A stretch of DNA of 64,000 nucleotides, from positions 3,753 to 67,752 of the IMG/VR virus record IMGVR_UViG_3300022602_004807; one strand, 5' to 3'. This DNA is from a virus. The translations under genes were made by a program, and so were the position numbers. The notes below the pieces were generated by a model. It ran no database searches, was not told where the DNA came from, and worked only from the letters and a program-made list of their open reading frames with translations. Shown in pieces: positions 1 to 64,000 of the stretch (the first letter of the stretch is position 1; each line of letters begins with the position of its first letter).

Positions 1-354
1 TTCGACGACCGAGGTCAGCGACGGGTCAATCAGCGTGTTCGTCTGGACCGCGAGCTGATAGGTCGCCCAGAACTCGGACACGACAGGATCGGTCGAGGTC
101 TTGATCGCAATACGCTCAGCCGGCGTGAAGGCCAGATAGAACTGCATCGGCGTCAGCTTCGGCAGCACCGCCGCAGGGGCGGTGAAGGACGGGACGCCGT
201 TGGTCACGGTGACGGACCAGCCGACATCGACGGGGTTGCTCACGTCGGTCGTATATTCGACGGCACCGGATATCGTGCTTGATACATTCACACCAGCTAC
301 GACCGCACTCGTCGAGATAACCTCGTCATTTAGAACGAAGACTTTCTTCAACAT
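1..354 (-). CDS. Tail-fibre-associated protein (runs off window edge)
   Basis: ATG at 354, open to position 1: MLKKVFVLNDEVIST...VGWSV...KLTPMQFYLAFTPAERIAI...; follows the fibre genes; absent from the ORF track because it is partial. Confidence 0.65.
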   Translation of the reverse strand, partial: MLKKVFVLNDEVISTSAVVAGVNVSSTISGAVEYTTDVSNPVDVGWSVTVTNGVPSFTAPAAVLPKLTPMQFYLAFTPAERIAIKTSTDPVVSEFWATYQLAVQTNTLIDPSLTSVVE

Positions 355-357
355 CGC

Positions 358-603
358 TCATGACTCCAATGTAGATATTGCGGCGTATGTATTAGTGCCC
401 GTGGCAAGCGTTATAGAACTGCCCCCGGCAACAAAAATATGAAATTCGAAGATCGTACTTGTGGAAGACATCGAAACACCGCCGATAGTCATCGTAAGTG
501 AACCGCTGTTACAAAAAGATGAGATCGTCAATTTTGCATCATTATCTGGAACGTATGTGACTGTTGAGCTGACGCCAAGCGCCGCGACGAGACCTGTGGC
601 CAT
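358..603 (-). CDS. Small beta-rich tail-fibre-associated protein
   Basis: 81 aa, AAGGA RBS, Ser/Thr-rich, in fibre operon. Confidence 0.6.
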   Translation of the reverse strand: MATGLVAALGVSSTVTYVPDNDAKLTISSFCNSGSLTMTIGGVSMSSTSTIFEFHIFVAGGSSITLATGTNTYAAISTLES

Positions 604-614
604 TTGACTTATCC

Positions 615-2210
615 TTAGTTGATCGGGCGAGGGTTTGAAACGCCAGCAAGGACCGCGCTACCGCTGAACAATGTTCCGCGATTTCCGCCTCTATGGCTGA
701 AGTTCTTCCCGTTTGATCCGATAATTGTGTTAGTAGGGAACGCGCCTGGACCTTGATTGAACGTGACCATTGTCCCTGCATTTCCAGCAGCCAGCGCCTG
801 TGGCGATACGCCAACAATCGGAGCGGTTAGGTATTTTACTATTCCAAAATACACGCTTGGAGCGCCCGTACTTTGGTTCACGATTCCAAAGCAGAAATCA
901 CCAGCGCTAAAAACGGGGCTCATTGAGCTTACGTTAGCTATGCCTGTGGCAAACAGGTTCAAAAACGTAAGATTATTTGATGTTGAAATTTGATAAACCC
1001 TGAATCCCCCGGTCGTCATTAGAACGACAAACCCGCGTTCAATTATTGCCCCGATTAAAGTCAGTGTCGGCAGTAATGTGGCGACATATCCAGTGCCAGT
1101 TGTTGGTAGATACACCGCACATGCACCAGCACCACTTCCAACACCCGCAATAAGCCAAAATGCAGTGCCATCATTCAGCAGCGTCATCCCTGCTTGGCCC
1201 ATGGTGACAGCAGTGCTTGTTAGCACGCCACCAAACGTCGATGACTTAAAAGCAGACCCTTGAAGGGTGCCAGTATTGCTAAGAACATAAGCTACTGCAC
1301 CATTTGTTCCATCAGCTACTGCAACACAAAAGAACCCAGTCAGAACAGATATAAAAGGCCCATTCGAAGTTCCACCCTGAACCGATGTCGATGTATTGAG
1401 CGTGGTCCACGCTACAGATGTTGCGCCTGCATTTGTCCTGATCGTATAGCTAAGACAATTGGAAACATTCGGTTGCATTGCCGCAATCACGATATTCCCG
1501 TTTGAAATTTGCGCAATATTGAGAGCAGTGAAAGTCGTTGTAGGCGAACTTGATAGCAGCGTCGGCGTGAACGTAACGCTGCCTGTATTTGTATAGATGG
1601 CCAGATAGACACCAGAGGACGTGCCATAGGCCAGCGCGAAGCCGCCACCAGACAGCGCGGTTGCTGTCACGTTCATATTTAGGCTGGGGCTTGATGCGGT
1701 CGTTTGCGCGACGACGACAGTCAAATACTGATCAATGATCGCGAAGTAAACTGTCGCACCACTGCCCTCGGACCATACGACCGCATAGTTTCCGTTTGAT
1801 AGCGGTAGGATGCTTGCATACCAGACGACCGACGAATTTGATGACAAAACAACAGACGTGATCAACGTTCCCGCAGAATTGTATTTTGAAACCCTAAGCC
1901 CAAAATTGCTAGACGCATTCGGAGTAGCGATCAGAACCGAACCGTCTGCAGTATTGCGTACCGCCTCCTGAGTCGTAAAGCTGCCAGCAGGGTTGCTAGC
2001 ACCAGAGGCCGCGCCAAATGAATATGGGACGACCGACTGATTTGAGACAGGCCATGCACCTGCACTCGCAACTGCCGCTGTATCGCTATTTTGCATGCTG
2101 AAAAGCTGCCCAAGCGAATTCTGCACAAGCAGATCATTCGCGTTGATCGCGGAGTTTCCAGCCTTGGCCTGAAGGAGCTGGCCGCCTTTGAGAATGTCTG
2201 ACAGAAGCAT
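615..2210 (-). CDS. Putative receptor-binding/tail fibre protein (beta-propeller-like repeats)
   Basis: 531 aa, Ser/Thr/Gly-rich, repeated (L/I)SNGN(Y/I)-type blades; AT-richer than flanks. Confidence 0.65.
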   Translation of the reverse strand: MLLSDILKGGQLLQAKAGNSAINANDLLVQNSLGQLFSMQNSDTAAVASAGAWPVSNQSVVPYSFGAASGASNPAGSFTTQEAVRNTADGSVLIATPNASSNFGLRVSKYNSAGTLITSVVLSSNSSVVWYASILPLSNGNYAVVWSEGSGATVYFAIIDQYLTVVVAQTTASSPSLNMNVTATALSGGGFALAYGTSSGVYLAIYTNTGSVTFTPTLLSSSPTTTFTALNIAQISNGNIVIAAMQPNVSNCLSYTIRTNAGATSVAWTTLNTSTSVQGGTSNGPFISVLTGFFCVAVADGTNGAVAYVLSNTGTLQGSAFKSSTFGGVLTSTAVTMGQAGMTLLNDGTAFWLIAGVGSGAGACAVYLPTTGTGYVATLLPTLTLIGAIIERGFVVLMTTGGFRVYQISTSNNLTFLNLFATGIANVSSMSPVFSAGDFCFGIVNQSTGAPSVYFGIVKYLTAPIVGVSPQALAAGNAGTMVTFNQGPGAFPTNTIIGSNGKNFSHRGGNRGTLFSGSAVLAGVSNPRPIN

Positions 2211-3815
2211 TTAGAACATCCTGAGATTTGTGCCGTCGAACCACATGAGGAATTCTTCGGCAGGGACGTTGCAGGTAAGAGGGCTTGGCAAGCCGGTCGA
2301 TGTGTAGGGCATCGCCAGCGAATAGGTCGGGAACGCGACGGTGAAGTTGTTGACCGCCCAGCTTCCGGGACCGTCGATGAATATCCATCCAGCGCCTGCA
2401 CTTTGTCCGCTTGCCAGCGTCGCAGTGATCGGCCCTGCCGTCGTGTCGATGATGTAAACGCCGGGGAACAGAGTGCCGCTGGAATTGACGTAAAGACCCT
2501 GCGGAACAGAGAGAGGCCCACCGTCTTGGATCGTGCCTAGACTGTCCGAGAACACCGCGATATGGCCGGACGTCGATGATCCAGTGACGGCTGCGACCTT
2601 GCCCGTGTTTGACGATGCGTTCGCCAAGGCAGCGGTGCCAAGCTCGGTCGATGTCAACTGCCACTGCGTGCCATCATATCGGATGGTGCAGATTTGGTTG
2701 GCGATGATTTCACCGCCGGTCAAGGCTACAGGGCCAGCAGGTCCGTCCTTGTAAACATTCTTGGCACCGAGCCCCGACACGTTGATGGTGAGCGCGGCGG
2801 TATTCGAGAAGCCCGCCTGAAATGACAGCGCGACACCTGCAGCCAAGCCGGATAGAGCGGGCGTAGGTGTGAGCGTCTGAGCATTCGCAGACCCGCCGGA
2901 AACGCCTGCCCACAAGATGCCGACGAAGCCCACCATGATCGGCTGCCAGACGGCCGTCGTCGTGGTTCCGGTCGTGGTGCAGACCCAGAGGACGTTTTCC
3001 GTGATGTCAAAGGCCATGGATGGCGCGCTGACACCAGCCACAGAGGCATTGCCTGAAAGGTGCCCATTCGGGTTGCCGTTGTAGGTTTGGACCAGCGAAA
3101 CGCCGCCGATGGTGTCCGAATAGACCGGCGAAGAATTCAGGCAGCACCATCCAGAGCACGCGCTATTGTACTGCAGGAGGGCTTCGAGCGGCAGCCAATT
3201 GGCAGGCAGACCAGCCACGCCATTGCGGTCATAGATCGTGACAGCGCCCAGGGTTGAGACATTTATGGTCGGGGACGCCGTGCTGTTGGTCGCTGCGAAG
3301 CGCACGCGGATCATGACGCCATCGGTCAGCGACGGAATCGCAACCGGAGGAGATGCGACCCATGCGTTCGTCGGGCCTGATGCGACCGCATAAATGTTGT
3401 AAACAAAGCGAACATCGACCCAGCCGGCGCCACCCGTGTCAGGATTCGTCGTGTTGTTGTCCGTCGTGCAAAGCCAGAAGGTCCCGCTGGAAGTTGCAGA
3501 TTGAACGACCGCGCCCTTCGGATACCCGCTGACAGCTGCCTGAAAGGTCGAGTCATAGGTGACCGGGCCGCCAAGCTGCTGCCACTGGTTCCATGCCGTG
3601 ATGGCGTTCAGCAAGCCGTTGAAGTCGCGACCATCCGGAGGGACGCCGCCGACCAAAGGCGAGCTGAAGGTCAGCGGGGGAAAGCCGTCATTAAAGGACG
3701 CAGCACCCGGCGTCGACATGATCTGGCTTGGATTCGGGACCGTGCGAATATAGCCGCTGCCAGCATTCTGTGCGAATACGAGCGGCATTTTCACCGGGAT
3801 CTGGGAGGCCTGCAT
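2211..3815 (-). CDS. Tail fibre protein
   Basis: N-terminus ASFNDGFPPLTF..GGVPPDGRDFNGLLNAIT..GYPKGAV typical of baseplate-anchoring fibre domains; two internal TINVS(T/G)LGA domains. Confidence 0.85.
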   Translation of the reverse strand: MQASQIPVKMPLVFAQNAGSGYIRTVPNPSQIMSTPGAASFNDGFPPLTFSSPLVGGVPPDGRDFNGLLNAITAWNQWQQLGGPVTYDSTFQAAVSGYPKGAVVQSATSSGTFWLCTTDNNTTNPDTGGAGWVDVRFVYNIYAVASGPTNAWVASPPVAIPSLTDGVMIRVRFAATNSTASPTINVSTLGAVTIYDRNGVAGLPANWLPLEALLQYNSACSGWCCLNSSPVYSDTIGGVSLVQTYNGNPNGHLSGNASVAGVSAPSMAFDITENVLWVCTTTGTTTTAVWQPIMVGFVGILWAGVSGGSANAQTLTPTPALSGLAAGVALSFQAGFSNTAALTINVSGLGAKNVYKDGPAGPVALTGGEIIANQICTIRYDGTQWQLTSTELGTAALANASSNTGKVAAVTGSSTSGHIAVFSDSLGTIQDGGPLSVPQGLYVNSSGTLFPGVYIIDTTAGPITATLASGQSAGAGWIFIDGPGSWAVNNFTVAFPTYSLAMPYTSTGLPSPLTCNVPAEEFLMWFDGTNLRMF

Positions 3816-3824
3816 CTACCGTCC

Positions 3825-4466
3825 TCACGTCTGGATATAGGTGACAGCGACGCCGCTCGGGCGAGGCATCACATTGCTGGTCAGCAGCACCGCGACCTGC
3901 CACGGCTGAAGCGCAAAGTTGAAGACGATGTTGATCGACATATTCTGGTTGTCGACGACATAGACCGTCTGGCCTGGAAACAAGAGCCGGAGGATCAGGT
4001 TGAGTCCTGCGGTCGACCCGTTCCAGATATTTGCCGCAGCCTTCGCCAAAATGAGCGGCAAAAACTGCTGATCTGTGAGAGTGTAATTCGTCAGCAGGAC
4101 CTCACCTGAATACAGCGGTCCTTGGTCGAACGGAGCATAATAGAGAACGCCGCCATTCGAAAAGCCGAAGTAGATCACAGGCTCGATGGGGAGGTTGCGC
4201 TGGACGCCGACGATGCGCCCCCAGACATCAAGGCCATAGCCCTGGGCAGTGAGGACGTTCCAGAGCTCGTCGTACCACGCAGAAAGCCACGGGGTCGCGT
4301 CGAGGTTCTGCGTGAGGTCGTCGATTAGCCCGATGATGACCGGGCTGTTCGCAAATTGCGAAAGGATGGTGTTCCACCAGTTGAAGAGCGAATCCCCGAT
4401 GGCGCTTTCGCCAATCGTGAGGACGCCAATTTCGCCGGGAGGGCCGGGATCGGGCGGGGCTGCCAT
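3825..4466 (-). CDS. Baseplate wedge protein (DUF2612-like)
   Basis: SQFANSP, TAQGYGLDVWGRIVGV, PRPSGV motifs; position after baseplate J. Confidence 0.85.
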   Translation of the reverse strand: MAAPPDPGPPGEIGVLTIGESAIGDSLFNWWNTILSQFANSPVIIGLIDDLTQNLDATPWLSAWYDELWNVLTAQGYGLDVWGRIVGVQRNLPIEPVIYFGFSNGGVLYYAPFDQGPLYSGEVLLTNYTLTDQQFLPLILAKAAANIWNGSTAGLNLILRLLFPGQTVYVVDNQNMSINIVFNFALQPWQVAVLLTSNVMPRPSGVAVTYIQT

Positions 4467-4469
4467 GTC

Positions 4470-5015
4470 TTATCCCTGCACCATTTTGCCGAAGACGGTG
4501 TAAGCCGTATTACCCGTCCGAGCGATGTCGAACCGATAGCGATCAATTGAGTTTGCATGGCCGGCAGATGGGGCAATGTTGCCTTCCCAGATGATGGTGA
4601 CCGAAGCCCCGTCGATCTGCATGCTGGTCATATAGTAGGGTGTTGCGCCGTTCGTGACCCACAAATCAATCTCGATCCTCAGACCGACCTGCAGCGTTGC
4701 GGCCAGCTGCGTGATCGCGGACATCGTAACGTTCAGATTGAAGTTGGCCGTAGCATTGGCTGTCAGGAAAAGGGTCTTCCCGTTGGCGACATAGAGGTTG
4801 ATTGACGACGTCGGGGCAGCCGTCCGAATCTCGAATGTCTCAGCAAAATTCTGAAATGCGACAGCTAATGCGGCGGAGTTTCCCTGAAAGGTGAATGGAA
4901 CATTGAAGACGTTGTTATTCGTATTGAAGTCCATCTTTGACGCGAACGCCGCGTTCCACTGCGCAGCCGTCGGCGTATAGCCGTAAGACCAGTTAGGACT
5001 CGATCCACCGTTCAT
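4470..5015 (-). CDS. Hypothetical virion protein
   Basis: 181 aa, PTAAQWNAAFASKMD N-terminal motif; coupled within baseplate operon. Confidence 0.65.
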   Translation of the reverse strand: MNGGSSPNWSYGYTPTAAQWNAAFASKMDFNTNNNVFNVPFTFQGNSAALAVAFQNFAETFEIRTAAPTSSINLYVANGKTLFLTANATANFNLNVTMSAITQLAATLQVGLRIEIDLWVTNGATPYYMTSMQIDGASVTIIWEGNIAPSAGHANSIDRYRFDIARTGNTAYTVFGKMVQG

Positions 5016-5022
5016 GTCGCCC

Positions 5023-6693
5023 TCAGATGTATGTCACGAAGATTGTGGATGCGGAAACGACTGGCGCCTGATTGATGCCGATCTGGATCTCGGCCTGCGC
5101 CTGCCCATAGCCGGTGATCGTCTCGCTCGAGACCGTCTGGCCAGTCGACACCACATAGGTGCCAGTCCCGCCCGTGCCGGTTCCCAGCCCGGTGATGATC
5201 GTGCCGGCCACCACACCCGTCCCCAGCAGAGCTTGGCCTACAGCCAGGGTGCCGGAGGCGACGGCGGTCACAGTCATCGTGATCCCCGAGATCGAGGCGG
5301 TGAAGGTTGCATCCGCGTTGAGGATGGTCGAGCCAAGCTTGATTGCCAAAACTTGCGCCCATGAGCCAAGGGCTGCGATCGCGGCATAGTAGGAGGACAC
5401 CGTCAGGATGCTTGCGATCGCTGCGCGCGGGCCGCCACTGACCCCCGAGAAGAGGTTGGTGATCGCGGTCTGGATCTGGGCCGTGCCGCCGGAAGGAATT
5501 GCCGGGTTGTTCTTCATCAGGACGCTGAAGAACACCGTCGGGTTGAGCGCCGCCTCATAGGTGATCTGATATGGGATCCCCGGCGGTGGATAGGGTGACG
5601 AGGTGTCATAGGCCGTGACCGTGGTGTTTCCCATCATAGGGGTGCCAGGCGCGCGGCTGGACAGAATAGCCTGCGCGATGGCCGATGACGTGCCGCCAGA
5701 AACCGTGATGTAGATCGAATAGGGGTTGAGAACCACGCCGCCGAAGTTCAGGGCCGCGCTGGTGATGGTCTGCGAGACCGAGACCGTATAGGTGCCCACG
5801 CCACCCGTTCCGGTCCCCAGACCCGTGATGGTGGTTCCAGCGGCGACGCCCGGGCCTGTGACGGCCTGCCCGATCTGGATGAATCCTTGGGGCCCGGGAA
5901 GCGTCGACTGGATCGACGCGACAGTCAGTGTCGTCCCTGAAATTGATGAGACGGCCACGACGTTCGGCAGGCCTGCAGAGTAGGAGTTGCTCGGATTGTC
6001 CATCACGAAGCAATCGAGGACCCCGGATCCATTCTGAGCCGTCGCCAGGATAGCGCCCCGGATCGACGCATTCTGACCGTTCGAATTGACCGCCACCGAT
6101 GCCTGCCGACGAGCCTCAAACTGAGCGCGAGTCTCGACGTTCTGACCCAAGGCCCCTGCGGCAGGATTCGAGATCGAGTCCCAGCCGGGGATCGTCTGAT
6201 AAATGGTCGACAGCGCGCCGGCTGCGCATGGCAGCGGCCCTTGCTGAATGTTGGCGAAGTTGAGGGAGATGGACCCTCCGACCGGGATCGTGCCGCCATC
6301 CACCGCGGCATAGGTGTAGCCGTTGATGTCTTGGGCCAGCGTGCCGCGGGGAATGACCGTCCCGCTGAGGCCGACACAGGTGCAGGCGACAACCGTGGAC
6401 TCGCCGGGAATGCGCGACATGAAATAGATGTTGCCGATGGCGTCCTGCATCCGGCCCGAGGCGAAGGCAGGGTCAACGCCGTTCGCAAGCGCGCAGAACA
6501 GCCCCATGGTGTTGCCGATGGCCGCCGCAAGCGAGGATGCGAGCTGGCCCTGCGGCGTCGTCAGGTTCGTGACGTTGAGCGTGTTGGAGAAGGCCGCATT
6601 GATGTCCTCTAGGACACCCGTCAGGATCGCGCTCTCCGCAGGCGGCTGAAAGCCTGCCGACGTGAATGACGGCTGGGGGACATTGGTCGTCAT
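5023..6693 (-). CDS. Baseplate J-like protein with two inserted ~65-aa modules
   Basis: [38 protein letters not shown] motifs. Confidence 0.9.
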
Positions 6694-7043
6694 ATCGTTG
6701 CTACCGCCGTTTGTCCGCTAGAGCTTGTGACCTGGACCTGCCCGATGACATTCCGGTTGATGATCGAGGCGAGGTAGCATTTGGCCGAAACCACACCCGG
6801 GACCGTCAAAGCAGCCGCAGTGAACTTCGACTTCATCAGCGAGATGGGTGGCTGTTTCCCGAGGATTAGAGCCCAATAGGGCACGCCAACCGTGGAGTCG
6901 TACCAGACCTCACCCTTAAACGTCCGGATGGCGCTGGCAGCGTCCTGTGCCAAGGCATAGGGCTCAGCAGCGACAGCGATGTTTCCGGAAGCGTCCGCGA
7001 CCAGATCCCACGTTGTCGGGTTGAGGAACAGCGTCGATGCCAT
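6690..7043 (-). CDS. Baseplate wedge/sheath initiator (gp25-like)
   Basis: WDL..SGNIA..AQD....[14 protein letters not shown] motif; position. Confidence 0.8.
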
Positions 7044-7055
7044 GGACCCGCCTCG

Positions 7056-7322
7056 TTAAGCGCAGAAGGTTTTTGCCGAACCGCCGATGATGGATGCGCC
7101 GCAGCCCGTGGTGCTGCTTGTCCGGGCGACCAAAGCGCCCTCGCATTTGAACTGGCTGGATCCGGTCAGGATGGGGGTGATCCCATGGAACGGAATCGGA
7201 CAGGAGTGCAGGTCTCCAACCCGAGCCACGAGCGCACCCTCGACAGTCGTTCTGGAGGCCGAGGAGATAATGGTCCCACCGTGGTCTGACCCATCCCCCA
7301 ATCGAGCGACAGCATTACCCAT
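7056..7322 (-). CDS. PAAR-domain spike tip protein
   Basis: VARLGD..DHGG, VARVGD.HSCP..HG, VART..TTGCGA repeats. Confidence 0.92.
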   Translation of the reverse strand: MGNAVARLGDGSDHGGTIISSASRTTVEGALVARVGDLHSCPIPFHGITPILTGSSQFKCEGALVARTSSTTGCGASIIGGSAKTFCA

Positions 7323-7887
7323 TGATGTCCACGCTCCCGTTTATCTTCACGTTCGTGGCATTGACCGTGACTGTGGCGGCAGAGGTGACCTGAATGTCGC
7401 CTGGGCTGTTGATCGCGATCTTCCCGCCATTCAGGTTGATGTAGTTCGTCGGCGTGGTCTGCATGGACATCGAGCCCATGTAGATCCCGTCCGCCATGTC
7501 GAAGCGCCGGCGCGATCCCGGCGCAGACTCGGCCCCGTTGTTCGCCTTGAAGCTCGAGATGTCCCGGTGCGGGATGACCATCAGCCCGATGTCACCGACA
7601 ACCGGGTCATTGATGATGACGTTCCCGGAGCCTTGGCCGCGCGTGAACGGAATGCCCTTGATGACGGCGTGCGACGTTGGATTGCCTCCGACGCCATCGA
7701 CCATTTTGATCAGAGGCTGCACATCGACCGTTCCCGGAGGGCCTACGCCACCTCCTGTGACCTTGACGATCTTGACCGGCATTGCGGTTGAGATCCGTCC
7801 GAGCGCCTGGCGAATGAGAAAATTGACGCCGTTTTCTGGGGAGCCGGATTCGGCCGACCCCATGAATGGATTATATGCGTCGCCCAT
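7315..7887 (-). CDS. Baseplate central spike (gpV/Gp138-like)
   Basis: VDVQPL, DPVVGDIG, RDIS, RRFDMADG motifs. Confidence 0.85.
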   Translation of the reverse strand: MGDAYNPFMGSAESGSPENGVNFLIRQALGRISTAMPVKIVKVTGGGVGPPGTVDVQPLIKMVDGVGGNPTSHAVIKGIPFTRGQGSGNVIINDPVVGDIGLMVIPHRDISSFKANNGAESAPGSRRRFDMADGIYMGSMSMQTTPTNYINLNGGKIAINSPGDIQVTSAATVTVNATNVKINGSVDING

Positions 7888-7890
7888 CGG

Positions 7891-8772
7891 TTAACCTGCT
7901 GTTGAGGGGGTCGTGTCTGATGAGGATCCGGCTCGAAGAGCCTTGATCGTCTGGAACCATTGTCCGTGTGGCGTGACCGCATCGAGCGCGTATTGGAGAT
8001 AGTAGATATTCCAATCGCCGCACGCTGGCGTGATGATGCTCTGGATCGTGATCTGCTGCCCGAACTTGATCGAGGGGTTGTAGAGCGTCTTCACGATCAC
8101 GCCGGACTGGTCGAACATCGGTGTGCCGACAAGGCCAGTCTCTGGGGAGATGAGCGCGCTTCCCGCCCTCGCCTGTCCAGCTGGCCAAATTGCGAGCACG
8201 CCATTCTCGATGATGTGCTCGATGCCGGCGTGCTCAACCAGAGAGAGGATTTGAGACCTTGGCGAGCCCCATAGATATGGGTTTGCGAGCTTGATGCTCA
8301 CGCCGTTGTTCTCAAATTTGAGACCGGCAGCGCCTGCAATCTTCTGCGCGATCTGCGCGACATCCGTGGAGCCTTGATAGGACACAGGGTCCGTTGGCAT
8401 AGCGGCTTCTTTCAGCCCGGCCAGTGCCTGCACCCGGAATGCCACCTCCGGCATGTTCTGCGCATCCACGTAGGCATAATTGATGGTGCCGGTGTAGATC
8501 TGGGTGACGCCGCTGTCAGAATCCCCGGCCGAGACCGTGATGGTGTTGTTCCTGACCTGCGTCATCTGCGTGCCAACGGTCGATAGCTGGTTCATGACCG
8601 AAAGAGGCAAACCATAGATTGCCGCGTCCATCTTCCCCATGGTCACGCCGGATACGGTCTCGATCCTGACAGAGGACCGCAGTCCAACCGCGCTATGGCT
8701 GTTACCGCCACCGTCGAATACCCCGGTGCCCATCGAGAAATCGAACTGAAGGATCTTCTGCGAGAAGGACAT
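7891..8772 (-). CDS. Baseplate hub protein
   Basis: Likely start MSFSQKILQFDF at 8772; ISPETGLVGTP motif; position. Confidence 0.8.
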   Translation of the reverse strand: MSFSQKILQFDFSMGTGVFDGGGNSHSAVGLRSSVRIETVSGVTMGKMDAAIYGLPLSVMNQLSTVGTQMTQVRNNTITVSAGDSDSGVTQIYTGTINYAYVDAQNMPEVAFRVQALAGLKEAAMPTDPVSYQGSTDVAQIAQKIAGAAGLKFENNGVSIKLANPYLWGSPRSQILSLVEHAGIEHIIENGVLAIWPAGQARAGSALISPETGLVGTPMFDQSGVIVKTLYNPSIKFGQQITIQSIITPACGDWNIYYLQYALDAVTPHGQWFQTIKALRAGSSSDTTPSTAG

Positions 8773-8773
8773 T

Positions 8774-9088
8774 TCAGTAGATGCCTGAAGGAAGTTCGGA
8801 TGGGGTGAGATAGACCAGCGCAAAACGCGATCCCAAACCCGTGTAGTAGGGATCGCTTGAGCCCTGCGTGTCCCACCAAATGAAATCGCCGGAGTAGCCC
8901 AGATACTGTTTCCGAATGATCGGGTTTGCGTTCTCGCAGATGACACCCGCGACGACCACTGTCCCATTCAGGAGCACATCCATGAAGAGCCCCTGCTCTT
9001 TCTGGTAGATGTTGAATTGCGTCTCCTGACCTGCGAGCAGCGCCAGGAACGTCTGCGATTTGACCGATTTCGTGGGGACCACAAGCAT
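8774..9088 (-). CDS. Small baseplate protein
   Basis: Likely start MLVVPT at 9088; YLGYSGDF.WWDTQG.SDP.Y.GLGSRF.LVY motif. Confidence 0.75.
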   Translation of the reverse strand: MLVVPTKSVKSQTFLALLAGQETQFNIYQKEQGLFMDVLLNGTVVVAGVICENANPIIRKQYLGYSGDFIWWDTQGSSDPYYTGLGSRFALVYLTPSELPSGIY

Positions 9089-9098
9089 GGTTGTCGTC

Positions 9099-9707
9099 CT
9101 ACGCGAAGGCTTGGTTGATCGGGTCGCTGATGTTGGACGGCGCGGCTGTTGGCTGCACCGTGCCGCCATTCACCGGGTCTGCGGCCGCCGGAGATGCCGC
9201 ATTCGACATATCGAACCCGCTGGGGGCTGAGGTTCCCGCGATGCGCACCTCACGAAGCCAGACATCCACGGCCAATAGCTTCACGCCATTGGAAGAGGTG
9301 CGCCGGTAGTCGAAGTGGACCACGTTTGCGTTGGTATAGACCGCCTCGGGCGAAACTACATCGTAGAGGTTCAGGTCTCCGACGATGGCCTCGATGCTCT
9401 GCAGCAGCGCCTGACGGTTGGCGTCAGACCCGCCCGCGACATAGCGCACTCGAACGTCGAATGGCTGATAAACCTTGTCGTAGGAGACAAAGGCCCCGGT
9501 CTCGATGGGATAGTCCGCGACGACGTATTCTTCCTTGTAGGAGAATTCGACGACGGTATCAGCCGAGACGACCGGAGCGCCCCCGGAGAAGATGCCCCAC
9601 TGCGGCCCATAGCCGAGTGAGGCATAGCTGATGGTGTCCTGCGTCAGCAGTGCGCCGGTGAAGTCGCCAATGGCGAACCCCAGCGTCGGAAGGCCGTTGA
9701 TGCCCAT
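9099..9707 (-). CDS. Tail tube initiator/Dit-like baseplate protein
   Basis: DYPIETGAFVSYDKV..PF motif, directly after tape measure. Confidence 0.8.
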   Translation of the reverse strand: MGINGLPTLGFAIGDFTGALLTQDTISYASLGYGPQWGIFSGGAPVVSADTVVEFSYKEEYVVADYPIETGAFVSYDKVYQPFDVRVRYVAGGSDANRQALLQSIEAIVGDLNLYDVVSPEAVYTNANVVHFDYRRTSSNGVKLLAVDVWLREVRIAGTSAPSGFDMSNAASPAAADPVNGGTVQPTAAPSNISDPINQAFA

Positions 9708-9708
9708 C

Positions 9709-12171
9709 TCATGCTAATCCGTAGTTCGCGTGAGCAGGACCAAAAACATTCGCCACGGACTCACGAATGGTCGACGCAATCCCATGGCCATTGGTGGCCT
9801 GGGTGTGGACATTGATCGACCCGATGTGCGTCTGGGTGTGCGACGTGTTGTTCACCGGGTTGTGGTGATAGTTGTAGTCGGTCCTGATCGCCCCGGCGGC
9901 ACCCTTTGCAAGGTTCGACGGGTTAAACCAGTTCGGCTTTCCAGCATCCTGTGGGCTGCCTGATCCCGGATTGGTTCGATAGGCCTTCACGACGGCCCCC
10001 GACCTGTCGTTGTCAACTTTCGGGGATTCGAATTCGTGGGTGATGACACGAGAGCCAGGGCCAAGGCCTTCCGCAGTCGCATTCATCAAAATGCGCTTCG
10101 TCTGCTTGTACTGACCCGACATCGCTCGATGCGCCATTTCGCGCATCTGACCTTCCGCCGAATTCATTGCGTAGCCATGCTCTTTGAGCCAAGCAAACAT
10201 CGCGGATCGACGAGTAAGCCGGGCTCCGTAAATTCCGTAGCCCGTTCCCCCATCATGCGACTTATTCGGGTTTAGGCCAGATTCCATATCGGCCTGCCCG
10301 ACAAGGTGAGCCGCCGCGGCCCTCAGATTGGCTTCTGGGACACCTTCCTTGCGGAGCTGGTCCATCGCATAGCCCATCATGGCTTCGCGTGTTGCAGGCT
10401 TTGCTGATCCGCCTGTGCCGCCCGTGAACGGGCCGGAGCCGGGGCTCTTCGGCTCGCCTGGAGTGCCAGCACTTTTGCGGCCGGCACCAGTGAGGCTGGA
10501 CACGGCCCGAGATACCGCTGCCGCAGGGCCGGACGCAGCCCCACTCGGACCGGATCCGAATAGGGTGTTCATCAACCCGCCGAATAGGCCACCAGACGAG
10601 CCTGCAGACGAATTCTCGCCCATCTGGACCAGCTTTACGGGCAAGGGGTTTGAGGACGACACCTCGCCCCCACTCACGCGAATAGCGAGCCCCATGATTG
10701 CGCTGGCGGCTGACGCGGCTGCGTTCGGCAGGCCGGTCCCAATTCCCGCGAACATGCGACCAAGATCCGGGATGATCGTCCCGCTGGTGCGAGGTGTGAA
10801 CAGTTCAGGCCGGCGCTCACCCACAAGATAGGTCTTGCCAGCTTCGACAGGTCCGCCACCAGCACGAGCCCCGTCAATGCCGGGCGGCATTGGAACGAAC
10901 GGCCCCTTGCCTGGCATTAGCCCGTCAGGGTCGCTCGGTAGGCCTCCGGATGGCCCTGTATTCATCTCAGGCAGATGCAGCGTTTCGCGCGCCGCCTGTC
11001 CTTCCGTTAATCCCTTTTTCAGCCACTCCGGAGCGCTGGATGAAATCATAGAGAGGGCGCTGCCAAATAGCCCGACGATACCAGTTACAGACCCCGCAGC
11101 AGCAGCCATGAAACTTGCGAAAGTTCTGGCGTATCCAGCGATTTTTGCCATGCCGACGACAATTCGAGCAATTTTCATCGTCGCCCAAATGCCCGCAACG
11201 ACCTTCAGCGCAGTTCCCCACCCCGTCGTGCTCGAAACGATTGAGTCGATGCTTTTGGCTGTCGCCGCAATGTCCGACGCGATCTTCGGGACGTTATCCC
11301 GAATCCATTCCAGCGTGCCCCGGATCGCGTCTGAGAAGGCTTCCTTGTTGGCTTGCGCCCAACGCTGAAAGTCGCTGACAACGCCTTCCACGACAGGCGC
11401 AATCTTCGGGAGGATGTCGTTTGCAACCGCTGCGAGGGTCTGCTTCAGCTCAGTGAATGATGTCAGCAGCCGGTTCGACGCATCAATGGCAGCCGGCGAC
11501 GTCAGCCCGATTTGGCCGCTCTTCTCCAGCTCCTCCCGAACCTTCTTGCTGCCCTGAACGAGCAGGTTGAATTCCGATTCCGGGATGTGAAGCTTCTGCG
11601 CCAGGTCGAGGGCAACGGTCCTCTGGCCCTGATCGTCCAGCTTCTTGAGCGCATCGGCAGCAGACAACAGGAACGGCGTCAGGCCATGCCCATAGTCGAC
11701 AGCTTGCCCCGACAGCGCGCCGATGCGAGCGATGGCTTCCATGAAGCCTTGGCTCTGCTGGCCAATCTTGACGTTAGCCAGCTCGGTGCTGATGGCCCGG
11801 ATCGACTCCGCCGCGCCCTCAGACGTATGCGACACACGCTCGATTGCGTTGACCAGCGCCTGCACATCCTGCGGCTTCTGGCCGACGTTGGCCGCAAACA
11901 GCCCCAGCGCGGCATCCGCCTTGGTCAGGTCGGACGTGAAGTCCTTGAGGCCTCTTGCGCCTGCCAGTACCGCGAACAGCTCAAGGAACCGGATCGTCAG
12001 CTTGTTGACAAACTCGTTCGACGACTTGATCGACTTCTCAATCTCGGCCCCGCCCTTGCGGACGGTTTCCTTGGTCTTGTCGATCTGGTCGCGGGCTTCC
12101 TGCTGCCCCCTGCGCAGGTCCTTGGAATCGAAGCCAAGCGTGACAACGAGAGAATCAATAACCGTTGCCAT
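9709..12171 (-). CDS. Tape measure protein with C-terminal phage tail lysozyme-like domain
   Basis: MATVIDSLVVTLG start, long helical region, RAGGGPV..G..YLVGERRPELF motif, AAA.LVG...ESGLNP....GYGI..FESP lysozyme-like motif. Confidence 0.88.
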   Translation of the reverse strand: MATVIDSLVVTLGFDSKDLRRGQQEARDQIDKTKETVRKGGAEIEKSIKSSNEFVNKLTIRFLELFAVLAGARGLKDFTSDLTKADAALGLFAANVGQKPQDVQALVNAIERVSHTSEGAAESIRAISTELANVKIGQQSQGFMEAIARIGALSGQAVDYGHGLTPFLLSAADALKKLDDQGQRTVALDLAQKLHIPESEFNLLVQGSKKVREELEKSGQIGLTSPAAIDASNRLLTSFTELKQTLAAVANDILPKIAPVVEGVVSDFQRWAQANKEAFSDAIRGTLEWIRDNVPKIASDIAATAKSIDSIVSSTTGWGTALKVVAGIWATMKIARIVVGMAKIAGYARTFASFMAAAAGSVTGIVGLFGSALSMISSSAPEWLKKGLTEGQAARETLHLPEMNTGPSGGLPSDPDGLMPGKGPFVPMPPGIDGARAGGGPVEAGKTYLVGERRPELFTPRTSGTIIPDLGRMFAGIGTGLPNAAASAASAIMGLAIRVSGGEVSSSNPLPVKLVQMGENSSAGSSGGLFGGLMNTLFGSGPSGAASGPAAAVSRAVSSLTGAGRKSAGTPGEPKSPGSGPFTGGTGGSAKPATREAMMGYAMDQLRKEGVPEANLRAAAAHLVGQADMESGLNPNKSHDGGTGYGIYGARLTRRSAMFAWLKEHGYAMNSAEGQMREMAHRAMSGQYKQTKRILMNATAEGLGPGSRVITHEFESPKVDNDRSGAVVKAYRTNPGSGSPQDAGKPNWFNPSNLAKGAAGAIRTDYNYHHNPVNNTSHTQTHIGSINVHTQATNGHGIASTIRESVANVFGPAHANYGLA

Positions 12172-12406
12172 GTTCTTTTCGCTCCCGTTCCTTTTGAACG
12201 ATGCGCCGGTTGTGCGCGTCCACCGAGTTGATCTCTAGGAGGAGATAGACATCTTCGATGGAATAGTCGGTCTGGCAGTCCCTCAGACTCGCCTTGCCCG
12301 AGGAGACGACCGCCCCGATGGTAGCGGGGGTGTTGGCGTATTCGAGGAAGTTTCCGCCGGCGTCTCCGAGGTCGAGCTCGATGGGGCGCCGGGAAGCGAA
12401 AAACCC
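12155..12406 (-). CDS. Tail assembly chaperone, -1 frameshift extension (gpGT-like)
   Basis: Open -1 frame relative to 12283..12777, entered at G GGT TTT; no good own start; ends overlapping tape-measure start. Confidence 0.75.
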   Translation of the reverse strand, partial: GFFASRRPIELDLGDAGGNFLEYANTPATIGAVVSSGKASLRDCQTDYSIEDVYLLLEINSVDAHNRRIVQKERERKEHGNGY

Positions 12407-12777
12407 GTGTGAAGCTTGAAAACCTCCCACTTGAGGATCAGCCGGGTCTTCGTTTCCTCGATGTCGTCCAGCGTCAGCTTGCGCCGAAGCATTGGATTGG
12501 ACGGGTCAGGAAGCACATAGACGCACTTCATCAGCTCGTCCGCCAGGCGCCATGATTCCTCGCCCGGCATGTGGAACAGCGCGTTGATCCCGATGACCGC
12601 GAGCTGCTCCATTCCAGCGCCAGCGATGTCGCCCACGTCGACACCACCAGCTGCAAGTGCCATGACGACCTGCCATGCCCAACGCTCGGCATCGTAGGCC
12701 GACATTTCGGCAATGAGGAACGTCTTGCCCTTGTCCCGGCCCTCGTCCGAGACGATGTATTCGACTTCCTTACGCAA
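12283..12777 (-). CDS. Tail assembly chaperone (gpG-like)
   Basis: GRDKGKTF.I.EMSA..AERWA motif; between tube and tape measure. Confidence 0.8.
   Translation of the reverse strand: MRKEVEYIVSDEGRDKGKTFLIAEMSAYDAERWAWQVVMALAAGGVDVGDIAGAGMEQLAVIGINALFHMPGEESWRLADELMKCVYVLPDPSNPMLRRKLTLDDIEETKTRLILKWEVFKLHTGFSLPGAPSSSTSETPAETSSNTPTPPLPSGRSSPRARRV
12400..12406 (-). other. Programmed -1 ribosomal frameshift heptamer GGGTTTT
   Basis: ACG GGT TTT TCG in chaperone frame; X XXY YYZ pattern; -1 frame reads GGG TTT TTC GCT and stays open to 12155. Confidence 0.75.
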
Positions 12778-12793
12778 GGTCGAATTCCTTCAC

Positions 12794-13246
12794 TCAGGTG
12801 ATCGGAGACGTGTTGGCGGGCGCTGGGAAGATCGAGTTCCAGACGATCCCGTACTTCCTCGGCTGCAGGATCTTGTGAACGCCCGAATAGGTCGGGTAGC
12901 TCGAAAGGTATCCGTTGACGAGCAGGTACTTTTTCCCGATGGCCGGGAGCGTCAGGGTGCCAGAGCAGCCGATGGCATCCTTGATGTTCTGCATCTGCAC
13001 CCACCAATTATCGAAGATGTCATTGGATGGTGAATTCGCCTGCAGGGTGATCGTCTGCTCGAACGGCACGAACTGGAAGCCGGCCGCGAGAACGCCATCC
13101 ACGCCCATCTGGGTCTCGATGGTCCGGATTTCCGCGACGTCGGTGACGTTGTCGGTGGAGAACTGCTGCAGCTGCTGAGGGGTAGGATAGAGACCCGGAA
13201 TTGCCAGTGCGAAGATTGCATTGGCGGCGGTCAATGTACCAGCCAT
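12794..13246 (-). CDS. Tail tube protein
   Basis: 150 aa following sheath; MGVDG.L.AG, ITLQANSPS motifs. Confidence 0.85.
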   Translation of the reverse strand: MAGTLTAANAIFALAIPGLYPTPQQLQQFSTDNVTDVAEIRTIETQMGVDGVLAAGFQFVPFEQTITLQANSPSNDIFDNWWVQMQNIKDAIGCSGTLTLPAIGKKYLLVNGYLSSYPTYSGVHKILQPRKYGIVWNSIFPAPANTSPIT

Positions 13247-13282
13247 GTTGATGACTCCTGTTGAAGGTTATGGGGCCGCCGA

Positions 13283-15226
13283 TTACGGGATTTCGATGGA
13301 GGCGAGGTTGATGGACTGCACGCTGCCGCCGTCGGTGTACCAGAAGGTCATCGGCGGAGTTCCGCGGGCCTGCCGGACCTGCGCACTCGCGGGGAGGATC
13401 TGCAGGTAATAGCCCAGCGTCGACAGTGTCGTGTCGATCTTGACGCCCGCCTGATTGTTCACCTCTGCGGCCTGCAGGAGGCTCAGCGGCACGCCCTGAC
13501 GGATCAGGCCGAAGTTGATGGCCTGCGCGATGACAGTCTGGCAGGCCGCGTCGATGAGCGCATATCCCGCCGCGTTGTAGGGGATCGACTTGACGTTGGT
13601 CAGCAGCGCCATCAGCGAAAGTTGGAACTGCGCATTCATCCAGATCTGGCCGATGAAGGCATCCGCCCACAGGAATGGCCCGGTGACCGAACCTGGCCAC
13701 AGATAGTTGAACTGCTGCGCAGCCGTTGCGACCGCCACGTAGCAGTTATAGCCGTTGGCCACGAGGTTGTTCATGGTCGTGACATTGGTCACGTCCGGCA
13801 CGACACCCGACTGGCCTTTGTAGGCAAAGGTGATGCGGCCGTTAAAGCCATTGTAATTGATCGAGGCTCCGAAGCCGGACACGACCCACTGCAGATAGGG
13901 GTTTGCAGTCTGCCACAAGCAGATGGTGCCGCTCGTGTTGGCAGCCTTCAGCAGGTAGCCAAGGCTCGACGTGGCGGTTGCGCTGTTGGCGGGGTTCGGG
14001 TCGCTGTCCAGCGCGATGTAGCAGAACTCGCCATTCTGCTGGCTGTTCCATAGGGCAAATGCCTGCTTGTTGGCGTTGCCAGACCCGAAGTCCGGATCGA
14101 AGTCGGTGAAGAAGGTCGCAAAGTTGACCGTCTCGCCGATGAGGTTGGTCATGTAGGCGGCGGGGGTGATGACCGCACCTGCGCCCTGCGAGAGGGTGAC
14201 GCCGGTCGCCGCCGTGAGGAGCAACAGGGCGGACAAGGTGCCGGTCGGGGCCGCGATGGTCGACACAGCGCCAACGGCACCAGAGGTCACGACGAAAGCG
14301 CTGGCCGTGCTGTCCCACGAAACCGTGGGGGTTGCAGGCTTGACCGTGATCGACGTGCTCGAGGCCGTCTGGGACGGGGACACGAAATAGGTGCCCGTGG
14401 TGCCAGTGCCGGTGCCGAAAGCCCAGATCTGCGTCCCAGCGGTCACGCCCGAGCCCGACAGGACGTTCTGCAGGGCAATTGTTCCAGACGACACGGCGGA
14501 CACTGTGAGCGTGCCATAGCTGCCGGTGATCGCAGTCGAGGCGACCGTCTGGGCGATGCTGACCGAATAGGTGCCGACACCGTTGGCGGTGCCCGACAGC
14601 TGGCTGGTGATCATCGTGCCGGCTGTGACGCCGGTGCCGGTGATGATGGTGCCTTGAACGATAGAGCCAGACGAGACTGCGGTGACCGTCAGGGTGTTTC
14701 CTGCGATCGACCCGGTGAAGGCATTGGTGGATGCCGCAATGGAGCCTGTCACGGACGCGCCGGACGGCGGGGTTGCCGTGATGGCCGTCTGGATGAGGGA
14801 GGCCGCATTGCTGAAGCTGGTTGCGGTCGAAAGGCTCACGCCGGTCGCGGACCACGTATAGCCGTCAGCAACGAACGAGATGTTGCCGGTATAGGCCTGC
14901 AGGGTGGCGAGGGACACGCTCAGCAGCGACCCGCGAGCCCAAGCCGCGACAGGCGTCACGTTGTACTGCGAGAAGGCGAGCGAGGCGGGCTTGATGTCCG
15001 AATTGTCGAATCCGGCAAAATAGTAGCCGGCGCCAATCGCCTGCGTGGACGCCGCTCCGAAGTAGGCCGCGACAGCAGCCTGCGAGGAGAATGGCACCAC
15101 CGTGTTGATCGGCACGCGCGGGCTGGAGGTGAGGCACAGGCCGATCATGCTCAGGGCCGTGCCGGTAAGCCCTTCGACCCCCGGAATGACGCTGACGAAA
15201 TTTGAGGCCGGAATTGTATTGACCAT
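13283..15226 (-). CDS. Tail sheath protein (DUF3383-like) with inserted modules
   Basis: IPASNFVSVIPGV start; GRITFAYK.Q.G, SIPYN..GYALI, WYTDGGSVQ motifs. Confidence 0.9.
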   Translation of the reverse strand: MVNTIPASNFVSVIPGVEGLTGTALSMIGLCLTSSPRVPINTVVPFSSQAAVAAYFGAASTQAIGAGYYFAGFDNSDIKPASLAFSQYNVTPVAAWARGSLLSVSLATLQAYTGNISFVADGYTWSATGVSLSTATSFSNAASLIQTAITATPPSGASVTGSIAASTNAFTGSIAGNTLTVTAVSSGSIVQGTIITGTGVTAGTMITSQLSGTANGVGTYSVSIAQTVASTAITGSYGTLTVSAVSSGTIALQNVLSGSGVTAGTQIWAFGTGTGTTGTYFVSPSQTASSTSITVKPATPTVSWDSTASAFVVTSGAVGAVSTIAAPTGTLSALLLLTAATGVTLSQGAGAVITPAAYMTNLIGETVNFATFFTDFDPDFGSGNANKQAFALWNSQQNGEFCYIALDSDPNPANSATATSSLGYLLKAANTSGTICLWQTANPYLQWVVSGFGASINYNGFNGRITFAYKGQSGVVPDVTNVTTMNNLVANGYNCYVAVATAAQQFNYLWPGSVTGPFLWADAFIGQIWMNAQFQLSLMALLTNVKSIPYNAAGYALIDAACQTVIAQAINFGLIRQGVPLSLLQAAEVNNQAGVKIDTTLSTLGYYLQILPASAQVRQARGTPPMTFWYTDGGSVQSINLASIEIP

Positions 15227-15244
15227 CTTCGAGCTCCTTCGAGC

Positions 15245-15979
15245 TTACACGGGATTGGAATTGGCAGGCGTTTCGATTGTGACCGACAGCGCGTCGGCAA
15301 AATCCTGCGGCGCACTCATTGAGACATTCAAGCCCATTTCGGCGGTGATCACCCAGCGGGTTTCCATTTGCTGCTGGTCGTTCCAGAACGGGATCTGCTT
15401 TGGATCGTCGGCCGAAATTGGAGAAACATCGCCCGGGCCGAAGCCTGACCAGAAGTCCTGCGCCGTCTGATCCCGATAGAAGGTCGAGATCAGCATGGCG
15501 TTTGCAGCACTGTTGGGCCCGTGCACGTCGAGCTGCACAGACATGCTCATCGACTGCATGAGCCCGATCTGGCCGCAGGACATTTTCTCGCTCGAGATCG
15601 TTGCAGAGGCGCTGATGGTGTAGGTCCCTACCCCGCCGGTCGTCCCGCTGGTCTGCGAGACGATCTGCGCATTGGCAGGAACGCTGGTTCCGAACAGCGT
15701 GGTCCCGGTGACGATGGTCCCAAAGTTCACGTGAGTGACCGTCAGGACCGTGCCACTCATCGACGCGGTGAACGAGCAGTCCGTATAGGTGTTGAGGTTC
15801 GTGGCGACGCGCTTCTGGTCCACCAGCGTCATCATCACGAAGTCGGGTTCGGCGGGCTCTGCAACCCTGTTGACCTGGGCCTGATAGACACCGACCCCAG
15901 ATGAAAGCACGGCCAGCAGAAAAGCCCGCAGCGTCGTCAGGACCGACGACTGAGTCTGCGATGGCGAGAAGTTCGTCAC
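15245..15979 (-). CDS. Tail terminator/neck protein with inserted module
   Basis: QAQVNRV.EP, VQLDVHGP, ADDPKQ.PF...QQ.E.RW motifs. Confidence 0.8.
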   Translation of the reverse strand: MTNFSPSQTQSSVLTTLRAFLLAVLSSGVGVYQAQVNRVAEPAEPDFVMMTLVDQKRVATNLNTYTDCSFTASMSGTVLTVTHVNFGTIVTGTTLFGTSVPANAQIVSQTSGTTGGVGTYTISASATISSEKMSCGQIGLMQSMSMSVQLDVHGPNSAANAMLISTFYRDQTAQDFWSGFGPGDVSPISADDPKQIPFWNDQQQMETRWVITAEMGLNVSMSAPQDFADALSVTIETPANSNPV

Positions 15980-16275
15980 CCGGCAAGCCCGTAGAATGCC
16001 ACGTTAAGGATGGCCCCAGCGGTCGCCTGAATGAATTGCAGGGCACTCATCGGGCCGCTGTAGAGGAACGGCTGATCGGTGGTGGTCATCAGCATCCCGA
16101 CGGTCGAAGTGGGTGCCGTGCCATCATCGCGCCAGCGGACGTTCTGCGCCTCAGCCTTCAGAAGGACGTGAGTGGTCCCGCCTGGGACCGTCACGCTTGC
16201 CGATTTGAAGGTGGTGGCTGCGGACATGCCGGTGAGTTGCGCATAGCCGAGCGCCTGATAACGGGCGATTTCCAT
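15976..16275 (-). CDS. Hypothetical virion protein
   Basis: 99 aa, VRWRDDGTAPT..VG motif; coupled to neighbours. Confidence 0.7.
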   Translation of the reverse strand: MEIARYQALGYAQLTGMSAATTFKSASVTVPGGTTHVLLKAEAQNVRWRDDGTAPTSTVGMLMTTTDQPFLYSGPMSALQFIQATAGAILNVAFYGLAG

Positions 16276-16278
16276 TGG

Positions 16279-16662
16279 TCAGCTTCCGTTTTGGAGGGTA
16301 GCGCAGACCTTCGTCCAGTTCGGGTAGGACTCCAGCTCTTGCACGACTAGCCAGACGCCCGCGTTCGCGCCGTCCGTGAGGGTGATCAGGTCACCGCCCT
16401 TGTTGGTCACCCGAGAGAGCGCGTTCGCGTCCCCAAACAGGTAGATCGCGCGCTGCGAGCCGTTCAGGTTGATGCCCGACAACTGCCGCAGGTCACCGGA
16501 GGAAAGCGGCTGCACCTGCGCAGACACCGTCACAGGGGCTGCATAGGCAGGGACGCGCGTTCCATCCGCGTTGGTGGTGGTCCCGGCGGACGCTTGGTAG
16601 GTCGCTGGAACATTTGGGTTGATCGCCTGAATGATGGGGTTGGCGATCCCGTGCAGGTTCAC
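16279..16662 (-). CDS. Head closure/head-tail adaptor
   Basis: MNLHGIA..I..INP, AQVQPL, GGDLI, WLVVQ.LE..PNW motifs. Confidence 0.8.
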   Translation of the reverse strand: MNLHGIANPIIQAINPNVPATYQASAGTTTNADGTRVPAYAAPVTVSAQVQPLSSGDLRQLSGINLNGSQRAIYLFGDANALSRVTNKGGDLITLTDGANAGVWLVVQELESYPNWTKVCATLQNGS

Positions 16663-16663
16663 G

Positions 16664-17398
16664 TTACGCGCTCAGGAGCTGGTGCCAGGCGCCGGCGACG
16701 GTCGTGAAGTATTCCGCCGTTTTGCCTGCGGCCAGCGCCACGCCGGTCGCGCCTGCAACGCCATTGATCGTGTCGGAGCCGTTGCCATAGACCTGCAGGG
16801 AGTTTGCCCCAGCATTCATGACCACGATGCTCATCCCGCCCGCGGCGACTGGAAGAACGGCGCCTGTGCCGCTGCCGACGGTCGTGAAACGGTTCTGGCA
16901 GGTCTTGATGGGCGTCGCAGTCGCTTGGTTCGCGCCAGCCCCGCTCATTGCGTCCTGATAGGAGAAGGTCGGAAAGTTGCCGGCATATCCGGTCCCCAGA
17001 CCTTCGACATACCAAGCGCCAGCAGTGGCGCACATATACAGGGCCACGCTGCCTTGCATCTGGGTGACGCCGGTCGCGCCAGCCACGTCGCTCACCGTAT
17101 CCGAGCCATTTCCGTAAACTTGGATCGGGTTATTGCCATGGTTGATCACGACGATGGTCACGCCAGCCTGAGAGGCAGGCAGTCGGACGCCGTTGCCTGA
17201 TGTCGCGCTGGTCGTGACGCGATTGACCTCGGCGGTCAGCGCGGTGGCGCCGGCCTGCGTCTGCGTCGTGCCCGCGACGATGTTGTCTTGAAAGCTCTCA
17301 ATGAACAATGTGTTCGGTGCAAGGCCGAGGCCGGGCATATTCAGCGAGCTCACGTCGCCGTTGCTGGAGCTGAATAGAACAAGATTCTGATTTGCCAT
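16664..17398 (-). CDS. Virion accessory protein with tandem ~100-aa duplication
   Basis: Two copies of Q..AT....NR.TT...G.G..LP...G..IVV.N.G.N..QVYGNGSDT...VAGATGV..AGAW. Confidence 0.75.
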   Translation of the reverse strand: MANQNLVLFSSSNGDVSSLNMPGLGLAPNTLFIESFQDNIVAGTTQTQAGATALTAEVNRVTTSATSGNGVRLPASQAGVTIVVINHGNNPIQVYGNGSDTVSDVAGATGVTQMQGSVALYMCATAGAWYVEGLGTGYAGNFPTFSYQDAMSGAGANQATATPIKTCQNRFTTVGSGTGAVLPVAAGGMSIVVMNAGANSLQVYGNGSDTINGVAGATGVALAAGKTAEYFTTVAGAWHQLLSA

Positions 17399-17410
17399 GT
17401 TGGCGTCTCC

Positions 17411-17953
17411 TTAAGATTTCACTGCATAGTTCGCGGATGCGAGCATGTGCCCGCTATCAACGAGGGGTTTGTCTGATGCGCCGAAGTCGGACTGCCCAGC
17501 GGCCACGCGCTTCTTCGCCTCTGCAAAGCGTTCCCAGAATGGCTTGTCCCGCCACTCTGACTGGCTGCGCAACCCGCGCAGCATGACCGTGATCGGGCTC
17601 AAGGCCGGGCTATTCGTCTCGATGATGGATTCCTGAAGCTGGCCGGTCACAAGCGCGCCGATCTGGCCCAGCGTTTTGTTCGCATCGAAGTCGTTGGCCT
17701 CAAGCGAACCCTTGATGTCCGCCGCCCACTCGCTCTTGCGCTTTGAGATCATGGTCCGAAAATACGGACGCGGTGGCACACCCTTGCCGGGAGCGCCGAA
17801 TTCCTGAATGGCCGCAACCATCGCGACCAGCGTGCCGTCTGGATAGGTCGCGTCTTCGAGAAACCCGATGTCGACGGTCTTGGCCTTGGTCAGCTTGTCG
17901 ATGCGCTTCTGGATGGCGCCGGCAAACTTGTCGCCGCCCTTCACCTGCACCAT
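17411..17953 (-). CDS. Neck/tail completion protein
   Basis: VA.VAAIQEFG, PPRPYFR, KPLVDSGHML motifs. Confidence 0.8.
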   Translation of the reverse strand: MVQVKGGDKFAGAIQKRIDKLTKAKTVDIGFLEDATYPDGTLVAMVAAIQEFGAPGKGVPPRPYFRTMISKRKSEWAADIKGSLEANDFDANKTLGQIGALVTGQLQESIIETNSPALSPITVMLRGLRSQSEWRDKPFWERFAEAKKRVAAGQSDFGASDKPLVDSGHMLASANYAVKS

Positions 17954-17962
17954 GGCAGCCCC

Positions 17963-18409
17963 CTATCGGAACCAAGGAAAGCCGCCGAAGATGCCTGGGC
18001 GCGGATATGGCGTGTTGCGGGTGTAGTACCGACCGCGCGTCACCGCCTTGATGAGCTGGTAGAACATGGCCCCATATTGGGTCTGGTTGAACCATGCCCC
18101 ATTCGGGCTGCCCTGCGGGAAGTCTGCGGAGACACTGACAGAGCCCTCGGATGCAGAGCCAACACGCCCTACAAGGCCAGAGACGGGCTGGGTTGTGGAT
18201 CCGTACATCAGCTGCGCGACGTGCGCGACCATCAGCCAGAGGGCCTGCAGCTGCATCGTCGGGTCGTCGATAGGCCCGCCGCCATCGTTGCGGCAATAGA
18301 CCTGGGCGAGGGTCAACACCGGCCCATTGATCTGGGTCGGTGTCACGTTTGAGAATTGGGGATAGGCGGCGCTCCAGTCCGAGTAAACGAAGGTGACAGC
18401 GACGCCCAT
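17963..18409 (-). CDS. Head-tail connector (DUF4054-like)
   Basis: YPQF, L.VAH, GRV.SASEGSVSVS, WFNQTQYG motifs. Confidence 0.88.
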   Translation of the reverse strand: MGVAVTFVYSDWSAAYPQFSNVTPTQINGPVLTLAQVYCRNDGGGPIDDPTMQLQALWLMVAHVAQLMYGSTTQPVSGLVGRVGSASEGSVSVSADFPQGSPNGAWFNQTQYGAMFYQLIKAVTRGRYYTRNTPYPRPGIFGGFPWFR

Positions 18410-18421
18410 CTGATTTCCGGC

Positions 18422-18937
18422 TTACGCCGCCCTGTTTGCGTTGAGGCCCCGCGGAACGCGCGGATCGACGATCACATCAGCCCGGTTCTCGCGATCATAT
18501 CCACGGATCAGAGGCTCGATGCCGCTGAGGTCCTTTTCATGATCGGAGGCCTTGGCCTTGATGTCGGCAACGCTTTCGAAAGCAATGATCATGTTGCTTT
18601 TGACGAACGGTGCCAGCTTGTTCTGCTTGAGCCAGTTATCCCAAAATTCCCGAGGGACGTTGGGGGTCAGGGCATAGCCCATGACCATCTGGGGACGGTC
18701 CGGAAAGCCTTCCGGAATCACCCCGACCGGGTAAGCCGTGCCGCGAATGCGGACCGGATCACCCACCGGAACGAACTTCTTGATCTTGCGGCCCCCGACA
18801 GGGGTGTTCTCCCATTCCTCGATCTCCTGATCGACGTGAAGGTCGATCCAAGCGACGTGGATTTTGCAGGCCACGGTGACGTAGCCTGTGGGTGCCTTGG
18901 CTTCGACTTTCTGATCAGTCGGAATACGCTCTGCCAT
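18422..18937 (-). CDS. Conserved head-associated protein
   Basis: VTVACK, GYALTPNV..EFW..W motifs; GGAGAGAG RBS before ATG 18937. Confidence 0.75.
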   Translation of the reverse strand: MAERIPTDQKVEAKAPTGYVTVACKIHVAWIDLHVDQEIEEWENTPVGGRKIKKFVPVGDPVRIRGTAYPVGVIPEGFPDRPQMVMGYALTPNVPREFWDNWLKQNKLAPFVKSNMIIAFESVADIKAKASDHEKDLSGIEPLIRGYDRENRADVIVDPRVPRGLNANRAA

Positions 18938-18950
18938 AACTCTCTCCTGA

Positions 18951-20045
18951 TCAGACGCCAAGCATGCCAGCGATGGCGACGGGGACGCGGACGATGGTGC
19001 CCCATGTGCCGCTGGTCATCTTCTGCTGGAAAGAAGAAGCCTCCGGGACGATCTTCCCGGCGCGCATCTTCTCGTTGTAGGCGACGTAGGCGACCTTCTG
19101 GCCGTCAACCTCTTCAGCGATAAGCTGAATGGCGTTGCCGGCAGCCGAGTAGCCCTGCGAGTTCGAGGACTGCTGCAGGCCATACTGCGGAGCGAACTTG
19201 ACCTTGATGTTAGGCCATGAGGCTTCCAGCAGCTCGCGCACGGTCTTGCCGAAGGCGTTGGTGAAGCCGAGCACGCTCTGCAGCGTGGAAGGCAGAGCCA
19301 GCGTCATCGGGGTTTCGGCGGTCACGACACCGTTGGTCTGGACCATCAGCTTGTTGATGAGCGCCAGGAAGTCGTTATAGACCTCGTTCGCGGTCGCGCC
19401 GGGCGACGTGCCGTTGTACCAAGTCGTGCCGCCCCAAGCCTTCGTGGCTGGCGTCAGCCAAGAGGACAGGAACGGGTTGTTGAGCAGGCCGTAGTTCTGC
19501 AGGCCGGCGACCCCGAAGGCATACGAGAAGTTCGCATAGCGATTGAGGATGTTGGCGGCTGCGCGCTGCAGCTCACCCACATAGTTCAACTTCAGCAGCG
19601 CAGCGCGATCGGTTTCCAGATCCCCATAACGGATGAAGGTCTGGAACAGATAGCTCTGGAACTGCGGATAGTTGAAGTTGATGCCAGCGCGGCCGGACGT
19701 CGAGTAGTCCGAATAGCTGGACACCTCACCCGTCTCTTCCACGACCGGGAAGATGCGGGTCTGGTCAGTCCAGGTTCCTACCCGACGCTCTGCACCCACG
19801 ATCTCGGCCATGGCGAGCGGCCCGAAGATGACGCGGATCAGATCCGGGTCAACGGCGGTGGTCAGCATGGTCGGAATGGCCGAGTTCTGCGATGTCGTCA
19901 GAGTGCCGGCCTCTGCGTCCATGGCGAACCCGTCGAGGGCCATGTCGTCAGAGATGAAGGTGGTGACGCCGGGCAGATAAACGCCGGCCTGTTCCAGTGT
20001 CGGGCGGACCTTTTCCCATTCCGCGCGAGCTTCGAAGCGGTTCAT
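18951..20045 (-). CDS. Major capsid protein (DUF2184-like)
   Basis: AMDA, G.W, E.TG.V..Y.DY, YGLLNNP.L, QKMTSGTWG motifs; 364 aa. Confidence 0.9.
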   Translation of the reverse strand: MNRFEARAEWEKVRPTLEQAGVYLPGVTTFISDDMALDGFAMDAEAGTLTTSQNSAIPTMLTTAVDPDLIRVIFGPLAMAEIVGAERRVGTWTDQTRIFPVVEETGEVSSYSDYSTSGRAGINFNYPQFQSYLFQTFIRYGDLETDRAALLKLNYVGELQRAAANILNRYANFSYAFGVAGLQNYGLLNNPFLSSWLTPATKAWGGTTWYNGTSPGATANEVYNDFLALINKLMVQTNGVVTAETPMTLALPSTLQSVLGFTNAFGKTVRELLEASWPNIKVKFAPQYGLQQSSNSQGYSAAGNAIQLIAEEVDGQKVAYVAYNEKMRAGKIVPEASSFQQKMTSGTWGTIVRVPVAIAGMLGV

Positions 20046-20095
20046 TTGAGGATCTCCTAGGAATTAGCCGATGCGAAGCCCGGCTGTGTTGGGGG

Positions 20096-21085
20096 TTAGC
20101 TCAGCTGCGAGCCGAAGCCGGTGACCGGAGCCGAGATCTTGACGTGCTCACCCGCAGTTGCGGAATTGAGCGCGTACCAAGGCGTCTCGACGTTGGTGGC
20201 GACCACGACAGTGCCGGACGTTGCGGTGCCGATCGTCGTGAAGGCGTTCGGGCGCTGCAGAACGTACTTGTTCGTGGCGTACACCGAGGCGAGCAGCGCG
20301 CCGGCAATGGTGCCGGTGACAGTGCCGCTCGACGACACGACCACGTCGCCCAGCGCGATGGTGCCCGTGATCGAGCCACCCGATGCGTCGAGGACGAGAG
20401 GGGTGATCGTCAGGGTCGTGCTGGCGACGGTCTGCTCGGGAACGTCGACGTAGTAGGTGCCCACGCCGCCGGTGGTGCCCGAGATCTGCGCAAGGACCGA
20501 AGTTCCCGACACGACGCCGGTGCCCGACACAACCGCGCCAGGGAAGATCGTGCCGGACGCCACGGCCGAGACGGTCATGATGTTGCCGGTGATCGAACCA
20601 GTGGTGCTGGCCGCGGTGCCGTTGGCGATGGTGGACAGCGTAGCGCTGGCCGTGGTGGGAGCGCCTGCAGCCGCAAAGCTGATGGCACCGGTCGCAAAGG
20701 CCGCATAGGCCTTCATGCCGCGCAGGGCCTGAGCGGAGCCCTCGTTGACGACGATGAAGTCGCCGCCGGTCGCCAGCGCAACCGGCAGACCGGCCGGGAC
20801 CGTCATGCCCGCATAAGACAGGAAGGTCGTGTTGAGGCCCTGCTGATTGCGCAGCACAAGACCCGACACGTTGCCGGCGCCGCTGCTGTTGGCAACGGAT
20901 GGGCCATTGTTTGCGTCGAGGGGAGAAGTCACCCATGCGAAGCGACCAACGGTCACGCCGTTGGCACCTGCCACGAGACCGGCAGCGCCGACATCGAACA
21001 TCGAATAGGGGTTGAGGCTTGCGAAGTCACCAGCGACGCCAATGGCGGGCTGGCTGAAAACTTGCGTCTGGAATCCGCCAGTCAT
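20096..21085 (-). CDS. Capsid cement/decoration protein with inserted module(s)
   Basis: [32 protein letters not shown] motifs; precedes capsid gene. Confidence 0.8.
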
Positions 21086-21124
21086 GGCTTATCTCCTTTG
21101 AATTGAAGTTGGATCGGGCCCGGA

Positions 21125-23197
21125 TTAGACGCCGATCTTGATACGCTTGAGGCCGGGAGCGATGGCCTCAGCAGCCGAACGGGCCGAAGAGTCCATGGCC
21201 ATCGAAGTCGTGGCCTGGGTGCGCTGGCCGGGCTTCGGTGTCACTTCGAGGATCTTGCGATAGGCAGAGGGATGAACACCTTCGGTCGAGATGTTCAGGC
21301 CCTTCAGAGCCGCGCCGTAAACCTCTTCGGCGGAGTCGAAAGCCATTGCGGAGAGCTCGCCCACATAGGGGCGCACAAACGTCTTGGCCTCGTAGATGGC
21401 CGCCTGAATGCGACGCTCTTCGGAACGGGCTGCCTGGATCTTGCGATCAATGGCCGCCTCGTCAAAAGCGTGCCGGCTGTCGTGAGCGCGGCGGTCTTCC
21501 ATGCCTGATTCCTCCTCGTCCTCATCGTCCTCGTCTTCCGCCTTACGCTCGGCTTCGAGCATGTCGCAGGCGGCCTTGAAATCTTCTGCGCCGAGCTTCT
21601 TCTTCAGCCACTCGTGCAGGCCATCAGGATCGGAATCGCGGGCCTTGCGATCAGCCATGCGCTTCTCGTCACGCGCCTTGCGATCGGATGCGTGCTTGGC
21701 GTCGCGGGCCTTCTTGTCTTCGGCTTCCTTGCGCTCGGTCTCTTCGGCCTCATCCTTGGCCTTCCGGTCGCGGGCGCGCTTGTCCTCGGCCTCATTCTCT
21801 TCGCGTTCCTTGCGCCCTTCCTCTTCGTCACGAGCGCGCTTGTCCTTGGCCTCCTCGTCGAGAGCGAGGATGGCTTCGATGCCTTCGAGGGTCTGGTTGG
21901 GAGCGAGACGCGGCTTGATGAACGCCGAGAGTGCGTTCACGAGACGCGCCGGTGCGGCGGTGGTCATGTTCTGTGTCTCCTGATTATCGCCGATGGAACT
22001 GTTCGACCCGGCGTGGCCGATCTCTTTCCGGTCTTCGTTGAAGCCCGTGATGCTGTCTGCGACCATCGCGCCCTGAACGCGGGGCTCAGGGATGATCGCC
22101 AGATGGTTGCCTTCGATCTTGAGCATCCGCCCGTCGTAGCGGGTGCCGTCCGGGGCATTGCCCGGCGTCATGTCCGCCTCATAGCGATAGCCACAGCTCA
22201 GGCCACGGCGCTCGCCGGTCTCGATGCCGCGAATGGCCTCTGCATCCCAAATGGTCAGAGGGGCGAACAGGGTATCGCCATCGAACTCGAGCGGGCCGCC
22301 GATGGCTCCCACCGTGATGTCGCGGGGATGGTCATCGGCCGTGCTGGGTTTGTGTCGCAGCAGCACCGGCTTGCCGATGAAGCTGTCAGCGCCCTTCCTC
22401 AGCTCTTCGAGGTCCCGGTAGAGGCCATATTTTCTCTCCGGATCCAGTCCGAAACGCTGCCAGCCGTTGATCTCCCGGCCGTAGTAGTCTGAGACCACAG
22501 CTCGGGTGATGGGGGTGCGGGCGATGTGGAGATGCCCATCCTTGTCAGTGGTGCGGACGGAACCGAATTCATCGCAGGCCAACGGGGCTTCGTCGCTGGC
22601 GCAGTCCCCGGACATTGTTTGAAGATGATCGCGTAACTTGCCGAGATTGTCTTTGACGGACGGGTGCATCGGCTGAGGTAGATCGGTGAGACCAGCCCAT
22701 TTGTAGGCTGAATGCTCATCATTCAGTTTCGGCTCAAACTCGCTACCGACGCGCTTCAGGAAAGTTCGAAAGGTAAATCCATTCGGCGTCCGTCGTTCAT
22801 CAAGAAGGGTTTTTCCGCCTGGCGGATGAACCCCAATCTCTTCTGTTGCTTCACGATCTGCGGCTTCTTCGGGGGACTCGCCTTTTTCAGCCTTTCCGCC
22901 AGGCAATGCCCAATGACCAGCGTAATTTTCTTCTTTATCGCTGCGCTTCAGTAAGAGAACCCGTCCCTCTGGGGAGACGAAAACAATACCAGCAGCGTGT
23001 TTCCCTTGGTCTCCTTGGGCATCCTTCGCCCCAGAATGCTCCGGCTCTTCGGATTCCTCGAACAAGAACTTGATCAGGCCGCGCAGGAGGCCCTTCCAGT
23101 CGCCGGGCGACATATCCTGGGCCCGCTTCTTGGCGAGCAGCGCAGGCATGGCGCTATTGCCCGCCGTCGACGCGCCAGCGGTCACGGGAATGTCCAT
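21125..23197 (-). CDS. NUDIX + DUF2213 prohead protease/scaffold fusion
   Basis: Nudix box PGGKAEKGESPEEAADREATEEIG; DUF2213 motifs (Y.GREI, LS.GY, GNHLAI..PR); charged scaffold-like C-terminus. Confidence 0.88.
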   Translation of the reverse strand: MDIPVTAGASTAGNSAMPALLAKKRAQDMSPGDWKGLLRGLIKFLFEESEEPEHSGAKDAQGDQGKHAAGIVFVSPEGRVLLLKRSDKEENYAGHWALPGGKAEKGESPEEAADREATEEIGVHPPGGKTLLDERRTPNGFTFRTFLKRVGSEFEPKLNDEHSAYKWAGLTDLPQPMHPSVKDNLGKLRDHLQTMSGDCASDEAPLACDEFGSVRTTDKDGHLHIARTPITRAVVSDYYGREINGWQRFGLDPERKYGLYRDLEELRKGADSFIGKPVLLRHKPSTADDHPRDITVGAIGGPLEFDGDTLFAPLTIWDAEAIRGIETGERRGLSCGYRYEADMTPGNAPDGTRYDGRMLKIEGNHLAIIPEPRVQGAMVADSITGFNEDRKEIGHAGSNSSIGDNQETQNMTTAAPARLVNALSAFIKPRLAPNQTLEGIEAILALDEEAKDKRARDEEEGRKEREENEAEDKRARDRKAKDEAEETERKEAEDKKARDAKHASDRKARDEKRMADRKARDSDPDGLHEWLKKKLGAEDFKAACDMLEAERKAEDEDDEDEEESGMEDRRAHDSRHAFDEAAIDRKIQAARSEERRIQAAIYEAKTFVRPYVGELSAMAFDSAEEVYGAALKGLNISTEGVHPSAYRKILEVTPKPGQRTQATTSMAMDSSARSAAEAIAPGLKRIKIGV

Positions 23198-23262
23198 GTT
23201 GAGGCACCTGTTGATGGGGTGTGGGTGTCGCGCTATCGTCCGCGCCTCTTGAGGAGGCCGGG

Positions 23263-23496
23263 ATGATCTACGCGGTGTTCATGTGCATGTATTGGGCGGG
23301 GCGGCCGGAGCTGAACTCCTGCTCGATCCATAGCCCGACCTTCAGCGAGGCTGATCAGTGCCAGCAGTTTCTATGGCGGCTGCGGTCATCACCCGTAGAT
23401 GCGAAGTTCGAAGGCACCGTGCGCATTGACGGGATCAGCCGAACAATCAAATACGAATGCAAAGGCCGTGCGCCGGAATGGCAGAACGTCGACTAA
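23263..23496 (+). CDS. Small Cys-containing protein, opposite to head operon (moron-like)
   Basis: GAGGAGG RBS before ATG 23263; 77 aa; hydrophobic N-terminus; 4 Cys; fills the intergenic gap. Confidence 0.6.
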   Translation: MIYAVFMCMYWAGRPELNSCSIHSPTFSEADQCQQFLWRLRSSPVDAKFEGTVRIDGISRTIKYECKGRAPEWQNVD

Positions 23497-24377
23497 CGCA
23501 CCTTTACGCCGGGAAGCACTGGCCGGCAGACGCAACGGCAGTTGATCTCGGTGCCAGGCCAGATCCTCTTGCCGCCCAGAGCCGGGTCCGCCCAGCCCTC
23601 AGCGACGTTGAACCGAACCTTGTCCTTACCGGCCTTCACATGCGACGGCCGTGGTGTCTTGCCACCAGCCGAGTGCATCCAGATGGCTTCCTCGATCCCG
23701 GTCTCCAAATAGCGGGTGCGCTGGAGCATGGCCGAGGCCTTGTTGTTCTGGTCCCGAGCGATCAGGTTGGCGCGGCGCTTTTCCACGCCCAGCTGCTTCT
23801 GCAAGTCGCCGGATAGCTGCTTCAGGTCGCGCCCGGTCTGGACCGAGCGCATCACCATCCCCTCGACCTTGCCAAGGTATTGCTGAGGGATGGATTTGAT
23901 CAGGCTGACATTCTCGTTGACGATGGCATTCACCACGTCCCGTTGCGCCCGGGTCAGTTTCCATTCAACCGAAAAGCCGCCTTCTTTCAGGATCCGCTTC
24001 AGCTGTGCGTCTGTGCGATCGGCAGAGGCTGTGGCGAAATAGTCCGCCAGGTTCTCAGACGCCTTCGTGAATCGCGCCATCCACTTGCGGACAAGGTTTC
24101 GGATCACCTTTCGAAGTGCCTCGGAGGCCAGATCATCCTGCGCCAGCTCGATGACCTCCGGAGGGGTCGACCGATATGCCTTGGCGATTTCCTTCTGCAC
24201 GTCCGTGCCCATCGCGTCGAGCAGGTCATGGAGCTTCTTGCGATAGGCGGCGGCGATCCCTGCGTTGGCGCGGGGTGCTCGTCCGATCTTTTCGAGCCGA
24301 GCAGGCTTGGTGTCGTAGGCCAGATCCTCGACCTCGACAGGCGACCCGAACAGCTCGTCAAAGTTGAAGTCGATCAA
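23493..24377 (-). CDS. Minor head protein (SPP1 gp7/Mu F-like)
   Basis: RA.LIARDQ, W.H, R.SH, PG.EINCRC motifs. Confidence 0.9.
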   Translation of the reverse strand: MIDFNFDELFGSPVEVEDLAYDTKPARLEKIGRAPRANAGIAAAYRKKLHDLLDAMGTDVQKEIAKAYRSTPPEVIELAQDDLASEALRKVIRNLVRKWMARFTKASENLADYFATASADRTDAQLKRILKEGGFSVEWKLTRAQRDVVNAIVNENVSLIKSIPQQYLGKVEGMVMRSVQTGRDLKQLSGDLQKQLGVEKRRANLIARDQNNKASAMLQRTRYLETGIEEAIWMHSAGGKTPRPSHVKAGKDKVRFNVAEGWADPALGGKRIWPGTEINCRCVCRPVLPGVKVR

Positions 24378-25915
24378 GCGCGACCTTCCCCACTGCCTGT
24401 CGGCTCAAGCCCTTCCTCCTCTTCTTCAAGAAGATCAGGCATGTCATCGGGATCCAGCCCATCATAGGGAGACTCTGGATCATTGGCCAGCCGGGTGCGG
24501 ACCTCCTCCGGAGAGATGGCCCCCATGTCGACATAGGCTTGATCTGTGCGCCCGCGCGCTTCGATGATCTCGGACAACTGCTTGGCGTCCAATTCCCAGA
24601 GAGGCTTGAACTTCCAAGATATTTCGTGGTCGATCTCGTTGAACAGCGAAAGCTGAACAAAGTCGATGATCGTCTGCAGGATCGGCCGCAATTGCGAATG
24701 CTGGTCAGCCGAGATCCGGTCGTAATACATTCGAATGGCGCCCTCAGACGAGGCATTAAGCCCCGCTGGCTGGTCGCCCACGAACTTCACCAGCGGGATG
24801 CCAAAGGCCGTCGCCACATGCTCCAGCGCCTGCTGCTGGAGGGTATCCAGCGTCCCCAGAGGGGCCGAGACATTCTTGAAATCCTCACGGTCCTTGTCCA
24901 GAACCATCAGGCCGCGATTGTCACGCCAGTTCAGGAATAGATTGACGCGCTTTTCCAGCTCCTCCGCGCCGCCGGTCTGCACCTGCTCCGACATATCCGT
25001 CGACAGCACATAGGTCGTAAAGGCAGCGATGATGTCGCCCACACCGTCACGGGATTTCAGCCAGATGTCGACTGCATCCTTTGCGAGCTGCGTCAACGGC
25101 AGGCCGCCGAAGTTATAGCTCGGCTTCAGCATGTCCGGGACAGGCCGTGAGATGAAGGGAATGAACCGGCTGCTGTGGATAGCCTGGCCCATCACGTACC
25201 ACATGGTCGGGCTGTACCAGTCTTTTCGAAGCGGGTTGCTGGCGTTGTAGCTTTGCGCAGCAGTCCAGACCGGCTCGATGACTTTGACCCCAATCAGGGG
25301 GTGTTTCTTGCTGACCTTGCTCTTGCTCAGGCTATCACGCCCATTGCCGATTGAGGTCTCCAGCTCTTTTGGATCATCACCATTGCCGGTGTCGAGATAG
25401 AGATGCGCGCGGCCGAAAAAGCCGTCCGTCCGGATCAGGGAGAACAGGTGATCTTGAACCCGCATCTCCTGCAGCTTCTCTTCGATGGCTGCGATCTTTT
25501 CGCTTTTGGCTTCGTCACCCGTGGCTTCGAACTCGATCCATGCCCGGGTCATGTCGCCGGCAATGGTATCGACGCCACGGCGGTATTCAGACCGCTGAGC
25601 CATGTCGGACAAAAACGGATAGCCGAGGAACGTCAGCCCCTCAGAGGCCCGCATTCCTGCTATAGCCCATGCGAGATAGTTTGGCGCCGGACTCTCGTCC
25701 ATGGCCATTTGATCGTCTTTTGCAGGACGAACGCCGGGCATGGGTTTGAAGGGCGTGAACACCCGAGCCGGGTCGATTTTGAAGCGGCGACCGCTGCGCT
25801 CAATGAGCTCGTCAAGTATGAGCGAGAAGGAGCGAGGCCGCTGCACGACCGCAGGCTCAATCTGCTTTGCCGCGGCTGCTGCGCGCCGGGTCCGTGCGTT
25901 CAGTTTACCGGCCAA
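24374..25915 (-). CDS. Portal protein (DUF1073-like)
   Basis: FLGYP.L, IH.SR, IPLVK..G..P.GLNASSEG motifs; follows terL. Confidence 0.9.
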   Translation of the reverse strand: MAGKLNARTRRAAAAAKQIEPAVVQRPRSFSLILDELIERSGRRFKIDPARVFTPFKPMPGVRPAKDDQMAMDESPAPNYLAWAIAGMRASEGLTFLGYPFLSDMAQRSEYRRGVDTIAGDMTRAWIEFEATGDEAKSEKIAAIEEKLQEMRVQDHLFSLIRTDGFFGRAHLYLDTGNGDDPKELETSIGNGRDSLSKSKVSKKHPLIGVKVIEPVWTAAQSYNASNPLRKDWYSPTMWYVMGQAIHSSRFIPFISRPVPDMLKPSYNFGGLPLTQLAKDAVDIWLKSRDGVGDIIAAFTTYVLSTDMSEQVQTGGAEELEKRVNLFLNWRDNRGLMVLDKDREDFKNVSAPLGTLDTLQQQALEHVATAFGIPLVKFVGDQPAGLNASSEGAIRMYYDRISADQHSQLRPILQTIIDFVQLSLFNEIDHEISWKFKPLWELDAKQLSEIIEARGRTDQAYVDMGAISPEEVRTRLANDPESPYDGLDPDDMPDLLEEEEEGLEPTGSGEGRA

Positions 25916-27344
25916 AGCGACGGCCCCCTGTAGGTGATGGCATGGCTGACTTCATGAGCAGATCGTCGCTGATCTTCATGGGAGCCCGCCGTTCGTTCAA
26001 GACATTGAAGGCCCGCGATAAAGCGTCGACCTGGTCGTCATAAGTGCCGAGCGGAAAGTTTCGCAGCTCATGTACGAAACTGTTGTTCCATTCGGCACGT
26101 TGCATAAAGACATGACCGACATTGACTTGCGCCGCCACAGGCTCTGCGCGCGTGACCTTGTCGCCGGTGTCTGGCGTAGCAGTGACCGAGTAGCCGGCCA
26201 ATCTGCGGATCAAGTAATTGCTTTGCGATTTGCCGGCTTGACCGGGATCTTGTGGGATCGAGATTTTGACCTTTTTCCCATCGCGCAATGCCGCTGATGT
26301 GATGGCTGCCTCAACGACTTCCGGTCGACCCTGCAAACGGATGATGTCCATGACCACGCATCGACTATCAGGCAGTTGCGCCAGCAATAGGCCGACCGTC
26401 CAGTCGCCATCGTTTTCGGTGGCAGCCAGATCCCATGCCCGCAGAAACTTGGCTCCCTCCATGGGGCCGTCGTAAATGCCGATCATGTCAGGCTTGAACA
26501 CTGCACCTTCAGCTGGCGTTGGCCGCTGCTGGTACTGTCCGGAGAACGTGTAGGGCGCTGCCATTTCCATGCGGCGCAGGTCTTCGACCGAATGCTTTTC
26601 TGGCCACAAAGAGGTGCCGTCAGGCTGCAGGGCGGGCAGACAGATATGATCCCACTGCTCGCCATTGCCTCCAGCCAGGAGCCAGCCCGCCAGATCCTCC
26701 TCGTGCAGCCTCTGCATGATCAGGATGATCGGCGTGTCAGGCGAATTCTTTCTGCTTTCCAGCGTGTTCTGGAACCACTCGATGACGCCCTTGCGGATGC
26801 CCTCCGAGCGCGCTTCATCCGCCTTGTGCGGATCGTCGATGATGATGGCGCCAGCAAAGCCGGGACGCATCTTGCCCGCGCCGTAGCCGGTGATCGTGCC
26901 ACCAGCGCCCACCGCATAGACGCAGCCACCTGCCAAAGTGCGCCACTCATCTCGGCCGCCGACATCCGTGCGAAGTCTGGCCTCTGGGAAGATCTGCGCA
27001 TATTCGGGCGTCATGGCCATTTCGCGGGTTTTCCACGAATTGGTCCCAGCCAAGCGGCCGGAGTAGCTGGTGTGAATGAACTCGGCGTCAGGCACCTTGC
27101 CGAGCGACCAGCTCATGAAGTTGATGACCGCGAGCTCCGTCTTGGAGAAGCGCGGTGGGATGTTGATGATCAGCCTCTTGCGGCGCCCGTGGAAGACATC
27201 CTCCAGCGCCCGGCAGATGATCGGGTGGTGTCCGGCCCTCAGCCACTTCCCGCCTGTGCGGGCTTGAAACATATAGCGGGAGTAGAAGTACAGATCCTCT
27301 CGGGCAAGGGCAGCAGTGACGAACCGCTCCTCGTCAGACTTCAT
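25905..27344 (-). CDS. terL: Terminase large subunit
   Basis: INIPPRFSKT Walker A, IIIDDPHK Walker B, QRLHEEDL, AWDLA, DDQVDA nuclease motifs. Confidence 0.95.
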   Translation of the reverse strand: MKSDEERFVTAALAREDLYFYSRYMFQARTGGKWLRAGHHPIICRALEDVFHGRRKRLIINIPPRFSKTELAVINFMSWSLGKVPDAEFIHTSYSGRLAGTNSWKTREMAMTPEYAQIFPEARLRTDVGGRDEWRTLAGGCVYAVGAGGTITGYGAGKMRPGFAGAIIIDDPHKADEARSEGIRKGVIEWFQNTLESRKNSPDTPIILIMQRLHEEDLAGWLLAGGNGEQWDHICLPALQPDGTSLWPEKHSVEDLRRMEMAAPYTFSGQYQQRPTPAEGAVFKPDMIGIYDGPMEGAKFLRAWDLAATENDGDWTVGLLLAQLPDSRCVVMDIIRLQGRPEVVEAAITSAALRDGKKVKISIPQDPGQAGKSQSNYLIRRLAGYSVTATPDTGDKVTRAEPVAAQVNVGHVFMQRAEWNNSFVHELRNFPLGTYDDQVDALSRAFNVLNERRAPMKISDDLLMKSAMPSPTGGRRFGR

Positions 27345-27819
27345 CGACCACCTTTTTGGCGATCTCTGCGAAGCTCTCGATGGTGAGCCCCGGCGGCGCG
27401 ATCAGCGTCGTCACGGTGCCGTTGAGGGTCGCGTTGATGTCTTGGGTCGGTTCCTTCCACCCGGCGCGGCACTTCAGCCAGAAGATCGCTGCGGTGACGG
27501 CGTTGGCGTGGTTGCCTGTCGCCTTGTTGTAGAGGCTACGGGCGACCATGGCATTGGCCTGCACGTCAGCGGTCTCCAGTATGTCTCGGTAGTGCTTGTA
27601 GAGCGTGGGGACAGAGATCCCGATGACCTTGGCAATCAGCTCGCGGCGAATGCCGCCGATGACCATGGTCTTGACCTGGGCCTTGCTGTCATCTGTCGGC
27701 TTGTGCATCGGACGGCCTTCAGGGTTCTTTGGCTTTGAATGGTCAGGCCGACGGCGAATCTTGGGTCTATTGGGATTATCGAGGTAATCCTCTGGCCCGA
27801 GTTGCTTACGATTGGCCAT
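27334..27819 (-). CDS. terS: Terminase small subunit
   Basis: HTH (IAKVIGISVPTLYKHY), AAIFWLK.RAGW motif; upstream of terL. Confidence 0.85.
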   Translation of the reverse strand: MANRKQLGPEDYLDNPNRPKIRRRPDHSKPKNPEGRPMHKPTDDSKAQVKTMVIGGIRRELIAKVIGISVPTLYKHYRDILETADVQANAMVARSLYNKATGNHANAVTAAIFWLKCRAGWKEPTQDINATLNGTVTTLIAPPGLTIESFAEIAKKVVDEV

Positions 27820-27876
27820 TTATGCTTTCGCTTTGCTATGTTAGTATTATCTCCCACAGTAAAGACGGGAGATGTG

Positions 27877-28347
27877 ATGAAGGATTACAATGGTTTTTCT
27901 GCCGATCAACGTAACCGCGCGCAGCGTTGGCTGAACGTCCAATGGGCAGCCGGGACACTTCCCCGGCCCACCAAATGCGTTGCCTGCGGTCAGGATGAAG
28001 GCATCATCGACGCCCATGCGGAGGACTATTCAGAGCCCTTCCGCGCAGGCGTCACCGATGGCTTCCACCTCTGCTTTGCGTGCCACATGATGGTCCATTG
28101 TCGGCATCGCAATCAGCTCAGGTGGTCTCAGTATCGCGCAACCGTGGAGGAAGGTTTCAAGACCCTCCCCTACCACAGCCGAAACTGGCCTCGCTTTCAG
28201 CGCGAGATCCTGACCGGCCCGTTGCGTCGGGAGCTGTTCACCTCGGTTGCGCGGGTTGAACGGCTTGCCCTGTATGAGATCGAACTATCTCAGGACGAGG
28301 TAGCTCAGCGCCTTGGAGCGCGTCACCTCGCGGTAGCGGGGCGATAG
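27877..28347 (+). CDS. HNH-type/zinc-binding protein
   Basis: CVAC...AH.EDYS.P...LCFACH..VH; GGGAG RBS. Confidence 0.65.
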   Translation: MKDYNGFSADQRNRAQRWLNVQWAAGTLPRPTKCVACGQDEGIIDAHAEDYSEPFRAGVTDGFHLCFACHMMVHCRHRNQLRWSQYRATVEEGFKTLPYHSRNWPRFQREILTGPLRRELFTSVARVERLALYEIELSQDEVAQRLGARHLAVAGR

Positions 28348-28854
28348 CAGGGTGACCTCATCATCAATGCTTCGGAGGGGGTTGGTTGCCCTCTCCGAAG
28401 CCACCCGGCCTTCGAGAAAGATCTCTCTCAGGCCGGATGCTGCAAGCAGTTCCACAAAGGCCCTTCCGCCCTCCAGATCGTAGCCCCACAGTTCGGGCAG
28501 CACCCGGCGGGCGATCATGGTCTTGGGCCGCGAGACCGTCAGGATCTTCTCAAGATCAGGCAGTGTGTCCTTGTTGACCGACAGGACATGGAAGCGCATG
28601 GGGACGCCCGCCTCGACAGCGGCCTCCACGACCTTGGCGTCAGCATCTATCCCGGCGCAGGCAAGGCCACCTGCCTCCATCGCGATCCTTGCCCCCAGCA
28701 GGCCGTAGGAGCAGCCCAGATCGAGCAGGAAGCTGCCGCGCATGTTGGCCAGCGCGAAGTCGGTCATGGCGTTGTGGATGGCAGGCCACTGGCCCTGGAG
28801 CTGCCATGCCCGCAGGTACTCGGGCGAGTTGAAGCGGGTCGATTGGCGGGTCAC
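28285..28854 (-). CDS. Class I SAM-dependent methyltransferase
   Basis: LLDLGCSYG motif I, GID.D; GTG start overlaps upstream stop (GTGA). Confidence 0.75.
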   Translation of the reverse strand: MTRQSTRFNSPEYLRAWQLQGQWPAIHNAMTDFALANMRGSFLLDLGCSYGLLGARIAMEAGGLACAGIDADAKVVEAAVEAGVPMRFHVLSVNKDTLPDLEKILTVSRPKTMIARRVLPELWGYDLEGGRAFVELLAASGLREIFLEGRVASERATNPLRSIDDEVTLLSPRYREVTRSKALSYLVLR

Positions 28855-29366
28855 GCGGTCTTGACCTCTTTGGGGTACCAAGCCTTCGAATACTCCCAAG
28901 AGGCGATCTTCTTGGACTCGAAGACGTCGTCCTGGTAGAGCAGGTCGACCTCGTCCTTGGTGGCGCCGATCTCTGCTGCAATCTCAGCCGGGTCGAAGTG
29001 GTGGGTGTCGATCAGCTCGTGAATGATCTTGGACATGCGCACGGCGACATGAGAGCCCTTGGCCCTGTTCATGCGGATGGTCAGGATCATGGCCTCCTCG
29101 CGGGAGACATCCAGCACTGCGCAGGGCACCTTGCCGCCCCACTTGGCCTGCAGCGCCTTGCTCTGGCGTGACAGGGTGGTGCGATGGAAGCCGTCGATGA
29201 TGGTGCCGTCCTTGGTGATCAGCACCGGCTGCACCCATCCTGTCAGCAGGATGGAGCGCTCGAGGAGCGCCATTTCAGGGCCGAAGACGACGTTGGGATT
29301 GTAGTCATTGGCGTTCAGCTCCATCGCGTCGCGCCATTCGATGTTCTCAATTGGATCCGACTGCAT
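28851..29366 (-). CDS. ibrB: IbrB-like ParB/Srx protein
   Basis: NDYNPN.V..PE..LL..SI...GW.QP, IIDGFHR, TIR.NRAKGSH motifs. Confidence 0.85.
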   Translation of the reverse strand: MQSDPIENIEWRDAMELNANDYNPNVVFGPEMALLERSILLTGWVQPVLITKDGTIIDGFHRTTLSRQSKALQAKWGGKVPCAVLDVSREEAMILTIRMNRAKGSHVAVRMSKIIHELIDTHHFDPAEIAAEIGATKDEVDLLYQDDVFESKKIASWEYSKAWYPKEVKTA

Positions 29367-30421
29367 TACTTCGCTCCGACCAGCGGCATGATGTTTCGCT
29401 TGAACCCGCCGCCCATGAAGACCCCGAGCAGATAGTCGGGCGGGTAGTTGCCAGCCTGGCGCTGCACCCGCTTCATGACGTCCTCAAAGCGACCGACTGC
29501 CAGCCGGTACTGCACGGGATCGGTGATGTTCTCCTCGATCCATGACCTCACGCCCTCGTAGGACTGGCCGTAGATCTTCTGGGTCCGTGTTTTGTCGAGA
29601 TCGTGGTTGTAGCGCTCGTGGGCGAGCATCTCGGGAAAGATCTCGATGATCCTCTGGTAGAACTCCGGCGTCTGATGCCGGACCATTCCGAACCTCTTGG
29701 CGCTCTCTGCGTGCAGGGGCGTCGAGACGCGCATGGCGTTGCCCGCATAGAGCTGGATGTCATAGACCGGGCAATAGCTGATCTGCCGGTCGTAGAAGTA
29801 CCGGAAGATGTCGTTCTCCTGCCAGTCGAACAGCGGCCAGCAGAGGTTCACGTTGGGCGCAGGCGAGCCAAGGATATAGTTCTCGTTCATCTTCGAGACC
29901 GCACCGCGGAATCGCATCAGGCTCTCAGCTGCCCGGACCCCAAGCAGGAAGGCCGTTTTGCCCCGGAAGAACTGGCCCGTGTAGGCGTCCATCGAATACT
30001 GGTCGAAGATCATCTTGGGATCTTCGGCGTTGCGGCCCCATGCGGGCTTGGGGCGCACCCAGCGATCGGGCCCGCGCTCGGGATCCCACTGGATGTAGGT
30101 GAAGGTGCGGCCCAGCACGTATTTGTTGCTCTTGAGCGGCACGGTGAACCAGATCATCCGGATCCAGTCCTTTTGCCGGTACTCGTCGACGAAGTTCACC
30201 ACCTCGTCAGGGATCAGCTCCTCGTCTCGGAAGACCACGTCGATGGGGGTGTCGACCCCACGCTCGAGCATGACCTCACGGGCCAGATGCAGGACGGCCA
30301 GCGAATCCTTGCCGCCCGAGAACATGACCGCGACGCTGTCGAAGATGTCGAAGATGTGGTGCAGCCGGGCCTTGGCCTCGGTCAGCACGTCGGTTTCGAT
30401 GTGACCCTTAACGCGCGGCAA
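29366..30421 (-). CDS. ibrA: IbrA-like PAPS-reductase/PP-loop family protein
   Basis: FSGGKDS PP-loop, F.D.E, GVRAAES..R, PLFDW..NDI, MRV motifs; directly upstream of ibrB-like gene. Confidence 0.85.
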   Translation of the reverse strand: MPRVKGHIETDVLTEAKARLHHIFDIFDSVAVMFSGGKDSLAVLHLAREVMLERGVDTPIDVVFRDEELIPDEVVNFVDEYRQKDWIRMIWFTVPLKSNKYVLGRTFTYIQWDPERGPDRWVRPKPAWGRNAEDPKMIFDQYSMDAYTGQFFRGKTAFLLGVRAAESLMRFRGAVSKMNENYILGSPAPNVNLCWPLFDWQENDIFRYFYDRQISYCPVYDIQLYAGNAMRVSTPLHAESAKRFGMVRHQTPEFYQRIIEIFPEMLAHERYNHDLDKTRTQKIYGQSYEGVRSWIEENITDPVQYRLAVGRFEDVMKRVQRQAGNYPPDYLLGVFMGGGFKRNIMPLVGAK

Positions 30422-31004
30422 TGTGGCCTCCCTCCGTCAGGAAGGCCAGCAGGCGCTCGCCCAGCGTTTCGATCTCCGGGTATTCGCCCTTGAGCCGGCG
30501 CATGAAGGTGAACCACGTCTTGCGCTGGTCCTCGTCCTCGAAGATCAGGTTGTACTGCAGGCTGGTGGCACCCTGCCCCTTGCGCTCCTGCACCTGGGGC
30601 TCAGGTTCCCTTCCCATCACGGCGTCCACGTCGGCAAAGCCGAGCAGGTTCAGGTCGAAGCCGGTCAGCTCCAGATCCTTGACCTCGATGCGCAGGACGT
30701 CGAAGTCCCAGCCCGCCTCGATGGCCAGCTGGTTATCGGCGATCAGATAGGTCCGCTTCTGTGCCGGTGTGAGCCCTGAGAGCTCGATGACCGGCACCTC
30801 CTGCATCTTGAGGTGCTTGGCAGCGGCGAGGCGGCCATGGCCTGCGATGATGCCATTGTCCCCGTCCACGAGGATGGGAGCAGTCCAGCCGAATTCCTTG
30901 ATGGAGGCGGCGATCTGCTCGACCTGTTCCTTGGGGTGCTTGCGGGCGTTGCGGATGTAGGGGGTCAGGTCGGAGACCTTGCGATACTGGACGGCGAGCG
31001 TCAT
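30408..31004 (-). CDS. ParB/Srx-like protein (paralogue 2)
   Basis: L.PY..NA.KH..QV..IA.SI.EFG...PI, IIAGHGR, IADN motifs; ATG at 31004. Confidence 0.88.
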   Translation of the reverse strand: MTLAVQYRKVSDLTPYIRNARKHPKEQVEQIAASIKEFGWTAPILVDGDNGIIAGHGRLAAAKHLKMQEVPVIELSGLTPAQKRTYLIADNQLAIEAGWDFDVLRIEVKDLELTGFDLNLLGFADVDAVMGREPEPQVQERKGQGATSLQYNLIFEDEDQRKTWFTFMRRLKGEYPEIETLGERLLAFLTEGGHIAAR

Positions 31005-31621
31005 GCGGCACCTCCCTGTTTGACCCGGGCGAGGAAGGCGCAGATGCGGGCCGCAATGGTTGGGTGGGTGGGAAACTCCTGCTGCAGGCGGCGGATGAAC
31101 TCGAACCACGCTTGCTGCTGCTCGGTGTTGTCGAAGGTGATGTTGAACTTGATGGCTGGCGTCTTCCACGTCTGGACCGGGTCTTTGGCCTCCAGCATGG
31201 ACAGGTCGAGGTTGCCGAGCAGGCTGAGGTCGATTCCCTCGTCCTTGAGCTCGGGCACCTCGATGGCCAGCGCATCGAAGTCCCAAGAGGCGTTGAGCGC
31301 GATCTGGTTGTCGGCCACCACGTAGGCGCGCTTTTGGGCCTCGGTCAGCCCATGCAGCTCGATTACGGGCACCTTGTCCATGCCCAGGAGCTTGGCGGCT
31401 GCCATGCGCCCATGCCCGGCGACGATGCCATTCTGGCCGTCGATCAGGATGGGGTTGGTCCAGCCGAAGGTCTCGATGGACTTGGCGATGGCCGCAACCT
31501 GCTCGGGTGAGTGCGTCCGTGAATTGCGGGTGTAGGGCACGAGCTCGCTAAGCTTGCGATACTCGACCTTGAGGCGCCCGATAGGCTCTGCAAGTGTACT
31601 CGGTGATGGTTTCTTTGCCAT
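31001..31621 (-). CDS. ParB/Srx-like protein (paralogue 1)
   Basis: Same motifs (VAGHGR, VADNQ) and same C-terminal F....Q...WF.F.RRL..E.P domain. Confidence 0.88.
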   Translation of the reverse strand: MAKKPSPSTLAEPIGRLKVEYRKLSELVPYTRNSRTHSPEQVAAIAKSIETFGWTNPILIDGQNGIVAGHGRMAAAKLLGMDKVPVIELHGLTEAQKRAYVVADNQIALNASWDFDALAIEVPELKDEGIDLSLLGNLDLSMLEAKDPVQTWKTPAIKFNITFDNTEQQQAWFEFIRRLQQEFPTHPTIAARICAFLARVKQGGAA

Positions 31622-31653
31622 TACTCGACCCGTCAAAGAAAGTTCATGAATTA

Positions 31654-31667
31654 TCGGATATTTCCGA
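31654..31667. promoter_or_regulatory. Operator TCGGATATTTCCGA
   Basis: TCGGA-N4-TCCGA inverted repeat just upstream of TTGACT. Confidence 0.75.
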
Positions 31668-31675
31668 CAAAGTTA

Positions 31676-31737
31676 TTGACTGTGCCTGTGGGTAGGCCAG
31701 TATAGGTACATCGGAAACATGCTCACTGCCACGGAGC
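31676..31737 (+). promoter_or_regulatory. Sigma70-like promoter + TGCCAC leader hairpin
   Basis: TTGACT-N16-CAGTAT; GCTC-ACTGCCACG-GAGC hairpin over RBS. Confidence 0.65.
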
Positions 31738-31743
31738 CCAACG

Positions 31744-32199
31744 ATGACCAAGATCTCCCCCCGCCGCGCAAAGACCCTCGCCGCCCGCGCCAGCCGTCGT
31801 GAGCTGGACGCCGCTCGCTTCTCCTCCGTCGTGAAGGCGATCACCCACAAGCCGGTGTTCGTCGAAGCCGAAGATGGCCAGCGCATCCGCGTGTGGAGCG
31901 ACTGCACGACCGACGCCGCCGGCCGCAAGGTGATCTCGCTGGACGTGGTCCGCGACGAAGACGTGCGCGCCTGGCTGCTGGGCAACCGGGTGACCTCGAT
32001 CCGCGAGGGCCTGGAGTTCGTCCACGAGAAGTACGCTCGCGGCATGATCCGCGACGGCTTCCTGCGCCCTGACAGCTGCGATCCGCATCAGCTCTGGATC
32101 ACCGACAAGGCCGCCGAGCGCTTCAACCTGCCCCCTGTGATGGGCTGCAAGTTTCCGCCCGCCACCGGCACTGTCGGCCGCTTGGCTCAGGCCGCTTGA
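31744..32199 (+). CDS. Hypothetical protein
   Basis: 151 aa, strong GC3 bias, GGAG RBS. Confidence 0.8.
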   Translation: MTKISPRRAKTLAARASRRELDAARFSSVVKAITHKPVFVEAEDGQRIRVWSDCTTDAAGRKVISLDVVRDEDVRAWLLGNRVTSIREGLEFVHEKYARGMIRDGFLRPDSCDPHQLWITDKAAERFNLPPVMGCKFPPATGTVGRLAQAA

Positions 32200-32209
32200 G
32201 GAGGGCGAG

Positions 32210-33079
32210 ATGCAGATCGAACACTGCCGCGTCCGGCCCAATCCCGACCAGCCCCGCAAGACCTTCGACCGCCGCGAGCTCGAGGACCTCGCGGCCTCCA
32301 TCAAGGAGAACGGCCTGCTCCAGCCGATCACCGTGCGCCCCCTCCATGGGGGCTATGAGATCATCGCGGGCGAGCGCAGGTGGCGCGCCCATGGGCTCCT
32401 GATCGAGCAGGGCTATGAGCCCGCCAAGATCGTGACCTGCAACGTCGTCGAAATGGACGACATGACCCGCGACATCGCCGCGATCATCGAGAACCTGCAG
32501 CGCGTCGACGTCCTGCCGCTCGAGGAGGGCCGGGCGTTCCAGCGGATGCTGGACCTGGGGATGAGCGTCGAGGAGCTGGCCAAGAAGCTCGGCCGGCCCG
32601 TGTGGCGCGTGGAGGAGCGGGTCAGGCTGATGAACCTCGACCCCGGCATCCAGAAGCTGTGCGAGGGTGGCTTTGACCACCATGTTGCCCAAGAGATCGC
32701 CCGCCTGCCCCGCCATGCCGATCAGGTGGCGCTGGTGCAGATGTGGAACCGTGGGTCGATCGTCGGATTCAAGGCGCTCAAGGCGGCGGTGAACGCCAAG
32801 CTCGAAGCCCTGTCCCAGAGCGATATGTTCGGAGACGCCCCGCGCGTCAGCGATGCCGACGTCGAGGTTGTGAGGTCCATGGAAGCCAAGATCGAACGCA
32901 TGGCCGCCCTCGCCGCTGCTGGCTGGAAAGACGGTGAGTGCCTGGTCGCCAGCAAGGTCAGCCGTGACCGCGCCGCCCTGATGGCCGACAAGATCAAGGC
33001 CATGCGCTCTGCCCTGTTCGCCATGGAAGGCGATCTCAGAGCCGCTGCCGCTCAGGCCGAAATCGTCCTCGCCGCCTGA
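32210..33079 (+). CDS. parB: ParB/Spo0J family protein
   Basis: PNPDQPRK.F, GLLQPI.VR, IIAGERRWRA, ENLQR.D, HTH. Confidence 0.92.
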   Translation: MQIEHCRVRPNPDQPRKTFDRRELEDLAASIKENGLLQPITVRPLHGGYEIIAGERRWRAHGLLIEQGYEPAKIVTCNVVEMDDMTRDIAAIIENLQRVDVLPLEEGRAFQRMLDLGMSVEELAKKLGRPVWRVEERVRLMNLDPGIQKLCEGGFDHHVAQEIARLPRHADQVALVQMWNRGSIVGFKALKAAVNAKLEALSQSDMFGDAPRVSDADVEVVRSMEAKIERMAALAAAGWKDGECLVASKVSRDRAALMADKIKAMRSALFAMEGDLRAAAAQAEIVLAA

Positions 33080-33296
33080 GCGTCACGACCAATTCCCGCC
33101 CGCCTCCAGACGGCTTGATCAGGAGGCGGGCGAGCTGTTGGCCGCAGGGCTTTGCGGTTGCTCTCTTTTTTGGGTCAAGGGGCAGAGCAGAGGCGAGCGC
33201 CCCCTCTGCTGAATTTTTCTCGAAGCCTTGAGTTTTTTAAGAGAAATCCGTCCCTCAAAAAGGTCGGAAATAGCCCCTTGAAATACTCGAAAGCAT

Positions 33297-33355
33297 TTGA
33301 CCTGTGTCGGAGATTTCCTACTATAGATTTATAGGAAATAAGCTCTGCCACGGAG
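33297..33355 (+). promoter_or_regulatory. Sigma70-like promoter with operator in spacer + TGCCAC leader
   Basis: TTGACC(33297)-N16-TACTAT; TCGGAGATTTCCTA 33307-33320; CTCTGCCACGGAG 33343-33355. Confidence 0.75.
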
Positions 33356-33362
33356 ACCTAAG

Positions 33363-33551
33363 ATGACCGCAACCTTCCCCTTCAAGAACGAGATGCCTTC
33401 TCAGGAAGCCTTTGACCACATGAGCGATGCGGGGTTCTGCGACTGGTGGGATGCTTTCATTGAGCGTGTGCAGGCGCAGGCGACCAGCGAAGACGAAGTT
33501 GATGCCGCGTGCGCCGCTCGTGCGGACGCTGAAACTGCCCGTGGCTGGTGA
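33363..33551 (+). CDS. Hypothetical protein
   Basis: 62 aa acidic, RBS. Confidence 0.7.
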   Translation: MTATFPFKNEMPSQEAFDHMSDAGFCDWWDAFIERVQAQATSEDEVDAACAARADAETARGW

Positions 33552-33562
33552 GGGAGGCGACC

Positions 33563-33829
33563 ATGATGCCAGTCGGCCAAATCTTCACCCATCGTATCCT
33601 GCGCCCTTGGGTCTCCGAGGGTGTCAGGGGCACCGAGATCGCCACCTACCGCTGCCGGGTGACCCGGCGCAACCAGTGGCAGATCGAGTTCGAGAACCTT
33701 GAGCGCCTTTCGGTCGAGGATCCCCTGCCCGGCACCGATGGCGCCCTGTCCCCCGGCGGCGGCATGACCGTCGCCTGGGCGAAGAAGCTGATCGAACGTG
33801 GGCTGATCCTGCTTGAGGAGGGCCTGTGA
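33563..33829 (+). CDS. Hypothetical protein
   Basis: GGAGG RBS, coupled to next gene. Confidence 0.7.
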   Translation: MMPVGQIFTHRILRPWVSEGVRGTEIATYRCRVTRRNQWQIEFENLERLSVEDPLPGTDGALSPGGGMTVAWAKKLIERGLILLEEGL

Positions 33830-34557
33830 TGCTCGACCTGTTCTCCCCGCTCAAGACGGACGTGCGGCTGGCCAAGCGCCCGCTGCGCGTCTTAATTGGC
33901 TGCGAGTTCTCCGGCGTTGTTCGGAGAGCCTTCGATGCCCTGGGCCATGATGCTTGGTCCTGCGACCTGCTCAAGGCCGAAGACGGCTCCAACAAGCATC
34001 TGGTGGGCGACGTCCGCCAATTCCTCGGGATGGGCTGGGACCTGCTGTTCCTCGCTCATCCGCCCTGCACCCGCCTCTGCCTGTCTGGCGTTCGGTGGCT
34101 GCATGTTCCGCCGCCGGGCAAGACGCTCGAGCAAATGTGGGCCGAGCTCGACGAGGCCGCAGCTCTGTTCTCGGACTGCTGGAACGCGGACCAGACCCAC
34201 GGGATTCCGCGAGTGGCTGTCGAGAACCCGATCATGCACCGCCATGCGCGGGAGCGGATCAAGAACTACCCGACCAAGGACCAGATGCAGACCGTCCAGC
34301 CATGGTGGTTTGGGGAGGAGGCCTTCAAGGCGACAACCCTGCACCTCAAGGGCCTACCTCCCCTCGCTCCCACCCAGCGGCTCGAACCGCCCAAGCCCGG
34401 CTCTGCCGAGCATAAGGCGTGGTCTTGGATCCATCTTATGCCGCGCGGCCCCAATCGCTGGAAGCTGCGGAGCCGGACGTTTCAGGGCGTTGCCGAGGCC
34501 ATGGCGATGCAGTGGGGCGGCTACGTCGAAGAACTCAACCTGTTTCGGAGAGGTTGA
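33826..34557 (+). CDS. Phage C5-cytosine DNA methyltransferase-like protein
   Basis: VLIGCEFSG, WSCD, HPPC, ENP, RSRTF.GVA.AMA.QW motifs. Confidence 0.8.
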   Translation: MMLDLFSPLKTDVRLAKRPLRVLIGCEFSGVVRRAFDALGHDAWSCDLLKAEDGSNKHLVGDVRQFLGMGWDLLFLAHPPCTRLCLSGVRWLHVPPPGKTLEQMWAELDEAAALFSDCWNADQTHGIPRVAVENPIMHRHARERIKNYPTKDQMQTVQPWWFGEEAFKATTLHLKGLPPLAPTQRLEPPKPGSAEHKAWSWIHLMPRGPNRWKLRSRTFQGVAEAMAMQWGGYVEELNLFRRG

Positions 34558-34559
34558 GT

Positions 34560-34934
34560 TTAGGGAGCAGGCTCAGCTGGCGGGGGCGCGACGGCCTCGA
34601 TCTTCGCTTTGATAGCTGCAAGTTCGTCAGCAGCCTGGCCGATGCGCGGATCTTCCTGACCGGCGGCGGCGAGCTTGGCGGCCACGTCGGCATGAAGGGC
34701 GATGAGGCGATCCACGGCGGGAGCGATGCCGGAGACTGTGGCCTGGAGATCGTCGATGCGAGCCATGATGTTGGTCCTTTCAGCGTGAAGGGTGTTGGCA
34801 AACTCCTCTCGGAGCGCCGTGATGATCTGGGCTATTTCGCCGTGAACGCGGTCGATGTCGCCGGTGGGAACCAGCCGAGGCCGTTGTAGGCGGCAACGGA
34901 AGCAGGTGCAGGCGTCGGCGTGCTCGTCCTGCAT
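34560..34934 (-). CDS. Hypothetical coiled-coil protein with CxCxxC
   Basis: AAGGA RBS; 124 aa. Confidence 0.6.
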   Translation of the reverse strand: MQDEHADACTCFRCRLQRPRLVPTGDIDRVHGEIAQIITALREEFANTLHAERTNIMARIDDLQATVSGIAPAVDRLIALHADVAAKLAAAGQEDPRIGQAADELAAIKAKIEAVAPPPAEPAP

Positions 34935-34950
34935 CTCGACAATTCCTTGA

Positions 34951-35280
34951 TTATCGCTCGGGCGGATAAGGCGCGTAGGGAGCCGGCGGGCGGGTCGGTG
35001 GTCCAAGGGCAATCTTGGTCGCTTCCTCGCCCTTCAACCAGCGCCGGACCTCTTCCGCGAAAATGTTGTCGGCCAAAGGGTCGATGAAGACCCGATCCTT
35101 GGGTGTATGCCGCAGGGCCGGCAGGGTGTCGGCGCTGAGGTACTGCCAGATGACGGTGTAGGCGAGCCGCTCGCTGCGATTCCTGAGATCCTGGAACAGG
35201 CGCGTGCGGCGTTCGTGCGACTGCACGATCAACCAGAGCGGCTTGCCGTCATCCGGCAGGGAGCTGGCAAAGCTGGTCAT
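34951..35280 (-). CDS. Hypothetical protein
   Basis: 109 aa, ATGA-coupled to upstream gene. Confidence 0.55.
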   Translation of the reverse strand: MTSFASSLPDDGKPLWLIVQSHERRTRLFQDLRNRSERLAYTVIWQYLSADTLPALRHTPKDRVFIDPLADNIFAEEVRRWLKGEEATKIALGPPTRPPAPYAPYPPER

Positions 35281-35465
35281 TCGAGTCCGAGCTCAACAAG
35301 GATTCCGAGAGAGGCGACGATCCACGTCAGGACGATCAGTCCGGCGAGGACGACAATCTTGCGTTTTGGCACCGGGTCATCCTCACAGGGCGACATCGAC
35401 AGTTCCGGCCACCAGCAATCCTGAGCCTTGTAGAGGCTGCCGCAGTGCTCGCAGGGATGCCTCAT
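35277..35465 (-). CDS. Small membrane protein with Cys-rich N-terminus
   Basis: 62 aa, AAGGA RBS, C-terminal hydrophobic helix. Confidence 0.5.
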   Translation of the reverse strand: MRHPCEHCGSLYKAQDCWWPELSMSPCEDDPVPKRKIVVLAGLIVLTWIVASLGILVELGLE

Positions 35466-35482
35466 TTTCCTTGCCCTTGAAG

Positions 35483-35567
35483 TCGGATATATCCGATAAG
35501 CACTTTACCGTGCCTGCCGATATGGTAGATTGCTTTATCGGATTTATCCGATCTTCTGCCACGGAGA
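35483..35567 (+). promoter_or_regulatory. Two operators, promoter and TGCCAC leader hairpin
   Basis: TCGGATATATCCGA 35483-35496, TCGGATTTATCCGA 35538-35551, TTTACC-N16-TAGATT, TCTTC-TGCCAC-GGAGA. Confidence 0.8.
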
Positions 35568-35574
35568 CAAGACC

Positions 35575-35943
35575 ATGAAAACCTACCTGCCCATCGTGAC
35601 CTACGGATCCGAGCGGTATTTCCCGGAGACCAAGGTCAGCTACAGCCGCGATGACGCGAAGGACGATGTCTGGACCGGCCAGTTCGACGAGATCCATTCG
35701 GTGATCGAGGTCGACCTGACCACCGGCACCGCCATCGACGTGCTGCCCGAAATCATTGAGGAGCTGGCCTCCCGCTCATTCGCCAAGTGCCAGACGCCGC
35801 ACGACGCCTTGGCCGAGGCCATGGAGGAAGCCGGTCACGAGTTCTACGGGGCCGACGAGCGCCGCCGGGAGCAGCAGCATTGGGATCGCGTCAACTTCGA
35901 GATGCAGCTCGCCAAAGACCGGCGCGCTGGCCTTGAGCCTTGA
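35575..35943 (+). CDS. Hypothetical protein
   Basis: 122 aa acidic; ATG after leader/RBS. Confidence 0.8.
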   Translation: MKTYLPIVTYGSERYFPETKVSYSRDDAKDDVWTGQFDEIHSVIEVDLTTGTAIDVLPEIIEELASRSFAKCQTPHDALAEAMEEAGHEFYGADERRREQQHWDRVNFEMQLAKDRRAGLEP

Positions 35944-35953
35944 GGAGGTCACC

Positions 35954-36721
35954 ATGTCCGCGAAAGAGAACCTCCTCCGCCGCCTGAAGGCGTTACTTGC
36001 CAAGACCGTCGAGAACGGTGCGTCCGAAGCCGAAGCGATGTCCGCTCTGGCCAAGGCCCAAGAGATCATGCAGGCCCACGGCCTGAGCCAAGAAGCGATC
36101 GAGGCCGAGGCCTTCGTCGAGCAGCTGATCGAGAAGCGCGCCGCCCGCAAGTATGCGTGGCATAAGGACATCGCCTATGGCGTCGGCTGCTTCACCGGCA
36201 CCTACCCCTACATGCGCGAGGGCTATCAGGTCGTGTTCGCCGGGCGCGAGACCGCGACGATGTTCGCTGGCTGGCTCTGCGATGCGCTCGACGGCTTTGT
36301 GACCCGCAACGCCCTCGCCTACCTCAACGAGGCAGGTGGGGCGCGGGCCACCGGCACCAAGCGCAGCGTCTATGTGCCCGGGCAGGCCGATATGTTCGGC
36401 TCGTCCGCAGTCGTGAAGCGTGACCCCGAGACCGACTACCAGCGCCAGCAGCGCCTGCAGGCTTTCGCGATTGGCGTGTGCCAGCGCGTCACCCAGCGGC
36501 TCCGCGATCTGTCGACCACCGAATCCATGGAGCAGCGCAGGCTCGCCCAGAAGCGCCTGGAGGAGCAGGGCATGTCGTTTCAGCAGCGACGCAGCCATGG
36601 CCCTGACATCCGAGACCGTGCCGCCTACGAGGCCGGGCAGCGCGTTGGCGACAAGGCCACGTTCAACCGCCCGGTGGGTGGTGGAGCCGGTGGCGCACCA
36701 CTTCAGATCGGGAGGGCATGA
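35954..36721 (+). CDS. DUF2786-like protein
   Basis: LRRLKALLAKT..NGASEAEA.SA..KA.E.M..HGL N-terminal motif. Confidence 0.8.
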   Translation: MSAKENLLRRLKALLAKTVENGASEAEAMSALAKAQEIMQAHGLSQEAIEAEAFVEQLIEKRAARKYAWHKDIAYGVGCFTGTYPYMREGYQVVFAGRETATMFAGWLCDALDGFVTRNALAYLNEAGGARATGTKRSVYVPGQADMFGSSAVVKRDPETDYQRQQRLQAFAIGVCQRVTQRLRDLSTTESMEQRRLAQKRLEEQGMSFQQRRSHGPDIRDRAAYEAGQRVGDKATFNRPVGGGAGGAPLQIGRA

Positions 36722-37002
36722 TGACTGTGACCGAAATGGACGCAGACCTTGAGGACGCGCGCAGCTTCCTCTCGGTCACCCGGTTCGAGGTTCGCCGTTG
36801 CGAGCACGAGACCGTGACCAGCACCGCCCTGTGGGTGTTCGACGATGGCCGACAGATAGCCTGCATCGTGCGCAACGAGGGCAGCCTGTCCAAGTACCGC
36901 TGGCGCGCGAACAAGATGCGCAACAGCCAGCCGATCACCGAGATGCCGTTCCAGACGCTTGCGGGCGCCTGTGCCTACGTCATCGACTGCTGCGGGAGGT
37001 GA
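36718..37002 (+). CDS. Hypothetical protein
   Basis: Coupled ORF, GGGAGG RBS. Confidence 0.7.
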   Translation: MMTVTEMDADLEDARSFLSVTRFEVRRCEHETVTSTALWVFDDGRQIACIVRNEGSLSKYRWRANKMRNSQPITEMPFQTLAGACAYVIDCCGR

Positions 37003-37004
37003 GC

Positions 37005-37208
37005 ATGGCTTGGGCTATCGAAACTCGCTTCACCTACGGCTGGGAGAACGTCTTCCGTGAGGATGAAAAGCTGGTCACCTTTCCAAATTTTGAGGCGGCC
37101 GAGGACGCGCTCGACGATCACCTTGCCGATCTGCACGACGCCTTCCTGCGGCGTGAGATCGAAGATTACAGCGCAGGCGACTATCGCATCAGGGAGGTAG
37201 AGCCATGA
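37005..37208 (+). CDS. Hypothetical protein
   Basis: MAWAIETRF..GWENV; GGAGG RBS. Confidence 0.7.
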   Translation: MAWAIETRFTYGWENVFREDEKLVTFPNFEAAEDALDDHLADLHDAFLRREIEDYSAGDYRIREVEP

Positions 37209-37408
37209 CCCCATGGATCGCCTGCGGCACCGTCCTGTTCCTGATGCCCATCGTGCTTTGCTACTGGCGCTACGGGTCGATCGACGATGAAGCGTTCACC
37301 CGCTTCATGGCCGGCCTGTCTCTGCTCGACCATCTGCGACTGGTCAATGTCGTTCGCCTGGGCGGCGCAATGGCGCTGTTCGGGTTCCTGTCCCTGTTTC
37401 TTCGCTGA
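37205..37408 (+). CDS. Small membrane protein
   Basis: 67 aa, two hydrophobic segments. Confidence 0.65.
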   Translation: MTPWIACGTVLFLMPIVLCYWRYGSIDDEAFTRFMAGLSLLDHLRLVNVVRLGGAMALFGFLSLFLR

Positions 37409-37418
37409 GGAGGAACCG

Positions 37419-37610
37419 ATGCCCAAGAAGAAAGTCGTCGAAGTCATTGTCAAGCTGCGTGTACCGGCGTGGATGACCCCAAGCGAGGCGCGGCGCGAGG
37501 TGCGCACCCTCATCAATGAGCAGTGCAACTTCATGGCCTACGGGCCGGGATATGCCGATGTGTGCGTCCGAGCAGCCAGCGTTAAGTCAGCCAAGAGGAG
37601 CGCAAAATGA
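37419..37610 (+). CDS. Hypothetical protein
   Basis: GAGGAGG RBS. Confidence 0.7.
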   Translation: MPKKKVVEVIVKLRVPAWMTPSEARREVRTLINEQCNFMAYGPGYADVCVRAASVKSAKRSAK

Positions 37611-37861
37611 AAGTTTATCGGATCATCTGGCACAGCGACGTCGTCGACTTCTACGAGACGCTGGCCGAGGCCAAGCGCGCTGCCCGGGTGGGCGCTGACC
37701 GTGTTCGCATGACCGTCGAGGTCGACGAGGTCTTCGTCCGTCAGGACATCGGCGGGCGTGAGCTCGCGGTGAAGATGCTCAACGACGCCGGTTGGATCGA
37801 GCGTGAGCAGGTGGTGTTCACCGCCCGGCCTAAAGACCCAGCCGACATGGAGCCGGCGTGA
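37607..37861 (+). CDS. Hypothetical protein
   Basis: Coupled ORF, GAGGAG RBS. Confidence 0.7.
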   Translation: MKVYRIIWHSDVVDFYETLAEAKRAARVGADRVRMTVEVDEVFVRQDIGGRELAVKMLNDAGWIEREQVVFTARPKDPADMEPA

Positions 37862-37910
37862 ACCCAGCGGCGTGTCGGAGCTCTGGCCCCGGCAGTCCGA
37901 AGGGCTCACC

Positions 37911-37927
37911 CTTCATCTGCCACGGAG
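37911..37927 (+). promoter_or_regulatory. TGCCAC leader hairpin over RBS
   Basis: CTTC-ATCTGCCAC-GGAG; TCTGCCACGG starts 19 nt before ATG 37935. Confidence 0.7.
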
Positions 37928-37934
37928 AACAACC

Positions 37935-38294
37935 ATGACGAAGCGATACTGGAAAGTGTGCGAGCGATGCGGCTCGCGGGAAGTGACAAGCGACTGCCTC
38001 GCCCGATGGTGCGATGAGGCGCAGGAATGGGAAGTCAGCTCGCATCTGGATTTCAAAAACTGCGAGAGCGACGAGTGCATGGGCGATGAAACCGAGCTGG
38101 AAAGCCTTGAGATCATCCCCGATTGCGTCATCCCGGAAGCCATCCGCAAACTCGGCTGGTTCCTGAATGAGTGTGAGGATGGGACCTTCGCCGTGAAGAA
38201 CTTTCACGGCGATCCCGATGCAACAGGACCCTTCAGCCAACTCGCGGACGCCTACCTGTGGGCCCGGGCCAATCAGGAGAAAGCTGATGCCTAA
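37935..38294 (+). CDS. Zinc-ribbon-like hypothetical protein
   Basis: CERCGS.EV..D..A.W....Q.W..C...C. Confidence 0.75.
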   Translation: MTKRYWKVCERCGSREVTSDCLARWCDEAQEWEVSSHLDFKNCESDECMGDETELESLEIIPDCVIPEAIRKLGWFLNECEDGTFAVKNFHGDPDATGPFSQLADAYLWARANQEKADA

Positions 38295-38478
38295 GTTCTT
38301 CGTCACCCTGTCCTACGACGTGCGGTTCACCAAGAAAATCTTCGTCGAAGCCGACGATGAAGATGATGCAATCGACCTTGTCGAGGAGGAGTACGACCTC
38401 GACCCCGATGAGCTCGACGAGTGGGATCGCCACGACTGCACCCGCAACGCCTCAGAAGTGGAGGAAGCTGATGCCTGA
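38287..38478 (+). CDS. Small acidic protein
   Basis: VEADDEDDAI motif; RBS. Confidence 0.7.
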   Translation: MPKFFVTLSYDVRFTKKIFVEADDEDDAIDLVEEEYDLDPDELDEWDRHDCTRNASEVEEADA

Positions 38479-38893
38479 ATACCGCTTCATGATCGGCGAA
38501 AGCCGACGCTGCTACACCTACCTGACCATCGAGGCCGAGACCGACGAGGCCGCTGTCGAGCAGGCGAAGAAGGCCTACCTCGACTACAAGCCGCAGCGGA
38601 TACCCGACACGGTGACCGACGAAGCCGACGGCGATGTCACGATCACAGTCGACCGCATGGACGGTGGCAAGCTCGACGAGGAGATTGCCTACCTCCAGTT
38701 CGCCCGCGAGCGCCCCTACTCGTGGGAGGCTATCCCGCTGGCTGAGCTGTGCCGTGACCTGTGGGCCTTCATCGAAAATGGCGCAACCCCGTCTTTCGAG
38801 AGCGCGGAGTTTTTCAAGCTGCGCGCTCGATACCGCCTGCTGCAGTCAAACGAAACCTTTGTCCCTGAGCCAGAGGAGGCCACCCATGGGTGA
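38471..38893 (+). CDS. Hypothetical protein
   Basis: IEAETDEAA motif related to previous gene; RBS. Confidence 0.7.
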   Translation: MPEYRFMIGESRRCYTYLTIEAETDEAAVEQAKKAYLDYKPQRIPDTVTDEADGDVTITVDRMDGGKLDEEIAYLQFARERPYSWEAIPLAELCRDLWAFIENGATPSFESAEFFKLRARYRLLQSNETFVPEPEEATHG

Positions 38894-39317
38894 ATATGTT
38901 TGGACTACCTACACCTTCGGCGGAAAGCTGAAAGCCAGTCTGGCAGCCTCTCTGGATGACCTAGAGAAGGATTTCGAGAGCGTCGATACCCTCGACAGCG
39001 GCGTCCGCGTTCTAGCCGGTCAGTGCAACTACGGCTTTCACAAAGAGTTGGAGACTTTTCTGACCGAGAACAAGCTAACCTACGCCGTTCACTGGTGCAC
39101 GGCGCTGGGGGTTTTTCCTAGCGGGCTTCGCTCCTATGTGCCTGGTCGACGCTACGAGGAGTTCGATGCCAACGATGACGGCGACATCGTCCTGACAGCT
39201 GGATTCATCAAGGACAAGATTGAGAAGGGCCTGAAGATCGAGGGCCTCCTGCCGTTCATTGAACCGCCGGAGATCCCTCCCCTCACCCTGATCGACGAAC
39301 CAGCCGCGGTCGGCTGA
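38886..39317 (+). CDS. Hypothetical protein
   Basis: GAGGAGG RBS, 143 aa. Confidence 0.7.
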   Translation: MGEYVWTTYTFGGKLKASLAASLDDLEKDFESVDTLDSGVRVLAGQCNYGFHKELETFLTENKLTYAVHWCTALGVFPSGLRSYVPGRRYEEFDANDDGDIVLTAGFIKDKIEKGLKIEGLLPFIEPPEIPPLTLIDEPAAVG

Positions 39318-39335
39318 TCTGCGTGGCAGCAGAGG

Positions 39336-39367
39336 AGCCCGCCCAGAGAGATCTGGGCGGGCTTTTT
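39336..39367 (+). terminator. Intrinsic terminator
   Basis: AGCCCGCCCAGA-GAGA-TCTGGGCGGGCT-TTTT. Confidence 0.85.
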
Positions 39368-39368
39368 A

Positions 39369-39455
39369 TCGGATATATCCGACTTAGATATTGTAATTTG
39401 TCGGAAAATTGGCTAGTCTCGTAGCAGGTCAAACGACCTATCTGCCACGAAGGAG
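39369..39455 (+). promoter_or_regulatory. Operator, promoter and TGCCAC leader
   Basis: TCGGATATATCCGA 39369-39382; TTGTAA-N17-TAGTCT with half-operator in spacer; CCTATC-TGCCAC-GAAGG. Confidence 0.78.
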
Positions 39456-39464
39456 ACTAGACCA

Positions 39465-39716
39465 ATGGCCCACCATCACTGCCTCACCGTCCACGGCGCC
39501 AAAGACATCCGCCTGACGTTCAAAGAGCAACCTGACTTTCGCATCGTCAAGATCTACCTCGACGACGAGGGGAACGATTATGACCCGGTCGCCGCCCTGT
39601 TCTTCGATGACGTCGCTGACGGTCGTCTGCAGCGGGCCATCGAGGCGTTCAACGCCATCATGAGCGAGCCAGTCGCCCCGACCATGGCCGAGGCTTTCGA
39701 GACGGAGGACGCATGA
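39465..39716 (+). CDS. Hypothetical protein
   Basis: 83 aa, AAGGAG RBS. Confidence 0.75.
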   Translation: MAHHHCLTVHGAKDIRLTFKEQPDFRIVKIYLDDEGNDYDPVAALFFDDVADGRLQRAIEAFNAIMSEPVAPTMAEAFETEDA

Positions 39717-39979
39717 TGTCCGTCTATCTCGATCACCAGAACTGCATTCAGGTCGACGTCGTCATCGAGCGCGCGATCCAGAAAGCTGCCTTCGAGTTCC
39801 GCTCGTGGACCAAGCTGTTCCCCGGCAAAAAGCGCTACACCGAATGCCTGTCCGACGCGCTGGTCGAGGAACTCGACTATGCGCTCGGAGCCCGTGCCAA
39901 TGCCCTTGGTGACCTGCCGGTCGTGCTGGTCGGCATGACCTGGGATGGTGTCCCGCAGTACGTCGCACAGGGAGCCTGA
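39713..39979 (+). CDS. Hypothetical protein
   Basis: Coupled ORF, GGAGG RBS. Confidence 0.7.
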   Translation: MMSVYLDHQNCIQVDVVIERAIQKAAFEFRSWTKLFPGKKRYTECLSDALVEELDYALGARANALGDLPVVLVGMTWDGVPQYVAQGA

Positions 39980-39982
39980 GCC

Positions 39983-40207
39983 ATGACCGAGAAACCCGAT
40001 CCACACTGCCTTGAGGGCGGTTTTCATGACTATCTGGGCGACGGCGTCTATGCGTCCTACGACGGTTATCACATTTGGCTCGCAGCCAACGATCACCGCA
40101 ACAAGGTGGTCGCGCTCGAGCCCGGCGTGTTTAGGAGACTGCTGAACTACAAGGCTCGGCTCGACGCAGAGATTGCGCGATCCGTCATCAAAGCTTCGGA
40201 GGGCTGA
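39983..40207 (+). CDS. Hypothetical protein
   Basis: YLGDGVYA.YDGY.IWL...VALEP motif common in phage small proteins. Confidence 0.75.
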   Translation: MTEKPDPHCLEGGFHDYLGDGVYASYDGYHIWLAANDHRNKVVALEPGVFRRLLNYKARLDAEIARSVIKASEG

Positions 40208-40328
40208 CCATGCAGGCCACCCTCTCCATCCTCTGGCAGGTCGGCGTCATCGCCCTGCAAGCCGCAGCCCTCGGCTGCTTCCTGTCTGCCGTCGCTATCG
40301 TGCCGATCCTCTTTGGAGCCGTGCTGCA

Positions 40329-40547
40329 ATGAGTGACCTGCTCTACCTGATGGATGCCAGATGCGTGCTGTCGTGGGCGTTCAAGCGCCTGCGGGAGCGC
40401 CCCGATCTGGTCGAGCGCGAGATCGGCTACTGCATGGCCAGGATCGACCAGCACCTGCAGCATGGTTCGCCCCGCGACATGACGATCACGCACGAGGTCA
40501 ACGGCGATCAGGTCGTCATCAGACTCGCTCGCAAGCGCGCCGGATAA
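40329..40547 (+). CDS. Hypothetical protein
   Basis: 72 aa, ends before terminator. Confidence 0.55.
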   Translation: MSDLLYLMDARCVLSWAFKRLRERPDLVEREIGYCMARIDQHLQHGSPRDMTITHEVNGDQVVIRLARKRAG

Positions 40548-40572
40548 TCCTCCCGCGACACGCGCCTTGAGC

Positions 40573-40605
40573 AACCCGGAAATCTTATTGGTTTCCGGGT
40601 TTTTT
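40573..40605 (+). terminator. Intrinsic terminator
   Basis: AACCCGGAAA...TTTCCGGGTT-TTTT. Confidence 0.85.
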
Positions 40606-40607
40606 AT

Positions 40608-40681
40608 TTGCTTTCTTGTCGGATATTTCCTACAATCAGAAGGTCGGAAAACAGAATATCCGACAGCATCTGCCACAGGAG
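40608..40681 (+). promoter_or_regulatory. Sigma70 promoter with operator in spacer + TGCCAC leader
   Basis: TTGCTT(40608)-N17-TACAAT(40631); TCGGATATTTCCTA 40619-40632; TCTGCCACAGGAG 40669-40681. Confidence 0.8.
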
Positions 40682-40687
40682 ACAGTT

Positions 40688-41854
40688 ATGAACGCACCCT
40701 ATCAAGTCGGCAATTTCGAGAACGGCCAGCAGATCGGCACGGTTTCAACCCAGTGGGCTGCTCGCCCGCATGACCAGCGGTTCCTCAATCTCAACGACCT
40801 GGAGGCCAAGGTTCGTGGGCGCTACGAGATCGCCACCGAAGCCCGCATCCTCTCCAAGAAGGTCGAGATTCTCGCCCCAGACGTGACCAGCCTCGAAGAC
40901 ACGCACAAGCTGACCATCGGTCTTCCCGATGGCTCGGAGCGTGGATTCTCGCACTGGTCGTTCAATCAGGTCTGCTCGCTGGCCAAGGCGCCTGCAGCCT
41001 ACCTGCGCAGCCAGCCCTCGCAGAACGTGGCCGCGAACCTGAATTGGGACCTGCGCCGCAACCGGCAGCAGGAGGAGGTCAAGACCTACGCGGATCCCGA
41101 ACAGCTGCTTGCTGTGACAGGTCCCGACTATGGCCGCATCCCTGACTATGAGGTCGTGCGCGCCGTCCAGCTGCTCGCTGGCAACGGCACGGGCGACATG
41201 CGCTGGAAGATCCCCGGCGTTATCGACTGGCGCACGATGTTTTACGATCCAGAAGCGCCGGTCACCATGGACTCGACGACGCTCTACGCCAGCGATCGTG
41301 ACGTGTTTATGTTCCTTGTCGACGACCGCAACCCCATCGAGGTGGGCAAGCTGCCGAACGGCAAGCCGGACCTGATGTTCCGGGGCTTCTATGTCAGCAA
41401 CTCGGAGGTCGGTGCACGGGCCATGAAGCTCGCGGCCTTCTACCTGCGCGGCGTCTGCATGAACCGCAACCTGTGGGGCGTGGAGGGCTTCGAGGAGCTG
41501 ACCATCCGCCACACGAAACATGCGCCGGATCGGTTCATGGTCGAAGCCCAGCCCGCGCTGAAGTCCTTCGCTGAAGGCTCCAGCCAGAAGCTGATCGAAG
41601 GCGTCCAGAAGGCCAAGGCCGCCAAGGTCGCTGACGACGACGAGGATGCCCTCAAGTTCCTGCAGGGCCTCGATCTGTCCCGCAAAAAGGCTCAGGCCGT
41701 CCTCGAGATCGTCGAGAAGGAGGAGCAGGCCAGCGCCCGCACCGTCTGGTTGATGGCTCAGGGCCTCACCGCACTGGCCCGCAGCGAGCCCAATCAGGAC
41801 AACCGCCTGGAGCTCGAACTGAAGGCCAAGAAGATCCTCGACAAGGTGTCGTGA
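40688..41854 (+). CDS. DUF932-like protein
   Basis: WAARP.D.RF, WSF.Q.C.L..APA.YLR, YGRI.D, LYASDRDVF.FL, NSEVG, C.NRNLWG motifs. Confidence 0.75.
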   Translation: MNAPYQVGNFENGQQIGTVSTQWAARPHDQRFLNLNDLEAKVRGRYEIATEARILSKKVEILAPDVTSLEDTHKLTIGLPDGSERGFSHWSFNQVCSLAKAPAAYLRSQPSQNVAANLNWDLRRNRQQEEVKTYADPEQLLAVTGPDYGRIPDYEVVRAVQLLAGNGTGDMRWKIPGVIDWRTMFYDPEAPVTMDSTTLYASDRDVFMFLVDDRNPIEVGKLPNGKPDLMFRGFYVSNSEVGARAMKLAAFYLRGVCMNRNLWGVEGFEELTIRHTKHAPDRFMVEAQPALKSFAEGSSQKLIEGVQKAKAAKVADDDEDALKFLQGLDLSRKKAQAVLEIVEKEEQASARTVWLMAQGLTALARSEPNQDNRLELELKAKKILDKVS

Positions 41855-41903
41855 CGCAGCGCCGGAGGGGCCCGTGTGGCCCCTCTATCGGTGCGCCTCT
41901 GCA

Positions 41904-41917
41904 CCTTGCCACGAAGG
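41904..41917 (+). promoter_or_regulatory. TGCCAC leader hairpin
   Basis: CCTT-GCCACG-AAGG perfect stem over RBS of methyltransferase gene. Confidence 0.65.
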
Positions 41918-41926
41918 AACTCCACC

Positions 41927-42664
41927 ATGCAGATCGAACAGAACGTGCTCGCTATCCTGTCGCGAGCAGACATTGCCGGGAACCGCCTCGCCATCAGCGA
42001 GCGGCTCGACCGGAAGGACTATGAAGCCGTGAACAAGGTCCTCGTTGCCGCTGGCGGCAAGTGGAACCGGAGCGCCAAGGCGCATGTGTTCGACGGCGAG
42101 GTCGACGCAATCCTCGACCCCATCATGCTCACAGGCGAGATCACCACCGCGCAGGAGCTCGGATTCTTCGAGACCCCGATTGACGTGGCCCGCAAGGTCA
42201 TCGCCATGGCCGACATCCAGCCAGGCGCTGAGGTGCTGGAGCCGAGCGCCGGGCGTGGGGCACTCGCGCAGCAGGCGTCTCAGGTTTCCCAGACCGCGAT
42301 TGATTGCATCGAGATCGACGCCAAGCGCGCAGCCTACCTGTCAGCCTTTCCGTGGGTGGCCGACATAACCTGTGCCGACTTCCTGACCATCGAGCCCCGG
42401 CCTGAGTACGACCGGATCGTGATGAACCCGCCTTTTGCGAAGCAGCAGGACATTACCCACGTCCTTCATGCCCGCAGATTCCTGAAATCCGGCGGCCGGC
42501 TGGTGAGCGTGATGTCGGCCGGTGTGATGTTTCGCGGTGACCGCAAGACTCGCGAATTCCGCGAGCTGGTCGCCGCCTGCGGTGGATCCATCGAAGCCCT
42601 GCCTGAAGGGTCGTTCAAGGCGTCCGGAACCGGCGTGAACACCGTCCTCGTCACCCTTTACTGA
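41927..42664 (+). CDS. Amino (N6A-type) DNA methyltransferase
   Basis: FFETP, VLEPSAGRG, MNPPF, LPEGSFK.SGT.V.T motifs. Confidence 0.88.
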   Translation: MQIEQNVLAILSRADIAGNRLAISERLDRKDYEAVNKVLVAAGGKWNRSAKAHVFDGEVDAILDPIMLTGEITTAQELGFFETPIDVARKVIAMADIQPGAEVLEPSAGRGALAQQASQVSQTAIDCIEIDAKRAAYLSAFPWVADITCADFLTIEPRPEYDRIVMNPPFAKQQDITHVLHARRFLKSGGRLVSVMSAGVMFRGDRKTREFRELVAACGGSIEALPEGSFKASGTGVNTVLVTLY

Positions 42665-42676
42665 AGGAGCCAGCCT

Positions 42677-43063
42677 ATGCGCGTTGAAATGCTACAGCCG
42701 TCAACCCCCGACGAGTACATCGAGCAGCTCGTCCTGCGGCTTCTCGACCTGGAGAAGATCGCCCCGACCGAGAAGATGCGAACCGCCCTGTCCGCCCAGC
42801 GCAAGGTCGCCCCGGCTCTTGTCGAGCTTTGGGCCCACTTGGAGGAGAAGTTTCAGCAGGACGTTTTGGACCGGCACGAGCCGTCCATGCTGTTCTTTCG
42901 CGCCATCGCCTGCGTCGCGGTCCCTCTACTCGCCGCTCAGGTCGATAGGCGCGAGGACTTGGTCGCGGCGACAACGCTGCTGGGCGATCTCGTCAAAGGT
43001 GAACTCGTGCGGTGTGCCGAGTCCATCGCATTGGCCCACCGCCAGACTGCTGGCAGGGCCTGA
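42677..43063 (+). CDS. Hypothetical protein
   Basis: AAGGAG RBS, 128 aa. Confidence 0.7.
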   Translation: MRVEMLQPSTPDEYIEQLVLRLLDLEKIAPTEKMRTALSAQRKVAPALVELWAHLEEKFQQDVLDRHEPSMLFFRAIACVAVPLLAAQVDRREDLVAATTLLGDLVKGELVRCAESIALAHRQTAGRA

Positions 43064-43065
43064 AA

Positions 43066-43099
43066 GCAAAAACCCCAGCCGGTGAAGGCTGGGGTTTGC
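43066..43099. terminator. Terminator-like hairpin (possibly bidirectional)
   Basis: AAACCCCAGCC-GGTGAA-GGCTGGGGTTT. Confidence 0.7.
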
Positions 43100-43315
43100 C
43101 CGGGTCCGAAGACTATCCGGGGCCGCTCCGATTTCGCATCTGCCACGAAGAAAAACAGGAGCCGGCATGTGGCTACAGATACCACGCGATTCGACCAAGT
43201 TCAAGGAGACGTCGTCGGGTATCTCGTTGAATTGGCCTATGTGTGGTTTGGAATCGGATGATCCGATTGTCTGCCACGATCTGAAAACTGTCTGATAAGT
43301 CCCATTCTGAATGTC

Positions 43316-43344
43316 AAAAGCCGGGCACGTAGCCCGGCTTTTTT
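43316..43344. terminator. Bidirectional intrinsic terminator
   Basis: AAAAGCCGGGC-ACGTA-GCCCGGCTTTTTT between convergent blocks. Confidence 0.85.
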
Positions 43345-43384
43345 CATTGTGCCCTGTCGGTGATCCCCGACCGCAGAAGGTCCA

Positions 43385-43888
43385 TCATAGCGTTGTTGGG
43401 ATGGATATTTGTCTCACCTGTTCCAATTGGTCAACGTCTGCAGAGGTGTACGGGACATGGTCGTTATTCAGACAGTCCGCGACAAACTGCAAACCTTGGT
43501 CGATGCGCCGATAGGCTGTCGCCCTCGACCACCCACGATTTCTGCAATAGCGAGCAAATGAACGGTGATGCACGGCACACATGACCTGCCCCCACAGGCA
43601 GCGGCGCATCCCGGACTGCTTGGCGAGGTACTTGACTGACCAGTCGAGGACCTGCTCGGCGCGGGTGATGGCGTCGGCCTTGGGCGGAATGCGCGCCGGC
43701 TTCCAGTTCCATTCGCCCTTGTCTCGTTCCGGCTCCTGGCGGTTCGCATCAGCCAGGTCGTGCACCACGTCCGGCATGGCGTTGCCGAAGGCCTTAGGCA
43801 GCTTCACGGGTGGCAGTCGGCGGAACGTCTCAGCAGCCTCGATGAAGCGCAGATAGACGTCGTCCTTGCCCCATACCTTGAACGTCAT
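43385..43888 (-). CDS. DUF6362-like putative late-gene regulator
   Basis: V..RF.EAA.T.RRLP, P...AITR.E..L.W, C-terminal HTH SRATAYRR; last gene of replication operon. Confidence 0.7.
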   Translation of the reverse strand: MTFKVWGKDDVYLRFIEAAETFRRLPPVKLPKAFGNAMPDVVHDLADANRQEPERDKGEWNWKPARIPPKADAITRAEQVLDWSVKYLAKQSGMRRCLWGQVMCAVHHRSFARYCRNRGWSRATAYRRIDQGLQFVADCLNNDHVPYTSADVDQLEQVRQISIPTTL

Positions 43889-45279
43889 AGGAAGCTCTCC
43901 TGCTCGATCTCTTGCTGTTTGGCTGGTTTCGCCGGGGCTGCCCCCAGATCCGTGAACATGGTCAGATGTCCGATGAAGTCGCATTCTCGCGTTCCCCTTC
44001 CTTTGCCGCGCCGCCGCTTGGCCAGCACAAGTTCTGCTCGACCGCGCCAGCGGTTCATTTCCTGCTCCCACTCCGCACGGGTCGATGACGAAGGATCCGG
44101 CTCCTCCAGCTCCAGCCAGTATTCAGGGCGGTGGACGAAGAACACGACGTCCGCGGACTTCTCGATCTCGGAGGCGCCGAACAGGTCGGACATCTGCGGC
44201 CGCTTGTTCTGGCGCTTCATCACGTCACGGTTGAGGTGGGAGAGGCAGAGCCATGGGATCTTGGTCTGCTTGGCTGCGGCCTTGAGGTCTTTGACGATGA
44301 CGGTCAGCGCCTCAAAGGAGTCGCGCACCTTCCTGTCGGGTTCGAGGTAGTGCAGGTGATCGACGACCACGAAGGCGACGTTGTGCTTTTTCTGGAAGTA
44401 GAGGACCCTTGCCAGATCGGCCCCGACGGTTGCCCGGGCTGGGTTCTCGATCCATAGCGGCAACGCGCTGAGTTCCTCCGTGGCCCGCATGACCCGGTAT
44501 TCCTCATCAGCGTTCATCTCGCCTGCCTCGATCCTTTCCACACTCACCTGAGCGAGCTGTGACACGAAGCGGGCCGTGATCTGGCGGTCTGACATCTCAT
44601 GCGTGATGAACAGCGTCCTGACGCCTTGGCGGGCCTGCGCCAGCGCGATCTGCTGTGCAAGCGCGGTCTTGCCCATGCTCGTGGAACCGCCCAGCACCAC
44701 AAGATCCTCGGGCAGCATTGGGCCGATAAGGGAATCGACGAAGGACAGGCCGGTGCGCAAGCGGGTGGTGTCTGAGTTCTTCTCCGCGACGCTGGCATTG
44801 AAGACCTGAATGGCCAGCTCACCGACCATCTTGCCGCGATCGCTGCGCCCACCCAGCAGGCCCATCATGCCGGACTGGATGTCATGCAGGGTGCCTCTGG
44901 CTGGCAGAGCCTTGTCCTGCAGGTTCGCCAGAGACTGCTCAAGAATCTTCTTGGCGGCCCGGCGGGTAGCCATGTCCTCGATGTCCTGCGCGAAGTCGAG
45001 GGCCGTCATGGACTCTGGCGCCCCGCCCATCAGCCGGGCGAGGTAGGTCGTCATGTTGATGTCGGTTTCCACCTTCACGCGCTGCGCGATCAGCGCACGG
45101 CTCAGCGACGGGTGGTTCTCCTGCGCCAGCTCGGTCAAGGCGGCATAGATGGCAGCCAGCACGGGGTCGCCAAAGCTGCCCGGTGTGATGATGTCCGCGA
45201 TGTCCCAGATCTGTTCCGGGTTTCGCAAGATACAGCCGATGAGATCTTCTTCGAGTTCAGTATTGACGAGCGGGTTCAT
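43885..45279 (-). CDS. dnaB: Replicative DNA helicase
   Basis: GSTSMGKT Walker A, HEMS, VVVDHL, LSHLNR, RPQMSDL..ASEIEKSAD motifs. Confidence 0.92.
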   Translation of the reverse strand: MNPLVNTELEEDLIGCILRNPEQIWDIADIITPGSFGDPVLAAIYAALTELAQENHPSLSRALIAQRVKVETDINMTTYLARLMGGAPESMTALDFAQDIEDMATRRAAKKILEQSLANLQDKALPARGTLHDIQSGMMGLLGGRSDRGKMVGELAIQVFNASVAEKNSDTTRLRTGLSFVDSLIGPMLPEDLVVLGGSTSMGKTALAQQIALAQARQGVRTLFITHEMSDRQITARFVSQLAQVSVERIEAGEMNADEEYRVMRATEELSALPLWIENPARATVGADLARVLYFQKKHNVAFVVVDHLHYLEPDRKVRDSFEALTVIVKDLKAAAKQTKIPWLCLSHLNRDVMKRQNKRPQMSDLFGASEIEKSADVVFFVHRPEYWLELEEPDPSSSTRAEWEQEMNRWRGRAELVLAKRRRGKGRGTRECDFIGHLTMFTDLGAAPAKPAKQQEIEQESFL

Positions 45280-46279
45280 GAATGGCCTTCAGCATGTCGA
45301 GAAAATCGGTGCCGATGGGTGGCAGAGGTTCGATGATGGCCTTGCGCCCGCTCTCGCGGACTCGCTGCGCCAAGGTGGTCGCAGCCTTCATGCCCGGCGG
45401 AAGGCCCTCGCCGTGCGGCATGTCTGAATCTGGAAAGATGCGCACCGTGCGCACGAAGTCTGGCAGGTCGAGGCCCATCATCCCGGAGGTCGAGAGAGAG
45501 GCCCACACGGGGAAGGCGCGCTCCGACAGCTCCCAGACCGCGAGGGCCGTCTCAATGCCCTCCGTCACCGCGATCTCGGGGCCGTCAGGGCCGATCCTGA
45601 TGGCACACCCCTTGGCACTCCCCATGCCCACCTTGTTGGGCTCCACGGCCGCCTTCTGCCCGTCGGGTGTGAGATAGATGCGCCAGATCCCCCTACCCTT
45701 GCGCTGAGCATTGATGAAGACTCCGATCAGTGCTGGGAACCGAGGGCCGTCCTTGATCTTGAAGCGGCCGTTGAACACTGCCCCGAATGGCCACTCCAGA
45801 TCGGGGACGTAGCGCAGGCACTTCGGCCAATCTGTCTTGGCAAGCCCACGCCCCTGGAGATACCGCTCCGCTGGCGTGCCTTCGATGGGCAGCGCGGCAT
45901 GGAAGATCTCCAGCGCAGACAGCTCGCGGCGGCGCTTGCGGGCGTCCTCCTTTTTCGTGTCGCGGGGAGCAACGCGGCGGGGCTCCTCCGATGGACCCAG
46001 CCGCAGGAATGAGCGGGCCCACTCGCAGGCGTCCTTGATCGAGCAGCCGCGCACTTCCTTGATGAGGCCGATCAGGTCGCCGCCCTCCTTGGACCTGCCC
46101 CAGAATCCGACGACGCCCTGCTTCGAGCCGGTCAGCACAACCGAGATGGCATAGCCCGTGGGGCTCACCGAGCCTGAACACTGCCACTCGTTGCCGTGCC
46201 GCTTGCCGTCAGGCAGCAGGTGTTGGGCCAGCTCCATGGCATGTGGAGCCAGCGCGTGCGCGAGGTCTGTGGCTTTCAT
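45257..46279 (-). CDS. Toprim-domain primase
   Basis: GGDLI.L, TPAERYL..RG, VTEGIETAL, WA.LS, FPDSD toprim motifs. Confidence 0.85.
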   Translation of the reverse strand: MKATDLAHALAPHAMELAQHLLPDGKRHGNEWQCSGSVSPTGYAISVVLTGSKQGVVGFWGRSKEGGDLIGLIKEVRGCSIKDACEWARSFLRLGPSEEPRRVAPRDTKKEDARKRRRELSALEIFHAALPIEGTPAERYLQGRGLAKTDWPKCLRYVPDLEWPFGAVFNGRFKIKDGPRFPALIGVFINAQRKGRGIWRIYLTPDGQKAAVEPNKVGMGSAKGCAIRIGPDGPEIAVTEGIETALAVWELSERAFPVWASLSTSGMMGLDLPDFVRTVRIFPDSDMPHGEGLPPGMKAATTLAQRVRESGRKAIIEPLPPIGTDFLDMLKAIHEPARQY

Positions 46280-46659
46280 TGGGTGCCGGCTTTTCTCGCT
46301 CTCACGAGGGCCACATTCACGCGGCCGACATTGCAGTTCAGTTTGGCCGCAAGTTCTTTCGGCGTGTCCTTCGGATACTTCCGGGCCAATGCAAGAACAT
46401 CGTCATCGGTGACCTTGGCGCGACCATTTGAGACTTCAGGCTCGTCGATGATGACGGGTTTGAGGTCGTCTGGATGAGGCTTGCTGATGATCAGGACCGG
46501 CTCCTCATCATCCTCCTCGTCTGGCCAGATGGTTTCGACTGCCATGAAGATGGCGCGGGCAATGCGATCAGCGTCCGCAGAAGACCTGATGCGCGCCTGC
46601 ACGATGATCTCGTCCTCGTGCATGGTGATGGTGACTTGCTTCTCGGTCATTTTAGCCAT
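46276..46659 (-). CDS. Hypothetical protein with C-terminal HTH
   Basis: TPKELAAKLNCNVGRV; coupled. Confidence 0.65.
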   Translation of the reverse strand: MAKMTEKQVTITMHEDEIIVQARIRSSADADRIARAIFMAVETIWPDEEDDEEPVLIISKPHPDDLKPVIIDEPEVSNGRAKVTDDDVLALARKYPKDTPKELAAKLNCNVGRVNVALVRARKAGTQ

Positions 46660-47266
46660 CCCTTCGTAGCCAGCTGATCTCGGGCTCGCCGTCGTAACCG
46701 CGCAGCCAGATGTACCAAGCGAAGTCCTTCTCGCCGCCGCCGGGATTGATGCCAGCCTCGATCACAGGGCCTGGGGGCATGGAAGGGCGCGCGGTCAGGA
46801 ACAGGACACGGCGCAATGGCGTGGCCTGCAACTGACGGGTCCACGTGTCCCCCGTCAGCCTGCCAACTGGCAGGAGGAGGGCGACCTTGTAGCGGGCACG
46901 CTGGAGAGCAAGGTCGACAAATTCTTCGATGTGCTTGTAGGGCGGGTTGCTGACGATGTTCATGATCGGCCGACCAATCGGCCACTGCCATGACAGGAAA
47001 TCCCGCTCCTCCTGACAGACATCGCTGCGCTTGCGCAGATCAAAGCCGGTGGCGTGGAGTCCGGCAGAGCGGGCCGACTCTACGATGCGGCCCAGACCAC
47101 AAGACGGGTCGACAATCTCGCCTTCGAAGCGTTCCACATGAAACAGTCGTTCGCTTACCCAGCGAGGCTCGACATACCAATCCTCCGGGTGTCGCTCCCA
47201 GAGGTGCGCGTCTTTTCGCTTCTTTCCGCCTTTGGCTGGTAGGCCATCTTCCGGTGCGTCTTGCAA
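46652..47266 (-). CDS. Amino (N6A-type) DNA methyltransferase
   Basis: DWYVEP, DPSCGLG, SNPPY motifs; start uncertain (TTG 47266 with GGGAG RBS). Confidence 0.8.
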   Translation of the reverse strand: MQDAPEDGLPAKGGKKRKDAHLWERHPEDWYVEPRWVSERLFHVERFEGEIVDPSCGLGRIVESARSAGLHATGFDLRKRSDVCQEERDFLSWQWPIGRPIMNIVSNPPYKHIEEFVDLALQRARYKVALLLPVGRLTGDTWTRQLQATPLRRVLFLTARPSMPPGPVIEAGINPGGGEKDFAWYIWLRGYDGEPEISWLRRDG

Positions 47267-47736
47267 AATGATCTCCCATCGTCTGTGTGGCAGCCGCAAT
47301 AGCGGACAGGGTTTTCGCCGATGGGCCATCGACAGGTGTCGATTGAAAGGTCCATCAGGTCGATTGGCTCAATGCCCGGCAGCGCCGCGTAGGCTTTCGA
47401 CTTGTCGAAGCGGAATGTCTCGCCAGTCTGGAATGCAACCTGATCAGGCGAAGGCGGTGGCGATGGTCGACGCTGCACAGGTGGGGGTAAAGGCGCTGGT
47501 GCCGCGACGATCTGGGGCGGTCTGCGAATCCGCTTCGGCCTTGAAGATGGCCCCGGCTTTGGTCTTGGCACCAAGCTGCGCGTCCAGCCCCGTCGATGGC
47601 AGTGCCCGATGACCGCGTTGCGCGAGAGAGGATGCGCAGGAAAATGGGCGCACAAGGCCGCCGAAATCTGGCTGGCAGACTTCCCCTGCTTGAACAGGCT
47701 TTCCATCATGTCGAGCATGGGTTGGGTGATGCTCAT
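47155..47736 (-). CDS. gcrA: GcrA family cell-cycle regulator homologue
   Basis: G.SASQI...L...SRNAVIG..HR N-terminus; LMDL...TCRWPIG...YCG...FC..H..MAY C-terminus. Confidence 0.88.
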   Translation of the reverse strand: MSITQPMLDMMESLFKQGKSASQISAALCAHFPAHPLSRNAVIGHCHRRGWTRSLVPRPKPGPSSRPKRIRRPPQIVAAPAPLPPPVQRRPSPPPSPDQVAFQTGETFRFDKSKAYAALPGIEPIDLMDLSIDTCRWPIGENPVRYCGCHTDDGRSFCKTHRKMAYQPKAERSEKTRTSGSDTRRIGMSSLAG

Positions 47737-48227
47737 GCCAGATCTCCAAGAATGCGCTGCACGTCAGCAGCGATGAGGCCGATGAGAACCGCGGAGGCCG
47801 GATACCGTGGCACCTCCAGCAGGTGAGCCAGCTTGCGCAGCTGAAGCAGGTCGATCTTGTCGAACGTCTCGAACAGGATCAGACCCAGATCCCGCCAGTC
47901 TGGATGGCGGGCGATGAGAATGGTCAGCGCAGTGAGCATGTCGGCGCGCAACAGCCCTGCATTGCCGTTTCCTGTCTCGTTGATGAGCCGGATGGCGAGG
48001 ATCACATTCTCCTGACCATGCTGCTTCACGAGACGTTCAATGGTGGTGACGGCAAAGGTCTCCCCCGCCTCGCACTTCTTGCCGAACTTCGGCACCCGCA
48101 CGTCGACCGACGTCAGCAGGCGCTTCAGCTCACGCGCCTTGCGGTTGCGGTTGCGGACGTTGCGGTGGAATCGTTCAAACGCCAGCAGCTGCATGTGGCT
48201 CAAATCCGAATAGAGAACCTTCTGCAC
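47733..48227 (-). CDS. Hypothetical protein
   Basis: 164 aa, coupled in operon. Confidence 0.65.
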   Translation of the reverse strand: MQKVLYSDLSHMQLLAFERFHRNVRNRNRKARELKRLLTSVDVRVPKFGKKCEAGETFAVTTIERLVKQHGQENVILAIRLINETGNGNAGLLRADMLTALTILIARHPDWRDLGLILFETFDKIDLLQLRKLAHLLEVPRYPASAVLIGLIAADVQRILGDLA

Positions 48228-48720
48228 TAAACTCGGGGTGAAGCCGGGCGCGCTCGAAGACCATCAGGCCCAGCGCGTCCGCCTCGTCGTCGGTGCTGAC
48301 ATTCCAGCCCCTTGCGGCGCACTCCTCGCGCGATTGGGCCTTGAGCCATTTCCGGCGCTCTGGCTTGAGCAAGGTGCGGGGTGCGTTCGCCTGCCCGAGG
48401 AACCGCTTGCGCCATTCGCCCTGCGAGATCTCGTTGAGCGGAATGGACCGGCGATAGGCGAGCTCACGGGTGATGCCCATGAGCCCATAAAGGCGGCTGG
48501 CAGCGCTTGCCGTTTCAGCCGAAACGTAGATCCCCTCGACCCCGATGTGCTCCACCCGCTCGGTGATGAGCTTTGCGGTCAGCCAGTCGCGATAGGCCGC
48601 GAAGGTCTGGCCCGGGCTGCCGGTTGGCAGTTTGGCGCAGCCCCAGATCGGGGACTGGTCCGCCGGGCGCCAGATCGCCCAGCCGGTCTTGCCAGCGAGG
48701 TCGAGGGTGAGGATGGTCAT
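48175..48720 (-). CDS. RuvC-like Holliday junction resolvase
   Basis: ILTLDLAGKTGWA, I.VE, W.K.F.G, DDEADALG motifs. Confidence 0.85.
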   Translation of the reverse strand: MTILTLDLAGKTGWAIWRPADQSPIWGCAKLPTGSPGQTFAAYRDWLTAKLITERVEHIGVEGIYVSAETASAASRLYGLMGITRELAYRRSIPLNEISQGEWRKRFLGQANAPRTLLKPERRKWLKAQSREECAARGWNVSTDDEADALGLMVFERARLHPEFSAEGSLFGFEPHAAAGV

Positions 48721-49205
48721 CAGTGCTTGGCCTTGCCCTTGGCAGGCTTCTCTTCGATGGTCTTGATGCCCTGCAGGAGGACCGATTGACCCTCGCGATA
48801 GGCTGCCAGCCATGCCTGCCCAGCAGGAGAGCCAACATCGAATGGGCACTCGCTCTCGGATGCGCCCAACTTGCCCGCCCTGGCCCCTTCCGCTGTGGCC
48901 TTGGCGATGGTGCTTTCCTCGGTCACGGGCTCGACGGAGAACAGATCGAGCTGCCCATAGACAGGCACGTTCAGGTATTGCGCATAGCGGACCATGTTGT
49001 TGAACTGGCCAACCAGCTCATGCTCATCGAGCTTCAGCAGCCTCCGGACGGCATCGAGGTCGGCAAGGACCACACCGTCGGCCTTGGCCTGCTTGCGGGC
49101 ATTCCGGACAGCCGCAGTCGCCTCGGCCTGCTTTTTCTCAGCAGCAGTGATCTGCTTCAGATGGTGTAGGACCAATGGCTCAGTAACATTTGCCTGTTCT
49201 GACAT
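48720..49205 (-). CDS. GapR-like N-domain fused to RMF-like C-domain
   Basis: RNARKQAKADG.....LD.V.RL.KLD; EG.RAGK.G....CPF...AWL..Y..G. Confidence 0.65.
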   Translation of the reverse strand: MSEQANVTEPLVLHHLKQITAAEKKQAEATAAVRNARKQAKADGVVLADLDAVRRLLKLDEHELVGQFNNMVRYAQYLNVPVYGQLDLFSVEPVTEESTIAKATAEGARAGKLGASESECPFDVGSPAGQAWLAAYREGQSVLLQGIKTIEEKPAKGKAKH

Positions 49206-49301
49206 GTAAGCTCTCCTTCAACTTGGCGTTAAGTGCCTGCCCGGCCGTCAAAACCTTGACCGGATTTCCTGTGCTCCTCAGAACGACGGACCTTGACCAA
49301 G

Positions 49302-49724
49302 TCAGGGGTCATGTCTGATATGTCCGACAGGGACGAGAGGAACTGGTGTTGAAATACCCATTCCAACCCCATCGTCAGCTGACTGAGGCTTTGCCGTTTT
49401 CCGACTTCGCCTTGGCCTTACAATGGGGACGTCATCGGCAGGTGATGCCACCTGCTCGGAAGGAGCATGTTGATGTTGCGTAGGAATCGCTTCGAGCTTT
49501 GCCTTACGGGCCGCCAACTCGGCGTCCATAAAGGTGATCAGCTTGTCGTACTGGCGGGGCGTGAGCTGTCGCTTGCCCAGCCCGACTTCGCTCATGAAGG
49601 ATCCGTCCTTCAGCACAAGGCGCCCAAGGTTGGAAACTTTGATTCCAGTGATCTCAACGAAGGTCTCCGCATAGCGCAGGAGGTCCTCCTTGAGCCGCTT
49701 CTCGGCGTCGCGAATGATGTCCAT
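49302..49724 (-). CDS. Cro-like regulator
   Basis: Divergent from CI; E.F...TG...S.LGR....DGSF motif of alphaproteobacterial Cro-like proteins. Confidence 0.7.
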   Translation of the reverse strand: MDIIRDAEKRLKEDLLRYAETFVEITGIKVSNLGRLVLKDGSFMSEVGLGKRQLTPRQYDKLITFMDAELAARKAKLEAIPTQHQHAPSEQVASPADDVPIVRPRRSRKTAKPQSADDGVGMGISTPVPLVPVGHIRHDP

Positions 49725-49725
49725 G

Positions 49726-49752
49726 TCGGAAAGGTTGTCGGAAATTTCCCGA
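49726..49752. promoter_or_regulatory. Operator-like sites in cro/cI intergenic region
   Basis: TCGGAAAGG half-site and TCGGAAATTTCCCGA (49738-49752). Confidence 0.6.
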
Positions 49753-49812
49753 CGAAGCAAGTGGGTCTCATCGAAAATTCTGGAGGAGCACAGGTAATTT
49801 TAGGAGGTCATC

Positions 49813-50481
49813 ATGAGCCGTGCTTATAAGCGCAAGCCCGCGCAAGAGGCTGACGTGACCACGGAAAGAATCCGTCAGCGTCTTGAAATTCTTGGCATAC
49901 CGAACACGACTGCGTCCGAATTGGCAGGGCTCGAGCGAGGCTATCTGTCCGATTTTCTGACTGGCAAAAAGAAATCCATGAACCACACGATCCTGCGGCC
50001 GCTTGCCGAAGTTCTGCAATGCAGCGTGGGATTTTTGATTGGTGAATCGGAAGACATTACCATTCGCGAACGTGCGACACTGCCGTTGGCCGGCGTCGTT
50101 GAAGTCGGCGCCTGGCGCAAATGTGTTGTTGCTGCGAAGCCGTCCGAACTCCTGGCGCTTCCGAACTGGCCCGCTGAAGATCAGGCGGTTTACGAAGTGC
50201 GCGGATCCGGCGCAGACAGCGAAGCTCCGGATGGCTCGTTCGTGCAGATTGTAACCTTCCATGAAGGCACAGCTTTGCAGGATGGGAAGCTTTATGTCGT
50301 CGCAGAACGGTCGGACGGGCTTCGGGAACTAACCCTGCGCCGCGCTCGAAAAATTGGCGATAACTTTGAGCTATGGGCCCCGACCAAGTCGGAGGTCATC
50401 GAGCCGATCTCCTATGACCCTGGAAACTCGGCAATCAAGATCATCGGGACTGTAGTGAGAATCTGCTCCCTGACCACCTGA
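49813..50481 (+). CDS. CI-like repressor (XRE HTH + degenerate S24 domain)
   Basis: ASELAGLERGYLSDFLTGKKKS HTH; V.G....DG..V, IIG.V S24 scaffold lacking catalytic residues. Confidence 0.85.
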   Translation: MSRAYKRKPAQEADVTTERIRQRLEILGIPNTTASELAGLERGYLSDFLTGKKKSMNHTILRPLAEVLQCSVGFLIGESEDITIRERATLPLAGVVEVGAWRKCVVAAKPSELLALPNWPAEDQAVYEVRGSGADSEAPDGSFVQIVTFHEGTALQDGKLYVVAERSDGLRELTLRRARKIGDNFELWAPTKSEVIEPISYDPGNSAIKIIGTVVRICSLTT

Positions 50482-50489
50482 ACCTTTGC

Positions 50490-50826
50490 TTGCCCTTATG
50501 GTGAAGACCAGAGCAGTGGGCAAAGACCGTCTATTCCCGCGGGTGAGGCAGGAGACGGTCCACCGGGGAAAGCCTGCCCTTACGGAGCCGACCGTCGCTT
50601 GCGGGGCTTCCTGCCAGATCGGGACAGGATGCTAGAAGAACTGCTTGGTCGAGTCCGATCCTCGCCACGCGCGCGGCTTCCTCTTTCGACCGACCGCTGC
50701 CCTTTGCGCGCATCCCCCCGGTAGGGCCTTTCCCCGTGAACAGCCGGAGGAGCCCGGTTCACGGCGAAACAGCACATGCCAAGGATCGGTTGAGGATCGT
50801 GGGACGGTCGTGGCAGATGCGTTCCG
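50490..50826 (+). ncRNA. Candidate structured non-coding RNA ending in a GUGGCA-loop hairpin
   Basis: Many stems, including long-range CGGGGAAAG/CTTTCCCCG; G-U pairs favour + strand; no convincing ORF. Confidence 0.55.
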
Positions 50827-50832
50827 AGCGGG

Positions 50833-50861
50833 AGATTGCGCCGGGAGATTTCCACCGTCAA
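50833..50861 (-). promoter_or_regulatory. Leftward sigma70-like promoter
   Basis: TTGACG-N17-CAATCT with degenerate operator CGGGAGATTTCCAC in spacer. Confidence 0.55.
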
Positions 50862-50895
50862 GCGAGATTTCCCACATTCGAACTCAATCTTACAT

Positions 50896-50950
50896 TTGAC
50901 AGATAGGATATATCCGACTAGATTAAGGGAACACTCTGCCACGAGGTTCC
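50896..50950 (+). promoter_or_regulatory. Sigma70 promoter with operator in spacer + TGCCAC leader hairpin
   Basis: TTGACA-N17-TAGATT; TAGGATATATCCGA 50904-50917; GGAAC-A-CTC-TGCCAC-GAG-GTTCC. Confidence 0.85.
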
Positions 50951-50953
50951 CAA

Positions 50954-51265
50954 ATGTTCGATTGTGCATGGGAGAAAATCCCCGCAAGACTCAGGCCCGG
51001 GCTTGCCCGATACCTGACCAACGGCGTCATTCCCGGATCTTTCCTGACGGCCGTTCTCTGCAACGATCTCGCCGCTGCCGTCCGTCATTGCGATGACCCG
51101 ACCCTGTCCAGCCTGAAGGCTGTTCTGGACTGGATGGGCTCCTGCGCGCCGTCGTCGTGCCACGGCTCCACTGAATTGGTCAGCAGCTATGCGGCATGGC
51201 GCAAGCAATCCCCTGCGCCTGTTCTGGGCTGCGCTGACTTCTGCAACGTCTCGGAGGCAGCATGA
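50954..51265 (+). CDS. Hypothetical protein
   Basis: G..PGSFL.AVL.NDL..A...AP..C.GS motif of a common small phage family. Confidence 0.75.
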   Translation: MFDCAWEKIPARLRPGLARYLTNGVIPGSFLTAVLCNDLAAAVRHCDDPTLSSLKAVLDWMGSCAPSSCHGSTELVSSYAAWRKQSPAPVLGCADFCNVSEAA

Positions 51266-52281
51266 TCCACGAGGATGGCGTCTATTTCGGCCTGCCTGAA
51301 GCCGACTATCATGCGGACTCGGCGTTGGGTTCCAGCAACCTGCGCCAGTTGCTGATCTCGCCCACCGACTACTGGTGGCACTCCCACATGAACCCGCTCC
51401 GCAAGGAGCAGAAGGAAACGCCGGCCACGATCAAGGGCACGGCGATCCACCACTTCGTCCTGTTCGGGCCCGACAGCTTTGATGCGCACTATGCCCGTGC
51501 ACTGGACCCGGAGGACTTCCCCGATGCACTGCGCACCATGGAGGACCTCAAGAAGGCGCTGGTTGAGTATGGGCTGGAGACCAAGGGCCTCAAGGCTGAC
51601 CTGATCCGCCGTCTGTCCGAGCGCGTCCCCAAGCTGCAGATCTGGGACAAGATGGTCGAGGATCTGGAGAAGACCGAAAAGATCATCCTGCCAGGTGATG
51701 CCTATGACGAGGCGATTGCAGCCTCCACGGTCATCACGCGCAACCCTGAGCTGGTGAAGGCTTTCACGGGCGGCAAGCCTGAAGTGTCCGTGTTCTGGAC
51801 GCAAGACGATGTGCGCCTGAAGTGCCGCTTCGACTATCTGAAGATGCGCGCGGTGGGCGACCTGAAGTCGTTCACGAACATCATGGACAAGCCGATTGAG
51901 AGCGCGATCATTCGCGCGATCTCCAGCCACCGCTATGACATTCAGGCCAGCCACTACCTGACCGGGCGGCACCGCCTGCGCGGGCTGGTGGAGGATGGTC
52001 GGATCTTTGGCGAGGTCGACACCGACTGGCTGGCCAAGGTCGCCCTGCAGGAGCAGTTCACCTTCGCCTTTGTGTTCTATCAGGTCGGCGGTGCGCCTGT
52101 GGCGCGCGGCTTCCAGTACGACCGTGGCACTGGTGCTGACCATACGGCCACCCGCGAGATCGAGGAGGCAATCCTCCTCTACCGCCAGAACCTAGAAACT
52201 TTTGGCACGGATATGTGGATCGACCAGACGCCGATCCGGGTCCTCGTCGACGACGATTATCCATCGTGGATGGGTCGATGA
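51262..52281 (+). CDS. PD-(D/E)XK exonuclease (RecE/ExoVIII-like)
   Basis: YH...ALGSS, GTAIH, EVS.FW, KCRFD, DLK, Y.IQA..Y motifs. Confidence 0.88.
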   Translation: MIHEDGVYFGLPEADYHADSALGSSNLRQLLISPTDYWWHSHMNPLRKEQKETPATIKGTAIHHFVLFGPDSFDAHYARALDPEDFPDALRTMEDLKKALVEYGLETKGLKADLIRRLSERVPKLQIWDKMVEDLEKTEKIILPGDAYDEAIAASTVITRNPELVKAFTGGKPEVSVFWTQDDVRLKCRFDYLKMRAVGDLKSFTNIMDKPIESAIIRAISSHRYDIQASHYLTGRHRLRGLVEDGRIFGEVDTDWLAKVALQEQFTFAFVFYQVGGAPVARGFQYDRGTGADHTATREIEEAILLYRQNLETFGTDMWIDQTPIRVLVDDDYPSWMGR

Positions 52282-52775
52282 TCATGCAACCACTTAGCCT
52301 GAAAGGACATAGATCCGGGCGATTAGTCGCAATCGAACCTGCAGGCACTCGCAATGGCAGGCGTATTTGGCTTTGTCGTTGTGAGTGTGGGTCAGATTTT
52401 GTCGCGATTGCATCACGGCTGAGCGCCGGTCAGGCGAAGTCGTGCGGGTGTTTGCAGAAGGAGACCCTTTCTAAAAACAAGAGGAACGGCACGAAGCACG
52501 GCGCTGCGGCACACAGAAAGCCGACCCCCGAATATCGCTCATGGCAAGCAATGCGCACGCGCTGCAAGAACCCTCGATCCGTAGATTGGCGTGATTACGG
52601 AGGGCGCGGCATCAAGATCTGTGAACGATGGGACTGCTTTGAAAGCTTTCTTGCTGACATGGGACCGCGACCGGCTGGAACGACGCTCGACCGCATTGAG
52701 GTGAATGGGAATTACGAGCCCAGCAACTGCCGTTGGGCGACCCATAAAGAGCAACGCGCAAACAGGAGACGATGA
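52278..52775 (+). CDS. HNH homing endonuclease
   Basis: WLCRCECG, SCGC, YGGRGI.ICERW, LDRI.VNGNYEP.NCRWAT motifs; AT-richer. Confidence 0.88.
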   Translation: MIMQPLSLKGHRSGRLVAIEPAGTRNGRRIWLCRCECGSDFVAIASRLSAGQAKSCGCLQKETLSKNKRNGTKHGAAAHRKPTPEYRSWQAMRTRCKNPRSVDWRDYGGRGIKICERWDCFESFLADMGPRPAGTTLDRIEVNGNYEPSNCRWATHKEQRANRRR

Positions 52776-53677
52776 TGGCTGACCTTGCAAAAATTGAAGA
52801 CAAAATTGATCGCGCTGTAACGTCTCTGACACCTATCCGTCGCGCTTCGAATGGGCGCAGCGTAATCCAGTTCTCGTCCTTGGGCGAGGTAATGGAATTT
52901 GCAAAGGTGATGTCGACAGCGCGCGGCATGGTGCCAAACCATCTGATTGGCAACCCCGGCGCTTGCGTCGGCATCGTGCTGCAGTCCATGGAATGGGGGT
53001 TTTCCCCCTATCAGGTGGCGCAGAAGTCATACATCGCGAAGGAGGGCCAGCCGCTCGCCTACGAGTCGCAAATGATCCACGCGGTCATAGAGAAAAACGC
53101 GCCGCTCAAAAGCCGATTGAAGCATCGTTTTGACGGCAAGGGTGATAGTCTGACCTGCACGGTTTGGGGTCATCTGGAGGGCGAGGCCGAGCCGTTCTAC
53201 TGGACGTCGCAGCCGCTCAGCAAGCTCCTGCCGCGGAAAAACGATAAGGGCGATTACAAGGGCTCGCCGCTGTGGAACACGAAGCCGGATCTGCAGCTCT
53301 ACTACAATACAAGCCGAGATTGGGCGCGCGTATTTTGTCCCGATGTGATCATGGGAGCCTACACCGCCGACGAGCTTCTGCAGTATGAACCGGAGTCTCG
53401 CCCAAAGGTCGTCAACCCATTTGACGACGATGCGCCGGTGTTTGAGCAGGAGGCCAAGGAGTCCACCCAGCAGGACCAGCAGCTCACCCTGCCCGACTAC
53501 TCCACCCTGAACGCGACGGACTTCCTCGCGCGCTTGGATGCGGATCTGGCCGGGGCGACGGCAGTCGAGCGCCAGACACTGGTGGAAGCCGCCCAGCGCC
53601 GGGCTGCGAGTCTGGAGGAGCGCGATAGCGAGGCCTTCAAGCTGATCGTCTCCGACTATGTGGAGCAGAAGCCGTGA
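52772..53677 (+). CDS. recT: RecT-family single-strand annealing protein
   Basis: VP.HL.GNPG.C, WG.SPY.VAQK, YESQ, SPLW..PD.QL.Y, R..CPDVIMG.Y..DE motifs. Confidence 0.85.
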   Translation: MMADLAKIEDKIDRAVTSLTPIRRASNGRSVIQFSSLGEVMEFAKVMSTARGMVPNHLIGNPGACVGIVLQSMEWGFSPYQVAQKSYIAKEGQPLAYESQMIHAVIEKNAPLKSRLKHRFDGKGDSLTCTVWGHLEGEAEPFYWTSQPLSKLLPRKNDKGDYKGSPLWNTKPDLQLYYNTSRDWARVFCPDVIMGAYTADELLQYEPESRPKVVNPFDDDAPVFEQEAKESTQQDQQLTLPDYSTLNATDFLARLDADLAGATAVERQTLVEAAQRRAASLEERDSEAFKLIVSDYVEQKP

Positions 53678-54231
53678 TCTTCTGCTTCGACACCGAGACC
53701 ACCGGCTTTGTCGACAAGCGCAATGGCGAGACGCCTCGCATCGTGCGCATCGCTGGAGCCCTCTACGATGGCGAGACTGAGGTCTCGATCATCGACGCGG
53801 TGATCCGCCCCGAGGACTTCGTGATTCCGGATGCAGCTGCGGCCGTGCATGGGATCACGCAGAAGAAAGCCGCCCGCATGGGTGTGCCGCTCAAGTCGGT
53901 CCTGTCGGTGTTCATCCACATGGCCGCAGCGGCCCAGAAGATCATCGCCTACGGGCTCGAGGAGTTCGACGTCCCGGTGATCTGCGGGGAGTTGAAGCGC
54001 ATCAAGGTCGACCGGCCTTTTCCGCGTGTGGGAATCGAGAAGGCCTGCGTGATGAAGCTCTGCGCTGAGGTCTGCAAGATGCCCGGCAAGGACGGTGGCT
54101 ACAAGTGGCCGAAGCTCACTGAGGCTGCCGACATCATGCTGGCCCAGCAGATCAAGGCGCACGATTGCGTCACCGACATGCGGACCACCTATGCGCTTTA
54201 CCGCCGGCTGCAGCAGATGGAGGTGGTGTGA
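53674..54231 (+). CDS. DEDDh 3'-5' exonuclease
   Basis: FDTETTG, VHGIT, FD, KWPKL.E, AHD...D motifs. Confidence 0.88.
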   Translation: MIFCFDTETTGFVDKRNGETPRIVRIAGALYDGETEVSIIDAVIRPEDFVIPDAAAAVHGITQKKAARMGVPLKSVLSVFIHMAAAAQKIIAYGLEEFDVPVICGELKRIKVDRPFPRVGIEKACVMKLCAEVCKMPGKDGGYKWPKLTEAADIMLAQQIKAHDCVTDMRTTYALYRRLQQMEVV

Positions 54232-54626
54232 TGTCGCGCGTCCCGCCCCAGCCGCTCCAGCCGGTCGTCAAGCGCAGCCCCAAGGACAAGTCTCCCGCGC
54301 ACCTGCGGTTCATCCGCCATTTGCCCTGTGTCGCCTGTCGGAGGCGCCCTGTCGAGGCAGCTCATGTGCGCATGAACGCGCCGGATCTGGGGAAGTTTCA
54401 GACCTATGCGCAGAAGCCCGCGGACTGCTGGACAGTGCCGCTCTGCTCTGCCTGCCATCGCGAAACCGACGAGGCCCAGCATGTCGTCGGTGAACTCAAG
54501 TTCTGGAAGTGGCTGAACATCGACCCGCTCGATCTGGCAGCCGCACTCTGGAACGTCTCGGGCAACCTCTGGAAGGCCGAGACGATCGTCAGTGAAGCGT
54601 CGAGGTTGTACCCATGGAAGCGTTGA
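54231..54626 (+). CDS. DUF968-like HNHc nuclease
   Basis: HL.FIR.LPC..C, EAAHVR, D.W.VPLC..CH..QH..GE..FW. Confidence 0.8.
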   Translation: MSRVPPQPLQPVVKRSPKDKSPAHLRFIRHLPCVACRRRPVEAAHVRMNAPDLGKFQTYAQKPADCWTVPLCSACHRETDEAQHVVGELKFWKWLNIDPLDLAAALWNVSGNLWKAETIVSEASRLYPWKR

Positions 54627-55063
54627 GCACCCCTCCTCCCGCATCGCGGAGGATTATCGAGTCTGTGTCCCAGCTGACTGGCTGGACACCAGAGCAGTTG
54701 CGTCGGCCAAGTTTGAACCGGCGGCTGCGATTGGCTCGCTACTACGCCCACTGGCGGCTTCGCCAGGAGCTGAAATGCAACAGCTATCCGGCCATCGCGC
54801 GGATCATGGGGGACGCAGACCATACGGTCGCCCTGCGGTCTGTTCGACGGGCTGAAAAGCTCCGCGCTGAAACCAAAGACCTCGCTGCCTACATCCGCCA
54901 GCACGCCAGAAAAAAAGGGGCCCAAAATGCGTGCAGTACAGATCTACACCATCAGGATTCGCAGGGCCAAGACACTCCTGCGCGCTGGCCACATCCAAGC
55001 AGCCTCCAACGAATTGTTTCAGGCCGCGAGCATCATGGAGAAGTTCGGGCATCCGGAGGCTGA
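54614..55063 (+). CDS. DnaA C-terminal-like HTH protein
   Basis: II..V....G.....L...R...AR......SYP.IAR..G..DHT....VRR. Confidence 0.7.
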   Translation: MEALSTPPPASRRIIESVSQLTGWTPEQLRRPSLNRRLRLARYYAHWRLRQELKCNSYPAIARIMGDADHTVALRSVRRAEKLRAETKDLAAYIRQHARKKGAQNACSTDLHHQDSQGQDTPARWPHPSSLQRIVSGREHHGEVRASGG

Positions 55064-55133
55064 AAACATCCTCGCCATCGCGGCACAGCTCGAACCCTTC
55101 CTCAACACCCAGACGTCTGGAGGAGCAAAATGA
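54927..55133 (+). CDS. Hypothetical protein
   Basis: 68 aa, ATGA-coupled to next gene. Confidence 0.5.
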   Translation: MRAVQIYTIRIRRAKTLLRAGHIQAASNELFQAASIMEKFGHPEAENILAIAAQLEPFLNTQTSGGAK

Positions 55134-55375
55134 CGGACTGCCTGCACTGCGCGCTTCGGGACGCCGTTTATGACCACTTCTCGGTGACCAAGGAAATCGA
55201 CCTTGATGAGGTGACTCAAGCAGCAGCGCAGCTTGTCTGTGAAATCGCGGGCATGGTTCGCAGTCCTGAAGCAAACCGGCGGGCCATGCGCGTCATGCAG
55301 TTGTGCATGGAAGGCTACTTCAAATCGGCTGAAACCGGCGAAATGGTTTCCGTCGAGATCCCACTCGAAAATTAA
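55130..55375 (+). CDS. Hypothetical protein
   Basis: GGAGGAG RBS. Confidence 0.65.
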   Translation: MTDCLHCALRDAVYDHFSVTKEIDLDEVTQAAAQLVCEIAGMVRSPEANRRAMRVMQLCMEGYFKSAETGEMVSVEIPLEN

Positions 55376-55385
55376 GGAGCGCAAA

Positions 55386-55721
55386 ATGACCGACCAGCAG
55401 AACACCACCGATCAGCAGAACAACCAGCAGCCCGCTCAAAAGCCCGCCGAAGAGCGTCGGCTTGGGTTCGTGCGTGATGCCCTGGCCATGCGCGCGGTGA
55501 TGTTGATCATGCACCAGCAGGGCCGCGAGTTCCCGACCGACGCGGACATGATGGTCTTTTCGAACATCCGGCAGAACATGGAGTTTCTCTACGCCGCCGG
55601 GAAAGACCTGACCGTCAGCCAGCGCCTGCCCGACCACGAGGCCGAGACTCTTGATGGCAAGAAGGTCCCTGAAGCCGAGAAGATTGCCGACGCACTTGAG
55701 GGGATCAAGGCGGCGGCCTGA
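55386..55721 (+). CDS. Hypothetical protein
   Basis: AAGGAG RBS. Confidence 0.7.
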   Translation: MTDQQNTTDQQNNQQPAQKPAEERRLGFVRDALAMRAVMLIMHQQGREFPTDADMMVFSNIRQNMEFLYAAGKDLTVSQRLPDHEAETLDGKKVPEAEKIADALEGIKAAA

Positions 55722-55781
55722 CGGTCAGGCCGGCCACCTCAAGGGGTGGCCCACCGGATCGCATAGGTAAGGAAGTCAATC

Positions 55782-56120
55782 ATGAACATCGAAGTCGCAC
55801 ACACCTCAGAAACCCAGACCGCAGAGCAGCAGAAGCCCGCCCGCCGGCACCTGACCCGGCGCGAGGAATACGACATCACCGGCCTGCTCGAAGCCAAGAT
55901 CCTGTTCGACGAGGAAGGCAGGGCCACAGCCTACAAACCCGGCTACAGCGACTTGCAGATCGCGATTGAGAGCAAGATTCCCGACATCAGGGAGAGCCAC
56001 GTCTATCGGCTGCGCCTGGACGTGTTCGGCCACTTCCCCGCCCCACCCAAGTCCGACACCGTCGAGGGCCGGCTGGCGGCTTTGGAGGCCCGTGTGGCTG
56101 TGCTGGAGCGGCGGGAATGA
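55782..56120 (+). CDS. Hypothetical protein
   Basis: AAGGA RBS; YK.G.SD..IA..HV..LR...FG motif. Confidence 0.7.
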   Translation: MNIEVAHTSETQTAEQQKPARRHLTRREEYDITGLLEAKILFDEEGRATAYKPGYSDLQIAIESKIPDIRESHVYRLRLDVFGHFPAPPKSDTVEGRLAALEARVAVLERRE

Positions 56121-56317
56121 GCCCGTTCACCTATGCCGATCTGGCCCGCTGCGCTCAACGCGAAGTGGGCCAGCGCAAGAAGGTCTATCCGCGCCTGATC
56201 GCCGGGCAGCGGATGACCCAGCAGATGGCTGATCGAGAGACGGCCATGATGGAAGAGATCGCGCGTCGGCTGAAGGAAATGGCTGACGTCGAGGACAAGG
56301 CCGGGAGACTCCTGTGA
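56117..56317 (+). CDS. Hypothetical protein
   Basis: CA.RE...R..VYPR....RM....A.RE.A.M motif. Confidence 0.75.
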   Translation: MSPFTYADLARCAQREVGQRKKVYPRLIAGQRMTQQMADRETAMMEEIARRLKEMADVEDKAGRLL

Positions 56318-56937
56318 CTGCGCACCCCTACCCTCTCGCCTGGCCGCACGGGCGCCCACGACGCGCCCCGAACCAGCGCAAGAACGGGCAGTTCTATGCA
56401 AGCGACCGTAGCGGCGACTATCCGCGCAAGAGAGACCTGACGGTGGCCGATGCGCTTGTGCGTGTGGAAGACAGCTTGCAGCGGATTGGCGCGCGGTGGG
56501 TGGTTATCAGCACGAATATAGAGCCGCGCCTCGACGGCCGTCCGCGCTCCGGCACGGTGCAGCCGAGCGACCCTGCCGTGGCCATCTACTTCGATTTGAA
56601 GGGCAAGCAGCACTGCCTGCCCTGCGACACCTACAAGACCGTGCAGGACAACCTTGCTGCAGTTGCAGCACACATCGAGGCCACACGCGCCATTGAGCGT
56701 CATGGGGTGGCGTCAGTTTCCGAGATGTTCAGCGGATTCGCAGCCCTGCCCCCACCAGAGAAGCCGCCGATGAAGTGGTGGGAGGTCCTTGGTGTTCCGG
56801 CCAATGCGCCCGCGTGGATGATCGAGGCGGCCTACAAGCATGAGGCAAAACTGCGCCATCCGGATGCAGGCGGATCCGCAGAAGCCATGGCCGAGCTCAA
56901 CGCGGCTCGAGATGCCGCAAACAAGGAGCGCGCGTGA
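56314..56937 (+). CDS. J-domain-containing protein
   Basis: YPL.WP N-terminus; WWEVLGV..AYK......HPD.GGS...M..LNAA C-terminal J domain. Confidence 0.85.
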   Translation: MTAHPYPLAWPHGRPRRAPNQRKNGQFYASDRSGDYPRKRDLTVADALVRVEDSLQRIGARWVVISTNIEPRLDGRPRSGTVQPSDPAVAIYFDLKGKQHCLPCDTYKTVQDNLAAVAAHIEATRAIERHGVASVSEMFSGFAALPPPEKPPMKWWEVLGVPANAPAWMIEAAYKHEAKLRHPDAGGSAEAMAELNAARDAANKERA

Positions 56938-57107
56938 TGGCCAAGAAGGAATTTGTCGACCCGTTCCCGAACCTCCCGCGCGGCGGGAACCTGATGCGGC
57001 GGGCCGAGCAAGCTCCCGCGCAGGAGCGGATCGAGAAGGCCAAGGCTGCCCTGGCCGCGCCGAAGCCGAAGAAGGCGAAGCGGTCGAAGGAGAAGGTCGA
57101 TGACTGA
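56937..57107 (+). CDS. Small basic protein
   Basis: 56 aa MAKKEFVDPFPNLPRGG..., AAGGAG RBS; below ORF-track cutoff. Confidence 0.55.
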   Translation: MAKKEFVDPFPNLPRGGNLMRRAEQAPAQERIEKAKAALAAPKPKKAKRSKEKVDD

Positions 57108-57414
57108 GCGGACAACCGAGCAGATGGTGGTGCAGGCGAAGTTCCTCGCACTTCTGCCTGAGAGCGCTCATGCCGAATATGCGCAGGCCATCCAGAAGTT
57201 TGGGGCCGAGGCAGCCGAGCGCCTTGCACGGCAGGAGCGCCGCATCTCCGAGCTTCTCCAGTCGAACAACGAGCTGCTGGAGCGGGCACGATCTGCTGAG
57301 CGTCAGGGTGAGACAGTCACACTGATCAACAGAGGGCTGATCCGGTTGATCAAGCAGATCGCGGTCAATCTCGAAACCACCAGTTCACCAAGCCACGAAG
57401 GAGCACACCCATGA
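57100..57414 (+). CDS. Hypothetical protein
   Basis: RISELL.SNN..LERAR.AE motif. Confidence 0.7.
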   Translation: MTERTTEQMVVQAKFLALLPESAHAEYAQAIQKFGAEAAERLARQERRISELLQSNNELLERARSAERQGETVTLINRGLIRLIKQIAVNLETTSSPSHEGAHP

Positions 57415-57851
57415 ATTACTCGACAGCCATCTTCCTTGTCCGCCGCGATGTGCGTGCGGTCCTGTGCATCTATGAGCCCGACACGGACGCGAAGAAGTCG
57501 CAGCGGTATCTATTCAAGACCATGGACCCGACGATCAAGGTCGACGACCTGGTCATGGTCCCCAGCGACGCCAAGTTCGGCTTTAGCGTGAACAAGGTCG
57601 TCGAGGTCGACGTGCCCGTGGACTTCGAGAGCAGCACCCAGATCAAGTGGATCGCCGGGCGCTTCGACAAGTCCGCCTATGATGCCGTCACTTCGACCGA
57701 GGCCAACGTGATCAGCACGATCCGGTCGGCGCAGGAGCGCAAGAAGCGCGAGGAGCTGGCCGAGGCCCTGCTCAAGGACAACCCTGAGCTGGACTCGTTC
57801 AAGACCATGCAGATCACCGGCACCGTGATTGACGCGGCGTCCACCACCTGA
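57411..57851 (+). CDS. Hypothetical protein
   Basis: 146 aa; preceded by GCCACGAAGGAG (degenerate leader). Confidence 0.8.
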   Translation: MNYSTAIFLVRRDVRAVLCIYEPDTDAKKSQRYLFKTMDPTIKVDDLVMVPSDAKFGFSVNKVVEVDVPVDFESSTQIKWIAGRFDKSAYDAVTSTEANVISTIRSAQERKKREELAEALLKDNPELDSFKTMQITGTVIDAASTT

Positions 57852-57906
57852 GTTTCACGAACCGAGTTCCGGGGCCCACCTCCACGTCCCTCCCCCCGGA
57901 GCTGCG

Positions 57907-57935
57907 GCATGAAAACCCTTCGGTTTTCATGCTTT
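57907..57935 (+). terminator. Terminator-like hairpin
   Basis: GCATGAAAACC-CTTC-GGTTTTCATGC-TTT. Confidence 0.7.
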
Positions 57936-58197
57936 CTGTAAGATCTGACGATCTTCCAGAAACCCTGAAAACGCCCCAGCCTGGAGGGATGGAAAGGCCG
58001 GACGGCTGGGGCGTTGACGGGTCTTCTATCGAAAGCAGCACCATGGCGTCTTGCATCAGATGCGGGAAAGCAAAGCTGAAAAGCGACCGGCATGGACGTC
58101 GGAAATGCAAGCGCTGTGGGGTCATGCCCAGCGCCAAGTTTATGGATCGAGGCGGCAACCCGCAGCCGCCACCCATCACATGCGAGGAGGTTGCAGC

Positions 58198-58473
58198 ATG
58201 AACAGCAAAATGCCGATGAAGAAGATCGTGCCATCAGCGAAGCACGAAGCTGTCCGCGATGCCGTTCTCGCCCTGATCCGCGAGAAGATGGCCGATGCGC
58301 CTGCGGTCGAGATTCTCGCGATCCTGTCCTACACGGTCGGCCAGCTCATTGCCCTGCAGGACCAGCGGAAGATGACGGCGGACATGGCCATGCAGCTGGT
58401 CATCACCAACATCGAGGCAGGCAACCTATCCGTCCTTGAAGGACTAGCGAAAGAGTCGGGAGGATCAGCATGA
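58198..58473 (+). CDS. Hypothetical protein
   Basis: GAGGAGG RBS; VGQLIALQDQR..T...NIE.GN motif. Confidence 0.75.
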   Translation: MNSKMPMKKIVPSAKHEAVRDAVLALIREKMADAPAVEILAILSYTVGQLIALQDQRKMTADMAMQLVITNIEAGNLSVLEGLAKESGGSA

Positions 58474-58784
58474 CCCGCACCATCACCGACCTCCTCGCGC
58501 TGCGGGAGGGGATTACGCGACAGGAAACCTTTACAGAGGATTATCCGAAAATCATTAGCTGGTCGTACAAATCGGCAGATGAACAGCCGTACATTGACTG
58601 TGTCGCCGCCCTCCCAGAGCTTTTCGACGCGATGGAGAGGATGAGGGATGCGCTGAAGCCATTCGCGGATTTCAACACAGAAGATTTTCCAGACAGTATG
58701 CGAGCATTTGAAGATGACCCAACTTTAACAATGGGTCATTTCCGACGAGCCCGCGCAGCACTAGCGAATAGGAGTGAGGGATGA
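58470..58784 (+). CDS. Hypothetical protein
   Basis: ALKPFAD...T.GHFRRARAAL motif; AT-richer. Confidence 0.7.
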   Translation: MTRTITDLLALREGITRQETFTEDYPKIISWSYKSADEQPYIDCVAALPELFDAMERMRDALKPFADFNTEDFPDSMRAFEDDPTLTMGHFRRARAALANRSEG

Positions 58785-60199
58785 GTGATCTGGTAATTCG
58801 ACTCCGTTCTACAGGATGTCCGTTAGATGATGATGCTGCCGACCGCATTGAAGAGTTGGAAAATGCACTAAAACGCCATATTGAAGAATACATTCCACAT
58901 ATGATGGAACAAGATGACAAGATTAAATCTGCCGAAGCCCGCGTGAAGGAGTTGGAGGCTGTAGTGCGCGGGATTCACGGCCTTGCTGCCGCCCAAGATG
59001 AAGGGCATGTCGGCCATTCGATCTTCGGCACCATTGTGAGCATTTGCGAGGCCGCCCTCGCCAGCGGGGAGGGGAAGGGAGCTGAACAGAAAATTTCAGC
59101 ACAAGACAAGCGTCCAACCGTGCAGCTGTCCGCCGATCAGGTCACTGCCGCCGTGAAGGTTCTGAGGCAGTCTATGGCTTGCCGGAGCGACATTCATCCT
59201 CGCACACAAGACGACCTGATCGAACGCTTCCGTGAGGCGGCTGTTGAGCTAGTAGCGCTCCCCGCGCTGACGGAACGGAACATCTCGGCACTCAGTTGGC
59301 AGCCAATGGATACCGCCCCGCTCGACGGGACGGACATTCTCATACTTATCCCGCAAAACGAAAAAACCCATCTTGAGCGGGCTCGCGTACAGATTGCACG
59401 TTGGCGCAAAGGTTACGGCTTTAGGCACACCAACGGTTATCGCTGGACAAGTTACCCATCTGAGTTTGACAGCGAAGACCTGCTCGGGTGGCAACCGTTG
59501 CCTTCTATAGATGCGTCAGTACCAGAACACGCCGCCCTCGCCAGCGGGGAGGGGAAGCAATTTGCAGAAAATGCAAAGTGCTCTGCACCCGAAACGACTG
59601 ACGAGCCGTTGTCAGAACGAGCCATGCCGAAACCGACTGTCCTCACTGCTGCGCGTGTCAAAGAATGGGCGGATGAGCCCGCTGTCAAAGCAGCCGTGAA
59701 GCTTCCGAACACAGCGCCAGTGCCGTCAGAAAACATGCCGTCACCCGATACTTGCCTAACGCAGCACCACATAACGACGGATGAACTTGCCGCGATCAAT
59801 AAGCACTGGCAGCAGCGCGCCATCGACGCCGAGGAAATGCTGCGAGAGGTCGAGACTGGCCTTGCCTACGAGGTTGGCGAGACGGGTTGCACCTTCCCCA
59901 GGGTCGGGACGAAGAAGCTCCTAGATCGCGTTCGCGCAGTGCTTAAGGGCGCAGTGCCGGCACAAAAAATACTAGACCCCTCTGTGGTGAGCTGGGCCTT
60001 CGAGCGATGGAACGCGGAAGTAGCCAATCGCCCGCTACAGAACATCCACCGCCGCACTTTGGACGATACTTGGCGTCAGGTCATGCGCCGCTTCGGCGGC
60101 GACCCCGTAGCCTTGTGCGGCCCCGCGCATGATGACCTTTTGGCATCGCCCCTAGTGTCAGAACAGATCATGCCGTCACCGCAAAATGGGGAGGGCTGA
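58781..60199 (+). CDS. Mosaic multidomain protein (includes DUF551-like segment)
   Basis: MSDLV.RLR..AADRIEELE; WQPMDTAP.DGT...WQPLP; repeated linkers. Confidence 0.7.
   Translation: MSDLVIRLRSTGCPLDDDAADRIEELENALKRHIEEYIPHMMEQDDKIKSAEARVKELEAVVRGIHGLAAAQDEGHVGHSIFGTIVSICEAALASGEGKGAEQKISAQDKRPTVQLSADQVTAAVKVLRQSMACRSDIHPRTQDDLIERFREAAVELVALPALTERNISALSWQPMDTAPLDGTDILILIPQNEKTHLERARVQIARWRKGYGFRHTNGYRWTSYPSEFDSEDLLGWQPLPSIDASVPEHAALASGEGKQFAENAKCSAPETTDEPLSERAMPKPTVLTAARVKEWADEPAVKAAVKLPNTAPVPSENMPSPDTCLTQHHITTDELAAINKHWQQRAIDAEEMLREVETGLAYEVGETGCTFPRVGTKKLLDRVRAVLKGAVPAQKILDPSVVSWAFERWNAEVANRPLQNIHRRTLDDTWRQVMRRFGGDPVALCGPAHDDLLASPLVSEQIMPSPQNGEG
59051..59557 (+). repeat. 27-bp perfect direct repeat GCCGCCCTCGCCAGCGGGGAGGGGAAG (59051-59077, 59531-59557)
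   Basis: Read directly; both encode AALASGEGK. Confidence 0.9.
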
Positions 60200-60204
60200 C
60201 GCCC

Positions 60205-60504
60205 ATGCGCATCAACGTCTATAGCCAAGAACTAACCAGCGAAGTCATCACTGTTGAGAAGGAGAGCAACACGGGCCGCGTCTATCGCGCGGCTCAGTTG
60301 ATCCTGCACTCTTCCGACAAGCTGCATCATCCGCCGGAGGACGACGACCGCTCGGCAGTCACGTTCTGGTTTCCGAGGTCGGAGCACCGCAACCGCGACA
60401 TGGCCGATGCTTTTCGCCGGATCGCCGCTCTGTTCGATGCTGAGGCCGACCGCGCACGGGTTCCAGAACTCGGAGTGACGTCACCGGGAGGCGAGAATGA
60501 CTAG
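60205..60504 (+). CDS. Hypothetical protein
   Basis: MRINVYSQELT...DDDRSAVTFW. Confidence 0.75.
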   Translation: MRINVYSQELTSEVITVEKESNTGRVYRAAQLILHSSDKLHHPPEDDDRSAVTFWFPRSEHRNRDMADAFRRIAALFDAEADRARVPELGVTSPGGEND

Positions 60505-60757
60505 CCAGGTAAACCGCATCACTGACGAGCTGATGCCCATGGCAGAGGCCATTTCAGCCGCCGTCATGGCGAAGCCGGGAGCGCCATCTGAGAAGGCCGC
60601 GATCCTCGCCATCTTGGCCGCGCATTTTGTCGGCGGGTCTGCTGCCAATTTTGCCGAAGCAGCCAAGCACAAGGACGGCCCAGACATGGACATAGCGGGT
60701 TGGGCCGAAGAGGTTATGAAATACATCGTGAAGCTCTTAGCGAAGGAGCGTCATTGA
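60497..60757 (+). CDS. Hypothetical protein
   Basis: GGAGG RBS. Confidence 0.65.
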   Translation: MTSQVNRITDELMPMAEAISAAVMAKPGAPSEKAAILAILAAHFVGGSAANFAEAAKHKDGPDMDIAGWAEEVMKYIVKLLAKERH

Positions 60758-60791
60758 TGAAGATTTTAGAACCCGTAGCCCGCACACCCCC

Positions 60792-61010
60792 CACATCGAA
60801 GCAGGAGGGGAAGCCGTGAGCGACACCGACGACTTCGACTATGACGAGGACGAAGGCTGCCACAATTGCGGCGGCGAAGGTTACGTCGCGCATTGTTTTG
60901 AGGAATGGGCCTGCATGTACCCTGACGAAGGGTGCGATCTTTGTATGCGCCGTTGCGACTGGTGCAATGCGTTGAAAAAGCCTGCGCCACCCCACACATC
61001 GAAGCAGGAG
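60792..61010 (+). repeat. 16-bp direct repeat CACATCGAAGCAGGAG (60792-60807, 60995-61010)
   Basis: Read directly; contains RBS of next gene in both copies. Confidence 0.85.
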
Positions 61011-61025
61011 AAGGATGATGAGTGA
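60816..61025 (+). CDS. Small Cys-rich protein
   Basis: CHNCGGEG..C...C..CDLC..RCDWC. Confidence 0.7.
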   Translation: MSDTDDFDYDEDEGCHNCGGEGYVAHCFEEWACMYPDEGCDLCMRRCDWCNALKKPAPPHTSKQEKDDE

Positions 61026-61290
61026 GATCAAGCCGCTCCAGTGGCTGAGAAAGGACCCTCCGGGTCAATGGGGCCTCGAAGACGAAGACGATGCAGGAGA
61101 CATCTTTGCCATGAGCGTCGGAGGATGCTTCCGGATCACGAAAGATGCGCTGCTGTGGTTTGCAGAAGACCCCTTTCGTTGGAAGCAGTTCAAGACCGTG
61201 GCCGAGGCCAAAGGCTTCGCGCAGTCCGAGCATGAGCGGCTGGTTCGCGCGCTCTTAGTGACGCCGGCATCGGAGGCCTCGCATGGGTGA
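61015..61290 (+). CDS. Hypothetical protein
   Basis: IKPL.W...EAK..AQ..HE..VR.LL motif. Confidence 0.7.
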   Translation: MMSEIKPLQWLRKDPPGQWGLEDEDDAGDIFAMSVGGCFRITKDALLWFAEDPFRWKQFKTVAEAKGFAQSEHERLVRALLVTPASEASHG

Positions 61291-61744
61291 GGCTCAGCGT
61301 CGCAAATTGGCAGCCTATTCCGGGAAAGGGCCTCTGCCTGGCGGTCCCTCTCGCTGCCCGCGTTGCTATGGTTTGAGGGTGCGCACCTTCGACACGCCCG
61401 AGTCGATGAAGTTTTACGGTCGCAAAGTGACAATCTGCGCGGACTGCACATGCGCATGGCAACCACTCGATGAGTCTCTGATCTGGGATCCGACCGATCC
61501 TGTTTGCTCAATGAAGGAGCCCTGCGATGACTGCGCGTTCCGTCCCGGCTCGCCGGAGCAACAGAACACGGTCGAGTGGAAGAAGCTCATCGACAGTCTG
61601 AAGGCGGGCGGCACCTTCTATTGCCACAAGGGCGTGCCTATCACGCCGGAGTCCGAGCATGGGTTCGCCTATCCGGGAGACCGGCGCGATCTGCGGATTT
61701 GCCGAGGCTATCTGAACGCGCTCGGAAAATGGTGGGGCCTATGA
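61283..61744 (+). CDS. Cys-rich hypothetical protein
   Basis: MGEA.RRK; CPRC, CADC, PCDDCAFRPGSPE, FYCHKG, ICRG. Confidence 0.75.
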   Translation: MGEAQRRKLAAYSGKGPLPGGPSRCPRCYGLRVRTFDTPESMKFYGRKVTICADCTCAWQPLDESLIWDPTDPVCSMKEPCDDCAFRPGSPEQQNTVEWKKLIDSLKAGGTFYCHKGVPITPESEHGFAYPGDRRDLRICRGYLNALGKWWGL

Positions 61745-62241
61745 CCCGCCGCGCCGCAGACATGAATCTCGTTCAACAAGCCGCCGAGTTCGCGGCATGT
61801 CATCATCGGCACCAGCTTTACGGAAATCTGCCTTACATCGTCCACCTGTGCGACGTGGTTTGGACGCTGGTCGAGTTCGGGCATGACAATCAGGCGATGC
61901 TTGCGGCGGGGTTCCTGCATGATGTCGTCGAAGATTGCGACATATCCATTGATAGGATCGAATCTCTATTTGGTGTCCGCGTTGCCGTCCGGGTCGAGGC
62001 CGTGACAGGCATCGGCAAGAACCGCGCCGAGCGCAAGGCGTCGATGATTGCGAGCCTTCAGGCGTATTCACCCGCCGTGCCCCTCAAGATGGCCGACAGG
62101 CTTTCGAACATCCGCGCCAGCGTCCGCGACAACCCGAGCAAACTCGAAATGTATCGAGCCGAAGCCGCCGACTACGCCGAATTGTTCGAAGCCGCCGATC
62201 CCGAGATGCACAAGGCGATAAAGGAGGCGCTTGGAAAATGA
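61741..62241 (+). CDS. HD-domain small alarmone hydrolase-like (SpoT/Mesh1-type)
   Basis: H..Q....PYIVH, A..LHDVVED, FG.RVA..V..VT, K.ADRLSN motifs. Confidence 0.85.
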   Translation: MTRRAADMNLVQQAAEFAACHHRHQLYGNLPYIVHLCDVVWTLVEFGHDNQAMLAAGFLHDVVEDCDISIDRIESLFGVRVAVRVEAVTGIGKNRAERKASMIASLQAYSPAVPLKMADRLSNIRASVRDNPSKLEMYRAEAADYAELFEAADPEMHKAIKEALGK

Positions 62242-62336
62242 CTAGACGTGCCGCCCGCTTCACTCAGGCAGAGCTTGATCGCGCCATCAAGGGCGCGAAG
62301 AAGGCGGGCTTTTTAAGGGATGATTGTAATGGGTAA
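62238..62336 (+). pseudogene. Truncated small integrase-associated gene
   Basis: MTRRAARFTQAELDRAIKGAKKAG then stop after 32 aa where AT-rich gene begins. Confidence 0.5.
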
Positions 62337-62694
62337 GTTCCGACCTGTGACCTTCACCGAAAATGGTGCGACCGTGACGACGATGGTTGAACATTTCGGT
62401 TTTGCCGAAGCCCACAGCAGAGGGTTAGGAATTCTATATTTCATCGAATGCGCTGGGCTAATCAAAATAGGATTCAGCAAAAGATCGCTTGTTCAGAGAT
62501 TGAAGGATTTCAAAACAGGAAACCCGTCTAAAATTACGCTTTGCCTTTTTCAATGGGGCACAATGGACGACGAAAAGGACTTACACAAAACCTTTGCGTC
62601 GGATCGCGTCCATGGCGAGTGGTTTCGTCCGTCTAACGAACTCAAACAATACATTTTAGACTGGGGTGGTTTTCTGCCGGATGGATTGGCATGA
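62320..62694 (+). CDS. GIY-YIG (T5orf172/MUG113-like) protein
   Basis: LYFI....IKIGFS...RL....TGNP...EK.LH..F...R..GEWF. Confidence 0.85.
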   Translation: MIVMGKFRPVTFTENGATVTTMVEHFGFAEAHSRGLGILYFIECAGLIKIGFSKRSLVQRLKDFKTGNPSKITLCLFQWGTMDDEKDLHKTFASDRVHGEWFRPSNELKQYILDWGGFLPDGLA

Positions 62695-63113
62695 CGCAAA
62701 TCTCAATCAACCCCTCAGACCGTGACCGCCCAGTGCGCCTGTCCGAAGCCGCTGCCCTATATGGCCTGCGCGCGTCAAGCCTGCGGCGTGAGGCAGATCG
62801 GGGCAGGTTGACCATTTGGCGCGTGGCAGGAAAACTTTGGACCACAATTGCCGAAGTCGAGAGGATGTTTCAGCAATGCCCCGTCACGCCCAAGGCGCCC
62901 GCCTGTGGCTCCGGCCAGCCGCGCGAGACGATGCCGGCAGGATCGTCGAATCCGCCCGATGGGTCATCAAAGACGGAGGACGCCGAATTAGCACTGGCTG
63001 CGGCCAAGCAGACCGCGCGCAAGCTGAAAGAAAGCTCGCGGAGCACATCGCAAGCAAATACGCGCCAGCGCGTCGGGAACGTGATCTCTCTGAAATCCGC
63101 GTCGCGGACGTAA
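62691..63113 (+). CDS. Excisionase-like HTH protein overlapping integrase
   Basis: LSEAA......SLRREA.RGRL...RVAGK..TT...V..M...C. Confidence 0.75.
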   Translation: MTQISINPSDRDRPVRLSEAAALYGLRASSLRREADRGRLTIWRVAGKLWTTIAEVERMFQQCPVTPKAPACGSGQPRETMPAGSSNPPDGSSKTEDAELALAAAKQTARKLKESSRSTSQANTRQRVGNVISLKSASRT

Positions 63114-64000
63114 TCAATATCTACCTAGAAGACGTTGTCCCAGGACAGGCGCAGCCAGATAAGGGCGCCGAGCGGGCCGAAAGGTTGTTGGACTTCTTCG
63201 GACGGCTCACCCTTGATCAGATCACCGGTGCCATGTGCCGCAAATACATGGCCGAGCGTGAGGGTAAGGGGAAATCGAACAAGGGCACCGGGGGAGGTGC
63301 CAAGCGCGACCTTGAGGACCTTCGGGCCGCTATCAACCACCATGCCAAGGAAGGGCTGCACCGGGGCCTTGTGCGCGTCGTGCTGCCTGAGAAGGGAAAG
63401 CCGCGGCAACGATGGATGACCCGTGCCGAGGCAGCTAGGCTTCTGTGGGCCTGCTGGAAGACGCAAGAGGTACAGGAGGGGGAGAAGACCGAAAAACGGC
63501 CACTGCGGCACCTGTGCCGGTTCCTGCTTGTGGCGCTCTATACCGGATCACGCCCTGGAGCCGTGTTGTCAGCGGCATGGGACCGAGGGCCGGGCCGGTC
63601 GTGGATGGACCTTGAGAAAGAGACCTTCCACCGGCTCAAGGAAGGAGCTCGGGAGACCGACAAGCGCCAGCCGCCCGTCAGGCTCGCCCCTAGGCTGCTG
63701 GCCCATCTGAGGCGATGGAAGGCGCTGGACGGCGATCGAGGCTATGTCGTGACCTTCCGGGGCCAGCCGATCGAGAGCATGAAGGTTGCCATGAAGCGGG
63801 CCAGCACGCTTGCCGGGATCGAGCCTGTGACCGCCTATGCCTGCCGGCACACTGCGGCGACGTGGCTGGTCAGCAAGGGCCTGTCATTCTCTGAGGCCGC
63901 CCGATTCCTTGGCACGTCCGAGACCATGATCGAGAAGCACTACGCCCACTTTGCGCCCGACTATCTGGCGAGGGCTGCAAATGAGATCGGCAGGAAGTGA
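62876..64000 (+). CDS. int: Tyrosine integrase
   Basis: LYTGSR, K, Y.CRHT.ATW, LG.S..M....Y.H catalytic motifs; likely start MPRHAQGARLW. Confidence 0.93.
   Translation: MPRHAQGARLWLRPAARDDAGRIVESARWVIKDGGRRISTGCGQADRAQAERKLAEHIASKYAPARRERDLSEIRVADVINIYLEDVVPGQAQPDKGAERAERLLDFFGRLTLDQITGAMCRKYMAEREGKGKSNKGTGGGAKRDLEDLRAAINHHAKEGLHRGLVRVVLPEKGKPRQRWMTRAEAARLLWACWKTQEVQEGEKTEKRPLRHLCRFLLVALYTGSRPGAVLSAAWDRGPGRSWMDLEKETFHRLKEGARETDKRQPPVRLAPRLLAHLRRWKALDGDRGYVVTFRGQPIESMKVAMKRASTLAGIEPVTAYACRHTAATWLVSKGLSFSEAARFLGTSETMIEKHYAHFAPDYLARAANEIGRK

What the first reader, a model, noticed from the sequence alone, without database searches (positions are those of the whole stretch)
31721..57403. Invariant UGCCAC-loop hairpin over the RBS of early genes, with complementary GUGGCA-loop hairpins: candidate phage-wide antisense RNA switch
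Seen: (TC)TGCCAC(G) at 31726, 33344, 35555, 37916, 39441, 40669, 41905, 43139, 43270 and 50935, plus a degenerate copy at 57391. In most cases it starts 19-24 nt before the ATG of the first gene of a unit. The flanks differ in sequence but keep pairing with the Shine-Dalgarno side (GGAAC-CTC/GAG-GTTCC, CCTT/AAGG, TCTTC/GGAGA, GCTC/GAGC), a covariation-like pattern expected for RNA structure. The element tracks the start codon, not the promoter. Two intergenic hairpins show the exact complement as their loop (39323-39328, 50810-50815). Inference: loop-loop recognition by a phage RNA, or by a phage RNA-binding protein, coordinately gates translation or termination of all early units. This is reminiscent of P1 C4 / P4 CI RNA immunity but with about ten targets.
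Basis: partly seen in the sequence, partly recalled or inferred. Interest (0 to 1): 0.9.

Follow-up and report, generated by a model that had tools for sequence, protein, structure and literature searches.

The report
Phage gene-start tag with mirror RNA hairpins
A temperate phage of alphaproteobacteria puts the same short tag directly in front of the ribosome-binding site of the first gene of each early unit and also carries hairpins whose loops are the tag's mirror image, so an RNA of the phage may switch translation of all these genes together.

Summary
The 8-mer TCTGCCAC occurs 12 times against 3.05 expected (0 of 100 shuffles reach 12). Ten + strand copies, one of them degenerate, end 11-20 nt before the ATG of the first gene after an intergenic gap. 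One further + strand copy (43272) is followed by no gene start. The bare 6-mer TGCCAC is not enriched.

Relatives carry the same kind of tag at the same place, in phage-specific variants: CTGCCAC, CTACCAC, CAGCCAC and CCTGCCAA, each followed by GGAG. In one host genome of 7.3 Mb, 4 of 5 copies lie in the prophage.

The tag hairpin is strong in only a few leaders. The covariation claimed for the flanks is not established.

The mirror hairpin at 39318-39334 (loop GUGGCA, then a terminator) is well folded (z -5.6). It has counterparts in three other lineages, and each counterpart matches its own phage's tag. G001 has none, so the mirror is not universal.

There is no Rfam match, so this is not a C4 or c4-a1b1 member.

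Best reading (0.45): an analogue of the start-associated sequences (SAS) of mycobacteriophages that serves as the target of phage anti-tag RNA. No transcript data exist. Earlier unchecked AI notes of this scan reported the same idea on other DNA.

The parts
31725..31737 (+). tag copy ACTGCCACGGAGC before gene 31744-32199 (151 aa, no family); ParB-like gene 32210-33079 follows
33344..33356 (+). tag copy TCTGCCACGGAGA before gene 33363-33551, downstream of a promoter-like site at 33297-33324
35555..35567 (+). tag copy before gene 35575-35943; a palindrome at 35538-35551 ends 4 nt upstream; the MFE fold shows a UGCCAC hexaloop closed by CUUC/GGAG
37916..37928 (+). tag copy before gene 37935-38294; no promoter seen; it follows the hairpin GAAGGGCTCACCCTTC
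39441..39456 (+). tag copy TCTGCCACGAAGGAGA before gene 39465-39716
40669..40681 (+). tag copy TCTGCCACAGGAG before the DUF932 gene 40688-41854
41906..41920 (+). tag copy TTGCCACGAAGGAAC before the N6-methyltransferase-like gene 41927-42664
43139..43163 (+). tag copy with a distant SD, before a doubtful 42-codon ORF starting at 43167; on the - strand it reads as an 11-nt mirror about 40 nt before a - strand terminator-like hairpin (43097-43070)
43270..43278 (+). orphan tag copy with no gene start after it, about 40 nt before the bidirectional terminator 43316-43342, at the point where the early (+) and replication (-) operons converge
50935..50947 (+). tag copy before gene 50954-51265, behind the promoter-like site 50896-50924; the strongest tag hairpin (GGGAAC.CUC-UGCCAC-GAG.GUUCCC, -13.6 kcal/mol, z -3.1)
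57392..57405 (+). degenerate tag GCCACGAAGGAG before gene 57411-57851
39301..39365 (+). anti-tag module A directly after the stop codon of gene 38634-39317: hairpin CAGCCG/CGGCUG, hairpin UCUGC-GUGGCA-GCAGA (39318-39334), then an intrinsic terminator
   Evidence: fold -45.6 kcal/mol, z -5.57, 0 of 200 shuffles as stable; only window match of model R1, 18.8 bits; terminator-proximal cognate mirror
50796..50825 (+). anti-tag site B: TCGTGGCAGAT on the + strand about 330 nt after the cI-like gene. It folds as GGGACG..UC-GUGGCA-GA..CGUUCC, no more stable than shuffles. It is equally a - strand tag copy behind a leftward promoter-like TTGACG-17-CAATCT
49813..50481 (+). cI-like repressor gene (HTH plus S24 peptidase); associated context, not part of the tag
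31654..50918 (.). separate operator family (TCGGATATATCCGA / GTCGGAnAtTTCCGAC) at 31654, 33306, 35483, 35538, 39369, 39400, 40618, 40643, 43254, 49737 and 50903. It overlaps or follows sigma-70-like promoters upstream of a subset of tags, as ESAS do upstream of SAS
   Evidence: passages of PMC11373665

Best explanation
The motif is a phage-private start-associated tag (consensus YC-[T/A][G/A]-CCA-[C/A], then GGAG, then 5-9 nt, then ATG). It lies in the 5' leader of the first cistron of each early unit: ParB-like, DUF2786, DUF932, methyltransferase and small unknown genes. It most likely acts in the mRNA as the shared target of phage-encoded anti-tag RNA. Anti-tag sequences sit in hairpin loops or single-stranded stretches next to intrinsic terminators. 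In this window they are the 3' end of the 35575-39317 operon (loop GUGGCA) and perhaps a site in RNA read on from the cI-like gene. Pairing of 8-13 nt directly against the Shine-Dalgarno sequence would block 30S binding. That would damp translation of all tagged units together, as feedback during early growth and perhaps as a second lock in the lysogen beside the operator network. Shown: the tags, their position, their specificity to the phage, the mirror sequences, the folds, and the way tag and mirror vary together across lineages. Inferred: that the mirror strands are transcribed, that pairing occurs, and that the effect is repression.
For: (1) Position and enrichment.
(2) The tag class recurs in relatives with variants that are uniform within a phage. 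L131 has CCTGCCACGGAG 4 times. G006 has 15 start-associated copies of CCTGCCA(A/G)GGAG. G007 has 10 of CAGCCAC. G001, G003, G008, G009 and G011-G014 have CTACCAC. Tags on the other strand follow their own genes (G003 4518, G009 37372).
(3) The tag is not a host signal. In the 7.3-Mb Chelatococcus genome 4 of 5 CTACCAC(N)GGAG copies are in the prophage, and the backwards control gives 7 and 9.
(4) Cognate mirrors lie next to terminators on the tag strand. The window has stop-UCUGC GUGGCA GCAGA-terminator. G007 has stop-CGTGGCTGA-terminator after a non-homologous gene. G011 and G013 have ParB stop-hairpin-GTGGTAGGGAGG-terminator. G012 has TTGGTAGGGAGG at the same place between different hairpins. 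G008 has the hairpin loop TTTTCTCCGTG, which is antisense to CCACGGAGA (seen by eye).
(5) Count: a cognate mirror of 8 nt or more stands in 9 of 89 terminator-upstream windows, against 3 of 356 for non-cognate tags (2 of the 3 share the 8-mer with the cognate tag). Random windows give 0.2-2.5%. On the tag strand alone the count is 5 of 42.
(6) An sRNA-like element is conserved in G008, G011-G014 and L162. It has four helices, GUGGUA in a hexaloop and a terminator. In 10 distinct rows 94% of cells pair and 21 pairs change on both sides, against 1-8 in the slid controls. The alignment was fitted to the model, which favours the structure.
(7) Model R1 built from that element has one match in the window, at 39287-39380 on the + strand (18.8 bits, rough E 0.004).
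(8) Tagged leaders pair better with both anti-tags than 83 control start regions do (Mann-Whitney p 6.5e-6 and 1.6e-5). This is partly circular, because the anti-tags were found by their complementarity.
Against: No RNA data exist, so neither strand nor transcript ends are known.
G001 is 91% complete and has 5 tags, but it has no GTGGTA anywhere on the tag strand of its 28-kb non-structural region and no mirror of 9 nt or more. The tag-strand mirror is therefore not universal.
The orphan copies are the same DNA as a tag, so their match to the tag is trivial unless the opposite strand is transcribed.
Raw mirror 8-mer counts are not above those of non-cognate mirrors.
The three G011-G013 cases are close relatives, so only about 3-4 lineages are independent.
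Site B folds no better than shuffles and has no terminator.
The mirror in module A is only 8 nt long.
The R1 match rests largely on generic hairpin and terminator features.
One apparent 11-nt mirror in G006 proved to be the PPCQG coding motif of a C5-methyltransferase. Long mirrors can therefore arise by chance.
Confidence: 0.45

Rival explanations
1. The tag is a translational operator for a phage-encoded RNA-binding protein (it would work like T4 RegA, Mu Com or Aca2). The protein binds the tag beside the Shine-Dalgarno sequence and represses or activates all early first cistrons. The orphan and mirror copies are then decoys or have no role.
For: Strict sense orientation, a fixed distance to the SD and variants that are uniform within each phage fit a private trans factor of any kind. 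G001 has tags but no mirror. Many early ORFs have no family.
Against: No candidate protein was found. The RMF-domain protein 48720-49205 is absent from the complete G008 and from G009. A protein does not explain cognate mirrors next to terminators in several lineages or the conserved sRNA-like element.
Confidence: 0.2
2. The tag works in cis only. It is a private leader cassette (translation enhancer, unstructured standby site or mRNA-stabilising 5' module) kept uniform by gene conversion or by cassette-wise gain of early genes. No trans factor is involved.
For: Other DUF932 elements carry quite different repeated leaders (L007 AGCAAAGAGGA after a hairpin, L039 CACCACC..GGAG, L042 CTTTCCAGGAG and GCCCGCGAGGGCAGGAGG). 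This suggests a general habit of repeated RBS cassettes. The tag is C/A-rich and mostly weakly structured.
Against: Identity to the letter within a phage combined with different variants between phages points to recognition. Similarity does not extend beyond about 13 nt, so recent duplication is unlikely. This reading does not explain orphans or mirrors.
Confidence: 0.15
3. The tag is a double-stranded DNA site for a monomeric phage regulator that blocks elongation in one orientation, like the stoperators of cluster A mycobacteriophages. Mirror copies are the same site in the other orientation.
For: The site is asymmetric, lies in intergenic DNA and is co-oriented with transcription. Copies in both orientations exist.
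Against: The spacing to the SD and ATG is fixed to within a few nt, while the spacing to promoters varies from 12 to 34 nt. The phage already has a palindromic operator family at its promoters. Binding could not be tested.
Confidence: 0.1

Closest known systems
[quoted passage not shown] 2011, PMC3203893, passages read; PMC11373665 and PMC12699233, passages read)
   Same: A short asymmetric repeat that contains the SD core, lies a few nt before the start codons of 11-19 non-structural genes and is almost always in gene sense. A subset is preceded by a promoter with an inverted repeat (ESAS), as here with the TCGGA..TCCGA operators. Subcluster K1 phages have a single copy in the opposite orientation without a gene. 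The function is still called unknown in 2024 and 2025.
   Different: The sequence is unrelated (GGGATAGGAGCCC against TCTGCCACGGAG). The host phylum differs. Here the conserved part lies 5' of the SD instead of around it. The papers propose no RNA partner.
c4 antisense RNA of phages P1/P7 and CI RNA of P4 (Rfam C4 and c4-a1b1); role of C4 from passages of PMC8198154, details of the mechanism recalled
   Same: A phage-encoded antisense RNA that pairs near a ribosome-binding site of phage mRNA to keep lytic functions off, as a second layer beside a protein repressor.
   Different: No sequence or structure match. C4 acts on one operon, whereas here there are about ten dispersed targets. Here the anti-tag sits in 3' UTR or terminator modules.
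3'-UTR-derived Hfq-type sRNAs of bacteria (for example CpxQ, SroC; recalled, no call)
   Same: A seed directly upstream of the mRNA's own intrinsic terminator, with several targets hit at their ribosome-binding sites.
   Different: Processing, Hfq binding and expression are untested here. The targets are the phage's own genes.
Stoperators of cluster A mycobacteriophages (mentioned in PMC3203893; details recalled)
   Same: Many asymmetric sites in intergenic DNA, oriented with transcription.
   Different: Stoperators are DNA sites of the immunity repressor and are not locked to the SD. Here the lock to the SD is tight.

Membership tests
SAS/ESAS of cluster K mycobacteriophages | asymmetric repeat directly upstream of the start codons of many non-structural genes, in gene sense | tested here: met
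   10 start-associated copies; core to ATG 11-20 nt; none before structural genes
SAS/ESAS of cluster K mycobacteriophages | consensus GGGATAGGAGCCC with up to 2 departures | tested here: not met
   the window consensus is aTCTGCCACGGAG, so this is an analogue and not a member
SAS/ESAS of cluster K mycobacteriophages | a subset preceded by a promoter with an inverted repeat (ESAS) | tested here: met
   palindromes and promoter-like sites upstream of 31727, 33346, 35557, 39443, 40671 and 50937; the ESAS definition is
Rfam C4 (P1/P7 c4, P4 CI) and c4-a1b1 | match to the covariance model | tested here: not met
   0 matches at gathering score over 64 kb; at E up to 1 over 31000-58000 only rnk_pseudo and SorX appear, both far below their gathering scores
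Any Rfam family for the relatives' sRNA-like anti-tag element | match to a covariance model | tested here: not met
   L162, L238 and L235 give only a chance mir-598 match at E 0.93
Trans-acting antisense sRNA regulon | the RNA is transcribed and stable | not testable with these tools
   no RNA run is listed for this DNA
Trans-acting antisense sRNA regulon | seed and targets change together between relatives | tested here: inconclusive
   met in the window, G007, G011-G013 and G008; not met in G001; the orphan copies are trivially cognate
Stoperator-type DNA sites | bound by the immunity repressor as double-stranded DNA | not testable with these tools
   no binding assay is possible; the fixed spacing to the SD argues against it

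The most novel reading that the evidence does not exclude
Start-associated tags are the address labels of a phage-wide RNA switch. Hexaloop or single-stranded anti-tags are carried in the 3' ends of early or replication operons and behind the repressor gene. They kiss the tag beside the ribosome-binding site of every early unit. This would give temperate phages an RNA layer of immunity and of early shut-off. The same logic would explain the unexplained SAS of cluster K mycobacteriophages. In phage Anaya the single reverse-oriented SAS lies in the 10-nt apical loop of a stable hairpin on the strand of the SAS genes.
Probability: 0.4. Interest if true: 0.85.

Novelty: new variant of a known kind. 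Interest (0 to 1): 0.7.

Why it matters
Start-associated sequences have been known since 2011, and papers of 2024 and 2025 still call their role unknown (passages read). This window and its relatives show that the same kind of signal exists in phages of alphaproteobacteria. They also show that the tag is private to each phage, and that tag-specific mirror sequences recur in terminator-proximal RNA modules. This gives a concrete mechanism that can be tested with reporter fusions and compensatory mutants. The tagged genes are ParB-like, DUF932, DUF2786 and several DNA methyltransferase genes, the kind of early functions usually linked to establishment and anti-restriction. The switch may therefore time counter-defence. 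A search of the held library found no paper that links start-associated sequences to a small RNA (0 papers hold both 'start-associated sequence' and 'small RNA'). Subscription journals and supplements were not searched.

Tried and rejected
Ribosome-modulation-factor idea. Protein 48720-49205 (-) matches Pfam RMF (33 bits) and could have tied the tag to the ribosome. It occurs in G007 but not in the complete G008 or in G009 (1 of 5 records). I dropped it as a required partner.

Pairing of the tag with the 3' tail or the 790 region of 16S rRNA. I considered this from recalled rRNA sequence only. The tail does not fit. It was not tested by a call.

Readings as a sigma-54, ECF or T7-like promoter, as Chi-like or as an RfaH ops-like site. 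I rejected these on spacing and orientation against consensus sequences that I recalled. No call tested them.

G006 mirror. The 11-nt CCTTGGCAGGG lies in a - strand methyltransferase gene and encodes PPCQG, so it is chance.

Region 50482-50830 as a structured RNA. z is +0.58 on the + strand and -0.29 on the - strand, so there is no support.

Searches that gave nothing:
- Megablast of 31000-51500 against phage records found no match.
- The scan with the single ParB protein found no relative.
- The scan for TCTGCCACGGAGAC returned 119 stretches. All 80 rows shown were single matches, and a count over 359 loci found only L131 with several TG-type tags.

Sequencing runs. No RNA holder is listed. 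Contigs of four DNA runs carry a near-identical phage with no informative variation. There is one G>A at 43136 in one contig.

Cluster K check. Pixie has no reverse SAS with fewer than 3 mismatches. ZoeJ's single reverse copy heads a leftward gene. The Anaya hairpin is therefore one lineage only.

The structure, fold-search, complex and atlas tools were not used. Supplementary files of the papers were not seen; the SAS tables in them might bear on the reverse-oriented copies.

Full report
WHAT THE WINDOW IS.
The window is 64 kb of a 67.7-kb IMG/VR provirus record. It is a tailed temperate phage.
- Terminase, portal, head protease and tail fibre genes lie on the - strand between 2 and 30 kb.
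- An early block lies on the + strand between 31.7 and 43.3 kb. It holds a ParB-like gene, DUF2786/DUF7168, DUF932, at least two DNA methyltransferase genes and many small ORFs without a family.
- A convergent - strand replication block holds DUF6362, DnaB, primase, a methyltransferase and a RuvC-like gene.
- A cI-like repressor gene (HTH plus S24 peptidase) stands at 49813-50481 on the + strand.
- A second + strand block starts at 50954 and holds exonuclease, RecT and others.
The relatives found are prophages of Hyphomicrobiales and other alphaproteobacteria, such as Chelatococcus, Devosia and Pararhizobium.

THE OBSERVATION.
- The bare hexamer is at chance level: 45 against 41.0 expected.
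- The extended motif is not at chance level. TCTGCCAC occurs 12 times against 3.05 expected, and none of 100 shuffles reaches 12.
- The exact 9-mer TCTGCCACG occurs 7 times on the + strand and once on the - strand. The same pattern read backwards occurs once in the record.
- Nine full copies and the degenerate GCCACGAAGGAG at 57392 end 11-20 nt before an ATG. In 9 of these 10 the SD follows within 0-1 nt.
- Every tagged gene is the first gene after an intergenic gap. Genes that overlap the preceding stop codon carry no tag.
- The distance from the predicted -10 hexamer to the tag varies from 12 to 34 nt (my reading; two of the promoters are also found).
- Three tags (37918, 41907, 43141) have no visible promoter and follow hairpins.
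A second, separate repeat family consists of palindromes TCGGATATATCCGA / GTCGGAnAtTTCCGAC. It overlaps or follows the promoters and also stands before the cI-like gene. This is the likely operator network and is not the tag.

RELATIVES.
DUF932 relatives (124 loci).
- Only the Chelatococcus prophage (L001 = L045, record G001) and L004/L005 (G002/G003) carry the motif class. They have cCCTACCAC(A)GGAG before 4-6 gene starts, among them ParB, DUF932 and DUF2786.
- Other DUF932 elements have quite different repeated leaders.
ParB relatives (alignment A1). Of the 9 loci examined, the rest being G001 and G002/G003 again:
- L131 has CCTGCCACGGAG 4 times.
- L132 has CCCCTGCCA(A/G)GGAG 8-9 times.
- L133 has TCAGCCACGGAG 6 times.
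- L137 has CTACCACGGAG 4-5 times.
- L138 has tCCCTACCAC 9-10 times.
- L140 has one copy.
- L134, L139 and L142 have none.
Whole records. Start-associated copies number 15 in G006, 10 in G007, 4 in G008 and 15 in G009. In G009 the copies lie on both strands and each follows its own gene. An exact scan for TCCCTACCACGGAG found further multi-copy phage records, G010 to G014.
General form. The tag is YC-[T/A][G/A]-CCA-[C/A], then GGAG. Each phage uses one variant throughout.
Host test. In the 7.3-Mb host genome of G001, 4 of 5 CTACCAC(N)GGAG copies lie in the prophage, while the backwards control gives 7 and 9. The tag is thus a private signal of the phage and not the host's way of starting translation. 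This was tested in that one host only.

THE TAG HAIRPIN.
In 66-nt folds the core stands in a hexaloop closed by its flanks in about 4-5 of the 10 + strand window copies (31727, 35557, 41907, 50937 and, weakly, 40671). Only 50937 is clearly more stable than shuffles (z -3.1).
Across the family the closing stem is 2-4 bp. It is made of the conserved pyrimidines before the core and the GGA of the SD (and my reading).
Both flanks are themselves conserved parts of the motif. I therefore do not count this as covariation.

THE MIRROR SEQUENCES.
Site A in the window.
- Directly after the stop codon of gene 38634-39317 the + strand reads hairpin, then UCUGC-GUGGCA-GCAGA, then an intrinsic terminator.
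- The 73-nt stretch folds exactly so: -45.6 kcal/mol, z -5.57, and 0 of 200 shuffles are as stable.
- The mirror is 8 nt long (CGTGGCAG).
Site B in the window.
- TCGTGGCAGAT at 50808 matches 11 nt of the consensus with one G-U pair.
- It is equally a perfect - strand tag behind a leftward promoter-like TTGACG-17-CAATCT.
- It has no terminator, and the region folds no better than shuffles.
Prompted by earlier unchecked notes of this scan, I looked for mirrors in the relatives.
Mirrors on the tag strand:
- G007 has stop-CGTGGCTGA-CTG-terminator after its DUF2786 gene. That gene is not homologous to the window's gene.
- G011 and G013 have ParB stop-hairpin-GTGGTAGGGAGG-terminator.
- G012 has TTGGTAGGGAGG at the same place between quite different hairpins.
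- G008 has a hairpin with loop TTTTCTCCGTG, antisense to CCACGGAGA, before the terminator (by eye).
Mirrors on the opposite strand:
- Orphan tags read as mirror followed by a terminator in G007 (47724) and G003 (25496). Both lie in the 3' region of the convergent DUF6362 operon.
- The window's orphan at 43272 lies at the same syntenic junction, but there the order is terminator first and mirror second.
Count over 11 records. A cognate mirror of 8 nt or more stands in 9 of 89 terminator-upstream windows. Non-cognate tags give 3 of 356, and 2 of those 3 share the 8-mer with the cognate tag. Random windows give 0.2-2.5%. On the tag strand alone the count is 5 of 42. Some of the - strand cases are ordinary tags that happen to follow a hairpin (for example G009 54367), so I give most weight to the tag-strand figure. 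G011-G013 are close kin, so about 3-4 lineages are independent.
Results against the reading:
- G001 (91% complete, 5 tags) has no GTGGTA at all on the tag strand of its non-structural 28 kb and no mirror of 9 nt or more outside likely genes.
- Raw counts of mirror 8-mers do not exceed those of non-cognate mirrors.
- One 11-nt mirror in G006 is the PPCQG codon string of a methyltransferase gene.

A CONSERVED sRNA-LIKE ELEMENT IN CTACCAC-TYPE PHAGES.
- The orphan copy of G008, G011, G012, G013, G014 and L162 lies in a conserved 110-nt element. Read on the strand opposite to the tagged genes, it has a closing helix, a small hairpin, a hairpin that shows GUGGUA as a hexaloop, and a terminator with a U-rich tail.
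- On the model-fitted alignment of 11 matches (10 distinct rows), 94% of cells pair and 21 of 30 pairs change on both sides. The slid controls give 1-8. The fitting favours the structure, so this is support and not proof.
- Rfam has no family for it.
- The covariance model R1 also matches the orphan loci of G001 (26 bits) and G003 (19.5 bits). In the window it matches one place only, 39287-39380 on the + strand, which is site A (18.8 bits, rough E 0.004 for the window alone). The score rests partly on generic hairpin and terminator features.

MECHANISM.
I commit to the following reading at 0.45.
- The tag is an mRNA target beside the SD.
- Phage anti-tag RNA carried in terminator-proximal modules pairs with it over 8-13 nt, possibly starting as a loop-loop contact.
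- The pairing blocks ribosome entry on all first cistrons of the early units.
Predicted duplexes of both window anti-tags with the 10 tagged start regions are stronger than with 83 control start regions (p 6.5e-6 and 1.6e-5). The four best targets of site A and the two best of site B are tagged. This is partly circular.
Shown are the sequence facts, the folds and the cross-lineage pattern. Transcription of the mirror strands, the pairing itself and the direction of the effect are inferred.
Rivals are a phage RNA-binding protein (0.2), a cis-only leader cassette (0.15) and a stoperator-like DNA site (0.1).

COMPARISON WITH WHAT IS KNOWN.
The closest described thing is the SAS/ESAS system of cluster K mycobacteriophages.
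- It is a 13-bp asymmetric repeat with the SD core, 3-7 bp before 11-19 start codons of non-structural genes.
- About half of the copies are preceded by an inverted repeat, which is now read as a SigA-like promoter with an operator.
- Subcluster K1 phages carry a single reverse-oriented copy without a gene.
- The role is stated as not known (passages of PMC3203893, PMC11373665 and PMC12699233).
The window matches every architectural feature but not the sequence, so it is an analogue and not a member.
It works like the c4/CI antisense immunity RNAs of P1 and P4 in principle (the role of C4 is from passages of PMC8198154). It fails their Rfam models and would have about ten dispersed targets instead of one operon.
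As a side test I looked at phage Anaya.
- It has 15 SAS on the + strand and one on the - strand, in the 385-nt gap between genes 96 and 97.
- On the + strand that site is the 10-nt apical loop CCUCCUAUCC of a hairpin (the 116-nt fold has z -4.87).
- Pixie and ZoeJ show no such site in the right arms that I scanned.
This is a single lineage and a post hoc look. It is nonetheless what the anti-tag reading predicts.

VERDICT.
The tag is real, it is start-linked and it is private to the phage. The RNA-mirror idea has comparative support in several lineages, but it is not universal and nothing is known about expression. A search of the held library found no paper that holds both 'start-associated sequence' and 'small RNA'. 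Unchecked notes of this scan had proposed the same idea for other genomes. I tested it here on independent records. I rate it a new variant of a known kind, interest 0.7.

Noticed in passing
window 48720-49205 (-): A 161-aa protein matches the Pfam ribosome modulation factor domain (33 bits against a cut-off of 27.9). It is conserved in G001 and G007 but absent from G008 and G009. A phage protein with an RMF-like domain is unusual.
   Followed up: partly
window 31654-50918: A dispersed operator family (TCGGATATATCCGA / GTCGGAnAtTTCCGAC) stands at six or more promoter-like sites and before the cI-like gene. When it lies between the -10 hexamer and the tag, it would be transcribed as a 5' hairpin.
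   Followed up: partly
window 43065-43345: The junction of the convergent early and replication operons is bracketed by a - strand terminator-like hairpin (43097-43070) and a bidirectional terminator (43316-43342). It holds two tag copies and only a doubtful 42-codon ORF. Both strands fold far better than shuffles (z -4.2 and -5.05).
   Followed up: partly
window 21125-23197 (-): The head maturation protease ORF also matches NUDIX/MutT families in its N-terminal part (residues 64-185).
   Followed up: no
window 33826-34557, 41927-42664, 46652-47329: The non-structural region holds at least three DNA methyltransferase-like genes. One more ParB-like gene (31001-31636) also matches a methyltransferase-annotated PHROG.
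   Followed up: no
L007, L039, L042 (DUF932 relatives): Other mobile elements carry their own repeated leaders before several gene starts: a hairpin plus AGCAAAGAGGA, CACCACC..GGAG, CTTTCCAGGAG and GCCCGCGAGGGCAGGAGG.
   Followed up: no
L360 (Mycobacterium phage Anaya) 29790-29905: The single reverse-oriented SAS of this cluster K1 phage lies in the 10-nt apical loop of a stable hairpin on the strand of the SAS genes, in a 385-nt gene-free gap after a terminator.
   Followed up: partly
G006 (L143-L145), oriented position 18344: An 11-nt perfect mirror of that phage's tag is the PPCQG catalytic-motif codons of a C5-methyltransferase gene. This warns that long mirrors can be coding accidents.
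   Followed up: yes
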